In this document: piece by piece, positions 1 through 20,656 of the stretch | Layout of the letters: the number at the start of each line of letters is the position of its first letter | Numbering within the stretch: the first letter of the stretch is position 1 | Source of the DNA: a virus | Taxonomy: Duplodnaviria; Heunggongvirae; Uroviricota; Caudoviricetes | Length of the DNA stretch: 20,656 bases | Virus record (IMG/VR): IMGVR_UViG_2778261572_000002 | Coordinates: 1-20,656 of that record | Reading direction: 5' to 3' (one strand) | Made by a program: the position numbers and the translations under genes | The notes under the pieces: model-generated | Seen by the model: only the letters and a program-made list of their open reading frames with translations | Database searches by the model: none | Told to the model about the DNA's origin: nothing

Positions 1-769
1 GGCCGGTATCGCCTTTAGGACCCTGTTCACCCCGTGGCCCTTGCTCGCCCTGAGGACCTGTGTCGCCTTTAGGACCCTGTTCACCCCGTGGCCCTTGCTC
101 GCCCTGAGGACCTGTGTCGCCTTTAGGACCTGTTTCTCCCTGCGGGCCTTGCGGTCCTGGTGTTTTTGCAATCTCTTTCGCTTCTTCCAGCGCTGTCAGT
201 GCACCGGACTCGTGCAACTCCGCGTTTTTTGCTGCCTGTTCTGCACGATCTGCATCCAGTGAAACCGAAGACACAATTTGTTCCACGTGCTTTTTATCTT
301 CGGCAACGGATTCTGCATTCTGCTGTACGTTATCCGCCAGCGTCTCGCAGTCGCTCTTAATTTGTTGCGCATCAGCGACATGTTGCCCGGCCTGTCGTTC
401 GCTTTTCGCTGCCGCTTCTGCGCTCTGCTGCGCCTGCGCCACCATTTTCTCAAAGCGTTTCACTACATCCGGCTTTAAATCGCCTTCATCAAGGGCAGTC
501 AGAAAATCATTCAGTGTGCCGGGCTTTGAGTCGTCGTAAACCGAAATGTCACCCACGCAGCACTTAGGGCCGTTCTTTTGCTTGATGTGTACGGTGTATT
601 TGCCTTTTTGTGCTTCAAAGGCATACTGTCCCGCCGCATCGGTTTCAATAACCGCAAATGATTCAATGACAACTTCACTGGTATTAACCAGTGCATCTAA
701 ATAAATTTTGCATTCCGCCATCGGAACGCCAGCGCCATTAATCAGCGCACCTGAAATTAATACAGACAT
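1..769 (-). CDS. Side tail fibre protein (lambda Stf-like N-terminal domain plus collagen-like Gly-X-Y repeat region); partial, C-terminus lies beyond window start
   Basis: Minus-strand ATG at 767-769 preceded by GAGG (spacing about 4); the frame stays open to position 1, so it is absent from the ORF track (no stop in window). My translation: [90 protein letters not shown]..., which resembles the lambda Stf N-terminus as I recall it (...[15 protein letters not shown]). The last ~160 nt encode [34 protein letters not shown]... Confidence 0.75.
11..118. repeat. Perfect 54-bp tandem direct repeat, 2 copies (11-64 and 65-118), with a diverged third copy from 119; in-frame coding repeat of six Gly-X-Y triplets
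   Basis: Seen directly: gcctttaggaccctgttcaccccgtggcccttgctcgccctgaggacctgtgtc occurs twice head to tail. 54 bp = 18 codons of the fibre gene. The array probably continues past the window start. Confidence 0.9.
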
Positions 770-816
770 AAAGCCTCTGAACTGAAAACGGCCGCCAGAC
801 AGCGACCGTTATTGTT

Positions 817-1341
817 TTACACGTCAGGTTTTTCCGGCCACTGAATTAAATCAAAGGAAGATTTATCACTGACCTGACTTAAATCCAGCGCCTTTACCGC
901 TTTGATATATGCCATCCACTGCGTAAGACGGGCTTTATCATCGTCGCTGATGGTGCCCAGCTCCAGCTCGATTTTCCAGTCGGAGGTGATGTCCTTCGCT
1001 TCATTCAGCAGGCGCTGGCGTTGTTTTTCTGCCAGTTGCGAATAATCAACAGGAACCGGCAGCACTTCGCCGTCCTGGTAATACCAGCTGGCTTCAATGC
1101 CAAAACCTTCCGGCAGTTCATCCACTTCCACAATAGTGAAGCCAGCCGGATAAAGACGGGACACGTCTTCCGCCATCGAATAAATCACGCCGGTTTCCGG
1201 GTGAATACACAATTTGTATTTCTTCGTGAATTTATCCAGTGATTCATAAAAATCCTGTCCGTCTTCACTACGGAAATACTGAATATTTTCACCATAAGGC
1301 ATCTCTTCCGGGTAATAACGCGTGACGTTTCTGAGTTCCAT
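817..1341 (-). CDS. Tail fibre assembly protein (Tfa / Mu U-like chaperone)
   Basis: Sits immediately downstream of the tail fibre gene. Start moved from the track's 1377 to ATG at 1341 (MELRNVTRYYPEE...), which has a strong SD (TAAGGAGAAAATA-ATG) and lies after the upstream stop. Size and C-terminal region look like phage Tfa chaperones. Confidence 0.8.
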   Translation of the reverse strand: MELRNVTRYYPEEMPYGENIQYFRSEDGQDFYESLDKFTKKYKLCIHPETGVIYSMAEDVSRLYPAGFTIVEVDELPEGFGIEASWYYQDGEVLPVPVDYSQLAEKQRQRLLNEAKDITSDWKIELELGTISDDDKARLTQWMAYIKAVKALDLSQVSDKSSFDLIQWPEKPDV

Positions 1342-1355
1342 TATTTTCTCCTTAA

Positions 1356-2159
1356 TTAACCTGATACAGTGCGCCATGAACCATTGATATAAATCTGAGT
1401 TTGTTTGTAATACACGCCGCCGATGTTATCCGCAGAGTTACTGCCGGTATCCTGAACCTGAATACCGGACAGGGTGCAACCAGACGGCGCGCGAAATGTC
1501 CAGGTCATCCAGTTACCGCCGGGATTGTGAAACACTTCGCTGGTGTATCTGAAATCACGCACAGCACCGGAATCGGTACTGCTGATGGTGATATCGCTGC
1601 TGCCATCAAACAGCACATTGTTAATCCTGCGGGCCGTCTGAAGCCGGGTTGCCGTTCCGGCGTTGCCGCCGATGTTGTTGATAGTGATATCCGAAGTCAG
1701 GGCCATGCCGTTGACCTTACGCGCTTTTGGCACACCGCTGATGTTATCCAGAAACAATTGTTTATTCGGGATGTCTGCACCGTTACGGTCTTTTGCCAGT
1801 CTGGCGTTTGCGTTATCCATCGCAATCTTGACCGCTTTTGGCGTAGCTGCTTCTGTTTCTGATTCACTGTTAACAGCACTGTTAAGCTGCACCACGCCTT
1901 TTTGCGTCAGTGATGCATCCGGGACTTTCTGGCCAATAAACGAGGTCAGCGCCTCAACCAGCTGGTTTTGTTTTTCCGGGTCAGGGGTGACGCCAGCCTC
2001 TTTAAGGACGTTAATCACCTCCTGCTGCAAATCACGCGTTGCCGCCTGATGATTATTCATAAATTCAGCAGTAACGATGGTTCCCTCAATTCCCTGAGTC
2101 GGGTCACCGTCATGAAATAACTTATCCGGCGTATTCACCGGGGGCATTAAATTCCGCAT
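1356..2159 (-). CDS. Tail fibre protein (short Stf / P2 H / Mu S family)
   Basis: 267 aa. Contains the conserved tail-fibre motif KGVVQLNSAVNSESETEAATPKAVKIAMDNANARLA (compare lambda Stf / P2 H ...QLSSATNSTSETLAATPKAVK...) and a later ...GTATRLQTARRINNVLFDGSSDITIS motif. GGAGG SD; ATG shares one nt with the upstream TAA. Confidence 0.85.
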   Translation of the reverse strand: MRNLMPPVNTPDKLFHDGDPTQGIEGTIVTAEFMNNHQAATRDLQQEVINVLKEAGVTPDPEKQNQLVEALTSFIGQKVPDASLTQKGVVQLNSAVNSESETEAATPKAVKIAMDNANARLAKDRNGADIPNKQLFLDNISGVPKARKVNGMALTSDITINNIGGNAGTATRLQTARRINNVLFDGSSDITISSTDSGAVRDFRYTSEVFHNPGGNWMTWTFRAPSGCTLSGIQVQDTGSNSADNIGGVYYKQTQIYINGSWRTVSG

Positions 2160-2731
2160 TATTCCTCCACCTCATACGTGAAATAACAGTCTGTAAAAGC
2201 CGGTTTAAGGTCTTTAAACGTGTTTTCTAAAATGGATTCCCCGAAGGCCGTCAGCGGTTCACCGGTTGCCGATGCACCCGTTCTGAACCGGTAGACCGGT
2301 GTTTTTGTCCCGATAACATTGACCTGCCACGCCCAGCGGATTTCCGGTATCAGCAGACGGTCACCACAGCGGTTTATCCCCACCCGGAACGGTCGCGGCT
2401 CCGTAATGGTGATGGTATAGCCCAGACTGGCGGCAAGGCTTTTGAAGTAAGGGATTGACAGACCACCCGTGGCAGCCATTTTTACCAGTATGTTTTGCCG
2501 CCGCTCCTGTTGTGTTGCCCCTTCACGGGGGACAACACCGTACACGCGCTCCCAGTCGGACAGCGTCATCGATGCCTGCAACGGGGTGATTTGTGCCAGA
2601 ACGCGCGCTGCTGACGCCTTCACGGCTTCCATGACGTCAGCCTCGGCTGTCAGTTCTGCGGAAATATATTTCCCGTTCAGGTCATAACTGACAGGTGGCA
2701 GCATGGCGCGAAATAAATCGACCATATTCAT
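2159..2731 (-). CDS. Mu gp48-like tail/baseplate protein (DUF2313, YmfQ-like)
   Basis: Start moved from the track's TTG at 2767 to ATG at 2731 (MNMVDLFRAMLPPVSYDL...), which follows the baseplate J stop (2736-2738) and has a GAGGGG SD. Position between baseplate J and the tail fibre matches Mu gp48. Confidence 0.75.
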   Translation of the reverse strand: MNMVDLFRAMLPPVSYDLNGKYISAELTAEADVMEAVKASAARVLAQITPLQASMTLSDWERVYGVVPREGATQQERRQNILVKMAATGGLSIPYFKSLAASLGYTITITEPRPFRVGINRCGDRLLIPEIRWAWQVNVIGTKTPVYRFRTGASATGEPLTAFGESILENTFKDLKPAFTDCYFTYEVEE

Positions 2732-2735
2732 AAAA

Positions 2736-3815
2736 TCACCCCTCACGTGGAAAAGGCTGAATATCAATATTTCCCGGGCGCAGCCATTCCCACGTTGACG
2801 CGTTAATAATGGCTTTTACGTTGTCTGCTGGCGTAATGATTCGCCGGTCACTGACACCGGAAATTAATGAAATCTGGGTTTCCAGTTGTGAAATAATTAA
2901 TTCTTGCCCCGGCTCCAGTCGGTTCATAAAATCCGTGATAACGTCAGTTATCTGCGGTTTTATCTGCTCAACGGTCAGGCCGCTGGTTTTTACCCGGACA
3001 ACGAAATCAACGGCTTTTTTCGTCGGGGCCAGCACCATCGTGTCCTTCGCCGTCACCGGGCGAACTTCCTCAATATGTGCCAGCACGGCATTAATCAGTT
3101 CCTGCGAGGGGAGGTCATTGGCTGACGTAATGGCCACATCAACCGTTCCCAGTCCACGACGCAATGGCTCCACATATGCCGAGGTAACGCCATCCACTTC
3201 CAGCGCCCAGCGTTTGTAATCATATTTGTTACCGCCAGCGGGTGGCCTGCGCAGAATATCCAGATAACGCGCCAGCAGGTCGGCGTCACTTTCCCTGTCC
3301 GTTCCGCCAGTCAGGGATTTAATCGTCACCGTGCTGTTGATGCCTTCCGGCGGACTGACCAGCGTTGCCGTCTGCGTTGTGGATACGTTCGTCTGTGCGC
3401 CCGTGGTGGTGCTTTTTACCGTCACCTCCGCGCTGCCTTCATCACCGATGGTGCAGTCTGCGGTGGTGGCCACGCTGACACCTTCACCGCGAATTTCCGC
3501 ACCGGCTGGCAGCATCTTACCGGGGGTACCGGTAATCACCACCGGACCGGATGAGGCTGTTGCTTTTTTACGAAAAACATTGCGCGTGCGGCAGTGCAGC
3601 TCCAGATATTCAGGGTCTGCCGTGTCAGGAAACACCTGACGGAGGATCCACCCCTGATGCATATAAAGCCCGTCCGCCACGCCGGATACGGCATTGGCAC
3701 GAATGCGGTAATCGCTGTCAGCGCCGGTGTCGATGGTTTCTCCCGGCAGGGCGTTAGCGATATCACGTAGCTGGCGTTCTGTGTTTTCAGCAACGCCCGG
3801 AACAGGAAACGGCAT
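2736..3815 (-). CDS. Baseplate J-like protein (Mu gp47 / P2 gpJ family)
   Basis: 359 aa; internal region ...DRESDADLLARYLDILRRPPAGGNKYDYKRWALEVDGV... is typical of the Baseplate_J family. ATG overlaps the upstream stop (TAATG). Confidence 0.85.
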   Translation of the reverse strand: MPFPVPGVAENTERQLRDIANALPGETIDTGADSDYRIRANAVSGVADGLYMHQGWILRQVFPDTADPEYLELHCRTRNVFRKKATASSGPVVITGTPGKMLPAGAEIRGEGVSVATTADCTIGDEGSAEVTVKSTTTGAQTNVSTTQTATLVSPPEGINSTVTIKSLTGGTDRESDADLLARYLDILRRPPAGGNKYDYKRWALEVDGVTSAYVEPLRRGLGTVDVAITSANDLPSQELINAVLAHIEEVRPVTAKDTMVLAPTKKAVDFVVRVKTSGLTVEQIKPQITDVITDFMNRLEPGQELIISQLETQISLISGVSDRRIITPADNVKAIINASTWEWLRPGNIDIQPFPREG

Positions 3816-4165
3816 TACATAATCCTCACAGGGTGTTCAAACGTCTGCGGTGTGCCCGCGTTATCCGTGACGGTGATTAGCAGCAACAACCAGCCGCGCT
3901 GCCCCGTTTTTGTGTCAACGGTAATTGCTGTCGCCCGCCCGTCATCGAGCAGGGGCTGAAGTGCCTGGCTGGCATACTGCGCCGCCAGCCTGTGGACACG
4001 GGAAACGTCTTTTTCCCGCTTCAGTTCGTGCAGGCGTGACCCCAGCGACGCATCCGCCCAGTAACTGCCAAGCGGTGTCGCCAGTCGCAGATAAACCGCG
4101 TTATGGAGTGTATAAATCCGGCGGTGTTCGTAGTCGCCGGTTGCAGGTGAAATCGTCTGGTCCAT
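3815..4165 (-). CDS. Mu gp46-like baseplate protein
   Basis: 116 aa ORF between the spike and baseplate J, the synteny position of Mu gp46. Only ATG 4165 is available in frame after the upstream stop. Assignment is by position and size only. Confidence 0.6.
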   Translation of the reverse strand: MDQTISPATGDYEHRRIYTLHNAVYLRLATPLGSYWADASLGSRLHELKREKDVSRVHRLAAQYASQALQPLLDDGRATAITVDTKTGQRGWLLLLITVTDNAGTPQTFEHPVRIM

Positions 4166-4218
4166 GCCGCCAGTCTGGCAGCATGGACAGGTCAGAATCA
4201 GGTGAGGGTGTTCAGCAC

Positions 4219-4875
4219 TTAATTAACCGGCGTGTCAGACATGCCGTGTGGGGTCGGGTGTTTGTGCGTTCCGATTTTAACGCCATTAATGGTGACGTCA
4301 ACGGAGGTAATCACACCGCTTGTGTGGTTGATATTGCCTTCAAAGGTGGCAGTATATTTTCCTTTGCCGCCTTTAATGGCCATACCCCCATTACCGGATA
4401 TTTTCCCTTCAGCAATTAATTGCTCACTTGCGGTAAGTTGGGGAGTAATAAAACCGGCGCTGTCCTTTGCTTCAACTTCAAACGAATTACATTTCACCCG
4501 GTAAATATCACACTCCGTTTCAATCACACGTCCGCGCTTCAGCACAATTTTCGCGCCTTCATCGGTATACAGGGCCACCTCGCCGGGTTTCAGTTCCGTC
4601 AGGCGATATGCGCCGTGCTCGGTGGCCACGACGACGGTATGGGAGGTATTACCGTTCAGCGGAACGGCAATACCCATCGAGCCGGGCGGCGGGGATGTGG
4701 TGAGGCCGTAATGCTGAAAATACTCCGCACCGTCCAGCTGTTCGCCTGCCAGCCCGTTCAGCTGGAGAAGCTGTACTTTGGTCGAACTGTCCACCGTACC
4801 GGTCACCACCCTGAATGCCTGGCGAACGGCGACCAGTGCCTGCTGTATGCGCTGATTAACCTTGTCCCACATCAT
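4219..4875 (-). CDS. Baseplate central spike / puncturing device (Mu gp45, P2 gpV-like)
   Basis: 218 aa. C-terminus ...GVKIGTHKHPTPHGMSDTPVN carries a His-rich apex motif like those of Mu gp45 / gpV-type spikes. ATGA overlap with the upstream gene. Confidence 0.8.
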   Translation of the reverse strand: MMWDKVNQRIQQALVAVRQAFRVVTGTVDSSTKVQLLQLNGLAGEQLDGAEYFQHYGLTTSPPPGSMGIAVPLNGNTSHTVVVATEHGAYRLTELKPGEVALYTDEGAKIVLKRGRVIETECDIYRVKCNSFEVEAKDSAGFITPQLTASEQLIAEGKISGNGGMAIKGGKGKYTATFEGNINHTSGVITSVDVTINGVKIGTHKHPTPHGMSDTPVN

Positions 4876-6083
4876 TTCTCCCAGACCTTAACAATGGCGA
4901 CCTCTTTTTTCTTTTTGCCCCTGCGGTGATGGCGTTTCTTCTCGCGCGGGAAGGCATCAGGTATCCACACGCCGTCCTCCTTAAAGCGAAGACGGGTTGT
5001 CTGTCCGTTCCGGCCTACGCTGAACTCACGCCCCATCAGGAAAAAGATGGCGTCGATGCCGTGGGGTTCGCTGACAATCCGCACACGCTGGCCGGGCTGC
5101 CACAGGACACCGTCCGCCGTGCGATGGCCTGCAACCAGTGCGACGATATCCAGCCCCGACAGGCGGGCATCACTCATCATTTTTTTTGCGCGCCAGTTCA
5201 CCTGCTCCATGTTACTGGTGTCGCCCTGGGTGATTATCTGCGGGCGGTAATAATCCACGGTGGGGTCGGTGGCCACGGCTTTCATGTTATGAATGCCTGT
5301 CTGACCACTGCCTGTATTACCGCTGTCCTGCCCGGATAATGTGCGCACGCTGCCGTCCTCGTTCCAGATATCCAGCGGCACCACGGCTACCTGTTTCTTG
5401 CTGTCTGCGCGGCGGGCGTGGCTCTGGGCCAGCACCGTTAGCTCGGAGAAACAGCCGTTAATGGACCGGGTATCGTCCAGCTCCATCACGTTGTTCCCGG
5501 TGCCGTCCAGCTTCATAATCAGCGTGTCCACCGGCGTGGTGGTGTAGTCAGGGCCACCCACAACCAGCGTCCCGTCAGGCTCAAACCACGGCCATAAGCC
5601 GCGACCGGCGGCAGCTTTAGCCAGTGCATCCCACGCACGCATCCCCGGCTCTATAACGACCTTGTCATTACGTGACACACCGGACGCCTGAATACGGATG
5701 CGCTGTATCCCCAGCGGTCTGACAATCCTGTCGATGACCTCGTCCAGTGTCAGCTGGTTGGCACTGAATACCGGCGCGGCACAGTCTACCAGAATGGCGG
5801 CATCATCACGCCCGGACAGGGTCAGCGTGCAGCTCTGACGGGATACACTGCGGCGCACGCTGTCCACGCGACCACTGAGGACCGTCTCGTCTCCCACCTG
5901 CAAACGGACCGGCGCACCCCGGACGATATCCGCCGGGAACACCTTTTCAGGCAGTCCCAGCTGAAGCTGCCACCCGTCGGCGGCTTTCAGGAAATCGCTG
6001 TCAATACGATAACTGCTCCAGTCAGAATGCGACCTTCCGGCAATGACCAGGCTGATTTTGTCGTCGTTATTTTGCGTAGGCAT
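4872..6083 (-). CDS. Mu P-like baseplate hub / tail protein (gp44 family)
   Basis: 403 aa; sits between the N-like protein and the spike, as in Mu (N-P-gp45). Overlaps the upstream gene by 17 nt. Confidence 0.75.
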   Translation of the reverse strand: MPTQNNDDKISLVIAGRSHSDWSSYRIDSDFLKAADGWQLQLGLPEKVFPADIVRGAPVRLQVGDETVLSGRVDSVRRSVSRQSCTLTLSGRDDAAILVDCAAPVFSANQLTLDEVIDRIVRPLGIQRIRIQASGVSRNDKVVIEPGMRAWDALAKAAAGRGLWPWFEPDGTLVVGGPDYTTTPVDTLIMKLDGTGNNVMELDDTRSINGCFSELTVLAQSHARRADSKKQVAVVPLDIWNEDGSVRTLSGQDSGNTGSGQTGIHNMKAVATDPTVDYYRPQIITQGDTSNMEQVNWRAKKMMSDARLSGLDIVALVAGHRTADGVLWQPGQRVRIVSEPHGIDAIFFLMGREFSVGRNGQTTRLRFKEDGVWIPDAFPREKKRHHRRGKKKKEVAIVKVWEK

Positions 6084-7416
6084 TAATCACCATCCCGGCG
6101 GTTATGTTGTTCGGGTCACGCAGCTGCGGGTTCAGACGTTGCAGCTCTGCCGCACGGCTGTAATCACCGTACCACTGCCACGCCAGCAACAGCAGACAGC
6201 TGTCCGCCTGCACCTGTTTCTGCGTCAGCGGTGGGCGGCGTGACAGAACCAGCAGGCCGACATCCTGCACGGATGCCGCCACGTTTTTCATGCTCTGAAT
6301 GATTTCCGGGTACATCAGCCCCAGTGGTGATGCGGTTTCGGTTATCCGTTCGCGTTCGCCTTCATAGCGTTCACGGAACAGCGTAATGGCTGCCTGTAAG
6401 CGGGTGCGCACATCCCCGACCAGTCGCCCGATATCCGCCGGGATAAGCTGTTCTGACTGGGCCTCATCGGACAGTATCGCTGTTGCCACGCTGGCCAGCT
6501 CTGAGGCCGCCAGAACCGCATAAGCCGCTTTCACGTCCTGCACGTCTTCCACGGACGCATCCGGCGGAAGTGCCACAGACGGCGTTTTATCACCGCTGAC
6601 CAGTGCGACCGGCAGCGCGACCAGCTCATCCATATCTGCCATCACCTCATTCCAGCAGGTCATCACGGTCGCAGAACTGGCGACGCTGTCTTCTGCGGTC
6701 AGCCCGGTCGTGGTGGCGGAATCAGTACGTTCCAGCACCGGCACCGCGTGCCCGACATCTGACGTGTGGATTTCCAGCACCTCTGCCAGCCCGCCGATGA
6801 ACTTTCCGGGTTCGCTGGCCAGTGACATCATATTGTCGATGGATGAGAGAAAATCGCTTTTGAACGTCAGCAGGGTATTCACCAGCGTGGCACGCACCGT
6901 CTGGATTTTTTTTATCACGCTGTTAATGGTCTTTAAAGGGGCCGTAACAGCGTCAAATAATTCGCTTAACTGCGCCAGTAACTTATCCAGTTCTTCAAAT
7001 AACTGCTGTGCAAACAGCTCCGGTAACGGGGTGCTGAACAACGCGCTGCCGGTGCGGTTCTCCAGAAAACTCATGTCAATGGTGCAGCTGTCCGGGCTTT
7101 CTGCGTCATGGCGGATGCTGTAGCCGGTCACAATCACCGACGGCACAGAGCCATAAACCGGATGAATCAGTTCACCATCGCCGCCTTTATCCAGGGCGGC
7201 GATCAGCTTTTCAAGTTTATATTCGTAAAACTCCCCCCACAGGAACGCCGTCATGCGGAACGGTCGCGCCTTGCGTCCGAGGTCGTGCAAATCCGCCCCG
7301 TCAACAAACGGGTATTCATAGACCGCATGGTCGCGGCTGATTTGTTCATCCGTGTTCAGTACATCAAACTGCACGCCACGAAAGGAGGCGTTTTGCAGGT
7401 TTTCAGCCCAGCCCAT
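6067..7416 (-). CDS. Mu N-like DNA circularisation / tail protein (gp43 family)
   Basis: 449 aa ORF immediately downstream of the tape measure with an ATGA overlap; position and size match Mu N. Confidence 0.75.
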   Translation of the reverse strand: MGWAENLQNASFRGVQFDVLNTDEQISRDHAVYEYPFVDGADLHDLGRKARPFRMTAFLWGEFYEYKLEKLIAALDKGGDGELIHPVYGSVPSVIVTGYSIRHDAESPDSCTIDMSFLENRTGSALFSTPLPELFAQQLFEELDKLLAQLSELFDAVTAPLKTINSVIKKIQTVRATLVNTLLTFKSDFLSSIDNMMSLASEPGKFIGGLAEVLEIHTSDVGHAVPVLERTDSATTTGLTAEDSVASSATVMTCWNEVMADMDELVALPVALVSGDKTPSVALPPDASVEDVQDVKAAYAVLAASELASVATAILSDEAQSEQLIPADIGRLVGDVRTRLQAAITLFRERYEGERERITETASPLGLMYPEIIQSMKNVAASVQDVGLLVLSRRPPLTQKQVQADSCLLLLAWQWYGDYSRAAELQRLNPQLRDPNNITAGMVINAYAK

Positions 7417-9647
7417 CAGTAAGTTCCTCCCGTGCCTCTGTTACCGTCCTGAAGGTTGTATTTATTCACCGCCTCTGCGATAACCTGCCCGTCGAGCACC
7501 ACCTGAGTGGTGACGTTCACCGGGGGCGCTGGCGGCTGTCCGCCATTCTGAACGCCGGGCTGACCACCACGTTTACCGGATGCATTAACGGTATCAGCCG
7601 CGGTCATCCCGGCTTGCTGTCGGACTTGTTCTGGTGTCGGCAGAGAATCACCGGCGATAACCCCGGTTTTTTTCAGTTCGTCAAGATACTGCTGGATCCA
7701 TTTTTCGTTTTCTGTTGAGTAACCTTCGCCAAACTGCCACCACGGCTGGTACTTTTCACGGGCAGCATCAATCAGCCACTGAGGATATTTAGCCCGTATA
7801 TTTTTCCAGCGTTCCTCGCTTCCTTCGACGGCGGCGTCTTCTTCCGGGCTGGTTGCTGTGGCCAGTGCCGTAACGGTGCCACCGAAAGAAAGCAGGCCAC
7901 CGGCAATGCCGGGAAGTTTTAACCCTTTGCCTTTCTTAATTGTGGTTTCAAGCACATCACCAACAACGTCGCCAATCTTGCCATCTGATTTTCCCCCGGT
8001 CAGGATTTTGACCCCGGCCCATGTCAGGGCCGCTGCGGTCATCGCTTCAATGGCGGTCGTGGCCCCCACCACTGCTGTGGTCAGCCCCGGAAACTTTTCA
8101 CCCGCCCAGCTTATGGCATCGGCCACAGTACCGGATGCATCCGCCAGCTTTTTCACGCTGTCCATTTGTGAAAATTCAAGCGTGTTTTTAGCCTGCCCGG
8201 TTTTAAAATCATTCGTGTCTGATATGAATTTAAAATCCACATCACCCGCGCGCTGACCTTCCGGCAGGGTGCGCTGCTGATTAATCGCGTCTTCAACCTT
8301 TTTCCGGTATTCAGGGTTGTTACGGTAGGCTAACAACGCCATCAACGCCTGACGGTCTGCAACCAGCTTTCCGAAACCAAAGCCTTCAAGGAGTGTTGCC
8401 ATCGAATCATAAACAGCCGTCTGCTCGCCTTTATCCCTGGCGGAGGCCAGTTTCTTTTGCAGCTCCTGATAGCGTTTATCGCTGGCAACAATTTTGTCTA
8501 TCAGGCTGGACAGCGCGTCTATCGGATTAAGTCCATGTTCGCGCGCTTCAGTCAGTGTGCCGGAAAAGTCGATTCCCTTACCGTTGTAATTTATCCCCGC
8601 AGCCGCTGTTTCAATATCCTTACTGGTCAGTTTTGCCAGCAGGTTAACCACGTTATTTCCGGCCTCATCACTGCTGCCCGCCGTGATGGCGGCAGCTTCA
8701 TTCAGCGCCAGAATCTTGACGAAATCATCTTTGCCTTTCATCCCCGCAGCTGACGCAGCGCCCATTTGCTGGGATAACCAGCGGGCCATGTCGTTCAGTT
8801 CAAAGCTGCCTTCTTTGCCCGCTGCAATCGCCATATTCAGAACGGTGGAAATATCTTCATCCCTGAATCCAAAGGTCTTTTTGCCCTTAATCATCACCTT
8901 AGCCAGGTCTGTCGCTGATGCACCGGAAGCCGTGGCGTATTTCATCAGTTCAGGCAGCCACTTACTGGCTGTTTCAAATGAAATGCCGTCTTTCAGCAGG
9001 GCATCCAGCGTTTCGGCTGCATCCTCTTTCGTGCCACCACCATAGGTCACTGCGTTACGGATGCTGCTTTTCATCTGTTCAAGACCGGCTTTGCGCCCCT
9101 CCAGTCCACCATCACTGAAGGCGGTATTCGCCATCATTGCCAGCTGGCGTTCGTAGCTCATCTGCTTTTTGACCGGCTGCGCCATAATGGCAGCACCTGC
9201 TGCGATACCACCGCCAATTGTCAGAACGTTGCCGCCGATATTGGCCGCCTTTGCCAGCGTGCCGACACCGCGCATTTCCCGCTTCAGCTCCCGGATTTGT
9301 TCTTTCGTGGCACGCCATGCCCGCGCCTGTTCGCGGGCAGACATGACGCCACTACGGGCAAGGCGGTTATAACTGGCTTCAGTAAGGGCGATTTCCCGGC
9401 GGATTTCATGCTCCGAACGGATGCCAAGCGTTTCCCGGGCACGAGCTGCACGCTGTAATTCGGTGACAACCCTTTTTGTGCTGTTGATGCTCTCATCATC
9501 GGTGCGTTTCTGCTCCTGACCTGCCTTTTTGGTTGCTTTTTCCACTCCTTCAGTGGCTTTTACAACCTTCTTTTTTCCCTTTTCCAGAACCTGCGAGGCT
9601 TCGTCCTTCGCAGTCAGGGTCATGCCAACTTTGAAATTACCGGCCAT
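7416..9647 (-). CDS. Tail tape measure protein
   Basis: 743 aa, Ala/Gly/Lys-rich with predicted long helical segments; located after the tube and chaperone genes. Confidence 0.9.
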   Translation of the reverse strand: MAGNFKVGMTLTAKDEASQVLEKGKKKVVKATEGVEKATKKAGQEQKRTDDESINSTKRVVTELQRAARARETLGIRSEHEIRREIALTEASYNRLARSGVMSAREQARAWRATKEQIRELKREMRGVGTLAKAANIGGNVLTIGGGIAAGAAIMAQPVKKQMSYERQLAMMANTAFSDGGLEGRKAGLEQMKSSIRNAVTYGGGTKEDAAETLDALLKDGISFETASKWLPELMKYATASGASATDLAKVMIKGKKTFGFRDEDISTVLNMAIAAGKEGSFELNDMARWLSQQMGAASAAGMKGKDDFVKILALNEAAAITAGSSDEAGNNVVNLLAKLTSKDIETAAAGINYNGKGIDFSGTLTEAREHGLNPIDALSSLIDKIVASDKRYQELQKKLASARDKGEQTAVYDSMATLLEGFGFGKLVADRQALMALLAYRNNPEYRKKVEDAINQQRTLPEGQRAGDVDFKFISDTNDFKTGQAKNTLEFSQMDSVKKLADASGTVADAISWAGEKFPGLTTAVVGATTAIEAMTAAALTWAGVKILTGGKSDGKIGDVVGDVLETTIKKGKGLKLPGIAGGLLSFGGTVTALATATSPEEDAAVEGSEERWKNIRAKYPQWLIDAAREKYQPWWQFGEGYSTENEKWIQQYLDELKKTGVIAGDSLPTPEQVRQQAGMTAADTVNASGKRGGQPGVQNGGQPPAPPVNVTTQVVLDGQVIAEAVNKYNLQDGNRGTGGTY

Positions 9648-9795
9648 TTTTCTGCTTACCTTTTCTGCGTTTCTTTCTGAGGGATTTAAATGACTGGCGG
9701 GTGGTCTGCGAGGTGTCCTTTCTTCCTGAGACGCCGCCGTTCAGCCTGTCAACGGCGGCAAGCCAGCCGTCCAGCTCGGGACGGCTCATGGTCAT
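9637..9795 (-). CDS. Small overlapping ORF (52 aa, basic C-terminus) in the chaperone-to-tape-measure gap; either an independent small protein or the -1 frame extension of the chaperone
   Basis: ATG at 9793-9795 with a weak GAAGAG SD; encodes MTMSRPELDGWLAAVDRLNGGVSGRKDTSQTTRQSFKSLRKKRRKGKQKNGR; its stop overlaps the tape measure start by 11 nt. It is in the -1 frame relative to the chaperone and that frame is open back to 9894. Below the track's 60-aa cutoff. Confidence 0.4.
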   Translation of the reverse strand: MTMSRPELDGWLAAVDRLNGGVSGRKDTSQTTRQSFKSLRKKRRKGKQKNGR

Positions 9796-9809
9796 GATTT
9801 GCTCTTCGG

Positions 9810-10193
9810 TTATTCCGTAGCGCCCGAGGATGAGGACTGCGAGCCGGAGTCCGGCGAGCCGGGATTCCCGCCGCTCCGCTTTACCTTCAGAATGTCACGT
9901 GCCGCTTTCAGAATCTCAAAATCTTCCGGCACCATATGGTCATACAACAGTTCCGCCGTCAGTTCTTCCTGCGGGATATCTCCCAGACGGACCAGCGTTG
10001 CCGCCATCACCGCACAGCGGTAGTAATAATCCGCCGCGAATCCAGCCACCGTCTGAAAGCGTTCTTCCGTTTCTTCCAGTGCCTGCCCGTTATCACGCAT
10101 GACCGGCAGACGCAGCTCAAAGTTTTTATGAAGGATACCGTTAAACTCCACGCCAACTGACAGTTCGCCGGTATGTGTATTAATCAAAGTCAT
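9810..10193 (-). CDS. Tail assembly chaperone (Mu gp41-like; lambda gpG analogue by position)
   Basis: 127 aa acidic protein between tail tube and tape measure; ATGA overlap with the tube gene. Assignment is by synteny. Confidence 0.6.
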   Translation of the reverse strand: MTLINTHTGELSVGVEFNGILHKNFELRLPVMRDNGQALEETEERFQTVAGFAADYYYRCAVMAATLVRLGDIPQEELTAELLYDHMVPEDFEILKAARDILKVKRSGGNPGSPDSGSQSSSSGATE

Positions 10194-10564
10194 CCTGTCA
10201 CCTTCCTGAGTGCAGCCATTTTGATATCAATTTTCGCTTCACTGTCGACGGTGTATTTCTCACCCACTTCGGTTGTGAAGCAGTCCAGATAGGAGGTGCG
10301 CTTGCCGCTGTTACTGAGCGGATAAATTGAGATTTTCACACCTTCCAGATTTTCCCAGTCCGGCTCGTTGGTATCAGGGATAACCGCCGAAACTGAAATA
10401 TCGTAAGTGGCAATGCCACGGGCAAAGCCTTTAGCCCTGCCGGTTTTGTTCATGGTCTTGACCAGCTTTCGCCCGGTGTTGATCTGAACATCGAAGTCGG
10501 TGATCTCGATTTCCTGGCTGTCCACCTCCAGCACAATCGAGCCGACATATTCTTTAATGGACAT
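10190..10564 (-). CDS. Tail tube protein (Mu M-like)
   Basis: 124 aa ORF directly downstream of the sheath gene; AAGGAG SD 9 nt before ATG 10564. Confidence 0.85.
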   Translation of the reverse strand: MSIKEYVGSIVLEVDSQEIEITDFDVQINTGRKLVKTMNKTGRAKGFARGIATYDISVSAVIPDTNEPDWENLEGVKISIYPLSNSGKRTSYLDCFTTEVGEKYTVDSEAKIDIKMAALRKVTG

Positions 10565-10576
10565 TTACCGCGCTCC

Positions 10577-11998
10577 TTACAAAATCATGTCGATGCGACC
10601 GGCAAACACATGCAGGCCGTTAACCACATCCGCCGGAACCACGCAGTCGAGACGGTTTGCATCTTTCCCGTTTCGCTGAACGCGCAGCTTTGCCTTGTTC
10701 GCTTCCACGTTCTCCAGAATTTCCGCTTCCTCCAGCTTGATCAGCACGTCATACAGTTCGCTTTCCACTTTTGCGATAGTGCGGGTGCTGAGTTTTTCGC
10801 GCGGGAAGCGAAGGCTGATGCGTTCGCGGCACGCCTTGCGGGTGTAGTCCAGCGTTCTGATGGACGTGATATCCAGTAACGAGACGTCAGTCACGCCCTG
10901 TGCGTTAACCGTGTACGTACTGACCGCACGCACAATCTGTACCGTGTTACCCGGGCCAACCTCAACCGGCGTCAGGCCGTTATGCAGAGCGTTTTCCTGT
11001 TCGTTACGGCTTTCACGCTGTGACATGGCGACCACATCCAGCCCTGACAGCGCCAGCGAGTTCAGCGGACGCGCCGGGTCTTCCTCGCCCGCCATCACTG
11101 CGCCGTAGATGGCGGCCAGCACCGCTGGCAGCTTCACGGAGCCGCGATACCAGGGGATGGACACGCGCCCGCTGTTCACACCGGCTGCCAGGGTGATCCC
11201 GTTTCCGAGACTGCCCGTCCAGCCCGCACAGCCAATCGCGCCGCGCTGTTCCATCGCGTTCCCGGTTTTCTCCAGATGCTGCTTCAGGGCGGCAAGGGCT
11301 GGCGTGGTACTGAACGGACAAATCAGAATGTTGTGACCGGCGGCAAAGACCGCATCCAGTGCGGGCTGAATATCCGGATCCATTTCACCGTTCGCCATCG
11401 GCGTGGCGCTCACGGTCAGACCACCTGCCGTGGTGGATGCTGACAGGGTGATGTCATTCCCCCAGGCACCTTTGGTCCGGGTGGTGACCGTCAGCTGAGA
11501 GGCTTCCGATTGGTATTCCCCCGTAACCAGAAGCGAGGGCGTCTGCGTCATTGCTTCCACCAGTGCCGGAATGATTTTCGACGGTTCATCACCGGTTTCC
11601 ACATCCACCGTGACCTGCTCACCGGCAACCCATACCGACAGCGTGCCGCTGCTGGTTGCCGTGCCACTGACGGTAACTGCGCCGGTTGCCGCCTTTCCTG
11701 CGCCACTGTCTGCAATACCGATAACATCCAGTTGCAGATAGCTGTTGGCATTAATGGCCGCGCGCGCCATTGCAGCGGCCAGCGAACCGGCCCCGAAATA
11801 CACATCCGCTTCGTCTTCGGAATACACGGAAACGGCATTCAGGGGCGTGGCGGTGCCGCCTGACAGCATCGGGCCAATCACCAGAACACGCTGTTCATTA
11901 CCCGGCAGCGTGTTAACGGCCAGCCGGGTATTAAACTCAAAATGCACACCGGGCTTACGGATGCCGCCCGAAATGGTGTCAAACTGAATTTCACTCAT
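10577..11998 (-). CDS. Contractile tail sheath protein (Mu L-like)
   Basis: 473 aa; AGGTGG SD 6 nt upstream of the ATG. Size and position (before tube, after head-completion genes) are typical of myovirus sheath proteins. Confidence 0.9.
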   Translation of the reverse strand: MSEIQFDTISGGIRKPGVHFEFNTRLAVNTLPGNEQRVLVIGPMLSGGTATPLNAVSVYSEDEADVYFGAGSLAAAMARAAINANSYLQLDVIGIADSGAGKAATGAVTVSGTATSSGTLSVWVAGEQVTVDVETGDEPSKIIPALVEAMTQTPSLLVTGEYQSEASQLTVTTRTKGAWGNDITLSASTTAGGLTVSATPMANGEMDPDIQPALDAVFAAGHNILICPFSTTPALAALKQHLEKTGNAMEQRGAIGCAGWTGSLGNGITLAAGVNSGRVSIPWYRGSVKLPAVLAAIYGAVMAGEEDPARPLNSLALSGLDVVAMSQRESRNEQENALHNGLTPVEVGPGNTVQIVRAVSTYTVNAQGVTDVSLLDITSIRTLDYTRKACRERISLRFPREKLSTRTIAKVESELYDVLIKLEEAEILENVEANKAKLRVQRNGKDANRLDCVVPADVVNGLHVFAGRIDMIL

Positions 11999-12233
11999 CG
12001 GAATCCACCTGTTTCTCTCTCTTCGCCTTCGCTTTTACCTGCACGGCGTCCTGTTCAGCCGTCACGGTGGTTTCAGGCTCATCCTTCACCAGAATCAGGT
12101 CACCGTCCTGAACGGCGCGCCGGTAATAAGCGGTGTTCTCAACGGTCACCGCTTCCGTGGTGATGTATTTCCGGGCGTTATCCTCCATCGGGAACTTCAT
12201 CCCGGGAGCCGCCTTAACCTTCATTTTGTTCAT
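11991..12233 (-). CDS. Mu gp38-like small protein (DUF2635-type)
   Basis: 80 aa ORF immediately upstream of the sheath gene with an 8-nt overlap; position matches the small conserved gene preceding L in Mu-like phages. Confidence 0.6.
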   Translation of the reverse strand: MNKMKVKAAPGMKFPMEDNARKYITTEAVTVENTAYYRRAVQDGDLILVKDEPETTVTAEQDAVQVKAKAKREKQVDSDE

Positions 12234-12795
12234 GCTGTTGCTCTCTTAATTCATCCAGACCACAGATATCTGCGCCGTATTGCGTACCAATTCGCAGTAA
12301 ATCCGGATCCGGGTCTGACAGCCTGCCGTGGTAGCGGTTGAAGAGGCGGTCCGCTTCTGCGCCACGCTCCGGCCATTTGCCGTTCTCCAGCGCGTGCTCC
12401 ACCCAGCGGGTATCGAACTCACAGGCAAACACGGACATTGCCCGCTCTGCCACGCCGGTGTTAAACAGCGTCCTGACCCGCCCGGGTTCGAAATAATCAA
12501 TCTCCAGCCCCAAATCCTGACCGGTCAGCAGGCGACGGACGGATTCAACCAGCTGGTTTGTCCCGACCTCATCCCGGACGGTGCCTCCCTGTCTGGCGCT
12601 CTGTTCGCTGCGGGTGTTGTAATCACCCACCACAACCACAAAGCGTCCGGTGGCAATGTATTTCCGGCGTGACGTGGAATAGCGTTCGGTTTTCACGATG
12701 CCGCCGAACGTCACCCAGGCTGCCGGAAGGCTGCGAACAATCCGGCCCGGGTCTTCATCCAGTTCACCGGCATAGGTGCGGACATCCTGCACCAT
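12214..12795 (-). CDS. Mu gp37-like protein (DUF1834-type head-tail joining/completion)
   Basis: 193 aa from ATG 12795. The frame stays open upstream and a strong GGAGGTG lies about 60 nt upstream with only non-canonical in-frame codons (ATT/CTG) near it, so the true start is uncertain. Confidence 0.65.
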   Translation of the reverse strand: MVQDVRTYAGELDEDPGRIVRSLPAAWVTFGGIVKTERYSTSRRKYIATGRFVVVVGDYNTRSEQSARQGGTVRDEVGTNQLVESVRRLLTGQDLGLEIDYFEPGRVRTLFNTGVAERAMSVFACEFDTRWVEHALENGKWPERGAEADRLFNRYHGRLSDPDPDLLRIGTQYGADICGLDELREQQHEQNEG

Positions 12796-12848
12796 ATGCC
12801 CCAGACCACAGCGCAGACGCTCAACCAGCGCCCGTTCAATTTCAGTAA

Positions 12849-13280
12849 TCAGAATGCACCTCCCCGCGTGGACTCACGCCCGAACTGACGAGAGCCGGAG
12901 CGGATACGCACCTGTGACGATGACTGGATCACACTGCCGGACGTATCCCGCCCGAGGTTGATTTGTCCTGCCGCGACTTTCTCCAGAAAGCGGATGGCAT
13001 CCCGGTAGCGCATCTGAATTTCTTCTGAGCAGATACGGTAATCGGTCGCCAGGTGATAACGGGCGATATCGCAGCAGTAACCCACCAGAATCCCCGGGCT
13101 GTCAGGCCACGGGGTCCGGTAACGCCCCACCAGATAGCCATCAATCTGGGCACTGGCGCGCGCAAGCGCGGAGGCCAGCTTTTCTTCGTCGATGAATCCT
13201 GTCATGTCTTCATCCGTCAGTGTGCGTGCCTCGCGTTCACTGAACGCCCTGATGAACTGTTCCGGTGTGGCGTAAGACAT
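12849..13280 (-). CDS. Mu gp36-like protein (DUF1320-type, head-tail connector/completion)
   Basis: 143 aa; AAGGAG SD 9 nt upstream of ATG 13280; position after the capsid and gp35-like gene. Confidence 0.7.
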   Translation of the reverse strand: MSYATPEQFIRAFSEREARTLTDEDMTGFIDEEKLASALARASAQIDGYLVGRYRTPWPDSPGILVGYCCDIARYHLATDYRICSEEIQMRYRDAIRFLEKVAAGQINLGRDTSGSVIQSSSQVRIRSGSRQFGRESTRGGAF

Positions 13281-13283
13281 GGG

Positions 13284-13625
13284 TTACTTCTCCTTTTTGT
13301 CCGCTTTTTGTGTTTTCTGTGCGGCGTTCAGCTGTGCGGTCAGTTCACTGACTTTCTGGCGTTCTTCTTCCAGTTGCGCCGTCAGTTCGCTGACTTTCTG
13401 ACGCTCGGCATCCAGCTGTGCGGCCAGTTCATTACCCCGGGCCGCGTCGTTCTGACCGGACGCTTTATCACGCTCCACCACAATCAGCATGGGGTCCGCC
13501 TTCAGCACCGCCAGCTGTTCCGGGGTGAACGCATCCACAGGCCATTCCTTCGTGGTTGCGCTGTGTGCCACACCGCAGCGGCGAAAACCCTCACGGCGGG
13601 CGGTAATTTCAATCACCTTTTCCAT
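13284..13625 (-). CDS. Mu gp35-like small protein with C-terminal coiled-coil repeat and Lys-rich tail
   Basis: 113 aa; GGAG SD 6 nt upstream of ATG 13625. C-terminal half has a tandem 14-aa repeat (AQL[DE][AE]ERQKVSELT x2) and ends ...KTQKADKKEK. Synteny position directly after the major capsid gene. Confidence 0.55.
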   Translation of the reverse strand: MEKVIEITARREGFRRCGVAHSATTKEWPVDAFTPEQLAVLKADPMLIVVERDKASGQNDAARGNELAAQLDAERQKVSELTAQLEEERQKVSELTAQLNAAQKTQKADKKEK

Positions 13626-13628
13626 GCA

Positions 13629-14537
13629 TTACTCCGTCGTACCATCTGAACCAAATGCCATCTGCCAGAAGCCATAACCGCCGTTACAGCGCGCTTCGGC
13701 ACCAAACCGAAACTTCTTACGCATGAATACGTTGTCGCTGTTGTAGTCCGTCTGCTCCACAAAAACCGGTTTCTTACGCTGCTGGAAGATCAGCGGCTTG
13801 ACCGAGCGGGAGGTGTCGAACAGGAACCATGCAGAATCCGACGTCAGCTCCGGCATCACCAGCACTTCAGCGGTGTTGCGGTACGGGTTCGGCGTACCGT
13901 CCGGGAACTTCTCGGCGGTCATCAGGTAGTTCGCGTCATCTTCCAGCGCCGGTGGCACAACCAGCAGATTCGGACGGATTCTGAGAGATGCGCCTTCGTC
14001 ATCTTTCAGGCTGCGCATGGCCGTACGGGCGGCACCGTAGGAGGCTTTCGCTTCAGCAAGCGACCCCACTTTGAGTTTTTTGGTGCCTTTGTTGGACACC
14101 GATTTACCGGCGACCAGGTGGTCGGTATCAAAGAACATCTGGCCGTCGTAACAGGGACTGGTAAAACCGTTATTGATAAGGGACGCCACAATATCTGCCG
14201 GGAGTTCTGCCGCTGACTGGCCCGCGTCTCTGGCCTGAAGGGCATAACCCATAATCTGGTCGTCCTCGATGTCATTGCGATCGACTTCAACCGTGGCTTC
14301 CCAGTCCTTGTTGCGGATGGTGTAGTTGAAGGCTTCCAGAGATTTAACGTTTTTATCACCGACCCACTCGCGCATTTTCGGGAAACGAGTTAACCAGCTG
14401 TAGTCGTTCTCCTTGCTGCCTGATGGCACTTCCATTGCCACTTTTTGCCAGTCAGTGGGGGTCTGGTCGTAGGCTTTCTGATAGGTGGTTTTAAGATTAA
14501 TAAAAATCTGGTTGACGTTTTTAGCGTTGACTAACAC
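13629..14537 (-). CDS. Major capsid protein (Mu T-like)
   Basis: Start moved from the track's ATG 14579 to GTG at 14535-14537 (MLVNAKNVNQIFINLKTTYQ...), which has a TAAGGAG SD 6 nt upstream and begins after the upstream gene's stop (14548-14550). About 302 aa. Confidence 0.8.
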   Translation of the reverse strand: MLVNAKNVNQIFINLKTTYQKAYDQTPTDWQKVAMEVPSGSKENDYSWLTRFPKMREWVGDKNVKSLEAFNYTIRNKDWEATVEVDRNDIEDDQIMGYALQARDAGQSAAELPADIVASLINNGFTSPCYDGQMFFDTDHLVAGKSVSNKGTKKLKVGSLAEAKASYGAARTAMRSLKDDEGASLRIRPNLLVVPPALEDDANYLMTAEKFPDGTPNPYRNTAEVLVMPELTSDSAWFLFDTSRSVKPLIFQQRKKPVFVEQTDYNSDNVFMRKKFRFGAEARCNGGYGFWQMAFGSDGTTE

Positions 14538-14547
14538 GTTTCGCTCC

Positions 14548-14943
14548 TTAACTGAAATAAACCCAGACGCCATCGCCACAGATGCCGATCACTTTACCGG
14601 CGACAGGACGGGCGCTGCTGTTGTCGGTTTTTGCCACGGTCACGCTGTCTTCCACGTAACACAGCTTACCGACCTGCGATTGTGTGACCGGGTCTGAGGT
14701 GCTGTTCGCCATCAGAAAGGATTTGCCGCAACGCACCAGAACGGTGACATCACCATCGCTGCCGGTGCTGTTATCCGCCCAGCCATCAGACACGCCCAGC
14801 GTAATCTGTGAGGCCGTGGCACTGGCCGGAACGGCATAACCGGATGCGTTAACGGCCACCATATGACCGCCAAAAATTTCGGTTGCAGCGGCAACCGGCA
14901 CCGGGTTCAGCTCGCCGTCACGGTAGGGGGTATTGCGATCCAT
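14548..14943 (-). CDS. Hypothetical head protein between protease and capsid (possible decoration/cement protein)
   Basis: 131 aa; ATG 14943 abuts the protease stop (TAA-ATG) with an AGGAG SD. Ser/Thr/Gly/Val-rich, beta-like composition, not scaffold-like. Function not assignable from sequence alone. Confidence 0.55.
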   Translation of the reverse strand: MDRNTPYRDGELNPVPVAAATEIFGGHMVAVNASGYAVPASATASQITLGVSDGWADNSTGSDGDVTVLVRCGKSFLMANSTSDPVTQSQVGKLCYVEDSVTVAKTDNSSARPVAGKVIGICGDGVWVYFS

Positions 14944-16113
14944 TTACTTATCTCCTGCGTAACGGGCGACATCCTCTGGATCGACGCCCATCATTGAACA
15001 AATGGCGATATCGACATCGACGTCATCGCCGGTTTTAATCTGCGCCGGGGCAGGCGACGGCGTTTTGGGTGGTTTGCCGCCGGTCTGGGTGCTGCTGAGT
15101 GCGGCAAGCGGGGCGGTTTTATCCAGCCAGGTTTTAAAACCGTTGATATCGCGGCTGGCGTAATCTTTCGCCCAGTCTTCCAGCGTCGGAAGCAGTCGTC
15201 CGTCAGACAGCGCCGCCTGAATCAGTGCCCCGGCTTCGGCCTCACCGGACTGTTGCGCCAGTACGGCATAACGTCCCTGAAGTTCTTCATATGCCGTCAG
15301 AGGGATATGCTTCGTCGGGTCATAGGCATTTGCTGACAGGCTGGCGATTTGCTCGTCTTTCTGATTCAGCAGGGCCAGCAGGCCAACAGAAGCCGCTGCC
15401 GTTCCTTTGCCACCGGAAATAGCATCAATAATTTTTTGCAGTTCATTTTTAATGTCTTCCGGCGTTGAGGTTGCCGGGAGGTTCAGCGTCCAGCGCAGAC
15501 TGGACAGCAAATCGCTTAACAGTTCTTCATCCACTGTTGTGGTCTCCGTTTCAGTTGACAGACTCGCCAGACGGCTGGCCGCAGCCAGCATGACCGCGTC
15601 CATACCGTCGAGCGCCGGGGTATTGGTCAGCGCAGCATGTAACAGCTCCAGCACTTCGCCGCGCTTGTTGTAGGCAAAAACAGGGGAAATAAATTTGTAC
15701 TCACCGGCGGCAATCATGGCCGCCGCGTTCTCCGTCCACTCCACACCAGTGGCATACAGGCCCGCACCTTCTCGCCATTCCACCTGGCTGAACCAGCCCG
15801 CCGCCGGGGCGGGCTTGCCGTTGTTTACGGCGCGCAGCGTCTGATGTTCGTAATCAATGACAAATGGCGTGGTACGGGCTGCCACCTGCGCGACAAGCTG
15901 CGCGGCCAGTTCGGCAGTCAGCACCCATTTACCGCTTTCGACTTCATCGGTATGTGGGCGACCATCCACCGCACTGAACTCGCCCGCCGGAAACAGCTGG
16001 ATTTCGCTGTGGGTTGCTTTAGTAATTTCGAGGCTTAATGCCGCAATGTTCATCTTCATACGCGGCATGATGACGAAAGGGGAACACGGGGTACTGTTGA
16101 GGGTGTTCAGCAC
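14944..16113 (-). CDS. Head maturation protease / scaffold (Mu I-like)
   Basis: Large ORF preceding the capsid gene. The track start is GTG 16113; alternative ATGs at 16068, 16059 and 16053 (MPRMKMNIAAL...). None has a clear SD, so the N-terminus is uncertain by up to 20 codons. Confidence 0.75.
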   Translation of the reverse strand: MLNTLNSTPCSPFVIMPRMKMNIAALSLEITKATHSEIQLFPAGEFSAVDGRPHTDEVESGKWVLTAELAAQLVAQVAARTTPFVIDYEHQTLRAVNNGKPAPAAGWFSQVEWREGAGLYATGVEWTENAAAMIAAGEYKFISPVFAYNKRGEVLELLHAALTNTPALDGMDAVMLAAASRLASLSTETETTTVDEELLSDLLSSLRWTLNLPATSTPEDIKNELQKIIDAISGGKGTAAASVGLLALLNQKDEQIASLSANAYDPTKHIPLTAYEELQGRYAVLAQQSGEAEAGALIQAALSDGRLLPTLEDWAKDYASRDINGFKTWLDKTAPLAALSSTQTGGKPPKTPSPAPAQIKTGDDVDVDIAICSMMGVDPEDVARYAGDK

Positions 16114-16151
16114 CCGGCCATAACGGGAAAGGATAAAAGTGGAAATAAAAC

Positions 16152-16176
16152 CGTTTTTAAAACCCTTTTAAAAACG
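16152..16176. promoter_or_regulatory. Perfect 11-bp inverted repeat with 3-bp spacer (CGTTTTTAAAA-CCC-TTTTAAAAACG) in the G-I intergenic region; candidate late-activator operator or promoter element
   Basis: Seen directly at 16152-16162 / 16166-16176. It is in the only sizeable non-coding gap of the head operon, 40-100 nt upstream of the I-like start candidates, and is followed on the coding strand by an AT-rich stretch with TTTTAT elements. Confidence 0.35.
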
Positions 16177-16268
16177 ATTCTGACGGCATTTACGGGGTGC
16201 GGTGCTGTAATGCCTCATCCGTGAGGCGTTTATGTCGTCAGAGTCGATTACAGCGCGTTTGTGGTCAT

Positions 16269-16820
16269 TCAGTCAATCACACGCGCAAAATAGCGGTTTG
16301 CGGTGTTCTCCAGCTCGTCGATGTCGTCCTGCACAAGCTGAAGGAAGGGGCGCGCGGGCATGCTGACCGTATACGCTCCCACTGTTGCGCTCTGCACAAA
16401 ATTACTGTTGCGCTTTTTCACAAAGCGGGTGCTGACGCTGCCGTTTTTGTACTGTTTAAAATACAGGTTCTGCGTCCGTGCCTGATGGCGGATTTCGCCG
16501 CCTTCGTTGTGGATACGGGCGTAACGGACGTTTGTCCCGACCGTGGCCTCGTTATTGTTAACCGCAGAGCGGATACTGGCAGCCAGTCGCCCGGACTTCT
16601 GGAGGATTTGCCCGGGGCCGCGTCGCTTCGCATAAGCCGGACTCCAGCCCATCCATTTCGGGCGACCCTGTTGTTCAAAGTTAGTCTCAACCGCATCCAG
16701 CATGGAACCCGCAAGCGCCGTCATCAGGTCGCGCCGGTCCTTCACGGAACGAATCAGTTTCCCCAGCGTGGTGTTATACGCGCTTAAATCAATCTTAATA
16801 TCCAGTTTACCGTTGCTCAT
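16269..16820 (-). CDS. Virion morphogenesis protein (Mu G-like)
   Basis: 183 aa; GGAGG SD; ATGA overlap with the F-like gene; C-terminal ...SMPARPFLQLVQDDIDE... is typical of Mu G-type proteins. Confidence 0.8.
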   Translation of the reverse strand: MSNGKLDIKIDLSAYNTTLGKLIRSVKDRRDLMTALAGSMLDAVETNFEQQGRPKWMGWSPAYAKRRGPGQILQKSGRLAASIRSAVNNNEATVGTNVRYARIHNEGGEIRHQARTQNLYFKQYKNGSVSTRFVKKRNSNFVQSATVGAYTVSMPARPFLQLVQDDIDELENTANRYFARVID

Positions 16821-17983
16821 GATGCCTCCGGGGTATCCTGCATAACCCAGTCTGTCAGCGCGTCATCCTCAACCGTCACCACCGACCAGCGGTCGCCCGA
16901 CTGTAACGCATACCGCCACGCGTTGCCGTCCTGTGTGACATGCTCTGCCCGTTCGATGGTCTGCTGCATCAGCACATAGTCGGCGGCGGTCGGGGGCGTG
17001 TCTGTTGCACTGAGGCGCTTCATGACGTCAGCCGTAAGGTTTACCGTCTGCCGTGCAGCGCCTGTGGCGGCGACCTGTTCCGGTGAACGGATGGCCAGCG
17101 GATATCGCTGGCGCGCATCCAGTTCGCTGACGTTCGCCAGTCCCCGGGAAAAATCCGGCCCGGTCAGGGTGCCGGTGACATACTGGCGAGCGCTGCGGTA
17201 ATCGTATTTTTCCAGTTCCGGCTGCCATGCCGCTTTGCCGGGGTTAAAACCGAAGCCCGGGTCAGCGGTGTATACGGAGCCATCCGGCATCTTCAGCCCC
17301 ATTGTTCTGATGGTCTGGCCCGGCTGGCCATATTCCTGCTCAACCTCAACCAGTCGCCCCTCGCTGCTCTGCACCGTCAGGCCATATTTCTCCACATCAG
17401 ACGCCGAACGCGCCCGGATACGGCAGCGGCATCCGTATCCGTCCGGCGCGTAGAAATACTCCCAGACCGGGTCATCCGCCCGGGCGGTAAAACCGTTCAG
17501 GGCGGCGTGTTTCGGGCGGGTGTGAAGGTCCATCACCGCCACGCGCTCAAAATAAGGCCGGTCGGCCACGTTCGCCATCTGCTGCTGATAGCGTCCGGCG
17601 TTGTAGGACGACTGAATATTGGTATCAAATATCGTGCGCAACCGGCGCGACGTCAGCTGCCTGCCGTGCAGTTCGCCGGTGTCCTCGTCCACAATCAGCT
17701 TTTTACCCAGCCAGCCTTTTGATTCCAGCAGTGGTTCCAGTTGTGCAGCAAACTCCCGGAACGTCCCGCCGTCAGCCAGTGCGGCCGTCAGGCCATCACG
17801 GATATCCTTCAGCACATCCAGTTTCAGCACGCCCGCCACCGTGAACGCCCGGGCGTGTGCGATGTCCTTCACATCGTGCCAGCGGAAGCCGATAACGTAT
17901 CCCTTGCTTTCGAAATACTTAATCGCTTCTTCCGGCTTCAGGGTGTACGCATACCCCAGGTCAACATCGTCAGCTGTCGGCAT
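16817..17983 (-). CDS. Head morphogenesis protein (Mu F-like minor head protein)
   Basis: 388 aa directly downstream of the portal; contains ...HTRPKHAALNGFTARADDPVWEYFYAPDGYGCRCRIRA..., characteristic of the Mu F / SPP1 gp7 family. Confidence 0.85.
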   Translation of the reverse strand: MPTADDVDLGYAYTLKPEEAIKYFESKGYVIGFRWHDVKDIAHARAFTVAGVLKLDVLKDIRDGLTAALADGGTFREFAAQLEPLLESKGWLGKKLIVDEDTGELHGRQLTSRRLRTIFDTNIQSSYNAGRYQQQMANVADRPYFERVAVMDLHTRPKHAALNGFTARADDPVWEYFYAPDGYGCRCRIRARSASDVEKYGLTVQSSEGRLVEVEQEYGQPGQTIRTMGLKMPDGSVYTADPGFGFNPGKAAWQPELEKYDYRSARQYVTGTLTGPDFSRGLANVSELDARQRYPLAIRSPEQVAATGAARQTVNLTADVMKRLSATDTPPTAADYVLMQQTIERAEHVTQDGNAWRYALQSGDRWSVVTVEDDALTDWVMQDTPEAS

Positions 17984-19565
17984 TCAGTCGCCCCCAGATA
18001 TCCGCCACAAAGAATGCCTGCGTCAGCAACTGCCGCAGCGTGTCATCCGGCAGCTCCGGCCATGCTTCCGCCAGTACGTTCATGGCCTCGTCTGCATCCC
18101 GGCCTTCCTGTATGGCCTGCACCAGTGGGGCCACCAGCTCGTTCATTCCCTGCGCGATGGCTTCTGCCGGAAGTTCTGCCCGGTCGATGGCGCGTTGTGC
18201 CGGGTCGTCCTCTCCGTTGTCCTGCTGACTGAGTGCAGCAACATTCAGTCGCTCACGCAGCTGGCTGAGGCCCGCCTGCACAGGCAGACGCTGTGCCACC
18301 GGCACCAGTACCTCTTCGCCGTCTTTCGGGGTGGGGATACCGGTTTTTTTGCGTACCCACGACGCCGGGATATCCTTCATACCCACACTGTTGAGCAACA
18401 CGCTGACGGCGTCCGCCACGCCCTTAATGTCGGCTTCCTGCTGCACATCAAACACCAGTCGCGGCAGACGGCGGGGCGGGATATCCTGCCAGCCGTTGAG
18501 GCTGGCCATCATCTGTATCAGGCTGCTGAACATGCCGGACAGCTGGCGTGCATCGGCGGCCAGAATGTCGTGCCGGACCTCGTTATGCACATTACCCAGC
18601 GCGTTGGTGGAGGTTTTACCGTCAGCCTGGCTGGTCAGCGTACTGCCCAGAATCACTTTTGAGGTGGTGCGCTCTGCCCATTCCACCATCGACATGAACG
18701 CCTCCGGTCCGCCGGACGCGGCCTCCTTGAACTCAATTTCGTTACCCTGCGGCAGGGCTGCCACCGCTTCATGACCCAGATTGACCAGCGCCTCAAGAAT
18801 GTTGTCCCGGTCCTCGTCACTGGTGCCCTGTGCATAGTAGGCAATACGCGCCGGAAGGCCGTAAATCTCCAGAAATTCTGCCATATCACGCAGCGCAAAG
18901 TTTTTGAACAGATATGGCCAGACCAGTACGCGGAACAGGCCGGATGAACCCAGGAACCCCGACCGGGCGTTGTAACGGTGAACCAGCCAGCCGAACGGCC
19001 ACAGCGCGGAACCGTCCTTACCATCCTCCCCACGATTGCCGTCATCCAGACGGAGTTCGTCATTGTGTTCCGGCAGGGTAATAAACCAGTTATGCGGGCG
19101 CAGCGTCACCGCATCCGGTAACCACGTTTTATCCACGAACGCCCAACTGATTTCCTGACAGCTGAAGCCATAACCGACACTGCTCATCCCGTTGAGGATG
19201 ATGTCCTCCATGTCCGGGATGCCGTGCAGCCATTCATCCACGGCGGCAGCCAGCTCCTTTTCTGCCTTCGAGGCATTGCGGGGCGGCTCCACCGACCAGT
19301 CCAGCGTCAGCAACGCTTTTTTGCGCTTTTCCATCTCGGCGAACAGATGGCCATCACGTTCTTCCATATCCGCAAACAGCATCGCCTGCGCCGGAAGATA
19401 GCCGCGCTCGGCGGCTTCCAGAATGCGCGGCAGTTTTCTGATGTTCAGACCACGGGACGGGTGGTCGGGATAAATGCGCAGCCGTTCCGCCACTCTGACC
19501 GACTGCGTGGTTTTGAGTGCCTCACGTTTCAGCGGGCGTCCGTAAATATCAACAAGCTGTGCCAT
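17970..19565 (-). CDS. Portal protein (Mu gp29-like)
   Basis: Start moved from 19571 to the second ATG at 19563-19565 (MAQLVDIYGRPLK...): GGAGG directly abuts the first ATG (spacing 0) but is 6 nt from the second, which overlaps the terminase TAA by 1 nt. About 531 aa, immediately after the terminase. Confidence 0.85.
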   Translation of the reverse strand: MAQLVDIYGRPLKREALKTTQSVRVAERLRIYPDHPSRGLNIRKLPRILEAAERGYLPAQAMLFADMEERDGHLFAEMEKRKKALLTLDWSVEPPRNASKAEKELAAAVDEWLHGIPDMEDIILNGMSSVGYGFSCQEISWAFVDKTWLPDAVTLRPHNWFITLPEHNDELRLDDGNRGEDGKDGSALWPFGWLVHRYNARSGFLGSSGLFRVLVWPYLFKNFALRDMAEFLEIYGLPARIAYYAQGTSDEDRDNILEALVNLGHEAVAALPQGNEIEFKEAASGGPEAFMSMVEWAERTTSKVILGSTLTSQADGKTSTNALGNVHNEVRHDILAADARQLSGMFSSLIQMMASLNGWQDIPPRRLPRLVFDVQQEADIKGVADAVSVLLNSVGMKDIPASWVRKKTGIPTPKDGEEVLVPVAQRLPVQAGLSQLRERLNVAALSQQDNGEDDPAQRAIDRAELPAEAIAQGMNELVAPLVQAIQEGRDADEAMNVLAEAWPELPDDTLRQLLTQAFFVADIWGRLNADS

Positions 19566-20656
19566 TACCATCCTCCTGAACCAAAACGCCCGCCACGGTC
19601 ACGCCCGGTGCTGCGTGGGGTGTGAATCTGAAATTTTGCGCTGCGCGATACCGCCAGCGTCCACAGCATGTGCAGACAGTCCGGGCCATCATCGTGGTCG
19701 GCTTTGGGGTAGTGGCGCAGCTGGTCAATCAGTGTCTGATGTGTGTGGCTGATACGAATCAGGCCGTTGGCCATATGCGGCTGAAGGGATTCAATACGCA
19801 GCGCCTTATCCTCCAGCGGGATGACCGGCAGCGCCGGAACCGGTACGCCCAGCGCCGCCGAACGCTCAACCAGCACGGTACGCAGAAACTCCTGAAACTG
19901 GACGGACTCAAACGACCAGCACAGGCAGTGATATTCCCGCTGATACTTAATCACGTCTTCGATAAGTTTATTCGGCAGACGTCGGCGGATATCGGCTTCA
20001 ACCACATCCAGAATGCCGGTAAAGCGGTTAAAGCCCCCCACGAGAATGGCCGACGGGTCGCGGTTTTTGTTTTTCTTCCCGAGACTGGGGTCAACAGCAC
20101 CATAAAACACCCATTCATCAAGACGGTTAACCCAGAACTTAATGCAGCCCGCAAACAGCGCATCTTCACCGCTGACCGGGTCGTTCTGGTATTCAGAATC
20201 AAAGGTGTCATGACCGTCACGGACACGGATTTTCATCAGCGCCAGCAGGGGACGCGCCGCCCATGACACCACTGACCCGGCGAGCATGTCGGCTTCGTTC
20301 TGCCGGTAAAGTGCCTCCGCCGCTTCCGGCTGTTTGTTGCGGATGAGTTCTTCCCACTCGTCCCACAGCTTCATATTGGCAGGCCACTGAATAACGGCCT
20401 TAAAGCGGGCCGTTTTCCACATCGGGTTATTGAGTGTGCGCGACAGTACGGAGTCGTAATGCAGGATGGTTCCGATATAAATAATATCGGTTTTACCGCC
20501 AGCCTCACCCAGCGGCATCACGGTTTTGGTGAGCCAGTCGTGCAGCTTGTCGCGCTGCTCCGGGTTACGCACCATCTCGTCGTTCTCGATGTCGTCGAGG
20601 ATGACCAGGTCAGGACGGTACGGACCGTGGCGCAGACCACGCAGTTTTTTACCACT
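19565..20656 (-). CDS. Terminase large subunit, C-terminal ~360 codons (N-terminus beyond window end)
   Basis: The reading frame is open from the window end (...LVILDDIENDEMVRNPEQ...) to the TAA at 19565-19567. Contains acidic motifs (...DHDDGPD...) consistent with the terminase nuclease domain. Directly upstream of the portal. Confidence 0.8.
   Translation of the reverse strand, partial: SGKKLRGLRHGPYRPDLVILDDIENDEMVRNPEQRDKLHDWLTKTVMPLGEAGGKTDIIYIGTILHYDSVLSRTLNNPMWKTARFKAVIQWPANMKLWDEWEELIRNKQPEAAEALYRQNEADMLAGSVVSWAARPLLALMKIRVRDGHDTFDSEYQNDPVSGEDALFAGCIKFWVNRLDEWVFYGAVDPSLGKKNKNRDPSAILVGGFNRFTGILDVVEADIRRRLPNKLIEDVIKYQREYHCLCWSFESVQFQEFLRTVLVERSAALGVPVPALPVIPLEDKALRIESLQPHMANGLIRISHTHQTLIDQLRHYPKADHDDGPDCLHMLWTLAVSRSAKFQIHTPRSTGRDRGGRFGSGGW

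Follow-up and report, generated by a model that had tools for sequence, protein, structure and literature searches.

A Mu-like Escherichia coli prophage closes its tail operon with a baseplate fibre and a predicted collar-anchored side fibre

We found two fibre genes with unrelated N-termini at the end of the tail operon of a Mu-like phage and predict that its virion probably carries the products of both: a baseplate fibre and a collar-anchored accessory side fibre, which would constitute two independent receptor-binding modules. By its gene content, the window (the whole stretch of 20,656 nt analyzed here) is recognizable as the late, i.e., head, tail and baseplate, region of a transposable E. 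coli prophage: it encodes the Pfam families Mu gp36, gp37, gpT, DNA_circ_N and gp44–48. Of the Mu-type virion set (gp29/DUF935, gpT, gp36, gp37 and gp43–48), DUF935, along with the terminase and others, is annotated in a prophage of 97.8% identity, and a near-identical full prophage in E. coli TUM9812 (L004) carries, in DNA beyond the window, a protein with the Mu transposase C-terminal domain, an AAA ATPase in the Mu B position, Mor and GemA. A megablast search of window positions 1–2800 against 50,697 phage records recovered a sole shared segment of 282 nt and no sequenced isolate of the exact phage, and an Rfam search of the window returned no RNA families.

On the minus strand, the window presents gp47, gp48, a 267-aa fibre (fibre 1), a Caudo_TAP chaperone and a second fibre (fibre 2), and the coordinates and domains assigned to the last three genes in an earlier, sequence-only reading of this DNA are correct. 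The baseplate wedge proteins are gp47/J (2736–3815, minus strand; 359 aa; PF04865, E 7e-69; labelled baseplate J/gp47 where near-identical genomes are annotated) and gp48/YmfQ (2159–2731, minus strand; 190 aa; PF10076, E 2e-30), with the latter being only 32% identical to Mu gp48. In Mu, gp48 is the docking partner of S and carries the fibre docking loop, and cryo-EM shows the N-terminus of gp49 anchored on gp48 loop 133–155 (PMC11915804). Fibre 1 (1356–2159, minus strand), whose start codon is fused to the gp48 stop in the sequence TAATG, is a short Mu-S-type baseplate fibre with PF03406 at residues 83–123. Its N-terminal part resembles the constant part of S, a Phage_fiber_2 repeat comes next, and ~70 aa at the C-terminus make up a tip domain. 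Its residues 4–162 align with residues 12–198 of Mu S (39% identity, E 8e-32; E 7e-26 against Mu S in PDB 5yvq/9ki1), and residues 197–267 match the short tail fibre of phiTE (9cuy, E 2e-16) and are 78% identical to the C-terminus of Rac-SA53 tail1. With 267 aa versus the 504 aa of Mu S, fibre 1 is a shortened orthologue of that protein; the stretch aligned with the Mu crossover region displays no convincing gix site by eye.

The tail fibre assembly protein Tfa (817–1341, minus strand; 174 aa) is a Caudo_TAP protein (PF02413, E 1e-21) with further matches to phrog_136 (E 4e-56) and Mu U (PDB 5yvq_B, E 1e-15). An alternative in-frame upstream ATG at 1377 would yield 186 aa; for a near-identical genome, PGAP chose the start that gives 174 aa. 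Fibre 1 and Tfa, the S and U orthologues, occupy the same place as in Mu, directly after gp48. What follows them is different: Mu has an invertible segment in which S′ and U′ lie inverted with the invertase Gin, such genes are also present in the relative L005, and an invertase is kept by a Mu-like relative that resides within an Stx2c phage, whereas in L001, L004 and L008 the interval from Tfa to the end of the prophage holds neither an invertase nor an inverted S′/U′ fibre copy, which rules out an invertible cassette in this lineage.

Instead, fibre 2 begins with an ATG at 769, 47 nt beyond the end of Tfa; it has a GAGG ribosome-binding site and the orientation of the late operon, and its frame stays open for 256 codons up to window base 2; because the window starts inside the collagen repeat, the completeness of the gene is invisible within it. 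Residues 1–94 (488–769, minus strand) form an Stf-type collar beta-sandwich corresponding to the N-terminal part of PF08400, residues 95–203 (161–487, minus strand) a linker and an Ala/Gln-rich helical, coiled-coil-like proximal stalk, and residues 204–256 (2–160, minus strand) a collagen-like G-X-Y stalk (PF01391, E 5e-9) cut by the window edge. The PF08400 match is full-length, with residues 1–134 covering profile positions 1–134 of 134 (E 3e-50; score 170 bits, cutoff 26.6), and the AF2 model of fibre 2 places a long helix at residues 102–139. The collagen-like stalk, already proposed by the sequence-only reading, is real: its DNA is a 54-nt (18-aa) tandem repeat at 9–134 (2.4 copies, 98% matches) with an uninterrupted G-X-Y pattern, and PF01391 reaches E 7e-85 in an 852-aa homologue. 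Many database relatives are 'partial' proteins ending at a similar point of fibre 2, which would fit with assemblies breaking in the collagen repeat.

The gap separating Tfa from fibre 2 contains a stem-loop (783–811, minus strand), followed by UUUUCAGUU. As read from the sequence, it has a 9-bp stem and a 6-nt loop with a U-tract after it; ViennaRNA gives a 10-bp stem with a 4-nt loop (71-nt context −22.9 kcal/mol, z = −3.0), and a terminator scan lists the inner part. The Mu-like relatives have conserved the element, and most of their changes preserve pairing; phiP27 and Rac-SA53 lack it. It may possibly act as a weak terminator, as an attenuator or in RNA stability, and, placed with its U-tract ahead of fibre 2, could reduce the expression of that gene.

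The N-domain of fibre 2 is homologous to the collar domain of the Ur-lambda side tail fibre, StfN (9e7m/9mgh; phmmer E 9e-17, residues 1–93), and 9e7m_Ta is among the top Foldseek matches of its AF2 model (pLDDT 80; TM 0.90, rmsd 2.2 Å, 41% identity), the StfN fold being a six-stranded beta-sandwich plus a helix. The lambda Stf attachment domain that had been recognized in the letters alone is thus strongly borne out by database comparison, with lambdoid N-domains being only 43–46% identical to that of fibre 2. A distant relationship extends to the neck collar spike of the Vibrio myophage XM1 (7kjk_A3; Foldseek E 1e-6, TM 0.58/0.63, 22% identity; phmmer E 6e-4), in which the related region is the Ig-like N-terminal domain of gp40 (residues 1–126). 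In lambda, 12 StfN domains assemble into a collar at the gpV/gpM junction (PMC12617516), while XM1 has six gp40 trimers attached to its neck through the Ig-like N-terminal domain (PMC10457771).

The parallel to Ur-lambda Stf/Tfa (Sci Adv 2025, PMC12617516) includes the layout of linker, trimeric helical stalk and distal receptor-binding part, the status of a non-essential accessory fibre whose gene comes after the main tail-tip genes, and the Phage_fiber_2 repeat found in some family members (Rac-SA53 tail3). However, the Stf stalk is all coiled coil, where that of fibre 2 is collagen-like, and the Stf chaperone is a Caudo_TAP protein, where that of fibre 2 (seen in relatives) belongs to DUF4376. 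Moreover, Ur-lambda is a siphophage with an exposed collar site at the gpV/gpM junction, which in a Mu-type tail lies under the sheath and baseplate; because the collar wraps a naked tube that is inaccessible on a sheathed tail, the docking site of fibre 2 must differ from that of lambda. XM1 gp40 is the only solved contractile-tail structure that we found with a related N-domain, and it is a trimeric fibre present in six copies per virion with a ring of Ig-like N-domains as its anchor, an organization that fibre 2 would share. Its seat is the neck (connector gp4 and terminator gp5); a gp36/gp37 neck, for which the Mu-like phage has the homologues, would be a hypothetical docking site. When the window proteins were compared with those of phiP27, Rac-SA53 and a P2-order locus, no co-conserved tail or neck partner emerged: none of the tail or neck proteins nears the 65–73% identity of the fibre 2 N-part in this comparison (65–74% to phiP27 and Rac-SA53 overall), and hence no docking partner can be named across tail types.

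In near-identical E. coli prophages (the copies in TUM9812 and STEC313), fibre 2 is followed by a DUF4376 gene (PF14301, E 7e-16) and, 77 nt past its stop and without an intervening invertase, by the right end of the element, ...CGCGAAGTTACA, which is identical at three different host sites. The insertions with the end ...GTTACA interrupt puuC in one case and an MFS transporter gene in another, the third being adjacent to yjfK, and the left end of the element starts with TG. Compared for a 5-bp target-site duplication, the flanks of the puuC insertion, GCGTG and ACGTG, match in 4/5 bases at this single site, which holds a degraded prophage. Since at three host sites the cassette lies within the element and supplies its final genes ahead of the transposon end, it is part of the phage; a fibre contributed by a neighbouring prophage is thereby ruled out. 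Beyond the collagen repeat, an intact copy would be expected to read through a C-terminal domain, the DUF4376 gene and ...GAAGTTACA into host DNA. In E. coli JNE21-009, which harbors a lineage of the same prophage, an unrelated 351-aa ORF replaces the cassette, which is therefore dispensable. Two Alteromonas phages, V22 and A5, have DUF4376 proteins whose annotation is that of tail-fibre chaperones (PMC10579305), and the V22 study reports that host recognition requires a tail-fibre chaperone (PMC7289586). They share this domain with the gene after fibre 2 but are distant in sequence, and the chaperone role here is predicted from position and family in the relatives only.

The same four-gene cassette (fibre, Caudo_TAP, PF08400 fibre, DUF4376) ends the tail operon of phiP27 (L54–L57) and Rac-SA53 (tail1–4), in the same order at the end of a contractile-tail cluster adjoining the prophage end, and does so in dozens of IMG/VR proviruses as well, on at least three unrelated contractile tails in all. 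Unlike the Mu-like phage, phiP27 and Rac-SA53 are integrase-type and non-transposable with other heads, and the stalks and tips of their second fibres differ and are devoid of collagen. The arrangement is thus not the unusual one that it had been taken for: GenBank has contained it since the phiP27 entry (2002) and its annotation is routine, making it a useful pointer and no surprise, and by these occurrences the accessory fibre module is recurrent in sequenced phages such as phiP27 and not a one-off. In 48 of 81 related loci, the end of a Caudo_TAP gene lies no more than 120 nt from where fibre 2 starts. A scan of GTDB genomes with a single N-domain query gave no confirmed loci, and one with a 3-sequence alignment gave one Salmonella locus. 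The literature searched on phiP27 fibres, Rac-SA53, PF08400 and Mu-like dual fibres held no functional work on the cassette, and we likewise found no proteomic or structural data in it on the fibres of this phage, phiP27 or Rac-SA53.

Window positions 283–564 (fibre 2 residues 69–162) share 92.6% DNA identity with Rac-SA53 tail3, and positions 310–564 share 85.5% with phiP27 L56, whereas the baseplate and tail proteins are only 23–41% identical to those of phiP27 and have no BLAST-detectable similarity to those of Rac-SA53. The cassette is thus mosaic as well as a part of the phage, such that the two alternatives posed by the sequence-only reading, a dual-fibre virion with expanded host range or a mosaic junction, each hold in part. 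The N-domain, in turn, tracks the tail type: its identity is 83–99% in nine loci with the gp47/gp48 type of the window (in L016, gp48 only) versus 59–74% in loci with phiP27- or Rac-type baseplate genes, with the divergence falling mostly in residues 1–70 (51–53% identity) as against residues 71–140 (90–96%). Such tracking would be expected if the body of the beta-sandwich is fitted to its own tail.

We considered whether fibre 2 is instead a decaying pseudogene remnant and not a working phage part. The gene runs off the window, PGAP calls the TUM9812 copy at puuC a pseudogene ('incomplete, missing C-terminus'), truncated forms of 147 and 297 aa occur in a few related loci and one lineage lacks the cassette. 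Nevertheless, the window itself has 256 codons without a stop and a full-length PF08400 domain, and the supposed pseudogene is actually an open ORF of 492 aa with a C-terminal domain (without Pfam or PHROG matches) and the chaperone gene next to it. The further copies of 852 aa in TUM9812, which differs from its 492-aa counterpart in collagen length, and of 567 aa in STEC313 are annotated as intact. The 81 related loci include 61 complete fibre 2 ORFs, all but three of which (58/61) have at least 405 aa; 45 of these 61 are followed by a DUF4376 gene no more than 60 nt from the fibre 2 stop, and, of the remaining 16, ~11 terminate close to a contig edge or at it. A truncated remnant, the prospect that the sequence-only reading had raised against itself, was looked for, and the relatives proved to have an intact second fibre with its own chaperone; we regard decay as improbable.

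It is similarly doubtful that fibre 2 uses fibre 1 as its docking site, or shares the gp48 socket with it, resulting in branched or mutually exclusive fibres. Fibre 1 is unusually short, in keeping with an adaptor, the long fibre of phiTE has been hypothesized to contact the short one (PMC11972413), and branched or contacting fibres are found in other phages. Yet the fibre 1 proteins of phiP27, Rac-SA53 and the Mu-like phage have no common N-terminal or stalk region, the Phage_fiber_2 repeat being all that they share apart from the C-terminal tip, which the Mu-like phage has in common with Rac-SA53; furthermore, ~6 kb of P2-order tail genes lie between the two fibres in 16 loci, and the two solved relatives of the N-domain bind tail or neck rings and not fibres. 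We give even less credence to the cassette being cargo (a moron) that serves the lysogen or another element, e.g., as a collagen-like surface protein or a fibre for a co-resident phage or satellite, and is no part of the virion. It does take the terminal position in the prophage, where accessory genes are usually found (in Mu: gin, com and mom), with a terminator-like hairpin in front and unrelated genes in its stead in relatives. Collagen-like EPcl proteins of EHEC come from lambdoid O157 prophages and are not known from Mu-type ones. Catalogued in pathogenic E. coli, these PF08400 proteins (Ghosh et al. 2012, PMC3368898) share the order PfN (PF08400), PCoil and Col with fibre 2 but differ in the C-terminal PfC (PF06820) and PfC2, with Pfam finding no PF06820 in the TUM9812 homologue. 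Against a cargo role, fibre 2 is co-oriented and closely spaced with Tfa, has its own ribosome-binding site and fibre chaperone, and shows no signal peptide or secretion feature on reading its sequence by eye. The co-variation of the N-domain subtype with the linked tail type is also hard to explain unless fibre 2 docks on that tail.

Hence, we favor a virion that likely displays two fibres. In its first module, the N-terminus of fibre 1 would plug into the gp48 docking loop in the canonical Mu manner, with six trimers per baseplate, and its tip would be folded by the neighbouring Caudo_TAP chaperone. The second would start with the collar beta-sandwich of ~94 residues, continue through a linker and a coiled coil into a collagen triple helix whose length varies and, judging from the relatives only, end in a small C-terminal receptor-binding domain attended by the DUF4376 chaperone. 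Because the N-termini of the two fibres are unrelated, competition for a single socket is not expected. In all likelihood, fibre 2 forms trimers whose N-domains ring a six-fold part of the tail, with the lambda tube/tip junction and the XM1 neck as precedents, and its long flexible collagen stalk may make initial adsorption faster or broader, which is what Stf achieves in lambda. We infer from these genes that both fibres would be incorporated and that the host range may expand, as in one of the two alternatives of the sequence-only reading. The cassette fills the place of the invertible G segment and gin of Mu, and in that place it would provide two specificities at once and not by switching. 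As with the G segment, the phage would obtain two receptor specificities; unlike S′ and U′, fibre 2 would be separately anchored, is co-oriented and is presumably shown together with fibre 1, not alternately.

More broadly, we posit, as a proposal with about as much for it as against it, that the Stf-type collar fibre and its DUF4376 protein are a portable, self-docking accessory module on at least three contractile-tail types (Mu-like, phiP27/Rac-SA53-like and P2-gene-order), whose tail proteins are distant or not BLAST-similar, with the first ~68 residues re-tuned for each tail. On Mu-type virions, the module would dock off the gp48 socket, e.g., at the neck, sheath or baseplate rim, and simultaneous dual specificity would replace G-segment switching. 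To our knowledge, no such non-gp48 docking site has been described for Mu-like phages. Solved structures are at hand for the collars of Ur-lambda (2025) and XM1 (2023) and for the Mu virion (2025), as are complete prophages in sequenced E. coli. Fibres set the host range of temperate phages, engineered phages and tailocins, and, if the proposal is true, the collar domain would be a natural plug-in that adds receptor specificity to Mu-, phiP27- and P2-type tails while leaving the baseplate untouched, and would explain how a Mu-like lineage does without the G-inversion switch.

ORF lists, translations and a Pfam scan place every gene of the window on the minus strand and bear out the second co-oriented tail fibre gene reported after the first in the sequence-only reading, whose gene coordinates and domain guesses are therefore correct. 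Pfam identifies a gp44-like hub (4872-6083), gp45 (4219-4875), gp46 (3815-4165), gp47/J (2736-3815; PF04865, E 7e-69), gp48/YmfQ (2159-2731; PF10076, E 2e-30), the 267-aa fibre 1 (1356-2159; PF03406 repeat), the 174-aa Caudo_TAP assembly protein Tfa (817-1341; PF02413, E 1e-21) and fibre 2 (2-769; PF08400 and PF01391), which is open for 256 codons to base 2. Mu-type families (DNA_circ_N, tape measure, sheath, DUF2635, gp37, gp36 and gpT) occupy the remaining window, and two small ORFs (9810-10564; 127 and 124 aa) that separate the genes for tape measure and sheath, and for which the Pfam scan gave no match, are by position probably the tail tube and tail assembly chaperone. The mechanical ORF of gp48 reaches a TTG at 2767 (2732-2767 being the extra part), and the annotation in relatives has the gene start at the ATG at 2731. 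At its other end, the gp48 stop overlaps the fibre 1 start in a TAATG (2157-2161), an arrangement that suggests translational coupling.

By its alignment, fibre 1 is an orthologue of Mu S: residues 4-162 match Mu S residues 12-198 (39% identity, E 8e-32), covering the constant part that precedes the G segment, whose boundary falls at residue ~169 by arithmetic from the annotation. Its top match among PDB sequences is likewise Mu S (5yvq/9ki1), and that of Tfa is Mu U. The C-terminal 70 residues form a tip domain common to Rac-SA53 tail1 (78% identity) and also match the phiTE short tail fibre (E 2e-16). In the Mu virion, the N-terminus of each of six gp49 (S) trimers is held by a docking loop of gp48 (PMC11915804), and fibre 1 would sit on gp48 in the same way.

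Fibre 2 starts 47 nt past the Tfa stop, with GAGG as its ribosome-binding site. Residues 1-134 cover the whole PF08400 profile (E 3e-50), and a 54-nt tandem repeat encodes the collagen G-X-Y repeats of residues 204-256 (PF01391, E 5e-9). In phmmer searches of PDB sequences fibre 2 matches the 94-residue chain of Ur-lambda StfN (E 9e-17) and, weakly, gp40 of XM1, a 'collar spike' (E 6e-4), while an AF2 model of residues 1-140 (pLDDT 80) has only two significant Foldseek matches in the PDB, 9e7m_Ta (TM 0.90, 41% identity) and 7kjk_A3 (E 1e-6). Both the lambda Stf-like N-terminal domain and the collagen-like stalk that had been read from the sequence are thus confirmed. Four Stf trimers of Ur-lambda supply twelve StfN domains that form a collar round the gpV/gpM junction (PMC12617516), and the neck of the myophage XM1 is bound by six gp40 trimers via an Ig-like domain (PMC10457771). 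Fibre 2 carries this collar domain; its N-terminus is therefore unrelated to that of Mu S, and it should not use the gp48 socket.

The continuation past base 1, which the sequence-only reading had proposed to follow, was obtained from relatives. The whole window is matched over at least 80% of its length by 55 of 5,426 complete E. coli genomes, and similarity in most E. coli relatives is gone left of ~base 283. A 37-kb prophage of TUM9812 (L004), 97.8% identical to the window over 92% of its length, encodes a Mu transposase, Mor, GemA and, at the place of MuB, an AAA ATPase; the phage is therefore transposable and Mu-like. Here fibre 2 is 852 aa and annotated as intact, and is followed by a 199-aa DUF4376 protein and then by a host gene for an MFS transporter, which is disrupted. 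A second, degraded TUM9812 copy interrupting puuC (L001), 99.5% identical to window 1-2800, has a fibre 2 (13291-14769 of NZ_CP128926) open for 492 aa, with ~140 residues of collagen, a ~150-aa C-terminal domain and DUF4376 next. PGAP annotates only its first 550 nt, as a pseudogene 'missing C-terminus', which is probably an artefact of collagen-length polymorphism. The 567-aa fibre 2 of STEC313 (L008) shares the N-part and has a coiled-coil stalk without collagen and another tip. In these relatives fibre 2 is open at 492, 852 and 567 aa, which speaks against the truncated remnant that had been considered, and the element ends after DUF4376. The gp44-like hub gene, one 403-aa ORF in the window (4872-6083), is split into two ORFs of 324 and 906 nt in L004 (19126-20351), and the 'complete' TUM9812 prophage may for that reason be defective.

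The same end sequence, ...CGCGAAGTTACA, lies 77 nt past the DUF4376 stop at all three sites with different host DNA beyond; the cassette (fibre 2 plus DUF4376) therefore belongs to the phage itself, as the last content of its transcription unit, and there is no invertase between Tfa and the element end at these sites. The termini are TG at the start and CA at the end, and the flanks of the puuC insertion of the degraded copy (GCGTG / ACGTG) duplicate 4/5 bases. (C)AATTCTGGGC motifs, repeated at both prophage ends in direct and inverted orientation (L001 12613-12694, L004 ~11800-11881, L008 ~5135-5217; left end, L001 ~24950-25100), are probably transposase-binding sites.

The slot of the cassette varies. 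Mu has S', U', gin, com and mom there; a Mu-like phage inserted in the Stx2c phage LC727881 (L005 5911-10639) retains the classic arrangement, with an S-like fibre of 321 aa with a tip like that of fibre 1, an inverted Tfa, a Gin-like invertase and, further on, a 680-aa ORF; and a sister lineage of this Mu-like prophage, in E. coli O166:H15 JNE21-009 (L007 5889-6944), replaces fibre 2 and DUF4376 with a 351-aa ORF of phrog_8291 (E 3e-239), to which phrog assigns no function. The cassette is therefore an optional accessory. The JNE21-009 prophage in turn interrupts the tail gene cluster of a second prophage, immediately past the gene for the DNA circularization protein. Within the 47 nt that separate Tfa from fibre 2 is a stem-loop followed by UUUUCAGUU, with a short U-tract (783-811, minus strand), read as a 9-bp stem with a 6-nt loop, which is kept in Mu-like relatives with substitutions that mostly preserve pairing. 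It is absent before fibre 2 in phiP27 and Rac-SA53, which on this comparison makes it a feature of the Mu-like lineage alone; it may tune fibre 2 expression, perhaps as an attenuator or RNA-stability element.

The order fibre, Caudo_TAP, PF08400 fibre, DUF4376 recurs at the prophage end in phiP27 (L54-L57; already in GenBank record AJ298298) and Rac-SA53 (tail1-4). PF08400-type N-domains occur in 299 phage records, nearly all of which, among the matches listed, are lambdoid or other siphophages; the 60-80% identity band has four records from only three phages, with Rac-SA53 among the matches listed, and a contractile tail is confirmed for phiP27 and Rac-SA53 only. Besides Rac-SA53, phiP27 and vB_Apl-pPE4 match window 1-2800 at the DNA level. 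We collected 81 loci, 80 from an IMG/VR scan with an alignment of three known N-domains and one, from Salmonella, in a GTDB scan. A gp48-type gene lies within 3.5 kb upstream in 53 of the 81, and in 48 a Caudo_TAP gene ends no more than 120 nt from where fibre 2 starts. Fibre 2 is complete in 61 (147-1047 aa, only three below 405 aa), with DUF4376 within 60 nt after it in 45; ~11 of the other 16 end at or near a contig edge. In 16 of the 81, Tfa and fibre 2 are ~6 kb apart, with tail genes in P2 order (sheath, tube, E, tape measure, U, D) between them; a third type of contractile-tail operon therefore also has the cassette at its end. In a group of IMG/VR proviruses, L035 (1091-6976) and 15 like it, this block precedes the PF08400 fibre and DUF4376, which lie ~6 kb downstream from fibre 1 with its Tfa, and L035 has uspF-like and porin-like genes as neighbours, a setting similar to the end of Rac-SA53 beside uspF. 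Most relatives of fibre 2 in the protein database are 'partial', as would fit assemblies often breaking inside these fibres. Several partial PF08400 N-termini from E. coli/Salmonella in NCBI/nr are named 'shikimate transporter, partial' and in one case 'M14 carboxypeptidase N/E family protein' (P0005, P0026, P0028, P0030-P0032), names that look propagated and wrong.

The tail proteins of the window are only 23-41% identical to those of phiP27, and BLAST comparison with Rac-SA53 (baseplate wedge and fibre region) and a P2-order locus (sheath to gpD and fibre region) matches only fibre-module proteins, namely Tfa, parts of fibre 1 and the fibre 2 N-part. The N-part is 65-73% identical to its phiP27, Rac-SA53 and P2-order counterparts, and this excess over the tail proteins partly upholds the mosaic junction with another lineage, which the sequence-only reading had set as an alternative to the dual-fibre virion that we propose below. 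Within the N-part, residues 1-70 are 51-53% and residues 71-140 are 90-96% identical, and window 283-564 (fibre 2 residues 69-162) has 92.6% DNA identity to Rac-SA53. N-domain identity is 83-99% in nine loci with the gp47/gp48 type of the window (gp48 only in L016) and 59-74% in those with phiP27- or Rac-type baseplate genes; judged by these values, the N-domain subtype tracks tail type. Given this tracking and the identity split, we read the beta-sandwich body as tail-specific, the linker and coiled coil as a widely common recombination platform, and the stalks, tips and chaperones as freely exchanged.

We propose that the virion would be dual-fibred. The collar domains of the fibre 2 trimers would form a ring that anchors them to a different six-fold part of the tail, and fibre 2 would have a flexible collagen stalk and its own receptor-binding tip, the folding of which DUF4376 would help; in Alteromonas phages, DUF4376 proteins carry the annotation of tail-fibre chaperones (PMC10579305; PMC7289586). 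No partner protein co-conserved with the fibre 2 N-domain emerged when the tail and neck proteins of the window were compared with phiP27, Rac-SA53 and the P2-order locus. A 2012 catalogue of collagen-like proteins from EHEC strains already lists the combination of PfN, coiled-coil and collagen domains (PMC3368898), Stf is described as conserved in siphophages and myophages (PMC12617516), and no experimental study of this fibre from a phage with a contractile tail was found in the literature searched. Fibre 2 is of a known kind, that of accessory Stf-type side fibres and multi-fibre myophages, and by analogy with lambda Stf it would make adsorption faster or broader without being essential. 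The site that the collar takes in lambda is buried under the sheath in a contractile tail, for which the only precedent is the neck, and the docking of a collar-type fibre on such a tail is a testable question.

Follow-up and report, generated by a model that had tools for sequence, protein, structure and literature searches.

The late region of a Mu-like prophage from an Escherichia-type host, with candidate leaderless late operons

A run of Mu-type head, tail and fibre genes that fills a draft contig from end to end raises two questions: whether it is the undamaged late region of a phage, and how such a region would be transcribed. The window analysed here is the complete 20,656-nt draft contig NLMV01000074.1 of assembly GCA_002229415.1. 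Very probably it is the late region of a Mu-like prophage (a transposable myovirus from an Escherichia-type host), encoding head, tail and fibres, with its structural genes intact. An intact late block is in itself ordinary; the unusual part is the apparently leaderless messages of two internal late operons.

Gene content and integrity

The minus strand carries 25 consecutive reading frames, which make 98.2% of the window coding, belong to Mu-type Pfam and PHROG families throughout and are collinear with phage Mu (Table 1). The series begins with terL, portal, F, G, I protease, a 131-aa head protein, T capsid, gp35-like, gp36, gp37 and DUF2635, continues with sheath, tube, chaperone, a 52-aa ORF in the −1 frame, tape measure, N, P, gp45, gp46, gp47 and gp48, and closes with a fibre, a fibre assembly protein and a second, lambda-Stf-like fibre. 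The initial annotation had described an intact Mu-type late region of about 25 minus-strand genes in conserved order, free of frameshifts, internal stops and IS insertions, and families, order and integrity all bear this out. In alignments to close relatives, we found no truncated genes, premature stops or unprogrammed frameshifts in the 25 frames; the sole likely shift is a programmed −1 event in the chaperone. All products align over their full length with those relatives, with small indels confined to the tape measure, gp37 and gp45. Within the 20.6-kb window there were no matches to plus-strand gene families, IS elements, tRNAs or Rfam families.

Shine-Dalgarno matches of at least 4 nt precede 19 of 23 starts, in agreement with the earlier statement that such sequences stand at nearly every junction. 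The same annotation called the block fully coupled, which describes most of the 24 junctions (13 overlapping and 8 separated by 0-14 nt) but fails at three wider gaps, of 200 nt (G to I), 53 nt (gp45 to gp46) and 47 nt (ahead of the second fibre). Against two relatives, the window genes gave dN/dS values of 0.124 and 0.097; the late genes have therefore diverged under purifying selection.

Table 1. Features of the window, all on the minus strand
Feature	Coordinates	Evidence
Large terminase, C-terminal 363 of ~546 aa; 5' 183 codons past contig end	19565..20656	frame open to window end; PHROG 38, 1.8e-93
Portal (Mu gp29/H type), 531 aa	17970..19565	PF06074 Portal_Mu, 1.2e-95
Mu F-like head morphogenesis protein, 388 aa	16817..17983	PF04233; 41% to Mu F
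Mu G-like virion morphogenesis protein, 183 aa	16269..16820	PF05069; PHROG 26
A/T-tract palindrome CGTTTTTAAAA-GGG-TTTTAAAAACG, G-I gap	16152..16176	conserved in relatives
13-nt box GTGCTGAACACCC, G-I gap; candidate Mor/C-family late activator site (promoter of I operon)	16101..16113	repeat, fixed position
-10-like hexamer CATCAT, -13..-8 from ATG 16059	16067..16072	nAnnnT offset
I protease/scaffold	14944..16059	PF10123, 1.1e-98; no SD
131-aa head protein, decoration-like	14548..14943	PHROG 1731 virion structural protein, 1.3e-55
Major capsid (Mu T type), 302 aa, GTG start	13629..14537	PF10124, 7.4e-96; 69% to Klebsiella phage head protein
gp35/HI1506-like connector, 113 aa	13284..13625	PF17891 FluMu_N
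gp36 (Mu J) connector	12849..13280	PF07030, 4.5e-33
gp37 (Mu K, tail terminator), 212 aa from candidate CTG start 12852	12214..12852	PF08873
DUF2635 (Mu gp38-like) small tail protein	11991..12233	PF10948
Contractile tail sheath, 473 aa	10577..11998	PF04984 + PF17482; 29% to Mu L, full length
Tail tube	10190..10564	PHROG 185, 3.4e-35
Tail assembly chaperone, 127 aa (9810-10193), with probable -1 product of 185 aa	9637..10193	PHROG 508
Tape measure, 743 aa	7416..9647	PF10145
N, DNA circularisation/baseplate hub	6067..7416	PF07157
P (gp44) baseplate hub, 403 aa, intact	4872..6083	four GpP/gp44 domains
gp45 spike	4219..4875	PF06890
Second GTGCTGAACACCC box; candidate promoter of gp46-to-fibre operon	4206..4218	repeat, fixed position
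-10-like hexamer CAGACT, at apex of gp46 hairpin	4172..4177	nAnnnT offset
Palindrome/RNA hairpin GTCCATGCTGCCAG-A-CTGGCGGCATGGAC, buries gp46 start codon	4160..4188	dG -23.8 kcal/mol, z -4.7
gp46 baseplate wedge, no SD	3815..4165	PF07409
gp47 baseplate J	2736..3815	PF04865, 6.9e-69
gp48 baseplate wedge	2159..2731	PF10076
Short tail fibre, 267 aa	1356..2159	PF03406; N-terminus 40% to Mu S residues ~12-198
Tail fibre assembly protein (Mu U type), 174 aa	817..1341	PF02413; identical protein in many assemblies
Second fibre, first 256 codons	1..769	PF08400, 2.9e-50; PF01391

Since the window is an entire contig, the genes at both its ends are incomplete. One end lies 183 codons into terL and the other inside a 54-nt collagen-like tandem repeat of the second fibre, and the repressor, transposase, Mor, lysis and small terminase genes, the remainder of terL and both prophage ends fall outside. 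The second fibre combines a lambda-Stf-type N-terminal domain with collagen-like Gly-X-Y repeats (54-nt tandem repeat at 9-134); in relatives it reaches 492-852 aa, and a DUF4376 gene and then the prophage end come next.

The I frame probably starts at its second ATG, 16059 (MKMNIAAL), rather than at 16068, and the ATGAAA at which I begins in relatives aligns with 16059. A nested scaffold start within I is possible at GTG 15534, which has a GGAG and occupies the position of Mu Z. The 131-aa head protein is 63% identical to the 'capsid stabilizing protein' of Klebsiella phage ST405-OXA48phi1.1 and has no counterpart in Mu or Sp18. The gp35-like gene holds a 42-nt tandem repeat (13322-13431, TRF).

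Relationship to named phages

Mu (Muvirus mu, AF083977) shares the late order from portal to fibre assembly protein and the Pfam families of the portal, F, G, I, T, gp36, gp37, sheath, N, P, gp45-48, the N-terminus of S, and U. Amino acid identity is only 24-41%, however, with no nucleotide similarity, and Mu TerL gave no match to the window TerL by tblastn; judged by sequence, the lineage is distinct from Mu proper. Mu's G-segment, gin, com and mom are lacking here, and two fibre genes instead stand in tandem on one strand. Relatives of the window carry one Mor-family gene, whereas Mu has both Mor and C.

The nearest phage record is Klebsiella phage ST405-OXA48phi1.1 (MK388859), itself prophage-derived (PMC7371120). 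It matches nearly all late genes at 35-69% amino acid identity, and its gene order is identical down to the 131-aa head protein and the small −1 ORF; it differs in host genus and in a fibre end with an SGNH hydrolase. Haemophilus phage SuMu and the Pseudomonas D3112/DMS3-type phages are the next-best matches (terL ~65%, portal ~46%), and the packaging and portal module alone is held in common. D3112/DMS3-type phages are siphoviruses with unrelated tails. Across the Klebsiella phage, SuMu and the DMS3/D3112 type, TerL identity is 65-71%. Prophage Sp18 of E. coli O157:H7 Sakai, a transposable Mu-like myovirus with the same late order (PMC7430833, PMC10132054), is only 23-41% identical to the window at the amino acid level and stands nearer to Mu; it carries an invertase and a mom-like gene.

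Distribution and decay among E. coli relatives

Much closer relatives are found within E. coli, for which we found no paper describing this Mu-like lineage. Of 5426 complete E. coli genomes, 55 (~1%) cover at least 80% of the late region, and MuA-MuB occur in 58, the listed strains largely overlapping the late-region carriers. Nucleotide identity of the close relatives is about 95-98% across most of the window. The prophages of E2348/69, STEC313, TUM9812 and RM9088 contain the same genes at 89-100% nucleotide identity over most of the window but have different tape measure and fibre cassettes, and relatives' 546-aa TerL is 99.7-100% identical over the shared part. Complete relatives encode MuA, MuB, GemA and a single Mor-family activator together with a CI-type repressor and a Ner-like protein; two holins and an endolysin are also present, and a DUF1804 small terminase gene lies upstream of terL. 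Their chromosomal site differs strain by strain (beside sbcC, beside yjfK, within eutC, beside katE).

These relatives bear on whether the block might be a domesticated, host-kept particle locus of the gene transfer agent or tailocin type. Strong purifying selection on the structural genes would suit such a locus, but the terminase, portal and full set of head genes are present, in every complete relative the block is part of a Mu-type transposable element that has regulation and lysis of its own, and the insertion site varies in the ~1% of genomes that carry it. We give this reading the least credence of all. An assembly chimera of two related prophages is also highly improbable. Identity is indeed mosaic: positions 1-6000 are ~100% identical to TUM9812, an identical portal protein is present in three other assemblies, and the tape measure is a mosaic hot spot, with 65-97% nucleotide identity to relatives versus 96-100% in its flanks. 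Closed genomes, however, show the same mosaicism among themselves, and reading frames and gene overlaps are intact at all junctions.

A more serious alternative, though still an unlikely one, is that the late region is intact while the element is defective, its early, lysis or packaging functions being lost or broken in this genome; at the contig end, an IS or a deletion might interrupt terL, or the assembly might have been broken by a second, partial copy. The contig does break off 183 codons into terL, an essential gene, and no repeat can be seen in its last bases at that end; any of these events (second copy, deletion, IS) could equally account for the break. Close relatives have decayed in just such ways: TUM9812 has a frameshifted P gene and a full copy side by side with an internally deleted second one, and in RM9088 the tape measure gene holds IS66 and a fibre gene is frameshifted. 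Several lesions are usual in decayed relatives, though, whereas the visible 20.6 kb shows none of their IS insertions, frameshifts or deletions; the elements of STEC313 and E. coli O127:H6 E2348/69 (inserted in eutC) are complete; and the genome counts for the late region and for MuA-MuB are similar. On the annotation's further reading, a functional or recently acquired prophage rather than a decayed remnant, the relatives point in both directions. Mitomycin C induction would be a weak test of function, because the relatives' repressor has an HTH of the CI type, and no S24 self-cleavage domain was detected in it.

Proposed organization of late transcription

Two of the gaps that interrupt coupling suggest internal late promoters. 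A 13-nt box occurs twice in the window, in the G-I gap and ahead of gp46, and relatives have a third copy upstream of the holin. Each complete relative has exactly three boxes, on the coding strand and in its three largest gaps, and in all relatives they lie at −51 from the I start and −50 from the gp46 start. The word itself is particular to the genome: 13 of 16 genomes have their own 11-20-nt word common to the I and gp46 upstream regions, and the Klebsiella phage has a different 14-mer, ACCCACTGAAGCCC, in the same three-box layout, with the same geometry of box, −10 and AUG. Mu late boxes are of related flavour (CATAACCCC), and Mu has late promoters at Plys and in the G-I gap that depend on a Mor/C-family activator; the third box lies before gp46 in the window lineage but inside N before P in Mu.

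Between box and start codon, a nAnnnT hexamer falls at −12 to −7 or −13 to −8 in all 31 of the I and gp46 sites from 16 genomes, against a background of 8-10%. Box, hexamer and start stand in this geometry at only two sites in the window, I and gp46, which are also its only two unambiguous starts without a ribosome-binding site. In Mu, by contrast, I is preceded by a leader and its RBS is annotated. A relative's Mor-family protein exceeds the Pfam cut-off score, and Mor/C activators bind a dyad immediately upstream of a poor −35 (bioRxiv 10.1101/2025.05.02.651988).

We propose that the window holds parts of three transcription units (lysis to G, I to gp45 and gp46 to fibres), each headed by the genome-specific box, where a Mor-family activator would bind just upstream of a poor −35; we infer this step from position and by analogy with the C-dependent Plys and PI promoters of Mu. 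Within each unit, genes would be translationally coupled or closely spaced. Because the hexamer lies 6-7 nt ahead of the start codon and no Shine-Dalgarno sequence is present, the I and gp46 transcripts would begin at or beside the AUG, and we lean slightly towards leaderless messages made by activator-dependent late operons. Leaderless translation is inefficient in E. coli, which speaks against this model, and if the geometry were exactly that of Mu Pmom, transcription would start a few nucleotides upstream of the AUG, which also counts against it.

At gp46, a hairpin buries the start codon. It is kept in 15 of 16 genomes, with 88% of cells paired versus 23-41% in slid controls, and 6 of its 13 pairs show compensatory changes. 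In read-through RNA the gp46 AUG would be locked in this hairpin, so that only transcripts from its own promoter would yield gp46 protein. The hexamer and hairpin signals are not independent at gp46, since −11A/−7T is the closing pair of the hairpin; at I sites, the hairpin is weak or absent, yet the hexamer persists.

The boxes and palindrome could instead be RNA-level signals (processing or stability sites, or a translational switch that a phage factor would open, as Com does at Mu mom) within one long late transcript. The compensatory changes and sense-strand G-U pairs of the gp46 hairpin fit this explanation, as does the ability of GGGTG-CTGAA-CACCC to fold as a small hairpin, and a consensus sigma-70 scan scored no good promoter at the I and gp46 candidate sites. 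Yet the box word varies among genomes while being identical at two or three sites within one, a pattern that fits a co-evolving DNA-binding activator. The nAnnnT hexamer keeps a fixed distance from box and AUG even without a hairpin, the sites match the positions of the late promoters Plys and PI mapped in Mu, and no com-like gene was seen in relatives. RNA-level signalling therefore seems doubtful, and we retain activator-dependent promoters as the working model.

The G-I gap also contains the A/T-tract palindrome, which in Enterobacterales relatives takes the form CG-TTTTTAAAA-N3-5-TTTAAAAA-CG. The gap sits at 50-54% of prophage length in relatives. The G-I gap of Mu is likewise non-coding and holds its strong gyrase site, a terminator and the late promoter PI, with similar A/T tracts beside the annotated gyrase cut site. 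This analogy makes the palindrome a candidate equivalent of the strong gyrase site region at the centre of Mu.

Probable recoding and candidate start codons

The tail chaperone probably has a longer, 185-aa form made by −1 frameshifting; frameshifted chaperones are found in Mu too, where the shift is −2. The candidate shift site is G GTA AAG (AAG codon 9879-9881), and the 52-aa ORF (9637-9795) would form the tail of the −1 product. The −1 frame is open, and its encoded peptide conserved, upstream of the ATG of this ORF. The window's site deviates from the canonical X XXY YYZ heptamer, a point against frameshifting; in the Klebsiella phage, a canonical A AAA AAG occupies the aligned position.

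A start of gp37 at CTG 12852, behind a strong Shine-Dalgarno sequence, appears rather likely. CTG is a very poor initiator, which counts against this assignment. It overlaps the gp36 stop, however, and has GGAGGTG 5 nt upstream, the first ATG coming only at 12795, and the PF08873 alignment begins at residue 2 of the long form. All E. coli relatives have CTG at this codon too; the Klebsiella phage has TTG there, and Mu has ATG.

Gene content and order

On the minus strand of the window, which has 56% G+C, 25 reading frames follow one another; together they cover 98.2% of its bases and agree with the roughly 25 consecutive genes from terminase to tail fibres described in the initial annotation. 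Two of them, the genes at either end, were omitted by the ORF listing because both run off the source sequence. The conserved order claimed at that stage, that of Mu, is borne out by collinear tblastn matches on Mu and Mu-type families for every product, and the label "Mu-type" is fair in a broad sense, with Pfam and PHROGs families Mu-type throughout. The head genes scored above Pfam cut-offs for the portal (PF06074), F (PF04233), G (PF05069), the I protease (PF10123) and the T capsid (PF10124), and a contractile tail and baseplate set follows in Mu order, comprising sheath, tube, tape measure, N, P and gp45 to gp48. None of the nine longest plus-strand ORFs gave a family above threshold, and no tRNA gene or Rfam family was detected in the window. 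The plus-strand ORFs at 41-539 were rejected as genes, being the antisense of the collagen-like fibre gene.

Features of the window, ordered from the terminase towards low coordinates
Feature	Position	Strand	Remark
Large terminase (terL)	19565-20656	minus	frame open to the window end
Portal, F, G		minus	in this order
G-I gap	16060-16268		
A/T-tract element	16152-16176		in G-I gap
Box, first copy	16101-16113	coding	200-nt gap before I
I protease/scaffold		minus	gene-caller start 16068; indicated start 16059
In-frame GTG within I	15534		with a GGAG
131-aa head protein		minus	
T capsid	13629-14537	minus	
gp35-like connector		minus	
Tandem repeat in gp35-like gene	13322-13431		
gp36, gp37		minus	gp37 start codon at 12850-12852
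DUF2635, sheath, tube		minus	in this order
Tail chaperone		minus	
Probable -1 frameshift product	9637-10193		
Shift region	9879-9885		AAG codon at 9879-9881
52-aa ORF		minus	-1 frame
Tape measure		minus	region ~7500-9750
N, P, gp45		minus	in this order
Box, second copy	4206-4218	coding	53-nt gap before gp46
gp46 hairpin	4160-4188		
gp46, gp47, gp48		minus	in this order
267-aa fibre, then its assembly protein		minus	
Second fibre, first 256 codons	runs off position 1	minus	lambda-Stf-type N-terminal domain and collagen-like repeats
54-nt tandem repeat	1-134		in second fibre

Two features of the structural genes stood out. The gp35-like connector gene contains a 42-nt tandem repeat of 2.6 copies that encodes a repeated coiled-coil motif, ELTAQLEEERQKVS. 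Relative to the capsid of the window, the T protein of Mu (L012, the Mu comparison locus, 19138-20055) carries two C-terminal segments in swapped order, with window residues 174-214 matching Mu T 245-285 and window residues 237-299 matching Mu T 169-231. The capsids of Sp18, the Mu-like prophage of E. coli O157:H7 Sakai, and of Klebsiella phage ST405-OXA48phi1.1 share the segment order of the window, unlike Mu T.

A lineage distinct from Mu

Despite the shared gene order, the element falls outside the genus Muvirus (Mu, D108, SfMu). By megablast, the window had no match to Mu-type phages, and no phage record covered more than a fragment of it. Its products share only 23-41% amino acid identity with those of Mu and Sp18 (24-41% for Mu alone), and the terL of neither phage matched that of the window. 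The nearest phage record is the Klebsiella phage, at 35-69% amino acid identity with the same gene order, followed, for terL and portal only, by SuMu and the D3112/DMS3 group. The tail fibres also differ in arrangement. Whereas Mu has an invertible G segment with gin, this lineage has two fibre sets in tandem, the first a short Mu-S-like fibre with a U-like assembly protein, the second an Stf-like collagenous fibre with a DUF4376 protein. No long inverted repeats were found in the window, including its low end, which was searched for a Mu-like invertible fibre segment, and neither an invertase nor mom was found in the relatives.

At least 80% of the window is present in 55 of 5426 complete E. 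coli genomes, at ~94-96% identity among the matches listed, the best being strain TUM9812 at 97.8% over 92% of the window. A MuA-MuB pair of the same type occurs in 58 of the 5426, largely the same strains. In TUM9812, STEC313 and E2348/69 (O127:H6), the region makes up the right half of a ~36-37-kb prophage, whose left half encodes a CI-type HTH repressor, a Ner-like protein, a Mu transposase, a MuB-type ATPase and GemA, then one Mor-family activator, two holins, an endolysin and a DUF1804 protein, and finally terL. The right end ...CGCGAAGTTACA is conserved in the relatives, and the prophage ends lie outside the window. Insertion sites differ in every strain (adjoining sbcC, adjoining yjfK, inside eutC and adjoining katE), as expected for transposable phages, and the target duplication in eutC measures 4 or 5 bp according to the position assigned to the end. 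No S24 peptidase domain was detected in the relatives' CI-type repressor (48098-48745 of the TUM9812 locus L001), so induction through the SOS response, as by mitomycin C, is not to be assumed.

An initial count of 33 places in TUM9812 raised the prospect of a burst of mini-Mu copies. We rejected this reading, since a 3-kb baseplate-fibre probe found at most 4 places per genome; the surplus places are probably fibre or collagen repeats common to other prophages.

We found no isolated representative in the phage collection searched, and no usable description of the E2348/69-type element in the literature searched. The element belongs to a lineage that has already been sequenced and automatically annotated: RefSeq annotations exist for dozens of E. 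coli genomes, among them that of the EPEC type strain E2348/69. As first stated, the finding of an intact Mu-like structural module is routine; what the module marks is a lineage of Enterobacteriaceae transposable phages distinct from Mu and Sp18.

Integrity of the structural block

The absence of frameshifts, internal stops and IS insertions was confirmed, with the qualification that it applies to unprogrammed frameshifts: alignment with counterparts in close relatives extends over the full length of every product. Product identity is 60-100% to TUM9812 and 84-99% to STEC313, small indels are confined to the tape measure, gp37 and gp45, and dN/dS across 18-20 genes is 0.097 against TUM9812 and 0.124 against STEC313. 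Lesions do occur in the relatives. P, whole in the window, is split by a frameshift in TUM9812 (L001 19126-20351), and in RM9088 IS66 interrupts the tape measure gene and the second fibre is frameshifted, both lesions being absent from the window. Other E. coli assemblies hold internally deleted copies that retain both prophage ends (L007, L009, L010 and L011), and TUM9812 holds a full and a deleted copy together.

Divergence is concentrated in the tape measure region, at 65-97% nucleotide identity to the relatives between flanks of 96-100%. On these alignments the tape measure gene is a mosaic, or recombination hot spot. The chaperone shares this character to a smaller extent (87% amino acid identity, dN/dS 0.36-0.44).

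The description of the region as fully coupled needs correcting. Of the 24 junctions, 13 overlap and 8 are spaced by 0-14 nt, and 19 of 23 starts have a Shine-Dalgarno (SD) match of at least 4 nt, in line with the coupling and SD sequences reported at nearly every junction; the remaining three junctions are gaps of 200, 53 and 47 nt. Rather than forming one coupled string, the genes are divided by these gaps, two of which contain a repeated box.

An exact portal protein match (locus L005) identified the window as the entire contig NLMV01000074.1 of GCA_002229415.1, 20656 bases long; exact-protein matches were found for shorter starts and none for longest-ORF starts. The low end lies inside a 54-nt tandem repeat (2.4 copies, 98% matches) encoding Gly-X-Y repeats, a typical short-read break, and tail fibre genes of Rac-type and phiP27 phages align with this stretch at 85-93%. 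The high end falls 183 codons into terL with no visible cause, and a break in this essential gene would be compatible with an IS, a deletion or a second copy there. The intactness of a block bounded by contig ends carries no information on the rest of the prophage. The reading as a functional or recently acquired prophage is neither supported nor refuted by the window, since the deciding features lie past the contig ends.

Probable programmed frameshift and start codons

The 52-aa ORF that follows the chaperone lies in the -1 frame. Ahead of the ATG of this ORF the frame contains no stop for 32 codons, and the peptide it encodes (…LILGRYGIT…) is conserved from the E. coli elements to the Klebsiella one. 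This is the layout of lambda G/GT, with overlapping frames between the tube and tape measure genes and a conserved shifted-frame peptide. From sequence conservation, the chaperone gene probably makes a -1 frameshift product of 185 aa. The aligned shift point of the Klebsiella phage is a canonical A AAA AAG, whereas that of the window, G GTA AAG, departs from X XXY YYZ; we infer that it could shift by single-tRNA slippage on A AAG. The Mu chaperone is annotated with a verified -2 shift, unlike the -1 shift predicted here.

Revised starts are indicated for two genes. The Pfam domain of gp37 begins 19 codons upstream of the first ATG, and the homologous start is a CTG overlapping the stop codon of gp36, with GGAGGTG, a 7-nt SD, 5 nt upstream of it. 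The same position carries CTG in every E. coli relative examined, with TTG in the Klebsiella phage and ATG in Mu. For I, alignment with the relatives indicates that translation would begin at the second ATG (MKMNIAAL), not at the gene-caller start. Within I, an in-frame GTG with a GGAG occupies the position of the Mu nested scaffold gene Z.

Candidate late promoters at I and gp46

A 13-nt word, GTGCTGAACACCC, occurs twice in the window, in the gaps that precede I and the baseplate wedge gene gp46. A third copy of this box lies upstream of the first holin in each complete relative, with no further copy there, and in the Klebsiella phage the three corresponding positions are occupied by another word, ACCCACTGAAGCCC. 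From GTDB genomes we fetched 21 loci via sheath alignment; both gaps were present in 16 of the genomes. In 13 of these, I and gp46 are preceded by a common word, specific to the genome, 11-20 nt long and built around a CTGAAC.CC..TCA core.

The layout is constant at all 31 I and gp46 sites of these 16 genomes. The core lies at -51 or -50 from the start codon, a -10-like nAnnnT hexamer occupies -13..-8 or -12..-7, and a GC-rich, GGCGGC-like stretch runs up to the ATG; in the window, the two arrangements fall within 16054-16113 and 4160-4218. Elsewhere, the hexamer was found at 2 of 21 other window starts, 4 of 47 Klebsiella phage starts and 8.4% of all positions. Only the I and gp46 sites combine box and hexamer within the window, and they are its only two unambiguous starts without any SD match. 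Both therefore have the sequence hallmarks of a leaderless mRNA, a -10-like element that stops 6-7 nt short of the start codon together with the lack of an SD. An alternative -10 for gp46 (CATGCT, -20..-15) was rejected as not conserved in relatives, and a plus-strand box-like match at 7029-7043, which has no downstream geometry, was taken as chance. A consensus sigma-70 scan of the window yielded fewer matches than shuffles and none in the gaps.

The shared box upstream of a poor -35 also has the layout of a Mor/C-type late promoter, which makes the boxes candidate activator sites. The binding site of Mor and of C is a dyad immediately upstream of a poor -35 (bioRxiv 10.1101/2025.05.02.651988). 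In Mu, late promoters activated by the Mor-family protein C occupy equivalent positions, one ahead of the lysis genes and one in the G-I interval, and the Mu boxes (CATAACCCC) are of a related flavour. The gene for such an activator lies outside the window; a Mor-family protein was found in a relative. The late genes would then form three units, lysis-to-G, I-to-gp45 and gp46-to-fibres, each driven by a Mor-family activator, and the transcripts of I and gp46 would be leaderless, beginning at the AUG or next to it.

A conserved hairpin at the gp46 start codon

At gp46, a fold of GTCCATGCTGCCAG-A-CTGGCGGCATGGAC at -23.8 kcal/mol (z -4.7) pairs the AUG, and the apex of this hairpin falls on the -10-like hexamer. 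An equivalent hairpin of 10-13 bp is present in 15 of 16 genomes. Paired cells make up 88% of the hairpin alignment, versus 23-41% with the partners slid, and compensatory changes occur in 6 of 13 pairs, a covariation score reached by none of 500 shuffles. Several of the mismatches read as G-U on the sense strand; in four genomes, folding of the sense strand is favoured over that of the antisense strand by 3-9 kcal/mol.

On read-through RNA from the I operon, the gp46 start would be both SD-less and buried; RNA beginning at the gp46 AUG would be without the left hairpin arm, in line with the leaderless model and, equally, with the rival reading of the hairpin as a translational switch. The closing pair is A:U in 16 of 16 genomes and consists of the same bases as -11A and -7T of the hexamer, so the hairpin and hexamer signals are entangled at gp46. 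The I sites retain the hexamer with a weak hairpin or none.

Taken with the promoter layout, we tentatively propose, at slightly under an even chance, that leaderless, activator-dependent late operons with a start-codon hairpin are a property of a widespread clade of Mu-like phages extending from Escherichia and Klebsiella to Burkholderia. If leaderless initiation is correct, promoter choice, and not a ribosome-binding site, would control whether the baseplate and fibre operon is translated, and the balance between a leaderless I start and the internal SD-led scaffold start would set the protease-to-scaffold ratio. The combined leaderless and hairpin signal offers a cheaply testable hypothesis on the timing and dosing of structural proteins in this group.

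An A/T-tract element in the G-I gap

The G-I gap, which lies at 50-54% of prophage length in the relatives, also contains the sequence CGTTTTTAAAA-GGG-TTTTAAAAACG. The A/T-tract palindrome CG-TTTTTAAAA-N3-TTTTAAAAA-CG is conserved across Enterobacterales relatives and resembles the tracts adjacent to the central strong gyrase site of Mu, the role of which has been described (PMC3820752). By this resemblance, we infer that the element is a candidate counterpart of the Mu strong gyrase site.

Follow-up and report, generated by a model that had tools for sequence, protein, structure and literature searches.

A probable programmed -1 frameshift joining the tail assembly chaperone to an overlapping reading frame in a Mu-like Escherichia coli prophage

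The junction between the tail tube and tape measure genes in the window, that is, the whole stretch of 20,656 nucleotides of viral DNA analysed here, very probably holds a G/GT-type tail assembly chaperone pair of a Mu-like E. coli prophage, expressed from a single mRNA through a programmed -1 slip of the ribosome. As we read the sequence, the small ORF at this junction would be the second half of the frameshifted chaperone, and the 52-aa ORF called by databases would correspond to the 3' two-thirds of the T extension. In the proposed mechanism, most ribosomes would read from 10193 to 9813 and release a major product of 127 aa, with a predicted folded core (residues 1-107) followed by a disordered Ser/Gly/Pro tail, while a minority would slip one base in the 5' direction when decoding AAG (codon 105) after GUA. 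The tRNA-Lys (anticodon mnm5s2UUU) would then re-pair from AAG to AAA (9882-9880), GCG would become the next codon, and the -1 frame would be read for 80 codons up to a TAA just inside the tape measure gene, giving a predicted fusion of 185 aa (105 + 80). By analogy with lambda gpG/gpGT, the two proteins would coat the tape measure protein by means of their common N-terminal domain, and recruitment of the tube protein would fall to the rare T extension. The locus presents the position between tube and tape measure genes, the overlapping ORF that is coding upstream of any start and the conserved slippery sequence at the beginning of the overlap by which G/GT pairs are recognised, and the product of its first ORF counts, by homology or fold, among the tail assembly chaperones.

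Table 1. Features at the tail tube, chaperone and tape measure junction (positions in the window).
Feature	Position	Strand	Details
Tail tube gene	10190..10564	minus	phrog_185 'tail tube protein', E 3e-35
Tail assembly chaperone ORF, zero frame, G-like product, 127 aa	9810..10193	minus	stop TAA 9812-9810
Putative shift site G_GUA_AAG	9879..9885	minus	P-site GUA 9884-9882, A-site AAG 9881-9879, core tetramer A_AAG 9882-9879
Putative -1 frame extension (T-like domain), 80 codons	9637..9879	minus	GCG 9879-9877 to TAA 9639-9637
Candidate 3' stimulatory hairpin	9845..9878	minus	MFE and RNAalifold consensus
52-aa ORF as in RefSeq, called in phrog_3114	9637..9795	minus	'hypothetical protein'
Tape measure protein gene	7416..9647	minus	PF10145 and phrog_794, E 1e-239

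The genes follow one another in the order tube, chaperone, -1 ORF and tape measure, the stop of the tube gene overlapping the start of the chaperone (ATGA) and the end of the -1 ORF overlapping the tape measure ATG (9647-9645) by 11 nt. The first-pass annotation had described the -1 frame of the chaperone as open from 9894 to 9637, and this is indeed the case, a TGA at 9897-9895 being followed by 85 codons that run to the TAA shared with the 52-aa ORF; the translation ends in ...KSLRKKRRKGKQKNGR. The ATG at 9795 with a weak Shine-Dalgarno sequence that it had also reported is likewise present, GAAGAG standing upstream of the 52-aa ORF. Between 9894 and 9795, no ATG, GTG or TTG occurs in the -1 frame, and predicted tryptic peptides encoded in this frame upstream of the ATG include LAGLR, LAVLILGR and YGITEEQIMTMSRPELDGWLAAVDR, the last with its N-terminal part between 9879 and 9796. 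Around and after K105, the zero frame reads ...KVKRSGGN...; the predicted fusion would read ...DILKVK-AERRE... across the junction.

The same annotation had seen no canonical X_XXY_YYZ heptamer, and none is found in the zero frame of the overlap, where only two Z_ZZN tetramers exist, A_AAG (9882-9879) and G_GGC (9825-9822). The first of these, which had escaped notice, stands in the zero frame where the -1 frame becomes coding. G_GUA_AAG is in the window a non-canonical site of the NNA_AAG type, with re-pairing of tRNA-Lys from AAG to AAA, and on the degenerate heptamer G_GNA_AAG only the A-site tRNA would re-pair perfectly. In the P site, GUA meets GGU with a mismatch at the middle position, and on account of this imperfect re-pairing little shifting is to be expected of the site unless a stimulator is at work. 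In E. coli, cmo5U34 tRNAs with broad wobble decode the 5' codons of the clade, GUA and GCA. Greater wobble propensity of the tRNA leads to higher shifting, according to a review (PMC5009743 / PMC4066793). No tetramer shifts more readily in E. coli than A_AAG, for which 5.6% is attained with a pseudoknot stimulator (PMC4066793), and natural NNA_AAG sites are in use, for example G_CGA_AAG in IS1222 (PMC5009743). For percent-level efficiency, NNA_AAG or A_AAG sites need a 3' stimulator (Licznar 2003; Sharma 2014; as cited in PMC5009743 and PMC4066793).

Efficiency could here be raised by a predicted GC-rich hairpin and by the rare CGG codon that follows the site. The predicted upper stem pairs 9873-9867 (CGGCGGG) with 9858-9852 (CUCGCCG) over 7 bp, closes a loop at 9866-9859 and is separated from AAG by 5 nt; a lower stem (9878-9875 with 9848-9845) is also predicted, weaker and not conserved. 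In the clade, the GC-rich 3' block has 10 variable columns out of 34 versus 59/92 (p 6e-4) and 45/56 (p 2e-6) in its two flanks, a conservation that could equally be due to double coding of both frames. RNAalifold detected no compensatory pairs or covariation in the hairpin, its folding energy is no better than that of shuffled sequence (z from -0.3 to -0.5), the 3' region has no match in Rfam and no common 3' structure was found in the relatives carrying the strong heptamer. Since the z-scores do not exceed those of shuffles and compensatory pairs are missing, the hairpin is retained as a modelled element which may stimulate slipping. A pseudoknot between the loop sequence CCCGG and a downstream UCGGG was dropped because the partner encodes the conserved LGR motif and is out of register in one close relative (L029). 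A Shine-Dalgarno-like stimulator was also rejected, the AAGG directly 5' of A_AAG being too close for the known -1 geometry and no such element being present at -10 to -14.

The comparison covered about 80 homologous loci, among them 29 close-relative loci with chaperones 45-100% identical and 50 further viral contigs recovered with the T peptide. All 29 close loci have an open -1 frame from the zero-frame K-x-K-R onward; in two of them (L029 and L030) the opening falls precisely at GGT AAA, only 43 nt before the zero frame stops. At the position of 9885-9879, the clade of the window carries G_GUA_AAG or G_GCA_AAG, relative L027 carries G_GGA_AAG, which is the site of lambda, and Klebsiella phage ST405-OXA48phi1.1 (L003, chaperone 38% identical) carries A_AAA_AAG with a -1-frame TAA immediately 5'. 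The homologous site is also A_AAA_AAG in the 50 distant loci, most of which have a -1-frame stop 3 nt upstream and none of which has one between the opening point and the Met. A conserved slip site, which the first-pass annotation had suggested looking for in homologous prophages, was thus found as an A_AAG core extended to A_AAA_AAG or G_GGA_AAG in relatives, and no homologue with a -1 frame closed throughout the overlap was encountered, the frame being open from the same point in all loci examined. Wobble entropy gives the same position for the change of coding phase: upstream of the site the highest value belongs to the wobble position of the zero frame (1.49 versus 0.97 and 0.70 bits), starting with the site the maximum moves to that of the -1 frame (1.11 versus 0.72 and 0.57), and in a sliding window over 60 unique sequences the switch falls at position 0, which is A_AAG itself. 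Between the slip site and the ATG, pairwise codon differences amount to 313 synonymous and 342 non-synonymous in the -1 frame versus 88 and 610 in the zero frame. Starting at K-A, the T peptides of all relatives can be aligned without a single gap, and wobble-phase variation follows the -1 frame along the entire extension.

It is conceivable, albeit on balance doubtful, that one enterobacterial clade swapped the strong ancestral A_AAA_AAG for the weak G_GNA_AAG while fixing a near-invariant GC-rich 3' hairpin and keeping the rare CGG, in a trade-off between slip site and stimulator that would set the G:GT ratio. If this were true, the ratio could be sensitive to the supply of host tRNA-Arg(CCG) or to growth state.

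A separate gene for a basic protein of 50-52 aa, initiated at the ATG at 9795 or 9789 and perhaps translationally coupled to chaperone termination, is an improbable account of the small ORF, even if some independent initiation may take place at 9795 behind the weak GAAGAG. The second Met (9789) is conserved in most relatives, and both RefSeq and PHROGs annotate the ORF in this manner, all database homologues being so called, as ORFs of 50-64 aa, and phrog_3114 starting at the Met of the annotated 52-aa ORF; these annotations are nevertheless weightless as evidence because gene callers cannot produce frameshifted models. The best-conserved residues of the T peptide, in the motif LALGRYGI[TS]E, are located upstream of the annotated Met, the Met at 9795 is not conserved among relatives, and the one at 9789 is a Leu in L079, L082, L083 and L111. 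In the Klebsiella phage, the Shine-Dalgarno-like AAGGA abuts the ATG with zero spacer. Further against separate initiation, variation keeps to the wobble phase of the -1 frame over the entire interval between slip site and Met, which is also free of stops in the distant loci, most of them being closed just before the slip site. The first-pass annotation had held frameshifting and independent translation to be equally possible; the frameshift is now strongly supported by the comparison of loci, while the 52-aa ORF finds no support as the main route in view of the conserved motif upstream of its ATG, the lack of conservation of that ATG and the phase switch at A_AAG. A -1 shift elsewhere in the overlap, on G_GGC or within GGC GGG AAU CCC, is very improbable. 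G_GGC is the sole other Z_ZZN tetramer available and the GC-rich block is highly conserved, but G_GG.C is not among the shift-prone tetramers of E. coli (PMC4066793) and GGG_AAU has no cognate re-pairing. The -1 peptide is moreover conserved from K-A at A_AAG even where the zero-frame tails are unrelated, and in L029 and L030 the zero frame ends before the equivalent of 9825.

The insertion of one A into the mRNA by RNA polymerase, which would yield the fusion without any ribosomal slip, is an even more remote prospect. Homopolymer runs of A8-A9 length can support polymerase slippage (reviewed in PMC5009743), and 49 of the 50 distant loci have a run of A8 followed by G, contig L103 having an A9 that fuses both frames; the window and its clade, however, have only three consecutive A (GGUAAAG), far too short a run, with an equally conserved -1 frame, and L027 (GGGAAAG) is also devoid of a long run. 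As for a chance open frame without function, the openness of 85 codons is by itself within chance expectation: on the minus strand of the window, 34 stop-to-stop stretches reach 85 codons or more, about 10 of which, from our reading of the list, are off-frame stretches of 85-150 codons inside other genes. What goes beyond chance is the conservation of the -1 frame, which opens at one shared point in all the homologous loci examined and bears a coding signature. In about 80 loci, with identities as low as about 40%, the frame is kept as protein and shows -1-frame wobble periodicity, by which a functionless frame is already refuted and retains next to no probability.

Programmed -1 frameshifting being thus the preferred reading, the locus can be set beside known systems. 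In lambda, gpG/gpGT arises from a -1 shift on G_GGA_AAG (Levin 1993; Xu, Hendrix & Duda 2004, 2013, 2014; as cited in PMC5009743). The lambda pair that the first-pass annotation had taken as its paradigm is an apt comparison, since both systems share the slot between the major tail (tube) and tape measure genes, a short upstream ORF, a -1 extension that needs no start of its own and ends at the start of the tape measure gene, and a putative slip on ..A_AAG read by tRNA-Lys, the lambda heptamer itself being found at the homologous position in L027. The window differs from lambda in having no detectable sequence similarity to the lambda families, a myovirus context (contractile tail), a P-site codon GUA instead of GGA with perfect re-pairing by the A-site tRNA only, and a conserved GC-rich 3' block. 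Mu is closer by genome type and by synteny (DUF2635, sheath, tube, chaperone, tape measure, N, gp44-48), and it too obtains two products through recoding, but its chaperone, gp41 with Mu_56, belongs to a different family and undergoes a verified -2 frameshift (GenBank AF083977 annotation, PMID 15469818). The Mu shift takes place within the G-rich stretch CGGGGGCG, as opposed to the -1 shift proposed on A_AAG in the window, and Mu gp41 belongs to PF23746 (9e-35) and PF10109, whereas the window chaperone is without a Pfam match even at E 10. BLASTP of the window chaperone against Mu gp41 gave no alignment, and no relationship emerged when the T profile was compared by hhalign with the Mu -2 extension.

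The mode of slipping proposed here is also that of G_CGA_AAG in IS1222 and A_CGA_AAG in cdd of B. subtilis, in which a single tRNA-Lys slips from AAG to AAA and the 5' codon re-pairs poorly or not at all; unlike the IS1222-type case, the window encodes a phage tail chaperone instead of an IS transposase, and its stimulator is predicted only. The dnaX-type A_AAA_AAG is used by distant relatives of the same chaperone family (50 loci), whereas the window itself has no A_AAA_AAG and no dnaX-like Shine-Dalgarno element 10-14 nt upstream.

Database searches returned little for these proteins. Pfam and NCBIfam contain no family for the chaperone, the T peptide or the fusion, a sequence search of PDB with the chaperone profile gave noise only, and Foldseek against PDB and BFVD produced nothing at E <= 0.001; among the weak BFVD matches are a few 'tail assembly chaperone' entries. 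In GenBank phages, tblastn with the T peptide found nothing and the chaperone search found 4 records only. Homology search with the T extension retrieved only calls of 50-103 aa, mostly starting at Met, and no annotated fusion.

A programmed frameshift in the tail chaperone is a well-known phage device which is unannotated at this locus, and the general picture of tail assembly is unchanged by the finding. Wherever its annotation was examined, in RefSeq records, viral contigs or protein databases, the locus appears as two unrelated hypothetical proteins, the T part being placed in PHROGs in a family of unknown function (phrog_3114), and gene callers overlook the predicted 185-aa product in many prophages and in no fewer than 56 complete genomes of E. 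coli. The relatives furthermore provide a natural series of sites, A_AAA_AAG, G_GGA_AAG, G_GCA_AAG and G_GUA_AAG, with and without the conserved downstream block, which could be used for testing the effects of P-site mismatch and 3' structure on frameshift efficiency in E. coli. Recognising the frameshift would assign a function to both ORFs, as the two parts of a tail assembly chaperone pair.

Relative to the chaperone (zero) frame, the -1 frame is closed by TGA at 9897-9895 and is then, as the first-pass annotation had described, open from 9894 to 9637; it ends in the TAA at 9639-9637, 11 nt within the tape measure gene. Openness of this frame alone is unremarkable, since the minus strand of the window holds 34 stretches of 85 codons or more between stops and, from a reading of the list, about 10 of them lie off-frame within other genes. 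The ATG noted at 9795 is present and gives a 52-aa ORF; no ATG, GTG or TTG occurs in the window's -1 frame between 9894 and 9795. The region is carried by 56 complete E. coli genomes at 80-99.7% identity, and in both RefSeq records examined the chaperone and the 51/52-aa ORF appear as two separate hypothetical proteins. Relatives of the -1 peptide in the protein databases are all short calls (50-103 aa), mostly beginning at Met, with no fusion among them.

Genes flanking the overlap between the tail assembly chaperone and the tape measure
Feature	Coordinates	Strand	Assignment
Tail sheath gene	11998-10577	minus	
Tail tube gene	10564-10190	minus	phrog_185
Tail assembly chaperone ORF, 127 aa	10193-9810	minus	phrog_508 'tail assembly chaperone', E 6e-38
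Tape measure gene	9647-7416	minus	PF10145, phrog_794
Mu-type DNA-circularisation protein N gene	7416-6067	minus	

The remainder of the window constitutes a late module of Mu-like type that is complete, with genes that include portal, Mu F, protease I, major head gpT, gp36, gp37, DUF2635, gp44-48, tail fibre and fibre assembly. Within it, a 113-aa ORF at 13284-13625 (-) has a FluMu_N domain and an internal tandem repeat (ERQKVSELTAQL twice) situated in a predicted coiled-coil-like region. The ORFs at 14548-14943 (-) (131 aa) and 19565-20575 (-) (336 aa) gave no Pfam match at E <= 0.001; the latter, which runs off the window's end region, precedes the portal gene, the position expected for a terminase large subunit.

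Column entropy was calculated for 60 unique sequences aligned on the candidate slip site. In the 57 nt upstream of the site, entropy peaks at the zero-frame wobble position (1.49 vs 0.97 and 0.70 bits), while from the site to the conserved Met the peak is at the -1-frame wobble position (1.11 vs 0.72 and 0.57 bits), and in a sliding-window analysis the switch falls on the slip site itself. In a set of ten divergent sequences, the stretch from the slip site to the ATG shows 313 synonymous vs 342 non-synonymous codon differences in the -1 frame and 88 vs 610 in the zero frame; upstream of the site the pattern is reversed between frames. The annotated Met lies downstream of the most conserved peptide motif of the family, LALGRYGI(T/S)E. 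Of the two Met codons, the first (9795 in the window) is not conserved, and the second (9789) is replaced by Leu in four loci (L079, L082, L083, L111). On this comparative evidence, phase, motif and Met data are incompatible with the ATG as the only start of expression, and they are what a frameshift at A_AAG would predict. Frameshifting and independent translation had been held equally possible in the first pass; the phase switch and the motif upstream of the Met favour the former, and the ATG start loses its equal standing. The 52-aa ORF as an independent gene is an annotation artefact, although some separate initiation may occur at a low level.

The feature is real and the -1 frameshift reading very probably correct, with G_GUA_AAG (9885-9879) as the slip site. 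The zero frame of the overlap holds no X_XXY_YYZ heptamer, in agreement with the first-pass annotation, and two Z_ZZN tetramers only, A_AAG (9882-9879) and G_GGC (9825-9822). At AAG (codon 105), tRNA-Lys could re-pair perfectly to AAA one base upstream, and re-pairing of the P-site tRNA-Val with GGU would involve a middle-position mismatch. In E. coli no tetramer is more prone to shifting than A_AAG, which is barely active by itself and reaches about 5.6% with a strong 3' stimulator (PMC4066793); natural use of NNA_AAG is known from IS1222 (G_CGA_AAG), the efficiency depending on wobble properties of the 5'-codon tRNA (PMC5009743). Two products are predicted: the chaperone of 127 aa, and a fusion of 185 aa made of residues 1-105 followed by AERRESRLAGLRLAVLILGRYGITEEQIMTMSRPELDGWLAAVDRLNGGVSGRKDTSQTTRQSFKSLRKKRRKGKQKNGR. 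For the chaperone, AF2 gives a model with high confidence over residues 1-107 and disorder beyond about 111, so that the slip would fall at the end of the last helix. Past the site, the zero-frame tail (9813-9878 in the window, and homologues) is Ser/Gly/Pro-rich and predicted disordered; counted from the Lys AAG codon onward, its length ranges between 14 codons (L029/L030) and about 28, and within the window's clade it is conserved only in its first ~12 residues (RSGGNPGSPDS).

Thirty-one loci were collected through the chaperone, 29 of which were analysed directly. All 29, whose chaperones are 45-100% identical, have a -1 frame that is open from the zero-frame K-x-K-R onward; none of them is closed throughout the overlap. 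In L029 and L030, GGT AAA is directly preceded by a -1-frame stop, and the zero frame terminates just 43 nt later, confining any shift to that short interval. Among close relatives, the block AAGGNAAAGCGG...GGCGGGAATCCCGGCTCGCCGGACTCCG is nearly invariant at the nucleotide level with flanks free to diverge. The chaperone of Klebsiella phage ST405-OXA48phi1.1 is 38% identical, and its homologous L-K-K-K-R is encoded by CTT AAA AAA AAG CGG, which contains the classic A_AAA_AAG heptamer; a -1-frame TAA comes immediately before it. The -1 peptide of this phage (KADARTAGLSGLRRATLILGRFGIS...) and that of the window (KAERRESRLAGLRLAVLILGRYGIT...) can be aligned with no gaps; the zero-frame tails are unrelated. 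At the homologous place, L027 carries G_GGA_AAG, lambda's own slippery sequence. Scanning viral contigs with an alignment of the -1 peptides recovered 79 loci, 50 of them with A_AAA_AAG at the homologous position (T peptides, the -1-frame extensions, 40-70% identical), and in most of these 50 the -1 frame opens just 3 nt upstream. The window's clade has G_GUA_AAG or G_GCA_AAG. The comparison of homologues proposed in the first pass yielded a conserved site, A_AAG and then CG being invariant in the whole family.

The codon 5' of the P-site codon (9885-9887 in the window; L001-L031) always ends in G, mostly AAG and CGG in L005, hence heptamer position 1 is an invariant G and NA_AAG is immediately preceded by AAGG/CGGG. 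Possible reasons are re-pairing of the P-site tRNA at the first position, choice of codon, and limited divergence. Distant relatives (L056-L111, position ~1490-1504 in each) carry TTAAAAAAAAG, an A8 run then G, on which transcriptional slippage could in principle occur besides ribosomal slippage on A_AAA_AAG; the window's clade, with A3 only, cannot support it. In L103 (1480-1510; IMGVR_UViG_2571042420_000001), the run has 9 residues instead of the 8 of its siblings, so that chaperone and T extension run together in a single ORF of 175 aa, whose sequence is identical to the siblings' predicted frameshift product; the explanation is either a sequencing error in the homopolymer or a mutant that makes only the fusion. 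In L058 (~930; IMGVR_UViG_2851255004_000003), the chaperone is in the third frame relative to a truncated T ORF, probably an assembly or indel artefact; L056, its sister contig from the same genome, has neither the displacement nor the truncation.

The 34 nt after the site fold as a hairpin in MFE and RNAalifold predictions, with an upper stem of seven pairs, six of them G-C (9873-9867 with 9858-9852), an 8-nt loop and a start 5 nt past AAG. Within the clade, 10/34 columns of this block vary, vs 59/92 in the following T region (p 6e-4) and 45/56 upstream (p 2e-6); for -1-frame wobble positions the figures are 4/11 vs 29/31 (p 4e-4). Variation is confined to the loop and lower stem except for a single change, which affects the basal upper-stem pair (9873). 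A constraint at the RNA level is plausible, since the T residues encoded by the block vary in the wider family and disorder is predicted for the zero-frame tail. Strong-heptamer relatives share no common structure in the corresponding region. Against such a constraint, RNAalifold found no compensatory changes in the hairpin, the folding energy of the 3' region is no better than that of shuffled sequence (z about -0.3), and the block has no Rfam match; double coding could also explain the invariance. The hairpin may act as a stimulator, and the rare CGG codon after AAG, present there in 40/50 distant loci too, may contribute.

The functional arrangement of the locus matches the lambda G/GT paradigm invoked in the first pass, an arrangement conserved in long-tailed phages with -1, -2 or +1 shifts depending on the phage (PMC5009743; PMC2628397). 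Phage Mu, whose gp41 belongs to Pfam PF23746, uses an experimentally verified -2 shift according to its GenBank annotation (L032 3053-3487), whereas the window locus (9810-10193) would shift -1 in an otherwise classic Mu-like late module. Neither Pfam nor NCBIfam has a family that matches the window's chaperone, BLASTP shows no similarity between it and Mu gp41, and the two extensions are unrelated by hhalign. Since a Mu-like module here contains a chaperone with no detectable sequence relationship to gp41 and a -1 rather than -2 shift, the sequences suggest mosaic replacement or extreme divergence of the chaperone/extension gene pair. Consequently, with a lambda-like arrangement but no PF23746, BLASTP or hhalign relationship, the locus is a member of the G/GT functional class and lies outside the sequence family of Mu gp41. 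The shift site belongs to the NNA_AAG type, for which the reviews (PMC5009743; PMC4066793) give IS1222 and B. subtilis cdd as examples, not tail chaperones. Taken together, this is a previously unannotated instance of a well-known kind of device, of modest value as a natural series of homologous shift sites with a possible compensating hairpin.

Follow-up and report, generated by a model that had tools for sequence, protein, structure and literature searches.

What does a 131-codon gene encode when it stands between the protease/scaffold gene and the major capsid gene of a Mu-like phage? The gene, here called ORF131, lies in a 20,656-nucleotide stretch of Caudoviricetes DNA (IMG/VR record IMGVR_UViG_2778261572_000002), which we refer to as the window. 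It carries, without interruption, the late operon of a Mu-like myovirus prophage of E. coli. A preliminary description, made from the letters alone, suggested that the product would fit a capsid decoration or cement protein. That reading is supported by the protein's family, the presence of homologs in virions, the predicted fold, and a link to a cement superfamily of Pfam. We consider it probable (roughly 0.8) that ORF131 is an accessory capsid decoration (cement) protein, arranged as homotrimers on the outer surface of the gpT-type head. The idea is already known, having been proposed for homologs in 2014, and ORF131 is an ordinary, under-annotated gene in a clade first flagged as ORF h of phage PaMx73.

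The ORF131 gene and its place in the head operon

On the minus strand, the late operon reads portal, F-like gene, G-like gene, gpI-type protease/scaffold, ORF131, gpT-type capsid, FluMu_N gene, and gp36/J-type adaptor, with the sheath gene further on. The features that bear on the argument are as follows.

17970-19571, minus strand: portal gene, in the late operon
14944-16113, minus strand: Mu gpI-type protease/scaffold gene, given as the longest ORF (PF10123, E 1.2e-98; PHROG 328); the PGAP start maps to 16059
14952-14956, minus strand: Shine-Dalgarno sequence AGGAG of ORF131, inside the 3' end of the protease/scaffold gene and 8 nt before the ATG (read from the sequence)
14944-14946, minus strand: TAA stop of the protease/scaffold gene, abutting the ORF131 ATG at 14943-14941 (read from the sequence)
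14548-14943, minus strand: ORF131 coding sequence, candidate capsid cement/decoration protein (from the ORF listing; 131 aa, 13.5 kDa, pI 4.5, predicted all-beta, PHROG 1731)
14911-14943, minus strand: ORF131 codons 1-11, N-terminal arm, predicted unstructured, with the conserved motif D2-R3-N4-T5
14752-14775, minus strand: ORF131 codons 57-64, the loop with the strongest conservation across the family (D57 N58 x x G61 x x G64; alignments A1 and A2)
14544-14549, minus strand: Shine-Dalgarno sequence AAGGAG for the major capsid gene; it overlaps the stop TAA of ORF131 at 14550-14548 and lies 6 nt before the GTG at 14537 (read from the sequence)
13629-14537, minus strand: Mu gpT-type major capsid protein, 302 aa (PF10124, E 9.6e-96)
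13284-13625, minus strand: FluMu_N / HI1506-related protein, 113 aa, with a C-terminal coiled coil (PF17891, 31.6 bits against a cutoff of 25.8); annotated "neck protein" in one record
10577-11998: tail sheath gene, further down the late operon

The coordinates given for the gene in the preliminary description are exact; the strand, which had gone unstated, is minus. Its account of the upstream junction, a TAA-ATG boundary with a good Shine-Dalgarno sequence, is borne out by the sequence itself. The minus-strand sequence 5' of ORF131 is AGGAGATAAGTAAATG, with AGGAG at 14956-14952 and the stop codon directly abutting the start. A stop and a start in this arrangement constitute translational coupling from the protease/scaffold gene to ORF131. 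The placement between protease and major capsid genes is likewise correct (PF10123 upstream, E 1e-98; PF10124 downstream, E 1e-95). The major capsid gene most likely starts at the GTG at 14537 rather than at a longer GTG at 14579 that would overlap ORF131, because the AAGGAG sequence fits the former and the PGAP start in homologous E. coli loci maps to 14537.

The composition of the protein also agrees with what had been described, Ser/Thr/Gly/Val-rich and unlike a scaffold: Val, Gly, Ala, Ser, and Thr together make up 53% of residues and Asp, Glu, Lys, and Arg 16%, whereas the scaffold half of the gpI-type product is 23% charged and 26% Ala plus Leu. ORF131 is a real gene, given its 7,779 profile matches (see below), the high confidence of its structure model (mean pLDDT 95.3), and a comparison with a 94%-identical E. 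coli copy, from which ORF131 differs at 20 nucleotides, 13 of them third codon positions, with the reading frame undisturbed. PGAP calls the same coding sequence in other E. coli genomes, with the product "hypothetical protein." Of 5,426 complete E. coli genomes, 55 have the head segment of this prophage, and the 12 RefSeq E. coli records listed all give the ORF131 gene as "hypothetical protein."

Family, distribution, and presence of homologs in virions

The preliminary description saw no obvious family signature in this protein. This stands for Pfam and NCBIfam, scans of which returned no match to ORF131, and falls for PHROGs: residues 1-130 match positions 6-134 of the 135 positions of PHROG 1731 ("virion structural protein"), end to end, with an E value of 1.3e-55. 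The profile search that had been recommended as a check therefore yielded a virion structural family, and it brought up no homology to helical scaffolds or to nonstructural proteins. ORF131 is 44% identical to the JBD5 gp39 protein over its full length (E 2e-32), and a profile of 38 homologs retrieves 7,779 cluster representatives at E ≤ 1e-3 (exhaustive search, representatives at 50% identity). Searches of PDB sequences, both with ORF131 alone and with the 38-sequence profile, found no relative of solved structure. Apokedarcidin (E 0.45 and 0.12) and SSB came up in these searches at chance level and were discarded as noise.

PF09956, the former DUF2190 (COG5471), has been renamed Phage_cement_2 ("Phage cement protein") in Pfam. 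ORF131 does not match this model even at E ≤ 1 and stays below its gathering cutoff of 24 bits, a cutoff passed by two relatives, P0067 (31.8 bits; E 1.7e-13 to ORF131) and P0071 (49.2 bits). The model is matched by 6 of the 38 close family members and by 5 of 59 wider representatives, and some family members match PF22758 (E217 gp24 / Pam3 gp6), XM1 gp53 or, weakly, lambda gpD. About 90% of the sampled clade goes undetected by the PF09956 and PF22758 models. Because its own score fails and those of P0067 and P0071 pass, we file ORF131 as belonging to a sister clade inside the superfamily and not as a Pfam member. Judged by these profile scores, the clade is a divergent branch of the Phage_cement_2 superfamily, outside Pfam's own membership criterion.

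In annotated phages, tblastn finds a homolog in 125 records. Most of these are transposable siphophages of Pseudomonas (D3112, DMS3-like, JBD5, PaMx73, and H70) at about 44% identity; a Mu-like phage of Klebsiella carries a homolog of 63% identity, and others occur in phages of Rhodobacter, roseobacters, Ralstonia, Faecalibacterium, and Myxococcus. In every case inspected, including JBD5, the Klebsiella phage, and vB_PeaS-P1, the gene occupies the slot between gpI-type and gpT-type genes. The same order is kept around a distant metagenomic homolog (P0064), and P0067 is directly followed by gpT, its upstream side being cut by the contig end. The names given to the homologs (virion structural, capsid stabilizing, capsid fiber, capsid scaffolding, or hypothetical protein) conflict, so the function is still unsettled in the databases.

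Direct evidence that homologs are part of the particle comes from published proteomics. In CsCl-purified virions of PaMx73 analyzed by MS/MS, no accessory gene product other than that of ORF h was found (Cazares et al. 2014, PMC4378225). The gene sits between the protease-scaffold and major head genes and is confined to one of two similarity groups of these phages; its product was modeled on lambda gpD and proposed to be a decoration protein, and the same authors noted that lambda gpD is likewise encoded between protease/scaffold and capsid genes (PMC4378225). We tie ORF h to ORF131 because PaMx73 has a gene with the annotation "Virion structural protein" whose DNA is 99.2% identical to that of the gene for JBD5 gp39, a protein itself 44% identical to ORF131. 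In two roseophages, the product of the gene in this slot, ORF35, ranks with the most abundant proteins of the virion, at 86 and 90 peptides compared to 172 and 197 for the capsid protein (PMC5488378). The ORF131 homolog in the Pelagibaca phage vB_PeaS-P1 is the ORF35 gene of that slot. Per residue (129 versus 298 aa), the ORF35 counts in vB_PeaS-P1 are about equal to those of the capsid protein, a rough indication of a stoichiometry near 1:1 between homolog and capsid protein. Virion presence and high abundance are thus known from the literature for homologs, and we would extend them to ORF131 by analogy.

The gene is accessory. Mu has no gene between I/Z and T, and in JBD30 the protease gene is directly followed by the capsid gene, with no gene in the slot. 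JBD5 is a Pseudomonas siphovirus with the cement gene, and Mu is an E. coli myovirus without it. The cryo-EM capsid of Mu contains no cement protein (PMC11915804). The JBD30 cryo-EM structure was considered as a source of a homolog, since JBD-type phages prevail among the tblastn matches, and rejected, as the minor capsid protein in it, gp39, is not related to ORF131 and its gene follows downstream of that for the capsid protein; JBD30 gp37, suggested by an offset from the JBD5 numbering, is the gpI-type protease in the JBD30 record.

Capsid sequences divide in a corresponding way. The capsid protein of the window is 56-68% identical to those of phages that carry the cement gene (56% for JBD5; the Klebsiella phage is also in this range) but only 40% identical to those of Mu and JBD30, which do not. 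The JBD30 capsid protein is 49% identical to that of Mu and 41% to that of JBD5, although JBD30 and JBD5 share a genus. In these comparisons, which cover only ten sequences, capsid lineage appears to go with possession of the cement gene rather than with host, genus, or tail type. Such codistribution is as expected for a physically interacting pair, and the gpT-type capsid protein would be the binding partner of ORF131.

Predicted fold, conserved residues, and the trimer question

A fold prediction had also been recommended, and it gave an all-beta model whose best solved matches are nearly all trimeric capsid decoration proteins. In the AlphaFold2 model of ORF131 (mean pLDDT 95.3, pTM 0.86), 12 strands make up a compact, all-beta domain; there is almost no helix, the exception being one three-residue turn at 88-90. 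Residues 1-11 are without secondary structure (pLDDT about 80). Foldseek searches of PDB reached probabilities of up to 1.0 but with E values of 0.014-1 and TM-scores of 0.33-0.68. The list consists mostly of capsid decoration proteins: YSD1 gp16, the phi29 gp8.5 base, HFTV1, phiCD508 chain C, mycobacteriophage Adjutor, Borrelia BB1, Sf11, lambda gpD, P21 SHP, TW1 gp56, and XM1. By TM-score, the best solved match is phiCD508 chain C (TMq 0.59, TMt 0.68), the base of the phi29 gp8.5 head fiber reaches 0.51-0.55, and the match to gpD and SHP is partial (0.33-0.46 over only 61-77 alignment columns). MoeA, which according to a review of decoration proteins is the only cellular beta-tulip (PMC7602432), is among the PDB matches as well. 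Structural matches in BFVD include proteins named "capsid fiber" and "head fiber" as well as DUF2190 and COG5471 proteins, and the predicted structures of the latter two groups have TM-scores of 0.54-0.71 to the ORF131 model.

The beta-tulip is defined by a five-stranded antiparallel barrel with a helix between strands 3 and 4 and by a second subdomain to which the barrel is joined; the ORF131 model has only its three-residue helical turn, and its Foldseek E values are weak. All beta-tulip subfamilies are trimeric on the capsid and are bound mainly via an N-terminal arm (PMC7602432). In alignment A1, D2, R3, and T5 are at least 90% conserved; the loop residues N58 and G61 do not vary at all, and D57 and G64 hardly vary. 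In the more diverse alignment A2, N58 and G61 are again invariant and G64 is nearly so. The loop may serve as a trimer or a capsid interface. The N-terminal D-R-N-T motif is near-invariant yet unstructured in the model, which fits an arm that would become ordered upon the capsid. By analogy with the known decoration proteins, codons 1-11 would encode a capsid-binding "Dec-arm."

Relatives with repeated domains bear on the oligomeric state. Tandem copies of the domain occur in 19 of the best 150 representatives, and six of these 150, each about 510 aa long, have exactly three copies followed by a shared C-terminal domain. An alignment-based scan of viral contigs located such triple-domain genes in place (a single-sequence scan of the same kind of contigs with the triple-domain P0071 found nothing). 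On two contigs, L009 and L010, a chain of 512-526 aa with three tandem domains occupies the slot of ORF131: the genes run from the Mu-type protease through the triple-domain protein to the gpT capsid protein and then gp36. The loop motif D57-G64 is kept in all three copies, whereas the N-terminal motif is kept only in the first. Between proteins, same-position copies share 44-47% identity, compared to 34-40% for copies at different positions, which indicates that the triplication is old and maintained. A triple-domain chain in the slot of a single-domain protein is suggestive of a homotrimer hard-wired as a pseudo-trimer, and hence of the trimer as the working unit. This argument from fusion is suggestive and not proof, because relatives with two, four, and five tandem domains also exist.

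Proposed role, alternative readings, and known systems

From these lines of evidence we infer the following course of events. Translation of ORF131, as part of the late head operon, would be coupled to that of its two neighbors, the protease/scaffold gene on the upstream side and the major capsid gene on the downstream side, and its chain would fold into a compact all-beta domain. After expansion of the T=7 gpT-type shell, homotrimers would bind the outer surface at the junctions of three capsomers, on the threefold and quasi-threefold positions, with about 420 copies per head, or roughly one per capsid subunit. The flexible, conserved N-terminal arm would reach neighboring capsid subunits, and the protein would clamp the capsomers so that they withstand the pressure of the DNA and stress from the environment. 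In this scheme, trimer formation, binding at the threefold sites, the part played by the arm, and stabilization are all proposed features rather than direct observations. The stabilizing effect may be small or conditional, as the heads of Mu and JBD30, both T=7 (Mu: PMC11915804), are stable without a protein of the ORF131 type.

The neighboring FluMu_N gene complicates the assignment of the binding site. Its 113-aa product is related to JBD30 gp39 (BLASTP E 9e-4 over the resolved domain of gp39). JBD30 gp39 (PDB 8rkc_B) is a dispensable minor capsid protein with a beta-tadpole fold that forms trimers at threefold and quasi-threefold axes. Given this relationship, the threefold site that we propose for ORF131 could be wrong or shared. 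On sequence grounds, two accessory proteins of the capsid may be produced by the prophage, and they may share threefold sites or compete for them. The gene product downstream of the capsid protein (the FluMu_N counterpart) went undetected in virions of PaMx73 and the roseophages, in which the ORF h homolog was detected (PMC4378225, PMC5488378), and Mu gp35 is unresolved in the cryo-EM map (PMC11915804). By analogy, this pattern favors ORF131 as the main decoration here, without settling the matter.

A broader conjecture starts from the observations that Mu is undecorated, that JBD30 carries FluMu_N-type trimers, and that the window encodes both a PHROG 1731 and a FluMu_N protein. Decoration of gpT-type heads might be a swappable, two-component system, in which cement and FluMu_N proteins could both occupy one capsid, as a double layer at the threefold positions or at distinct sites, with the coiled-coil tail of the FluMu_N protein pointing outward. 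The cement gene and its matched capsid gene would then move as one module, and the triple-domain chain would be a hard-wired trimer in related phages. We regard this extension as tentative and rather doubtful.

Several other readings compete with a cement role. The most credible of them holds that ORF131 decorates the surface chiefly for adhesion or display, as does a head-fiber base of the phi29 gp8.5 type, and not for reinforcement. That base is among the best fold matches, BFVD matches include long fiber-like proteins with collagen, tail-fiber, or Mtd-type domains, and about 90 of the best 150 representatives exceed 160 aa, mostly by C-terminal extensions; one of the relatives, P0079, weakly matches the C terminus of the phi29 head fiber (E 0.0028, below the cutoff). 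ORF131, however, is a bare 131-aa domain with no extension to display, and we consider a mainly adhesive function unlikely. It would also be compatible with a stabilizing role, and ORF131 would still be a decoration protein. A scaffold or assembly chaperone that is present only in the procapsid and leaves before maturation is very unlikely. One Pseudomonas phage record does name a homolog "capsid scaffolding protein," a BFVD match in mycobacteriophage BigNuz is named "scaffolding protein," and a slot beside the capsid gene is typical of scaffolds too, but these annotations look position-based. The gpI-type gene upstream already supplies a scaffold (in Mu, the nested Z product), the compact all-beta ORF131 with its 16% charged residues is unlike helical, charged scaffolds, and homologs are abundant in mature, purified virions.

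The label "virion structural protein" leaves the location unspecified, and the adjoining FluMu_N gene has been called a neck protein, so that a minor internal head, portal-proximal, or neck protein might be entertained. We find this even less credible than a scaffold: the per-residue peptide counts in roseophages, similar to those of the capsid protein, are a misfit with a neck protein of 6-12 copies, and all informative fold matches are lattice decoration proteins. Least of all do we believe in a phage recombinase of the RecA/RadA type, a legacy name of COG5471/DUF2190 that survives in the UniRef entry of relative P0045. ORF131 has no Walker A motif (GxxxxGK[ST]), is all-beta without an alpha/beta ATPase core, and is encoded inside the head operon, and Pfam has since renamed PF09956 "Phage cement protein."

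With a cement role as the preferred reading, the ORF131 gene can be renamed as encoding a putative capsid decoration (cement) protein of the Phage_cement_2 superfamily. Its clade comprises 7,779 representatives, no member of which has a solved structure, so a single cryo-EM map of any one member would give the whole clade a structural anchor. Decoration proteins of the small, trimeric kind, gpD among them, serve as scaffolds for phage display and nanoparticles, and a Mu-type equivalent, together with a natural single-chain "covalent trimer," could suit display at defined stoichiometry. Capsid lineages that track the cement gene across hosts and tail types would represent a coadapted gene pair that moves as a unit in mosaic genomes.

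Compared with known systems, ORF131 shares different properties with each. JBD30 gp39 forms trimers on a T=7 gpT-type head of the kind encoded in the window but is unrelated to ORF131, has another fold, and has its gene downstream of that for the capsid protein; in the window, the FluMu_N protein (13284-13625) is the one related to gp39. Lambda gpD, P21 SHP, the phi29 gp8.5 base, TW1 gp56, and YSD1 gp16 are, like ORF131, small and mostly beta, and they bind as trimers at threefold or quasi-threefold sites largely through an N-terminal arm; gpD is monomeric in solution and trimeric on the capsid. These proteins, however, have no sequence similarity to ORF131, and the canonical beta-tulip possesses a helix between strands 3 and 4, whereas the ORF131 model has almost no helix apart from the three-residue turn. 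Trimers of the phiCD508 protein gp48 (PDB 9gb0 chain C) decorate a T=7 head, which is built from 415 capsid subunits and carries 420 copies of gp48 in all. Each trimer contacts nine capsid subunits, and the protein has an N-terminal arm. Judged by gene number, it is encoded directly before the capsid gene (gp49), as is ORF131, but the two proteins are 15% identical with no detectable sequence homology, and phiCD508 is a Clostridioides myophage with a capsid of an unrelated lineage. The Pfam families Phage_cement_2 (PF09956) and Phage_cement (PF22758) are matched by relatives of ORF131 and not by ORF131 itself. PaMx73 ORF h, D3112 orf34, and JBD5 gp39 (Casadabanvirus) belong to phages unlike that of the window, being from Pseudomonas siphoviruses rather than from an enterobacterial Mu-like myovirus with a sheath gene, and identity is 44%. 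They are nevertheless alike in family, gene slot, and size (about 13-14 kDa), and the ORF h family is accessory too, with some phages of the genus carrying it and others, JBD30 among them, lacking it.

Capsid lineage, gene starts and the putative cement gene

Directly 3' of ORF131, the candidate capsid cement gene, lies the major capsid gene, whose product varies with the presence or absence of the cement gene itself. Capsid genes were located in the window and at compared loci, including that of JBD30 (L004):

window 13629-14537, minus strand, capsid gene
L001 4409-5317, capsid gene
L004 5610-6524, capsid gene
L020 2639-3556, capsid gene

The capsid protein of the window is 56% identical to that of JBD5, which has a cement gene, and 40% identical to that of Mu, which does not. 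The capsid proteins of JBD30 (also without a cement gene) and Mu share 49% identity, and those of JBD5 and JBD30 share 41%. Capsid-protein identity thus tracks cement gene presence rather than host or genus, and this pattern suggests that the cement and capsid genes travel together as a module.

Two start positions were considered for each of the genes that flank ORF131:

14535-14579, minus strand, capsid gene start region (GTG 14579 versus GTG 14537)
14944-16113, minus strand, longest ORF of the protease/scaffold gene (GTG 16113, 389 aa)

The mechanical ORF list places the capsid start at GTG 14579, giving a 32-nt overlap with ORF131. The alternative, GTG 14537, is preceded by AAGGAG, overlapping the ORF131 stop codon, yields a capsid protein of 302 aa and is equivalent to the start chosen by PGAP in other E. 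coli genomes; it is almost certainly the true one. For the protease/scaffold gene, PGAP uses the equivalent of position 16059 (371 aa) in related E. coli genomes, whereas the longest ORF begins at GTG 16113.

Tandem-domain and extended relatives

Some relatives of ORF131 carry two, three, four or five tandem cement domains in a single chain (cluster representatives P0070-P0075, P0081, P0090 and P0093, and proteins of viral contigs L009 and L010):

L009 4944-6524, triple-domain gene in the Mu-type protease–gpT slot
L010 5001-6539, triple-domain gene in the Mu-type protease–gpT slot

Triple-domain genes take the same position as ORF131, with the Mu-type protease gene on one side and the gpT gene on the other. 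Their products (about 510 aa) have in common a C-terminal domain of ~110 aa, which has no match in Pfam, and look like natural covalent pseudo-trimers.

Roughly 90 of the top 150 representatives (P0079-P0218 list) have more than 160 residues, mostly owing to C-terminal extensions. One of these long proteins, P0079, bears a weak likeness to the C-terminal end of the head fibre of phi29 (below cutoff, E 0.0028). The cement domain may have broad use in anchoring displayed modules to the capsid.

Accessory and scaffold proteins in databases and in JBD30

Legacy names, either "DUF2190 family protein" or "RecA/RadA family phage recombinase," persist on some relatives (among P0012, P0028 and P0045). 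Applied to a family of all-beta capsid proteins, the recombinase name is a misnomer.

Directly after the capsid gene lies a further small gene, whose product RefSeq names "HI1506-related protein":

13284-13625, minus strand, 113-aa FluMu_N protein

Its N-terminal part is a FluMu_N domain (PF17891, 31.6 bits), its C-terminal coiled coil holds the near-perfect repeat KVSELTAQLEEERQKVSELTAQL, and it can be aligned to the domain resolved for JBD30 gp39 (PDB 8rkc_B), a minor capsid protein that forms trimers. Together, these features argue that it is probably a second capsid accessory protein.

The JBD30 paper (PMC11445458) assigns the scaffolding role to gp33 and that of prohead protease to gp37. 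In RefSeq NC_020198, however, gp33 is labeled "minor head protein and DNA pilot," as is Mu gp30 (gene F), and gp37 is a gpI-type protein; in Mu, the gpI-type gene yields both protease and scaffold (nested Z). Given these labels and the parallel with Mu, the JBD30 scaffold assignment may need a second look.

Follow-up and report, generated by a model that had tools for sequence, protein, structure and literature searches.

A palindrome between genes G and I of a Mu-like E. coli prophage most likely belongs to a central gyrase site that lies upstream of a separate predicted late promoter

The gap between the G-like and I-like genes of a Mu-like E. coli prophage, which we analysed in a window of 20,656 nt, contains a perfect palindrome at positions 16152-16176. 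This palindrome represents, at this locus, a tandem T/A-tract element that recurs in the G-I gaps of many Mu-like prophages. Most likely it is not a promoter operator but part of the central strong DNA-gyrase site (SGS) of the phage. Judged from the sequence, the gap probably comprises two separate modules, namely the predicted right arm of the gyrase site, which includes the palindrome, and a late promoter downstream of it. Gyrase site and late promoter, both of them predicted, are new examples of already known kinds of element.

Of 5426 complete E. coli genomes, 55 contain the prophage, EPEC E2348/69 among them. A blastn search of a phage collection returned no close phage (best match 73% over 111 nt), and sequence comparison showed that the prophage is not of the O157 Sakai Sp18 type. 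All the genes and modules described below are on the minus strand. Upstream the gap is bounded by a G-like virion morphogenesis gene (16269-16820; Pfam Phage_tail_S, E=2e-26), whose label in near-identical prophages is 'phage virion morphogenesis protein', and downstream by an I-like protease/scaffold gene of 371 aa (14944-16059; Pfam Mu-like_Pro, E=1e-98). Because gene I begins at ATG 16059, the non-coding interval is 16060-16268, which is 209 nt and not the ~155 nt given in an earlier, sequence-only reading of this DNA. The same reading took it for the only substantial gap of the head gene block; in the late region it is the largest by far, and the runners-up in the part equivalent to the window measure 53 nt. 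PGAP, the automatic annotation of NCBI, puts the start of the protease gene of near-identical prophages at the ATG equivalent to 16059, alignments of homologues with the ATG-16059 version begin at residue 1, and the relative L004 has an in-frame stop upstream of the ATG. The AT-rich TTTTAT tracts that had been noted upstream of the I start candidates are present at 16133-16150, but one of these candidates, GTG 16113, belongs to the conserved promoter box described below. A 389-aa version of I starting at that GTG was discarded as an artefact of the promoter box, and the start of gene I is thereby corrected. The gap contains no plausible small ORF, and an Rfam covariance-model search of it gave just sub-threshold, chance-level matches.

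The palindrome, CGTTTTTAAAA-ccc-TTTTAAAAACG, has perfect 11-bp arms and a 3-bp spacer, exactly as first described, and it exceeds chance. No other perfect inverted repeat of the window combines arms of 10 bp or more with a spacer of 10 bp or less. With arms of 11 bp or more, 0.04 such repeats are expected per dinucleotide-shuffled window, and shuffling the gap alone yielded such a palindrome in 0 of 2000 cases. Two T/A tracts, T5A4 and T4A5, make it up; both are self-complementary, and their TpA steps lie at a distance of 11 bp. A 42-nt block around it is unchanged in seven E. coli variants whose gaps differ by 3-8%. Among five relatives (L002-L006) the left half is kept in all, and the palindromic symmetry, which the sequence-only reading expected to recur in related prophages, is lost in four and retained in E. 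coli and Buttiauxella only; the element in the relatives is a direct repeat and not a dyad. Since adjacent TnAn tracts are always mutual reverse complements, perfect symmetry needs no selection of its own. This automatic complementarity would also suit the view that the palindrome is a functionless by-product of AT-rich intergenic drift or a recombination scar. However, the block does not vary between E. coli variants whose gaps are otherwise different, its left half persists in every relative, and Mu-like prophages show a 41-fold enrichment of the element in this gap, which makes such an origin exceedingly improbable.

The candidate strong gyrase site extends over 16120-16230, with predicted cleavage at ~16207 ± 3 (alternatively 16229). 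Its right arm consists of A/T tracts that are spaced 11-14 bp, or ~20 bp, and head toward gene I. Counted from the ATG of gene I, the A/T runs are centred at -150.5, -131, -111, -99, -87.5, -76.5 and -62.5, which corresponds to ~20-bp spacings followed by spacings of 12, 11.5, 11 and 14 bp. Upstream of the I promoter, 13 of 31 Mu-like loci, Mu included, have pairs of TTAAA/TTTAA pentamers at a distance of 10-13 bp. In these 31 loci the density of pentamer pairs is 1.64 per kb in the G-I gap versus 0.040 elsewhere (41-fold, Poisson P=2.5e-18), and 14 pairs were observed in the gaps compared to 0.28 in composition-matched shuffles. MAFFT aligned the palindrome with the right-arm tracts of Mu (GGGATTTTTAAACCGGTATTTAACGG), and in the alignment with the Mu SGS the Mu cut site is opposite CATTAC|AGCA of the window, at ~16207. 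The pairwise similarity between the gaps of Mu and of the window is marginal (P ~0.04). The prophage ends are outside the window, and the central position was read from relatives: the palindrome lies at 49.97% of the length of the 97%-identical prophage L001, which is complete (ends 1724/5-38983, 37.26 kb), and at ~53.8% in E2348/69 (~94% identical).

The gyrase motif defined by Topo-Seq combines a central region with ~47-bp arms that show a 10.75-bp AT/GC periodicity (Sutormin et al. 2019, PMC6379681). On the scale of its weight matrix the Mu SGS has a score of 14.3, the E. coli genome does not exceed about 15, and the plasmid site of pSC101 reaches 16. As a proxy for the Topo-Seq weight matrix we used a template that is a crude, composition-neutral AT/GC pattern made from the published consensus string. 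Its maximum over the whole window is at 16229 (z=4.5), with a second peak at 16210 (z=3.0), and its maximum over the 41-kb L001 locus is also inside the G-I gap. In the Mu control it ranked the known site 28th of 73,170 positions, at most 3 nt from the real cut, while in the relatives the gap came only 4th to 39th among the peaks. In L002, L003 and L006, as in Mu, the template scores best, within the gap, 35 nt upstream of the T/A pair. A template made from the AT/GC pattern of Mu gave an inconsistent result, with the gap first in L001 but outside the top three in the window. Another template, based on base identity to the gyrase consensus, failed the Mu control (rank 305-2083) and was abandoned. 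The AT periodicity of the gap is elevated (z ~3-4.3), and the segment 16131-16196 peaks at exactly 10.75 bp (z=4.3); however, in periodograms of 66-130 bp the gap ranks 3-10 within the window and is thus not unique. As Mu's own SGS is only ~30th by this measure, AT periodicity is a weak and unvalidated detector.

We infer from these patterns that gyrase binds at this locus, by a mechanism that is taken from Mu. The palindrome tracts, one helical turn apart, are part of a ~90-bp run of helically phased A/T tracts. Gyrase would bind with the cleavage centre at the predicted ~16207 (or 16229), and the phased, anisotropically flexible right arm, palindrome included, would wrap on the GyrA C-terminal domain and present the T-segment. 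Supercoiling would then proceed with high processivity from the exact prophage middle, which would help to bring both ends of the prophage into synapsis for replicative transposition.

The Mu SGS is the best-studied high-affinity gyrase substrate, and structural and single-molecule studies of gyrase use it as their standard DNA. In the Mu record the gyrase cut is annotated at 17879/80, between G (end 17859) and I (start 18056). In the SGS of Mu the right arm, with its phased bending signals, is essential (PMC10052514, PMC3820752, PMC11626157, PMC13284261, PMC6379681). The candidate site resembles it in several respects. Both occupy the G-I intergenic region at the prophage centre (48.7% in Mu), in both the core adjoins G and the right arm points toward I, and the phased A/T signals found here are tandem TnAn tracts followed by G/C, spaced 11-12 bp and aligned with the right-arm tracts of Mu, where the pentamer pairs are at +33 to +56 from the cut. 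They differ in that the main tracts form a perfect palindrome here but not in Mu, and in that the present site is predicted from its sequence whereas the cleavage site of Mu is established. Moreover, Oram and Pato are said to have found in 2004 that not every Mu-like central site supports Mu replication. A second, diverged natural SGS family would help to tell the requirements of gyrase from the peculiarities of Mu, and it would provide a usable signature, namely TnAn tracts in tandem that have G-rich spacers and follow one another at one helical turn, of which this E. coli prophage carries a perfect palindromic version. The sequence-only reading had passed over the central SGS, the feature for which the G-I gap of Mu is best known.

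Conservation of the TTTAAAC-GGG sequence across distant phages could equally reflect a sequence-specific protein. The tandem TTTAAA(A/C)-GGG repeats would then bind not gyrase but another protein, for instance one of the nucleoid proteins (H-NS, Fis, IHF or HU) or a conserved protein of the phage, that bends or organises the prophage centre or tunes the late promoter. Conservation does go beyond AT/GC phasing to the level of sequence, in phages whose I proteins are only ~40% identical, and the tracts are at -62 to -111 from the predicted transcript start, where upstream bending can affect promoters. Furthermore, IHF, Fis and HU are needed, besides the SGS, for the Mu prophage domain (PMC3820752). 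However, neither the IHF nor the Fis consensus (WATCAANNNNTTR, GNNYAWWWWWTRNNC) occurs in 16060-16268 at up to one mismatch, and no candidate protein is at hand. The element is missing from the other two late promoters and is therefore not a general promoter accessory. Finally, 'TTTAA + G run', the unit that is repeated here, has its counterpart in the flank of the Topo-Seq gyrase consensus: a T/A tract plus G run of ~11 bp is the flank unit ...CCTTTAAGGGGGCCTTTTGG... and has the same orientation to the cleavage centre. The A/T tracts reach further here than in the consensus (~nine tracts). Altogether, a protein other than gyrase appears unlikely.

The palindrome could also act as RNA. Folded into an AU-rich hairpin, with a U-rich tract behind it, it would be a weak intrinsic terminator or attenuator of the transcript running from lysis to G, ahead of the I promoter. 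The sense-strand RNA indeed folds into a 16-pair hairpin (-12.3 kcal/mol, z=-4.3; 0 of 200 shuffles as good) that is followed by AUUUCCACUUUUAU and survives in the fold of the whole gap. In addition, the relatives carry GC hairpins with T runs directly after G that look terminator-like by eye, which suggests that termination between G and I is wanted, although a terminator scan of the relatives did not call them. Against this, the stem has two G-C pairs only and uses up most of the U run, and the scan makes no call here either. The equivalents in L002, L004, L005 and L006 keep the T/A tracts but fold at -4.8 to -6.7 kcal/mol into other shapes, and the equivalent tracts of Mu form no hairpin. 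We therefore consider a terminator to be distinctly unlikely and favour the gyrase arm.

The gap also carries a predicted activator-type late promoter, at 16111-16060, about 50 bp further downstream than the palindrome. A late promoter of this type, in the position known from Mu, is thus what the sequence-only reading had correctly expected of the gap. The module consists of a box, 23 nt, a hexamer, 6-7 nt and the ATG of gene I. The box is a 16-bp imperfect dyad, GCTGAACACCCTCAAC (16096-16111), which is presumed to be the site of the prophage's late activator of the Mor/C family, making this the PI-equivalent promoter; the -10-like hexamer is CATCAT (16067-16072). A promoter scan found no sigma-70 -35/-10 pair. 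The sequence TTGACT-18 nt-TGTAAT after the G stop was rejected as a sigma-70 promoter, as it is without the essential A at position 2 of the -10 element and is partly coding, and ECF-type (TGAAC-N16-CGT) and sigma-E readings of the box were set aside by eye, the copies disagreeing.

A second copy of the module lies at 4165-4216, with box GCTGAACACCCTCACC (4216-4201), hexamer CAGACT (4177-4172), GGCGGC and an ATG at 4165, which starts the gp46-like baseplate gene directly after it (3815-4165; Pfam GP46). A third copy precedes the lysis genes of L001. In L001 the box thus occurs three times at 0-1 mismatch, with 0 expected, always on the sense strand and heading the lysis, head (I) and baseplate (gp46) operons. 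It is kept in L002-L006, each of which has two copies in the DNA examined, and the variation is common to the copies within each phage. An N-A-N-N-N-T hexamer is at exactly 23-nt spacing in 15 of 16 box copies, the background frequency being 0.043. In E. coli the box region also contains the dyad GGGTG-CTGAA-CACCC; this is not kept in the relatives, so that the relevant dyad is GCTGA-N6-TCAGC. The activator gene is outside the window and was read from L001, where 28064-28531 encodes WP_001192995, which matches Pfam Mor with 29.1 bits (cut-off 24.9). This distant member of the Mor/C family, the only one encoded in L001, has a FLGG..FYIP segment in common with C and Mor of Mu. Binding of this activator to the dyad, with no -35 element and with CATCAT serving as -10-like element, is inferred from that arrangement.

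The late promoters of Mu have a 16-bp imperfect dyad centred at -43.5 and a -10 element but no -35 (PMC2582627). Here too the dyad has a C-rich centre (GCTGA-ACACCC-TCAAC, compared to ATTAT-GCCCCA-ATAAC in Pmom of Mu) and lies 23 nt upstream of a -10-like hexamer, with a predicted centre of ~-43.5 and no -35. Likewise, copies stand ahead of the lysis, head and baseplate operons, and a Mor-family protein is encoded. On the other hand, the half-sites differ, the recognition dyad being of the GCTGA-N6-TCAGC type (CTGA/TCAG) instead of the TTAT-N6-ATAA type (TTAT/ATAA) of the Mu C sites, so that the earlier suggestion of an activator specificity unlike that of Mu C fits the promoter box. Moreover, there is one Mor/C-family gene here instead of two, and the baseplate copy precedes a gp46-like gene and not a P homologue. 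The relocated late promoter is an annotatable motif for the late operons of this prophage family.

The role first proposed for the palindrome is very unlikely. According to that proposal, the palindrome is the operator of the late activator, the TTTTAT tracts serve as -10 element and transcription starts just downstream, at 16114-16150. On the plus strand the palindrome sequence TTTAAAACCCTTTTAA matches ATTAAAACCCTTTAAT at 13 of 16 positions, and ATTAAAACCCTTTAAT fills the position of the activator box (-51 to -36) before I in L016, L019 and L024, which belong to another Mu-like subgroup; L024 has two copies of it, both with a -10-like hexamer and then an ATG behind them. Furthermore, a TATCCT hexamer (16135-16130) is found downstream of the palindrome. 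However, when the palindrome was sought upstream of other late operons it proved to be single-copy in the 41-kb prophage locus, even with three mismatches tolerated, and it is a different box that the three late-operon heads have in common. Just one Mor-family gene is present. In every box type seen, the C-rich centre is on the sense strand, but in the palindrome it is antisense; TATCCT is too near by 2-3 nt for the fixed 23-nt spacing, and if the palindrome is read as an antisense promoter on the plus strand there is no -10-like hexamer at the required distance. Finally, as mentioned above, the element of the relatives is a direct repeat.

Taken together with the -43.5 position published for Mu C sites (PMC2582627), the geometry of box and hexamer predicts a transcription start at 16059/16060 and not within 16114-16150. 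The predicted start (16057-16060) coincides with the ATG of gene I (16059-16057), and transcription of the head operon would begin at the A of this ATG or at the T just before it. There is no Shine-Dalgarno sequence before the ATG, and the mRNA is therefore predicted to be leaderless. The start codons of both I and gp46 are at the predicted +1 without a Shine-Dalgarno sequence, whereas gene I of Mu has AGGA 3 nt before its ATG. Of 32 Mu-like loci from Gamma- and Betaproteobacteria, 29 have an N-A-N-N-N-T hexamer that ends 6-8 nt before the I start codon, and the type of the upstream box differs between Mu-like subgroups. It is possible, though we propose it tentatively, that late promoter and translation start of gene I are fused in this clade and apparently in most Mu-like prophages, and here in the baseplate gene as well, with the ATG at +1/+2, no Shine-Dalgarno sequence and leaderless late mRNAs. 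The relocated promoter yields the sharp prediction that transcripts have their 5' ends exactly at 16059/60 and 4165, with a further primary 5' end at the lysis copy. If this proves true, leaderless late mRNAs that depend on an activator would be common to transposable phages in general, which to our knowledge is undescribed. Many copies of the module have a GC-rich segment between hexamer and ATG with an inverted repeat on its flanks. As the promoter adjoins both this flanked segment and the predicted central gyrase site, late expression could also be coupled to local supercoiling.

An imperfect stem-loop lies behind the stop codon of G, at 16204-16254. Its outer stem is formed by GCTGTAAT and ATTACAGC (16204-16211 and 16247-16254), and it encloses the inner hairpin GCCTCA-tccg-TGAGGC at 16212-16227 (GCCTCA-cgga-TGAGGC on the minus strand), which had been recognised before as a separate hairpin and is indeed present. 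The fold has -16.6 kcal/mol (z=-2.3). Among E. coli variants, one C-to-T change retains a G-U pair and another change disrupts the outer stem. The structure is restricted to the E. coli lineage; L002-L006 are without it and have other hairpins in its place. It overlaps the predicted G-segment of the gyrase site, and because this lineage has the extra stem-loop there, the predicted core is farther from the G stop (~60 nt) than in Mu (20 nt).

The G–I gap lies in a Mu-like prophage that matches positions 15800–16900 of the window with 95–99% identity and is found in 55 of 5426 complete E. coli genomes, EPEC E2348/69 among them. The deposited phages include no close relative of it, and the O157 Sakai-type Mu-like prophage was ruled out as its identity. 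The minus strand carries all genes of the window. The window does not reach the prophage ends, the lysis genes or the activator gene; these were taken from L001, a complete, 97% identical copy inserted in araJ of strain TUM9812, in which positions 4195–24861 correspond to the window. L001 is 37.26 kb long, with ends TG... at 38983 and ...TTAC at 1724/5 and 5-bp target duplications. Its gene order is fully Mu-like (repressor, transposase A/B, one Mor-family gene, lysis, terminase, portal, F, G, I, T, tail, baseplate, fibres). Window positions 1–152 match more than 20 overlapping positions in the L001 tail-fibre gene (L001 2955–4346), spaced by multiples of 54 nt, which indicates a long array of 18-amino acid repeats. 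The tape-measure region (7514–9354) is the only part of the window that aligns poorly with L001, in patches of 83–84% identity, suggesting mosaic exchange. In the E2348/69 prophage the DUF1804 gene and terL are separated by an additional gene, for a DNA methyltransferase (L046 14350–15090), and the tail-fibre end is different and shorter. Finally, RefSeq has a 'tRNA-OTHER' in the O157:H7 Sp18-type prophage (L051 356–435), where it lies on the opposite strand, between the head genes that resemble F and G; nothing in the window prophage is comparable.

In every related genome PGAP starts the protease gene I at the ATG equivalent to 16059. Alignments of I homologues begin at residue 1 of this version, and the second ATG is not conserved. 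Thus, the non-coding interval spans 16060–16268 (209 nt) and is longer than the ~155 nt (16114–16268) assigned to it by the sequence-only reading, whose I-like start candidate on that side, GTG 16113, falls within a regulatory box. Neither a plausible small ORF nor an Rfam family was found in the gap.

The perfect inverted repeat reported at 16152–16176 (CGTTTTTAAAA-ccc-TTTTAAAAACG) is indeed present, with 11-bp arms and a 3-nt spacer. No other perfect inverted repeat of the window combines arms of 10 bp or more with a spacer of 10 bp or less; on average, shuffled windows contain 0.04 repeats with 11-bp arms, and none of 2000 shuffles of the gap alone yielded such a repeat. Among seven E. coli variants, which differ by 3–8% in this gap, a 42-nt block around it does not vary. 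The left half, ATCGTTTTTAAA, is conserved across relatives, but the right half there reads GGGGTTTAA(A/C), and perfect symmetry is kept only in E. coli and Buttiauxella. The conserved element comprises (T)TTAAA(N)GGG units in direct tandem repetition, 11–12 bp apart. Because TnAn is self-complementary, two adjacent TnAn tracts automatically form an inverted repeat, and the palindrome is a by-product of T/A tracts lying side by side. As a transcript the palindrome would fold into an AU-rich hairpin of −12.3 kcal/mol and could act as a terminator, but this hairpin is not conserved and was not called by the terminator scan, which makes that role very doubtful.

The palindrome had been proposed to be the operator of a late promoter with a transcript start within 16114–16150. 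In another Mu-like subgroup the activator box is of the TTAAAACCCTTTAAT type, and the plus strand of the palindrome does agree with this at 13 of 16 positions. However, the copy expected ahead of other late operons was not found: even at three mismatches the palindrome occurs once in the prophage and is therefore not a shared late-operon operator. Moreover, the strand that carries its C-rich centre is the wrong one, TATCCT as the nearest hexamer is 2–3 nt out of register, and a different box is common to three late promoters. An activator operator at the palindrome is thus highly improbable.

This other box emerged when a listing of all intergenic gaps of L001 revealed a sequence common to the heads of three late gene blocks. 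GCTGAACACCCTCA has three copies at 0–1 mismatch in L001 (0 expected), all on the sense strand: upstream of the holin genes of the lysis block (L001 27734), upstream of I in the head block (window 16111) and upstream of the gp46-like gene in the baseplate block (window 4216). In five related prophages, from Intestinirhabdus, Buttiauxella, Photorhabdus, Xenorhabdus and Trabulsiella (I proteins 56–67% identical), the box reads GCTGAACCCCCTCAGC, is found at an equal distance from the I start and has a second copy ~7.8 kb upstream. Both Trabulsiella copies carry the variant CCCTCTCA (L006 3284 and 9944), and all E. coli copies have ACACCC (L001 8410, 20312 and 27734). Such concerted variation within the late promoters of one phage would be expected for a phage-specific reader. 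Over its 16 bp the box forms the dyad GCTGA-N6-TCAGC, which in E. coli (16111–16096) is imperfect, and in 15 of 16 copies an N-A-N-N-N-T hexamer (CATCAT, CAGACT, TACCCT, CACAAT, TATGCT, TACACT or CAGAAT; background frequency 0.043) follows exactly 23 nt downstream; the sole exception is an intragenic chance match.

A sigma-70 scan of the gap returned no −35/−10 pair, and among the proteins of L001 is a distant member of the Mor/C family (Pfam Mor, 29.1 bits). In Mu late promoters C has an imperfect dyad of 16 bp whose centre is at −43.5, and a recognisable −10 is present but no −35 (PMC2582627); the window promoter matches this architecture. Since box and hexamer fit this architecture, a −35 is missing and a Mor/C-family protein is encoded, the gap very probably contains a separate Mor/C-type late promoter, equivalent to PI, at 16111–16060. 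The claim of a late promoter upstream of I is thus supported, but not its placement at the palindrome. The box shares the 5+6+5 layout and the C-rich centre of Mu Pmom (ATTAT-GCCCCA-ATAAC). Its specificity would differ from that of Mu C, which had been considered possible. Upstream of the Mor-family gene itself (L001 28532–28642) there is a clear GC-hairpin terminator with a T run, then TTGACT...TATAAT with an overlong spacer, and no copy of the late box, consistent with a separate early or middle promoter for the activator gene.

What decided our reading of the palindrome was the comparison with Mu. In the Mu record the gyrase cut site of the central strong gyrase site (SGS), 17879/80, is annotated in the G–I gap. 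The SGS is at the centre of the Mu genome, and replicative transposition is efficient only with it; it also makes a supercoiled domain of the prophage and occurs in Mu-like prophages. Its right arm is essential, its left arm is not, and the right arm has phased anisotropic bending signals, A/T minor grooves being directed at the GyrA C-terminal domain (PMC10052514, PMC3820752, PMC6379681, PMC11626157, PMC13284261). In Mu this arm contains ...AGATTTTTTAAAACGCGCCACGGGATTTTTAAACCGGTATTTAACGG.... MAFFT aligned GGGATTTTTAAACCGGTATTTAACGG of Mu with ATCGTTTTTAAAAGGGTTTTAAAAACGG of the window and with all relatives, and put the Mu cut (ATC/AGCC) opposite CATTAC/AGCA at ~16207; a direct alignment of the two gaps is marginal (P about 0.04). 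The palindrome is at 49.97% of prophage length in L001, compared to 48.7% for the Mu site. In E2348/69 it is at ~54%, for which the extra methyltransferase gene and the shorter fibre end may account.

Within 275 nt upstream of the I promoter, 13 of 31 loci have pairs of TTAAA/TTTAA pentamers 10–13 bp apart; these loci represent nine independent lineages and include Mu. With 14 clusters in 8.5 kb, the regions are 41-fold enriched over all other sequence, where 24 clusters occur in 598 kb (Poisson P=2.5e-18), and dinucleotide shuffles of these upstream regions gave 0.28 +/- 0.5 clusters, at most 3. We also scored sequences with an AT/GC template that is neutral to composition and was derived from the 133-nt gyrase consensus in the literature, a crude stand-in for the Topo-Seq weight matrix, which ranked the true Mu site 28th of 73,170 positions, 3 nt off the real cut. 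Position 16229 (z=4.5) had its highest score in the whole window and 16210 (z=3.0) was a second peak; the equivalent of 16229 was top in the 41-kb L001 sequence. Within the gaps of the related prophages L002, L003 and L006 the template scored highest 35 nt upstream of the T/A pair, a distance equal to that in Mu, but among peaks in relatives the gap ranks only 4th to 39th. With a template from Mu's own AT/GC pattern the gap ranked first in L001, though not in the window. A/T runs are spaced by 12, 11.5, 11 and 14 bp downstream of the palindrome and by ~20 bp upstream, at positions kept in relatives even where sequence and polarity of the runs differ. With a 66-bp periodogram the strongest period is 10.75 bp (z=4.3), as reported for gyrase flanks, although plain periodicity is unvalidated as a detector, ranking Mu's own site only ~30th.

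Conservation at the sequence level could also mean that a sequence-specific protein other than gyrase binds the T/A repeats. This is unlikely, as the gap contains no IHF or Fis consensus and the repeat unit equals the one that recurs periodically in the flank of the gyrase consensus, in the correct orientation. Judged by sequence, we rather favour the gap as a candidate central SGS of which the palindrome would be the most conspicuous right-arm piece. The G–I gap is thus a compact two-part module, probably combining a central SGS with a separate late promoter.

The GC hairpin described at 16212–16227 (GCCTCA-tccg-TGAGGC) is present and is part of a stem-loop (16204–16254, z=−2.3) that is specific to the E. 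coli lineage, lacking in relatives, and overlaps the predicted gyrase G-segment. In relatives, AAACGCGC...GCGCGTTTTT hairpins directly follow the G stop codon (L002 9800–9830, L003 9800–9835, L004 9750–9790). By eye they look like intrinsic terminators; the terminator scan did not call them, because their loops are longer than 8 nt and part of the T run lies within the stem. In the E. coli lineage the 3' half of this hairpin is replaced by the GCCTCA hairpin segment.

With the hexamer (CATCAT, 16072–16067) at −12 to −7, transcription of I would start at 16060/16059, its ATG being at 16059, and that of gp46 at 4165, the first base of its ATG. Both genes lack a Shine-Dalgarno sequence, and the late transcript is possibly truly leaderless. 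In 29 of 32 Mu-like loci, with I identities down to ~36%, an N-A-N-N-N-T hexamer ends 6–8 nt before the I start codon, and the 60 nt upstream of I in these loci contain no Shine-Dalgarno sequence (e.g., L010 9919–9971, L024 9926–9977). The O157-type prophage also has TATGCT, 6 nt and ATG. The upstream dyad boxes fall into three types or more; they are of the CTGAA..TTCAG type in 14 loci, of the TTAAAACCCTTTA type in three, one of which has a second copy again followed by hexamer, 6 nt and ATG, and TAAACCGGTTTA-like in others, suggesting that activator specificities may have co-evolved with their sites. Together, these comparisons point to predicted leaderless late mRNAs as a family trait of Mu-like loci. 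Both this fusion of promoter and start codon and the broadly conserved tandem T/A signature are worth pursuing.

In many Mu-like loci (such as L010, L013, L016, L008, L019, L022 and L024) a GC-rich inverted repeat flanks the −10-like hexamer of gene I and ends at the start codon, as in GCCGCC-GACACT-GGCGGC-ATG. Read-through transcripts might form an RNA hairpin from it, a protein might bind it over the −10, or it might be a GC clamp conferring supercoiling sensitivity on the promoter; if it acts as RNA, this would argue against a purely leaderless model. The gp46 copy of the window (4163–4183, minus strand) reads GCTGCC-AGACT-GGCGGC-ATG.
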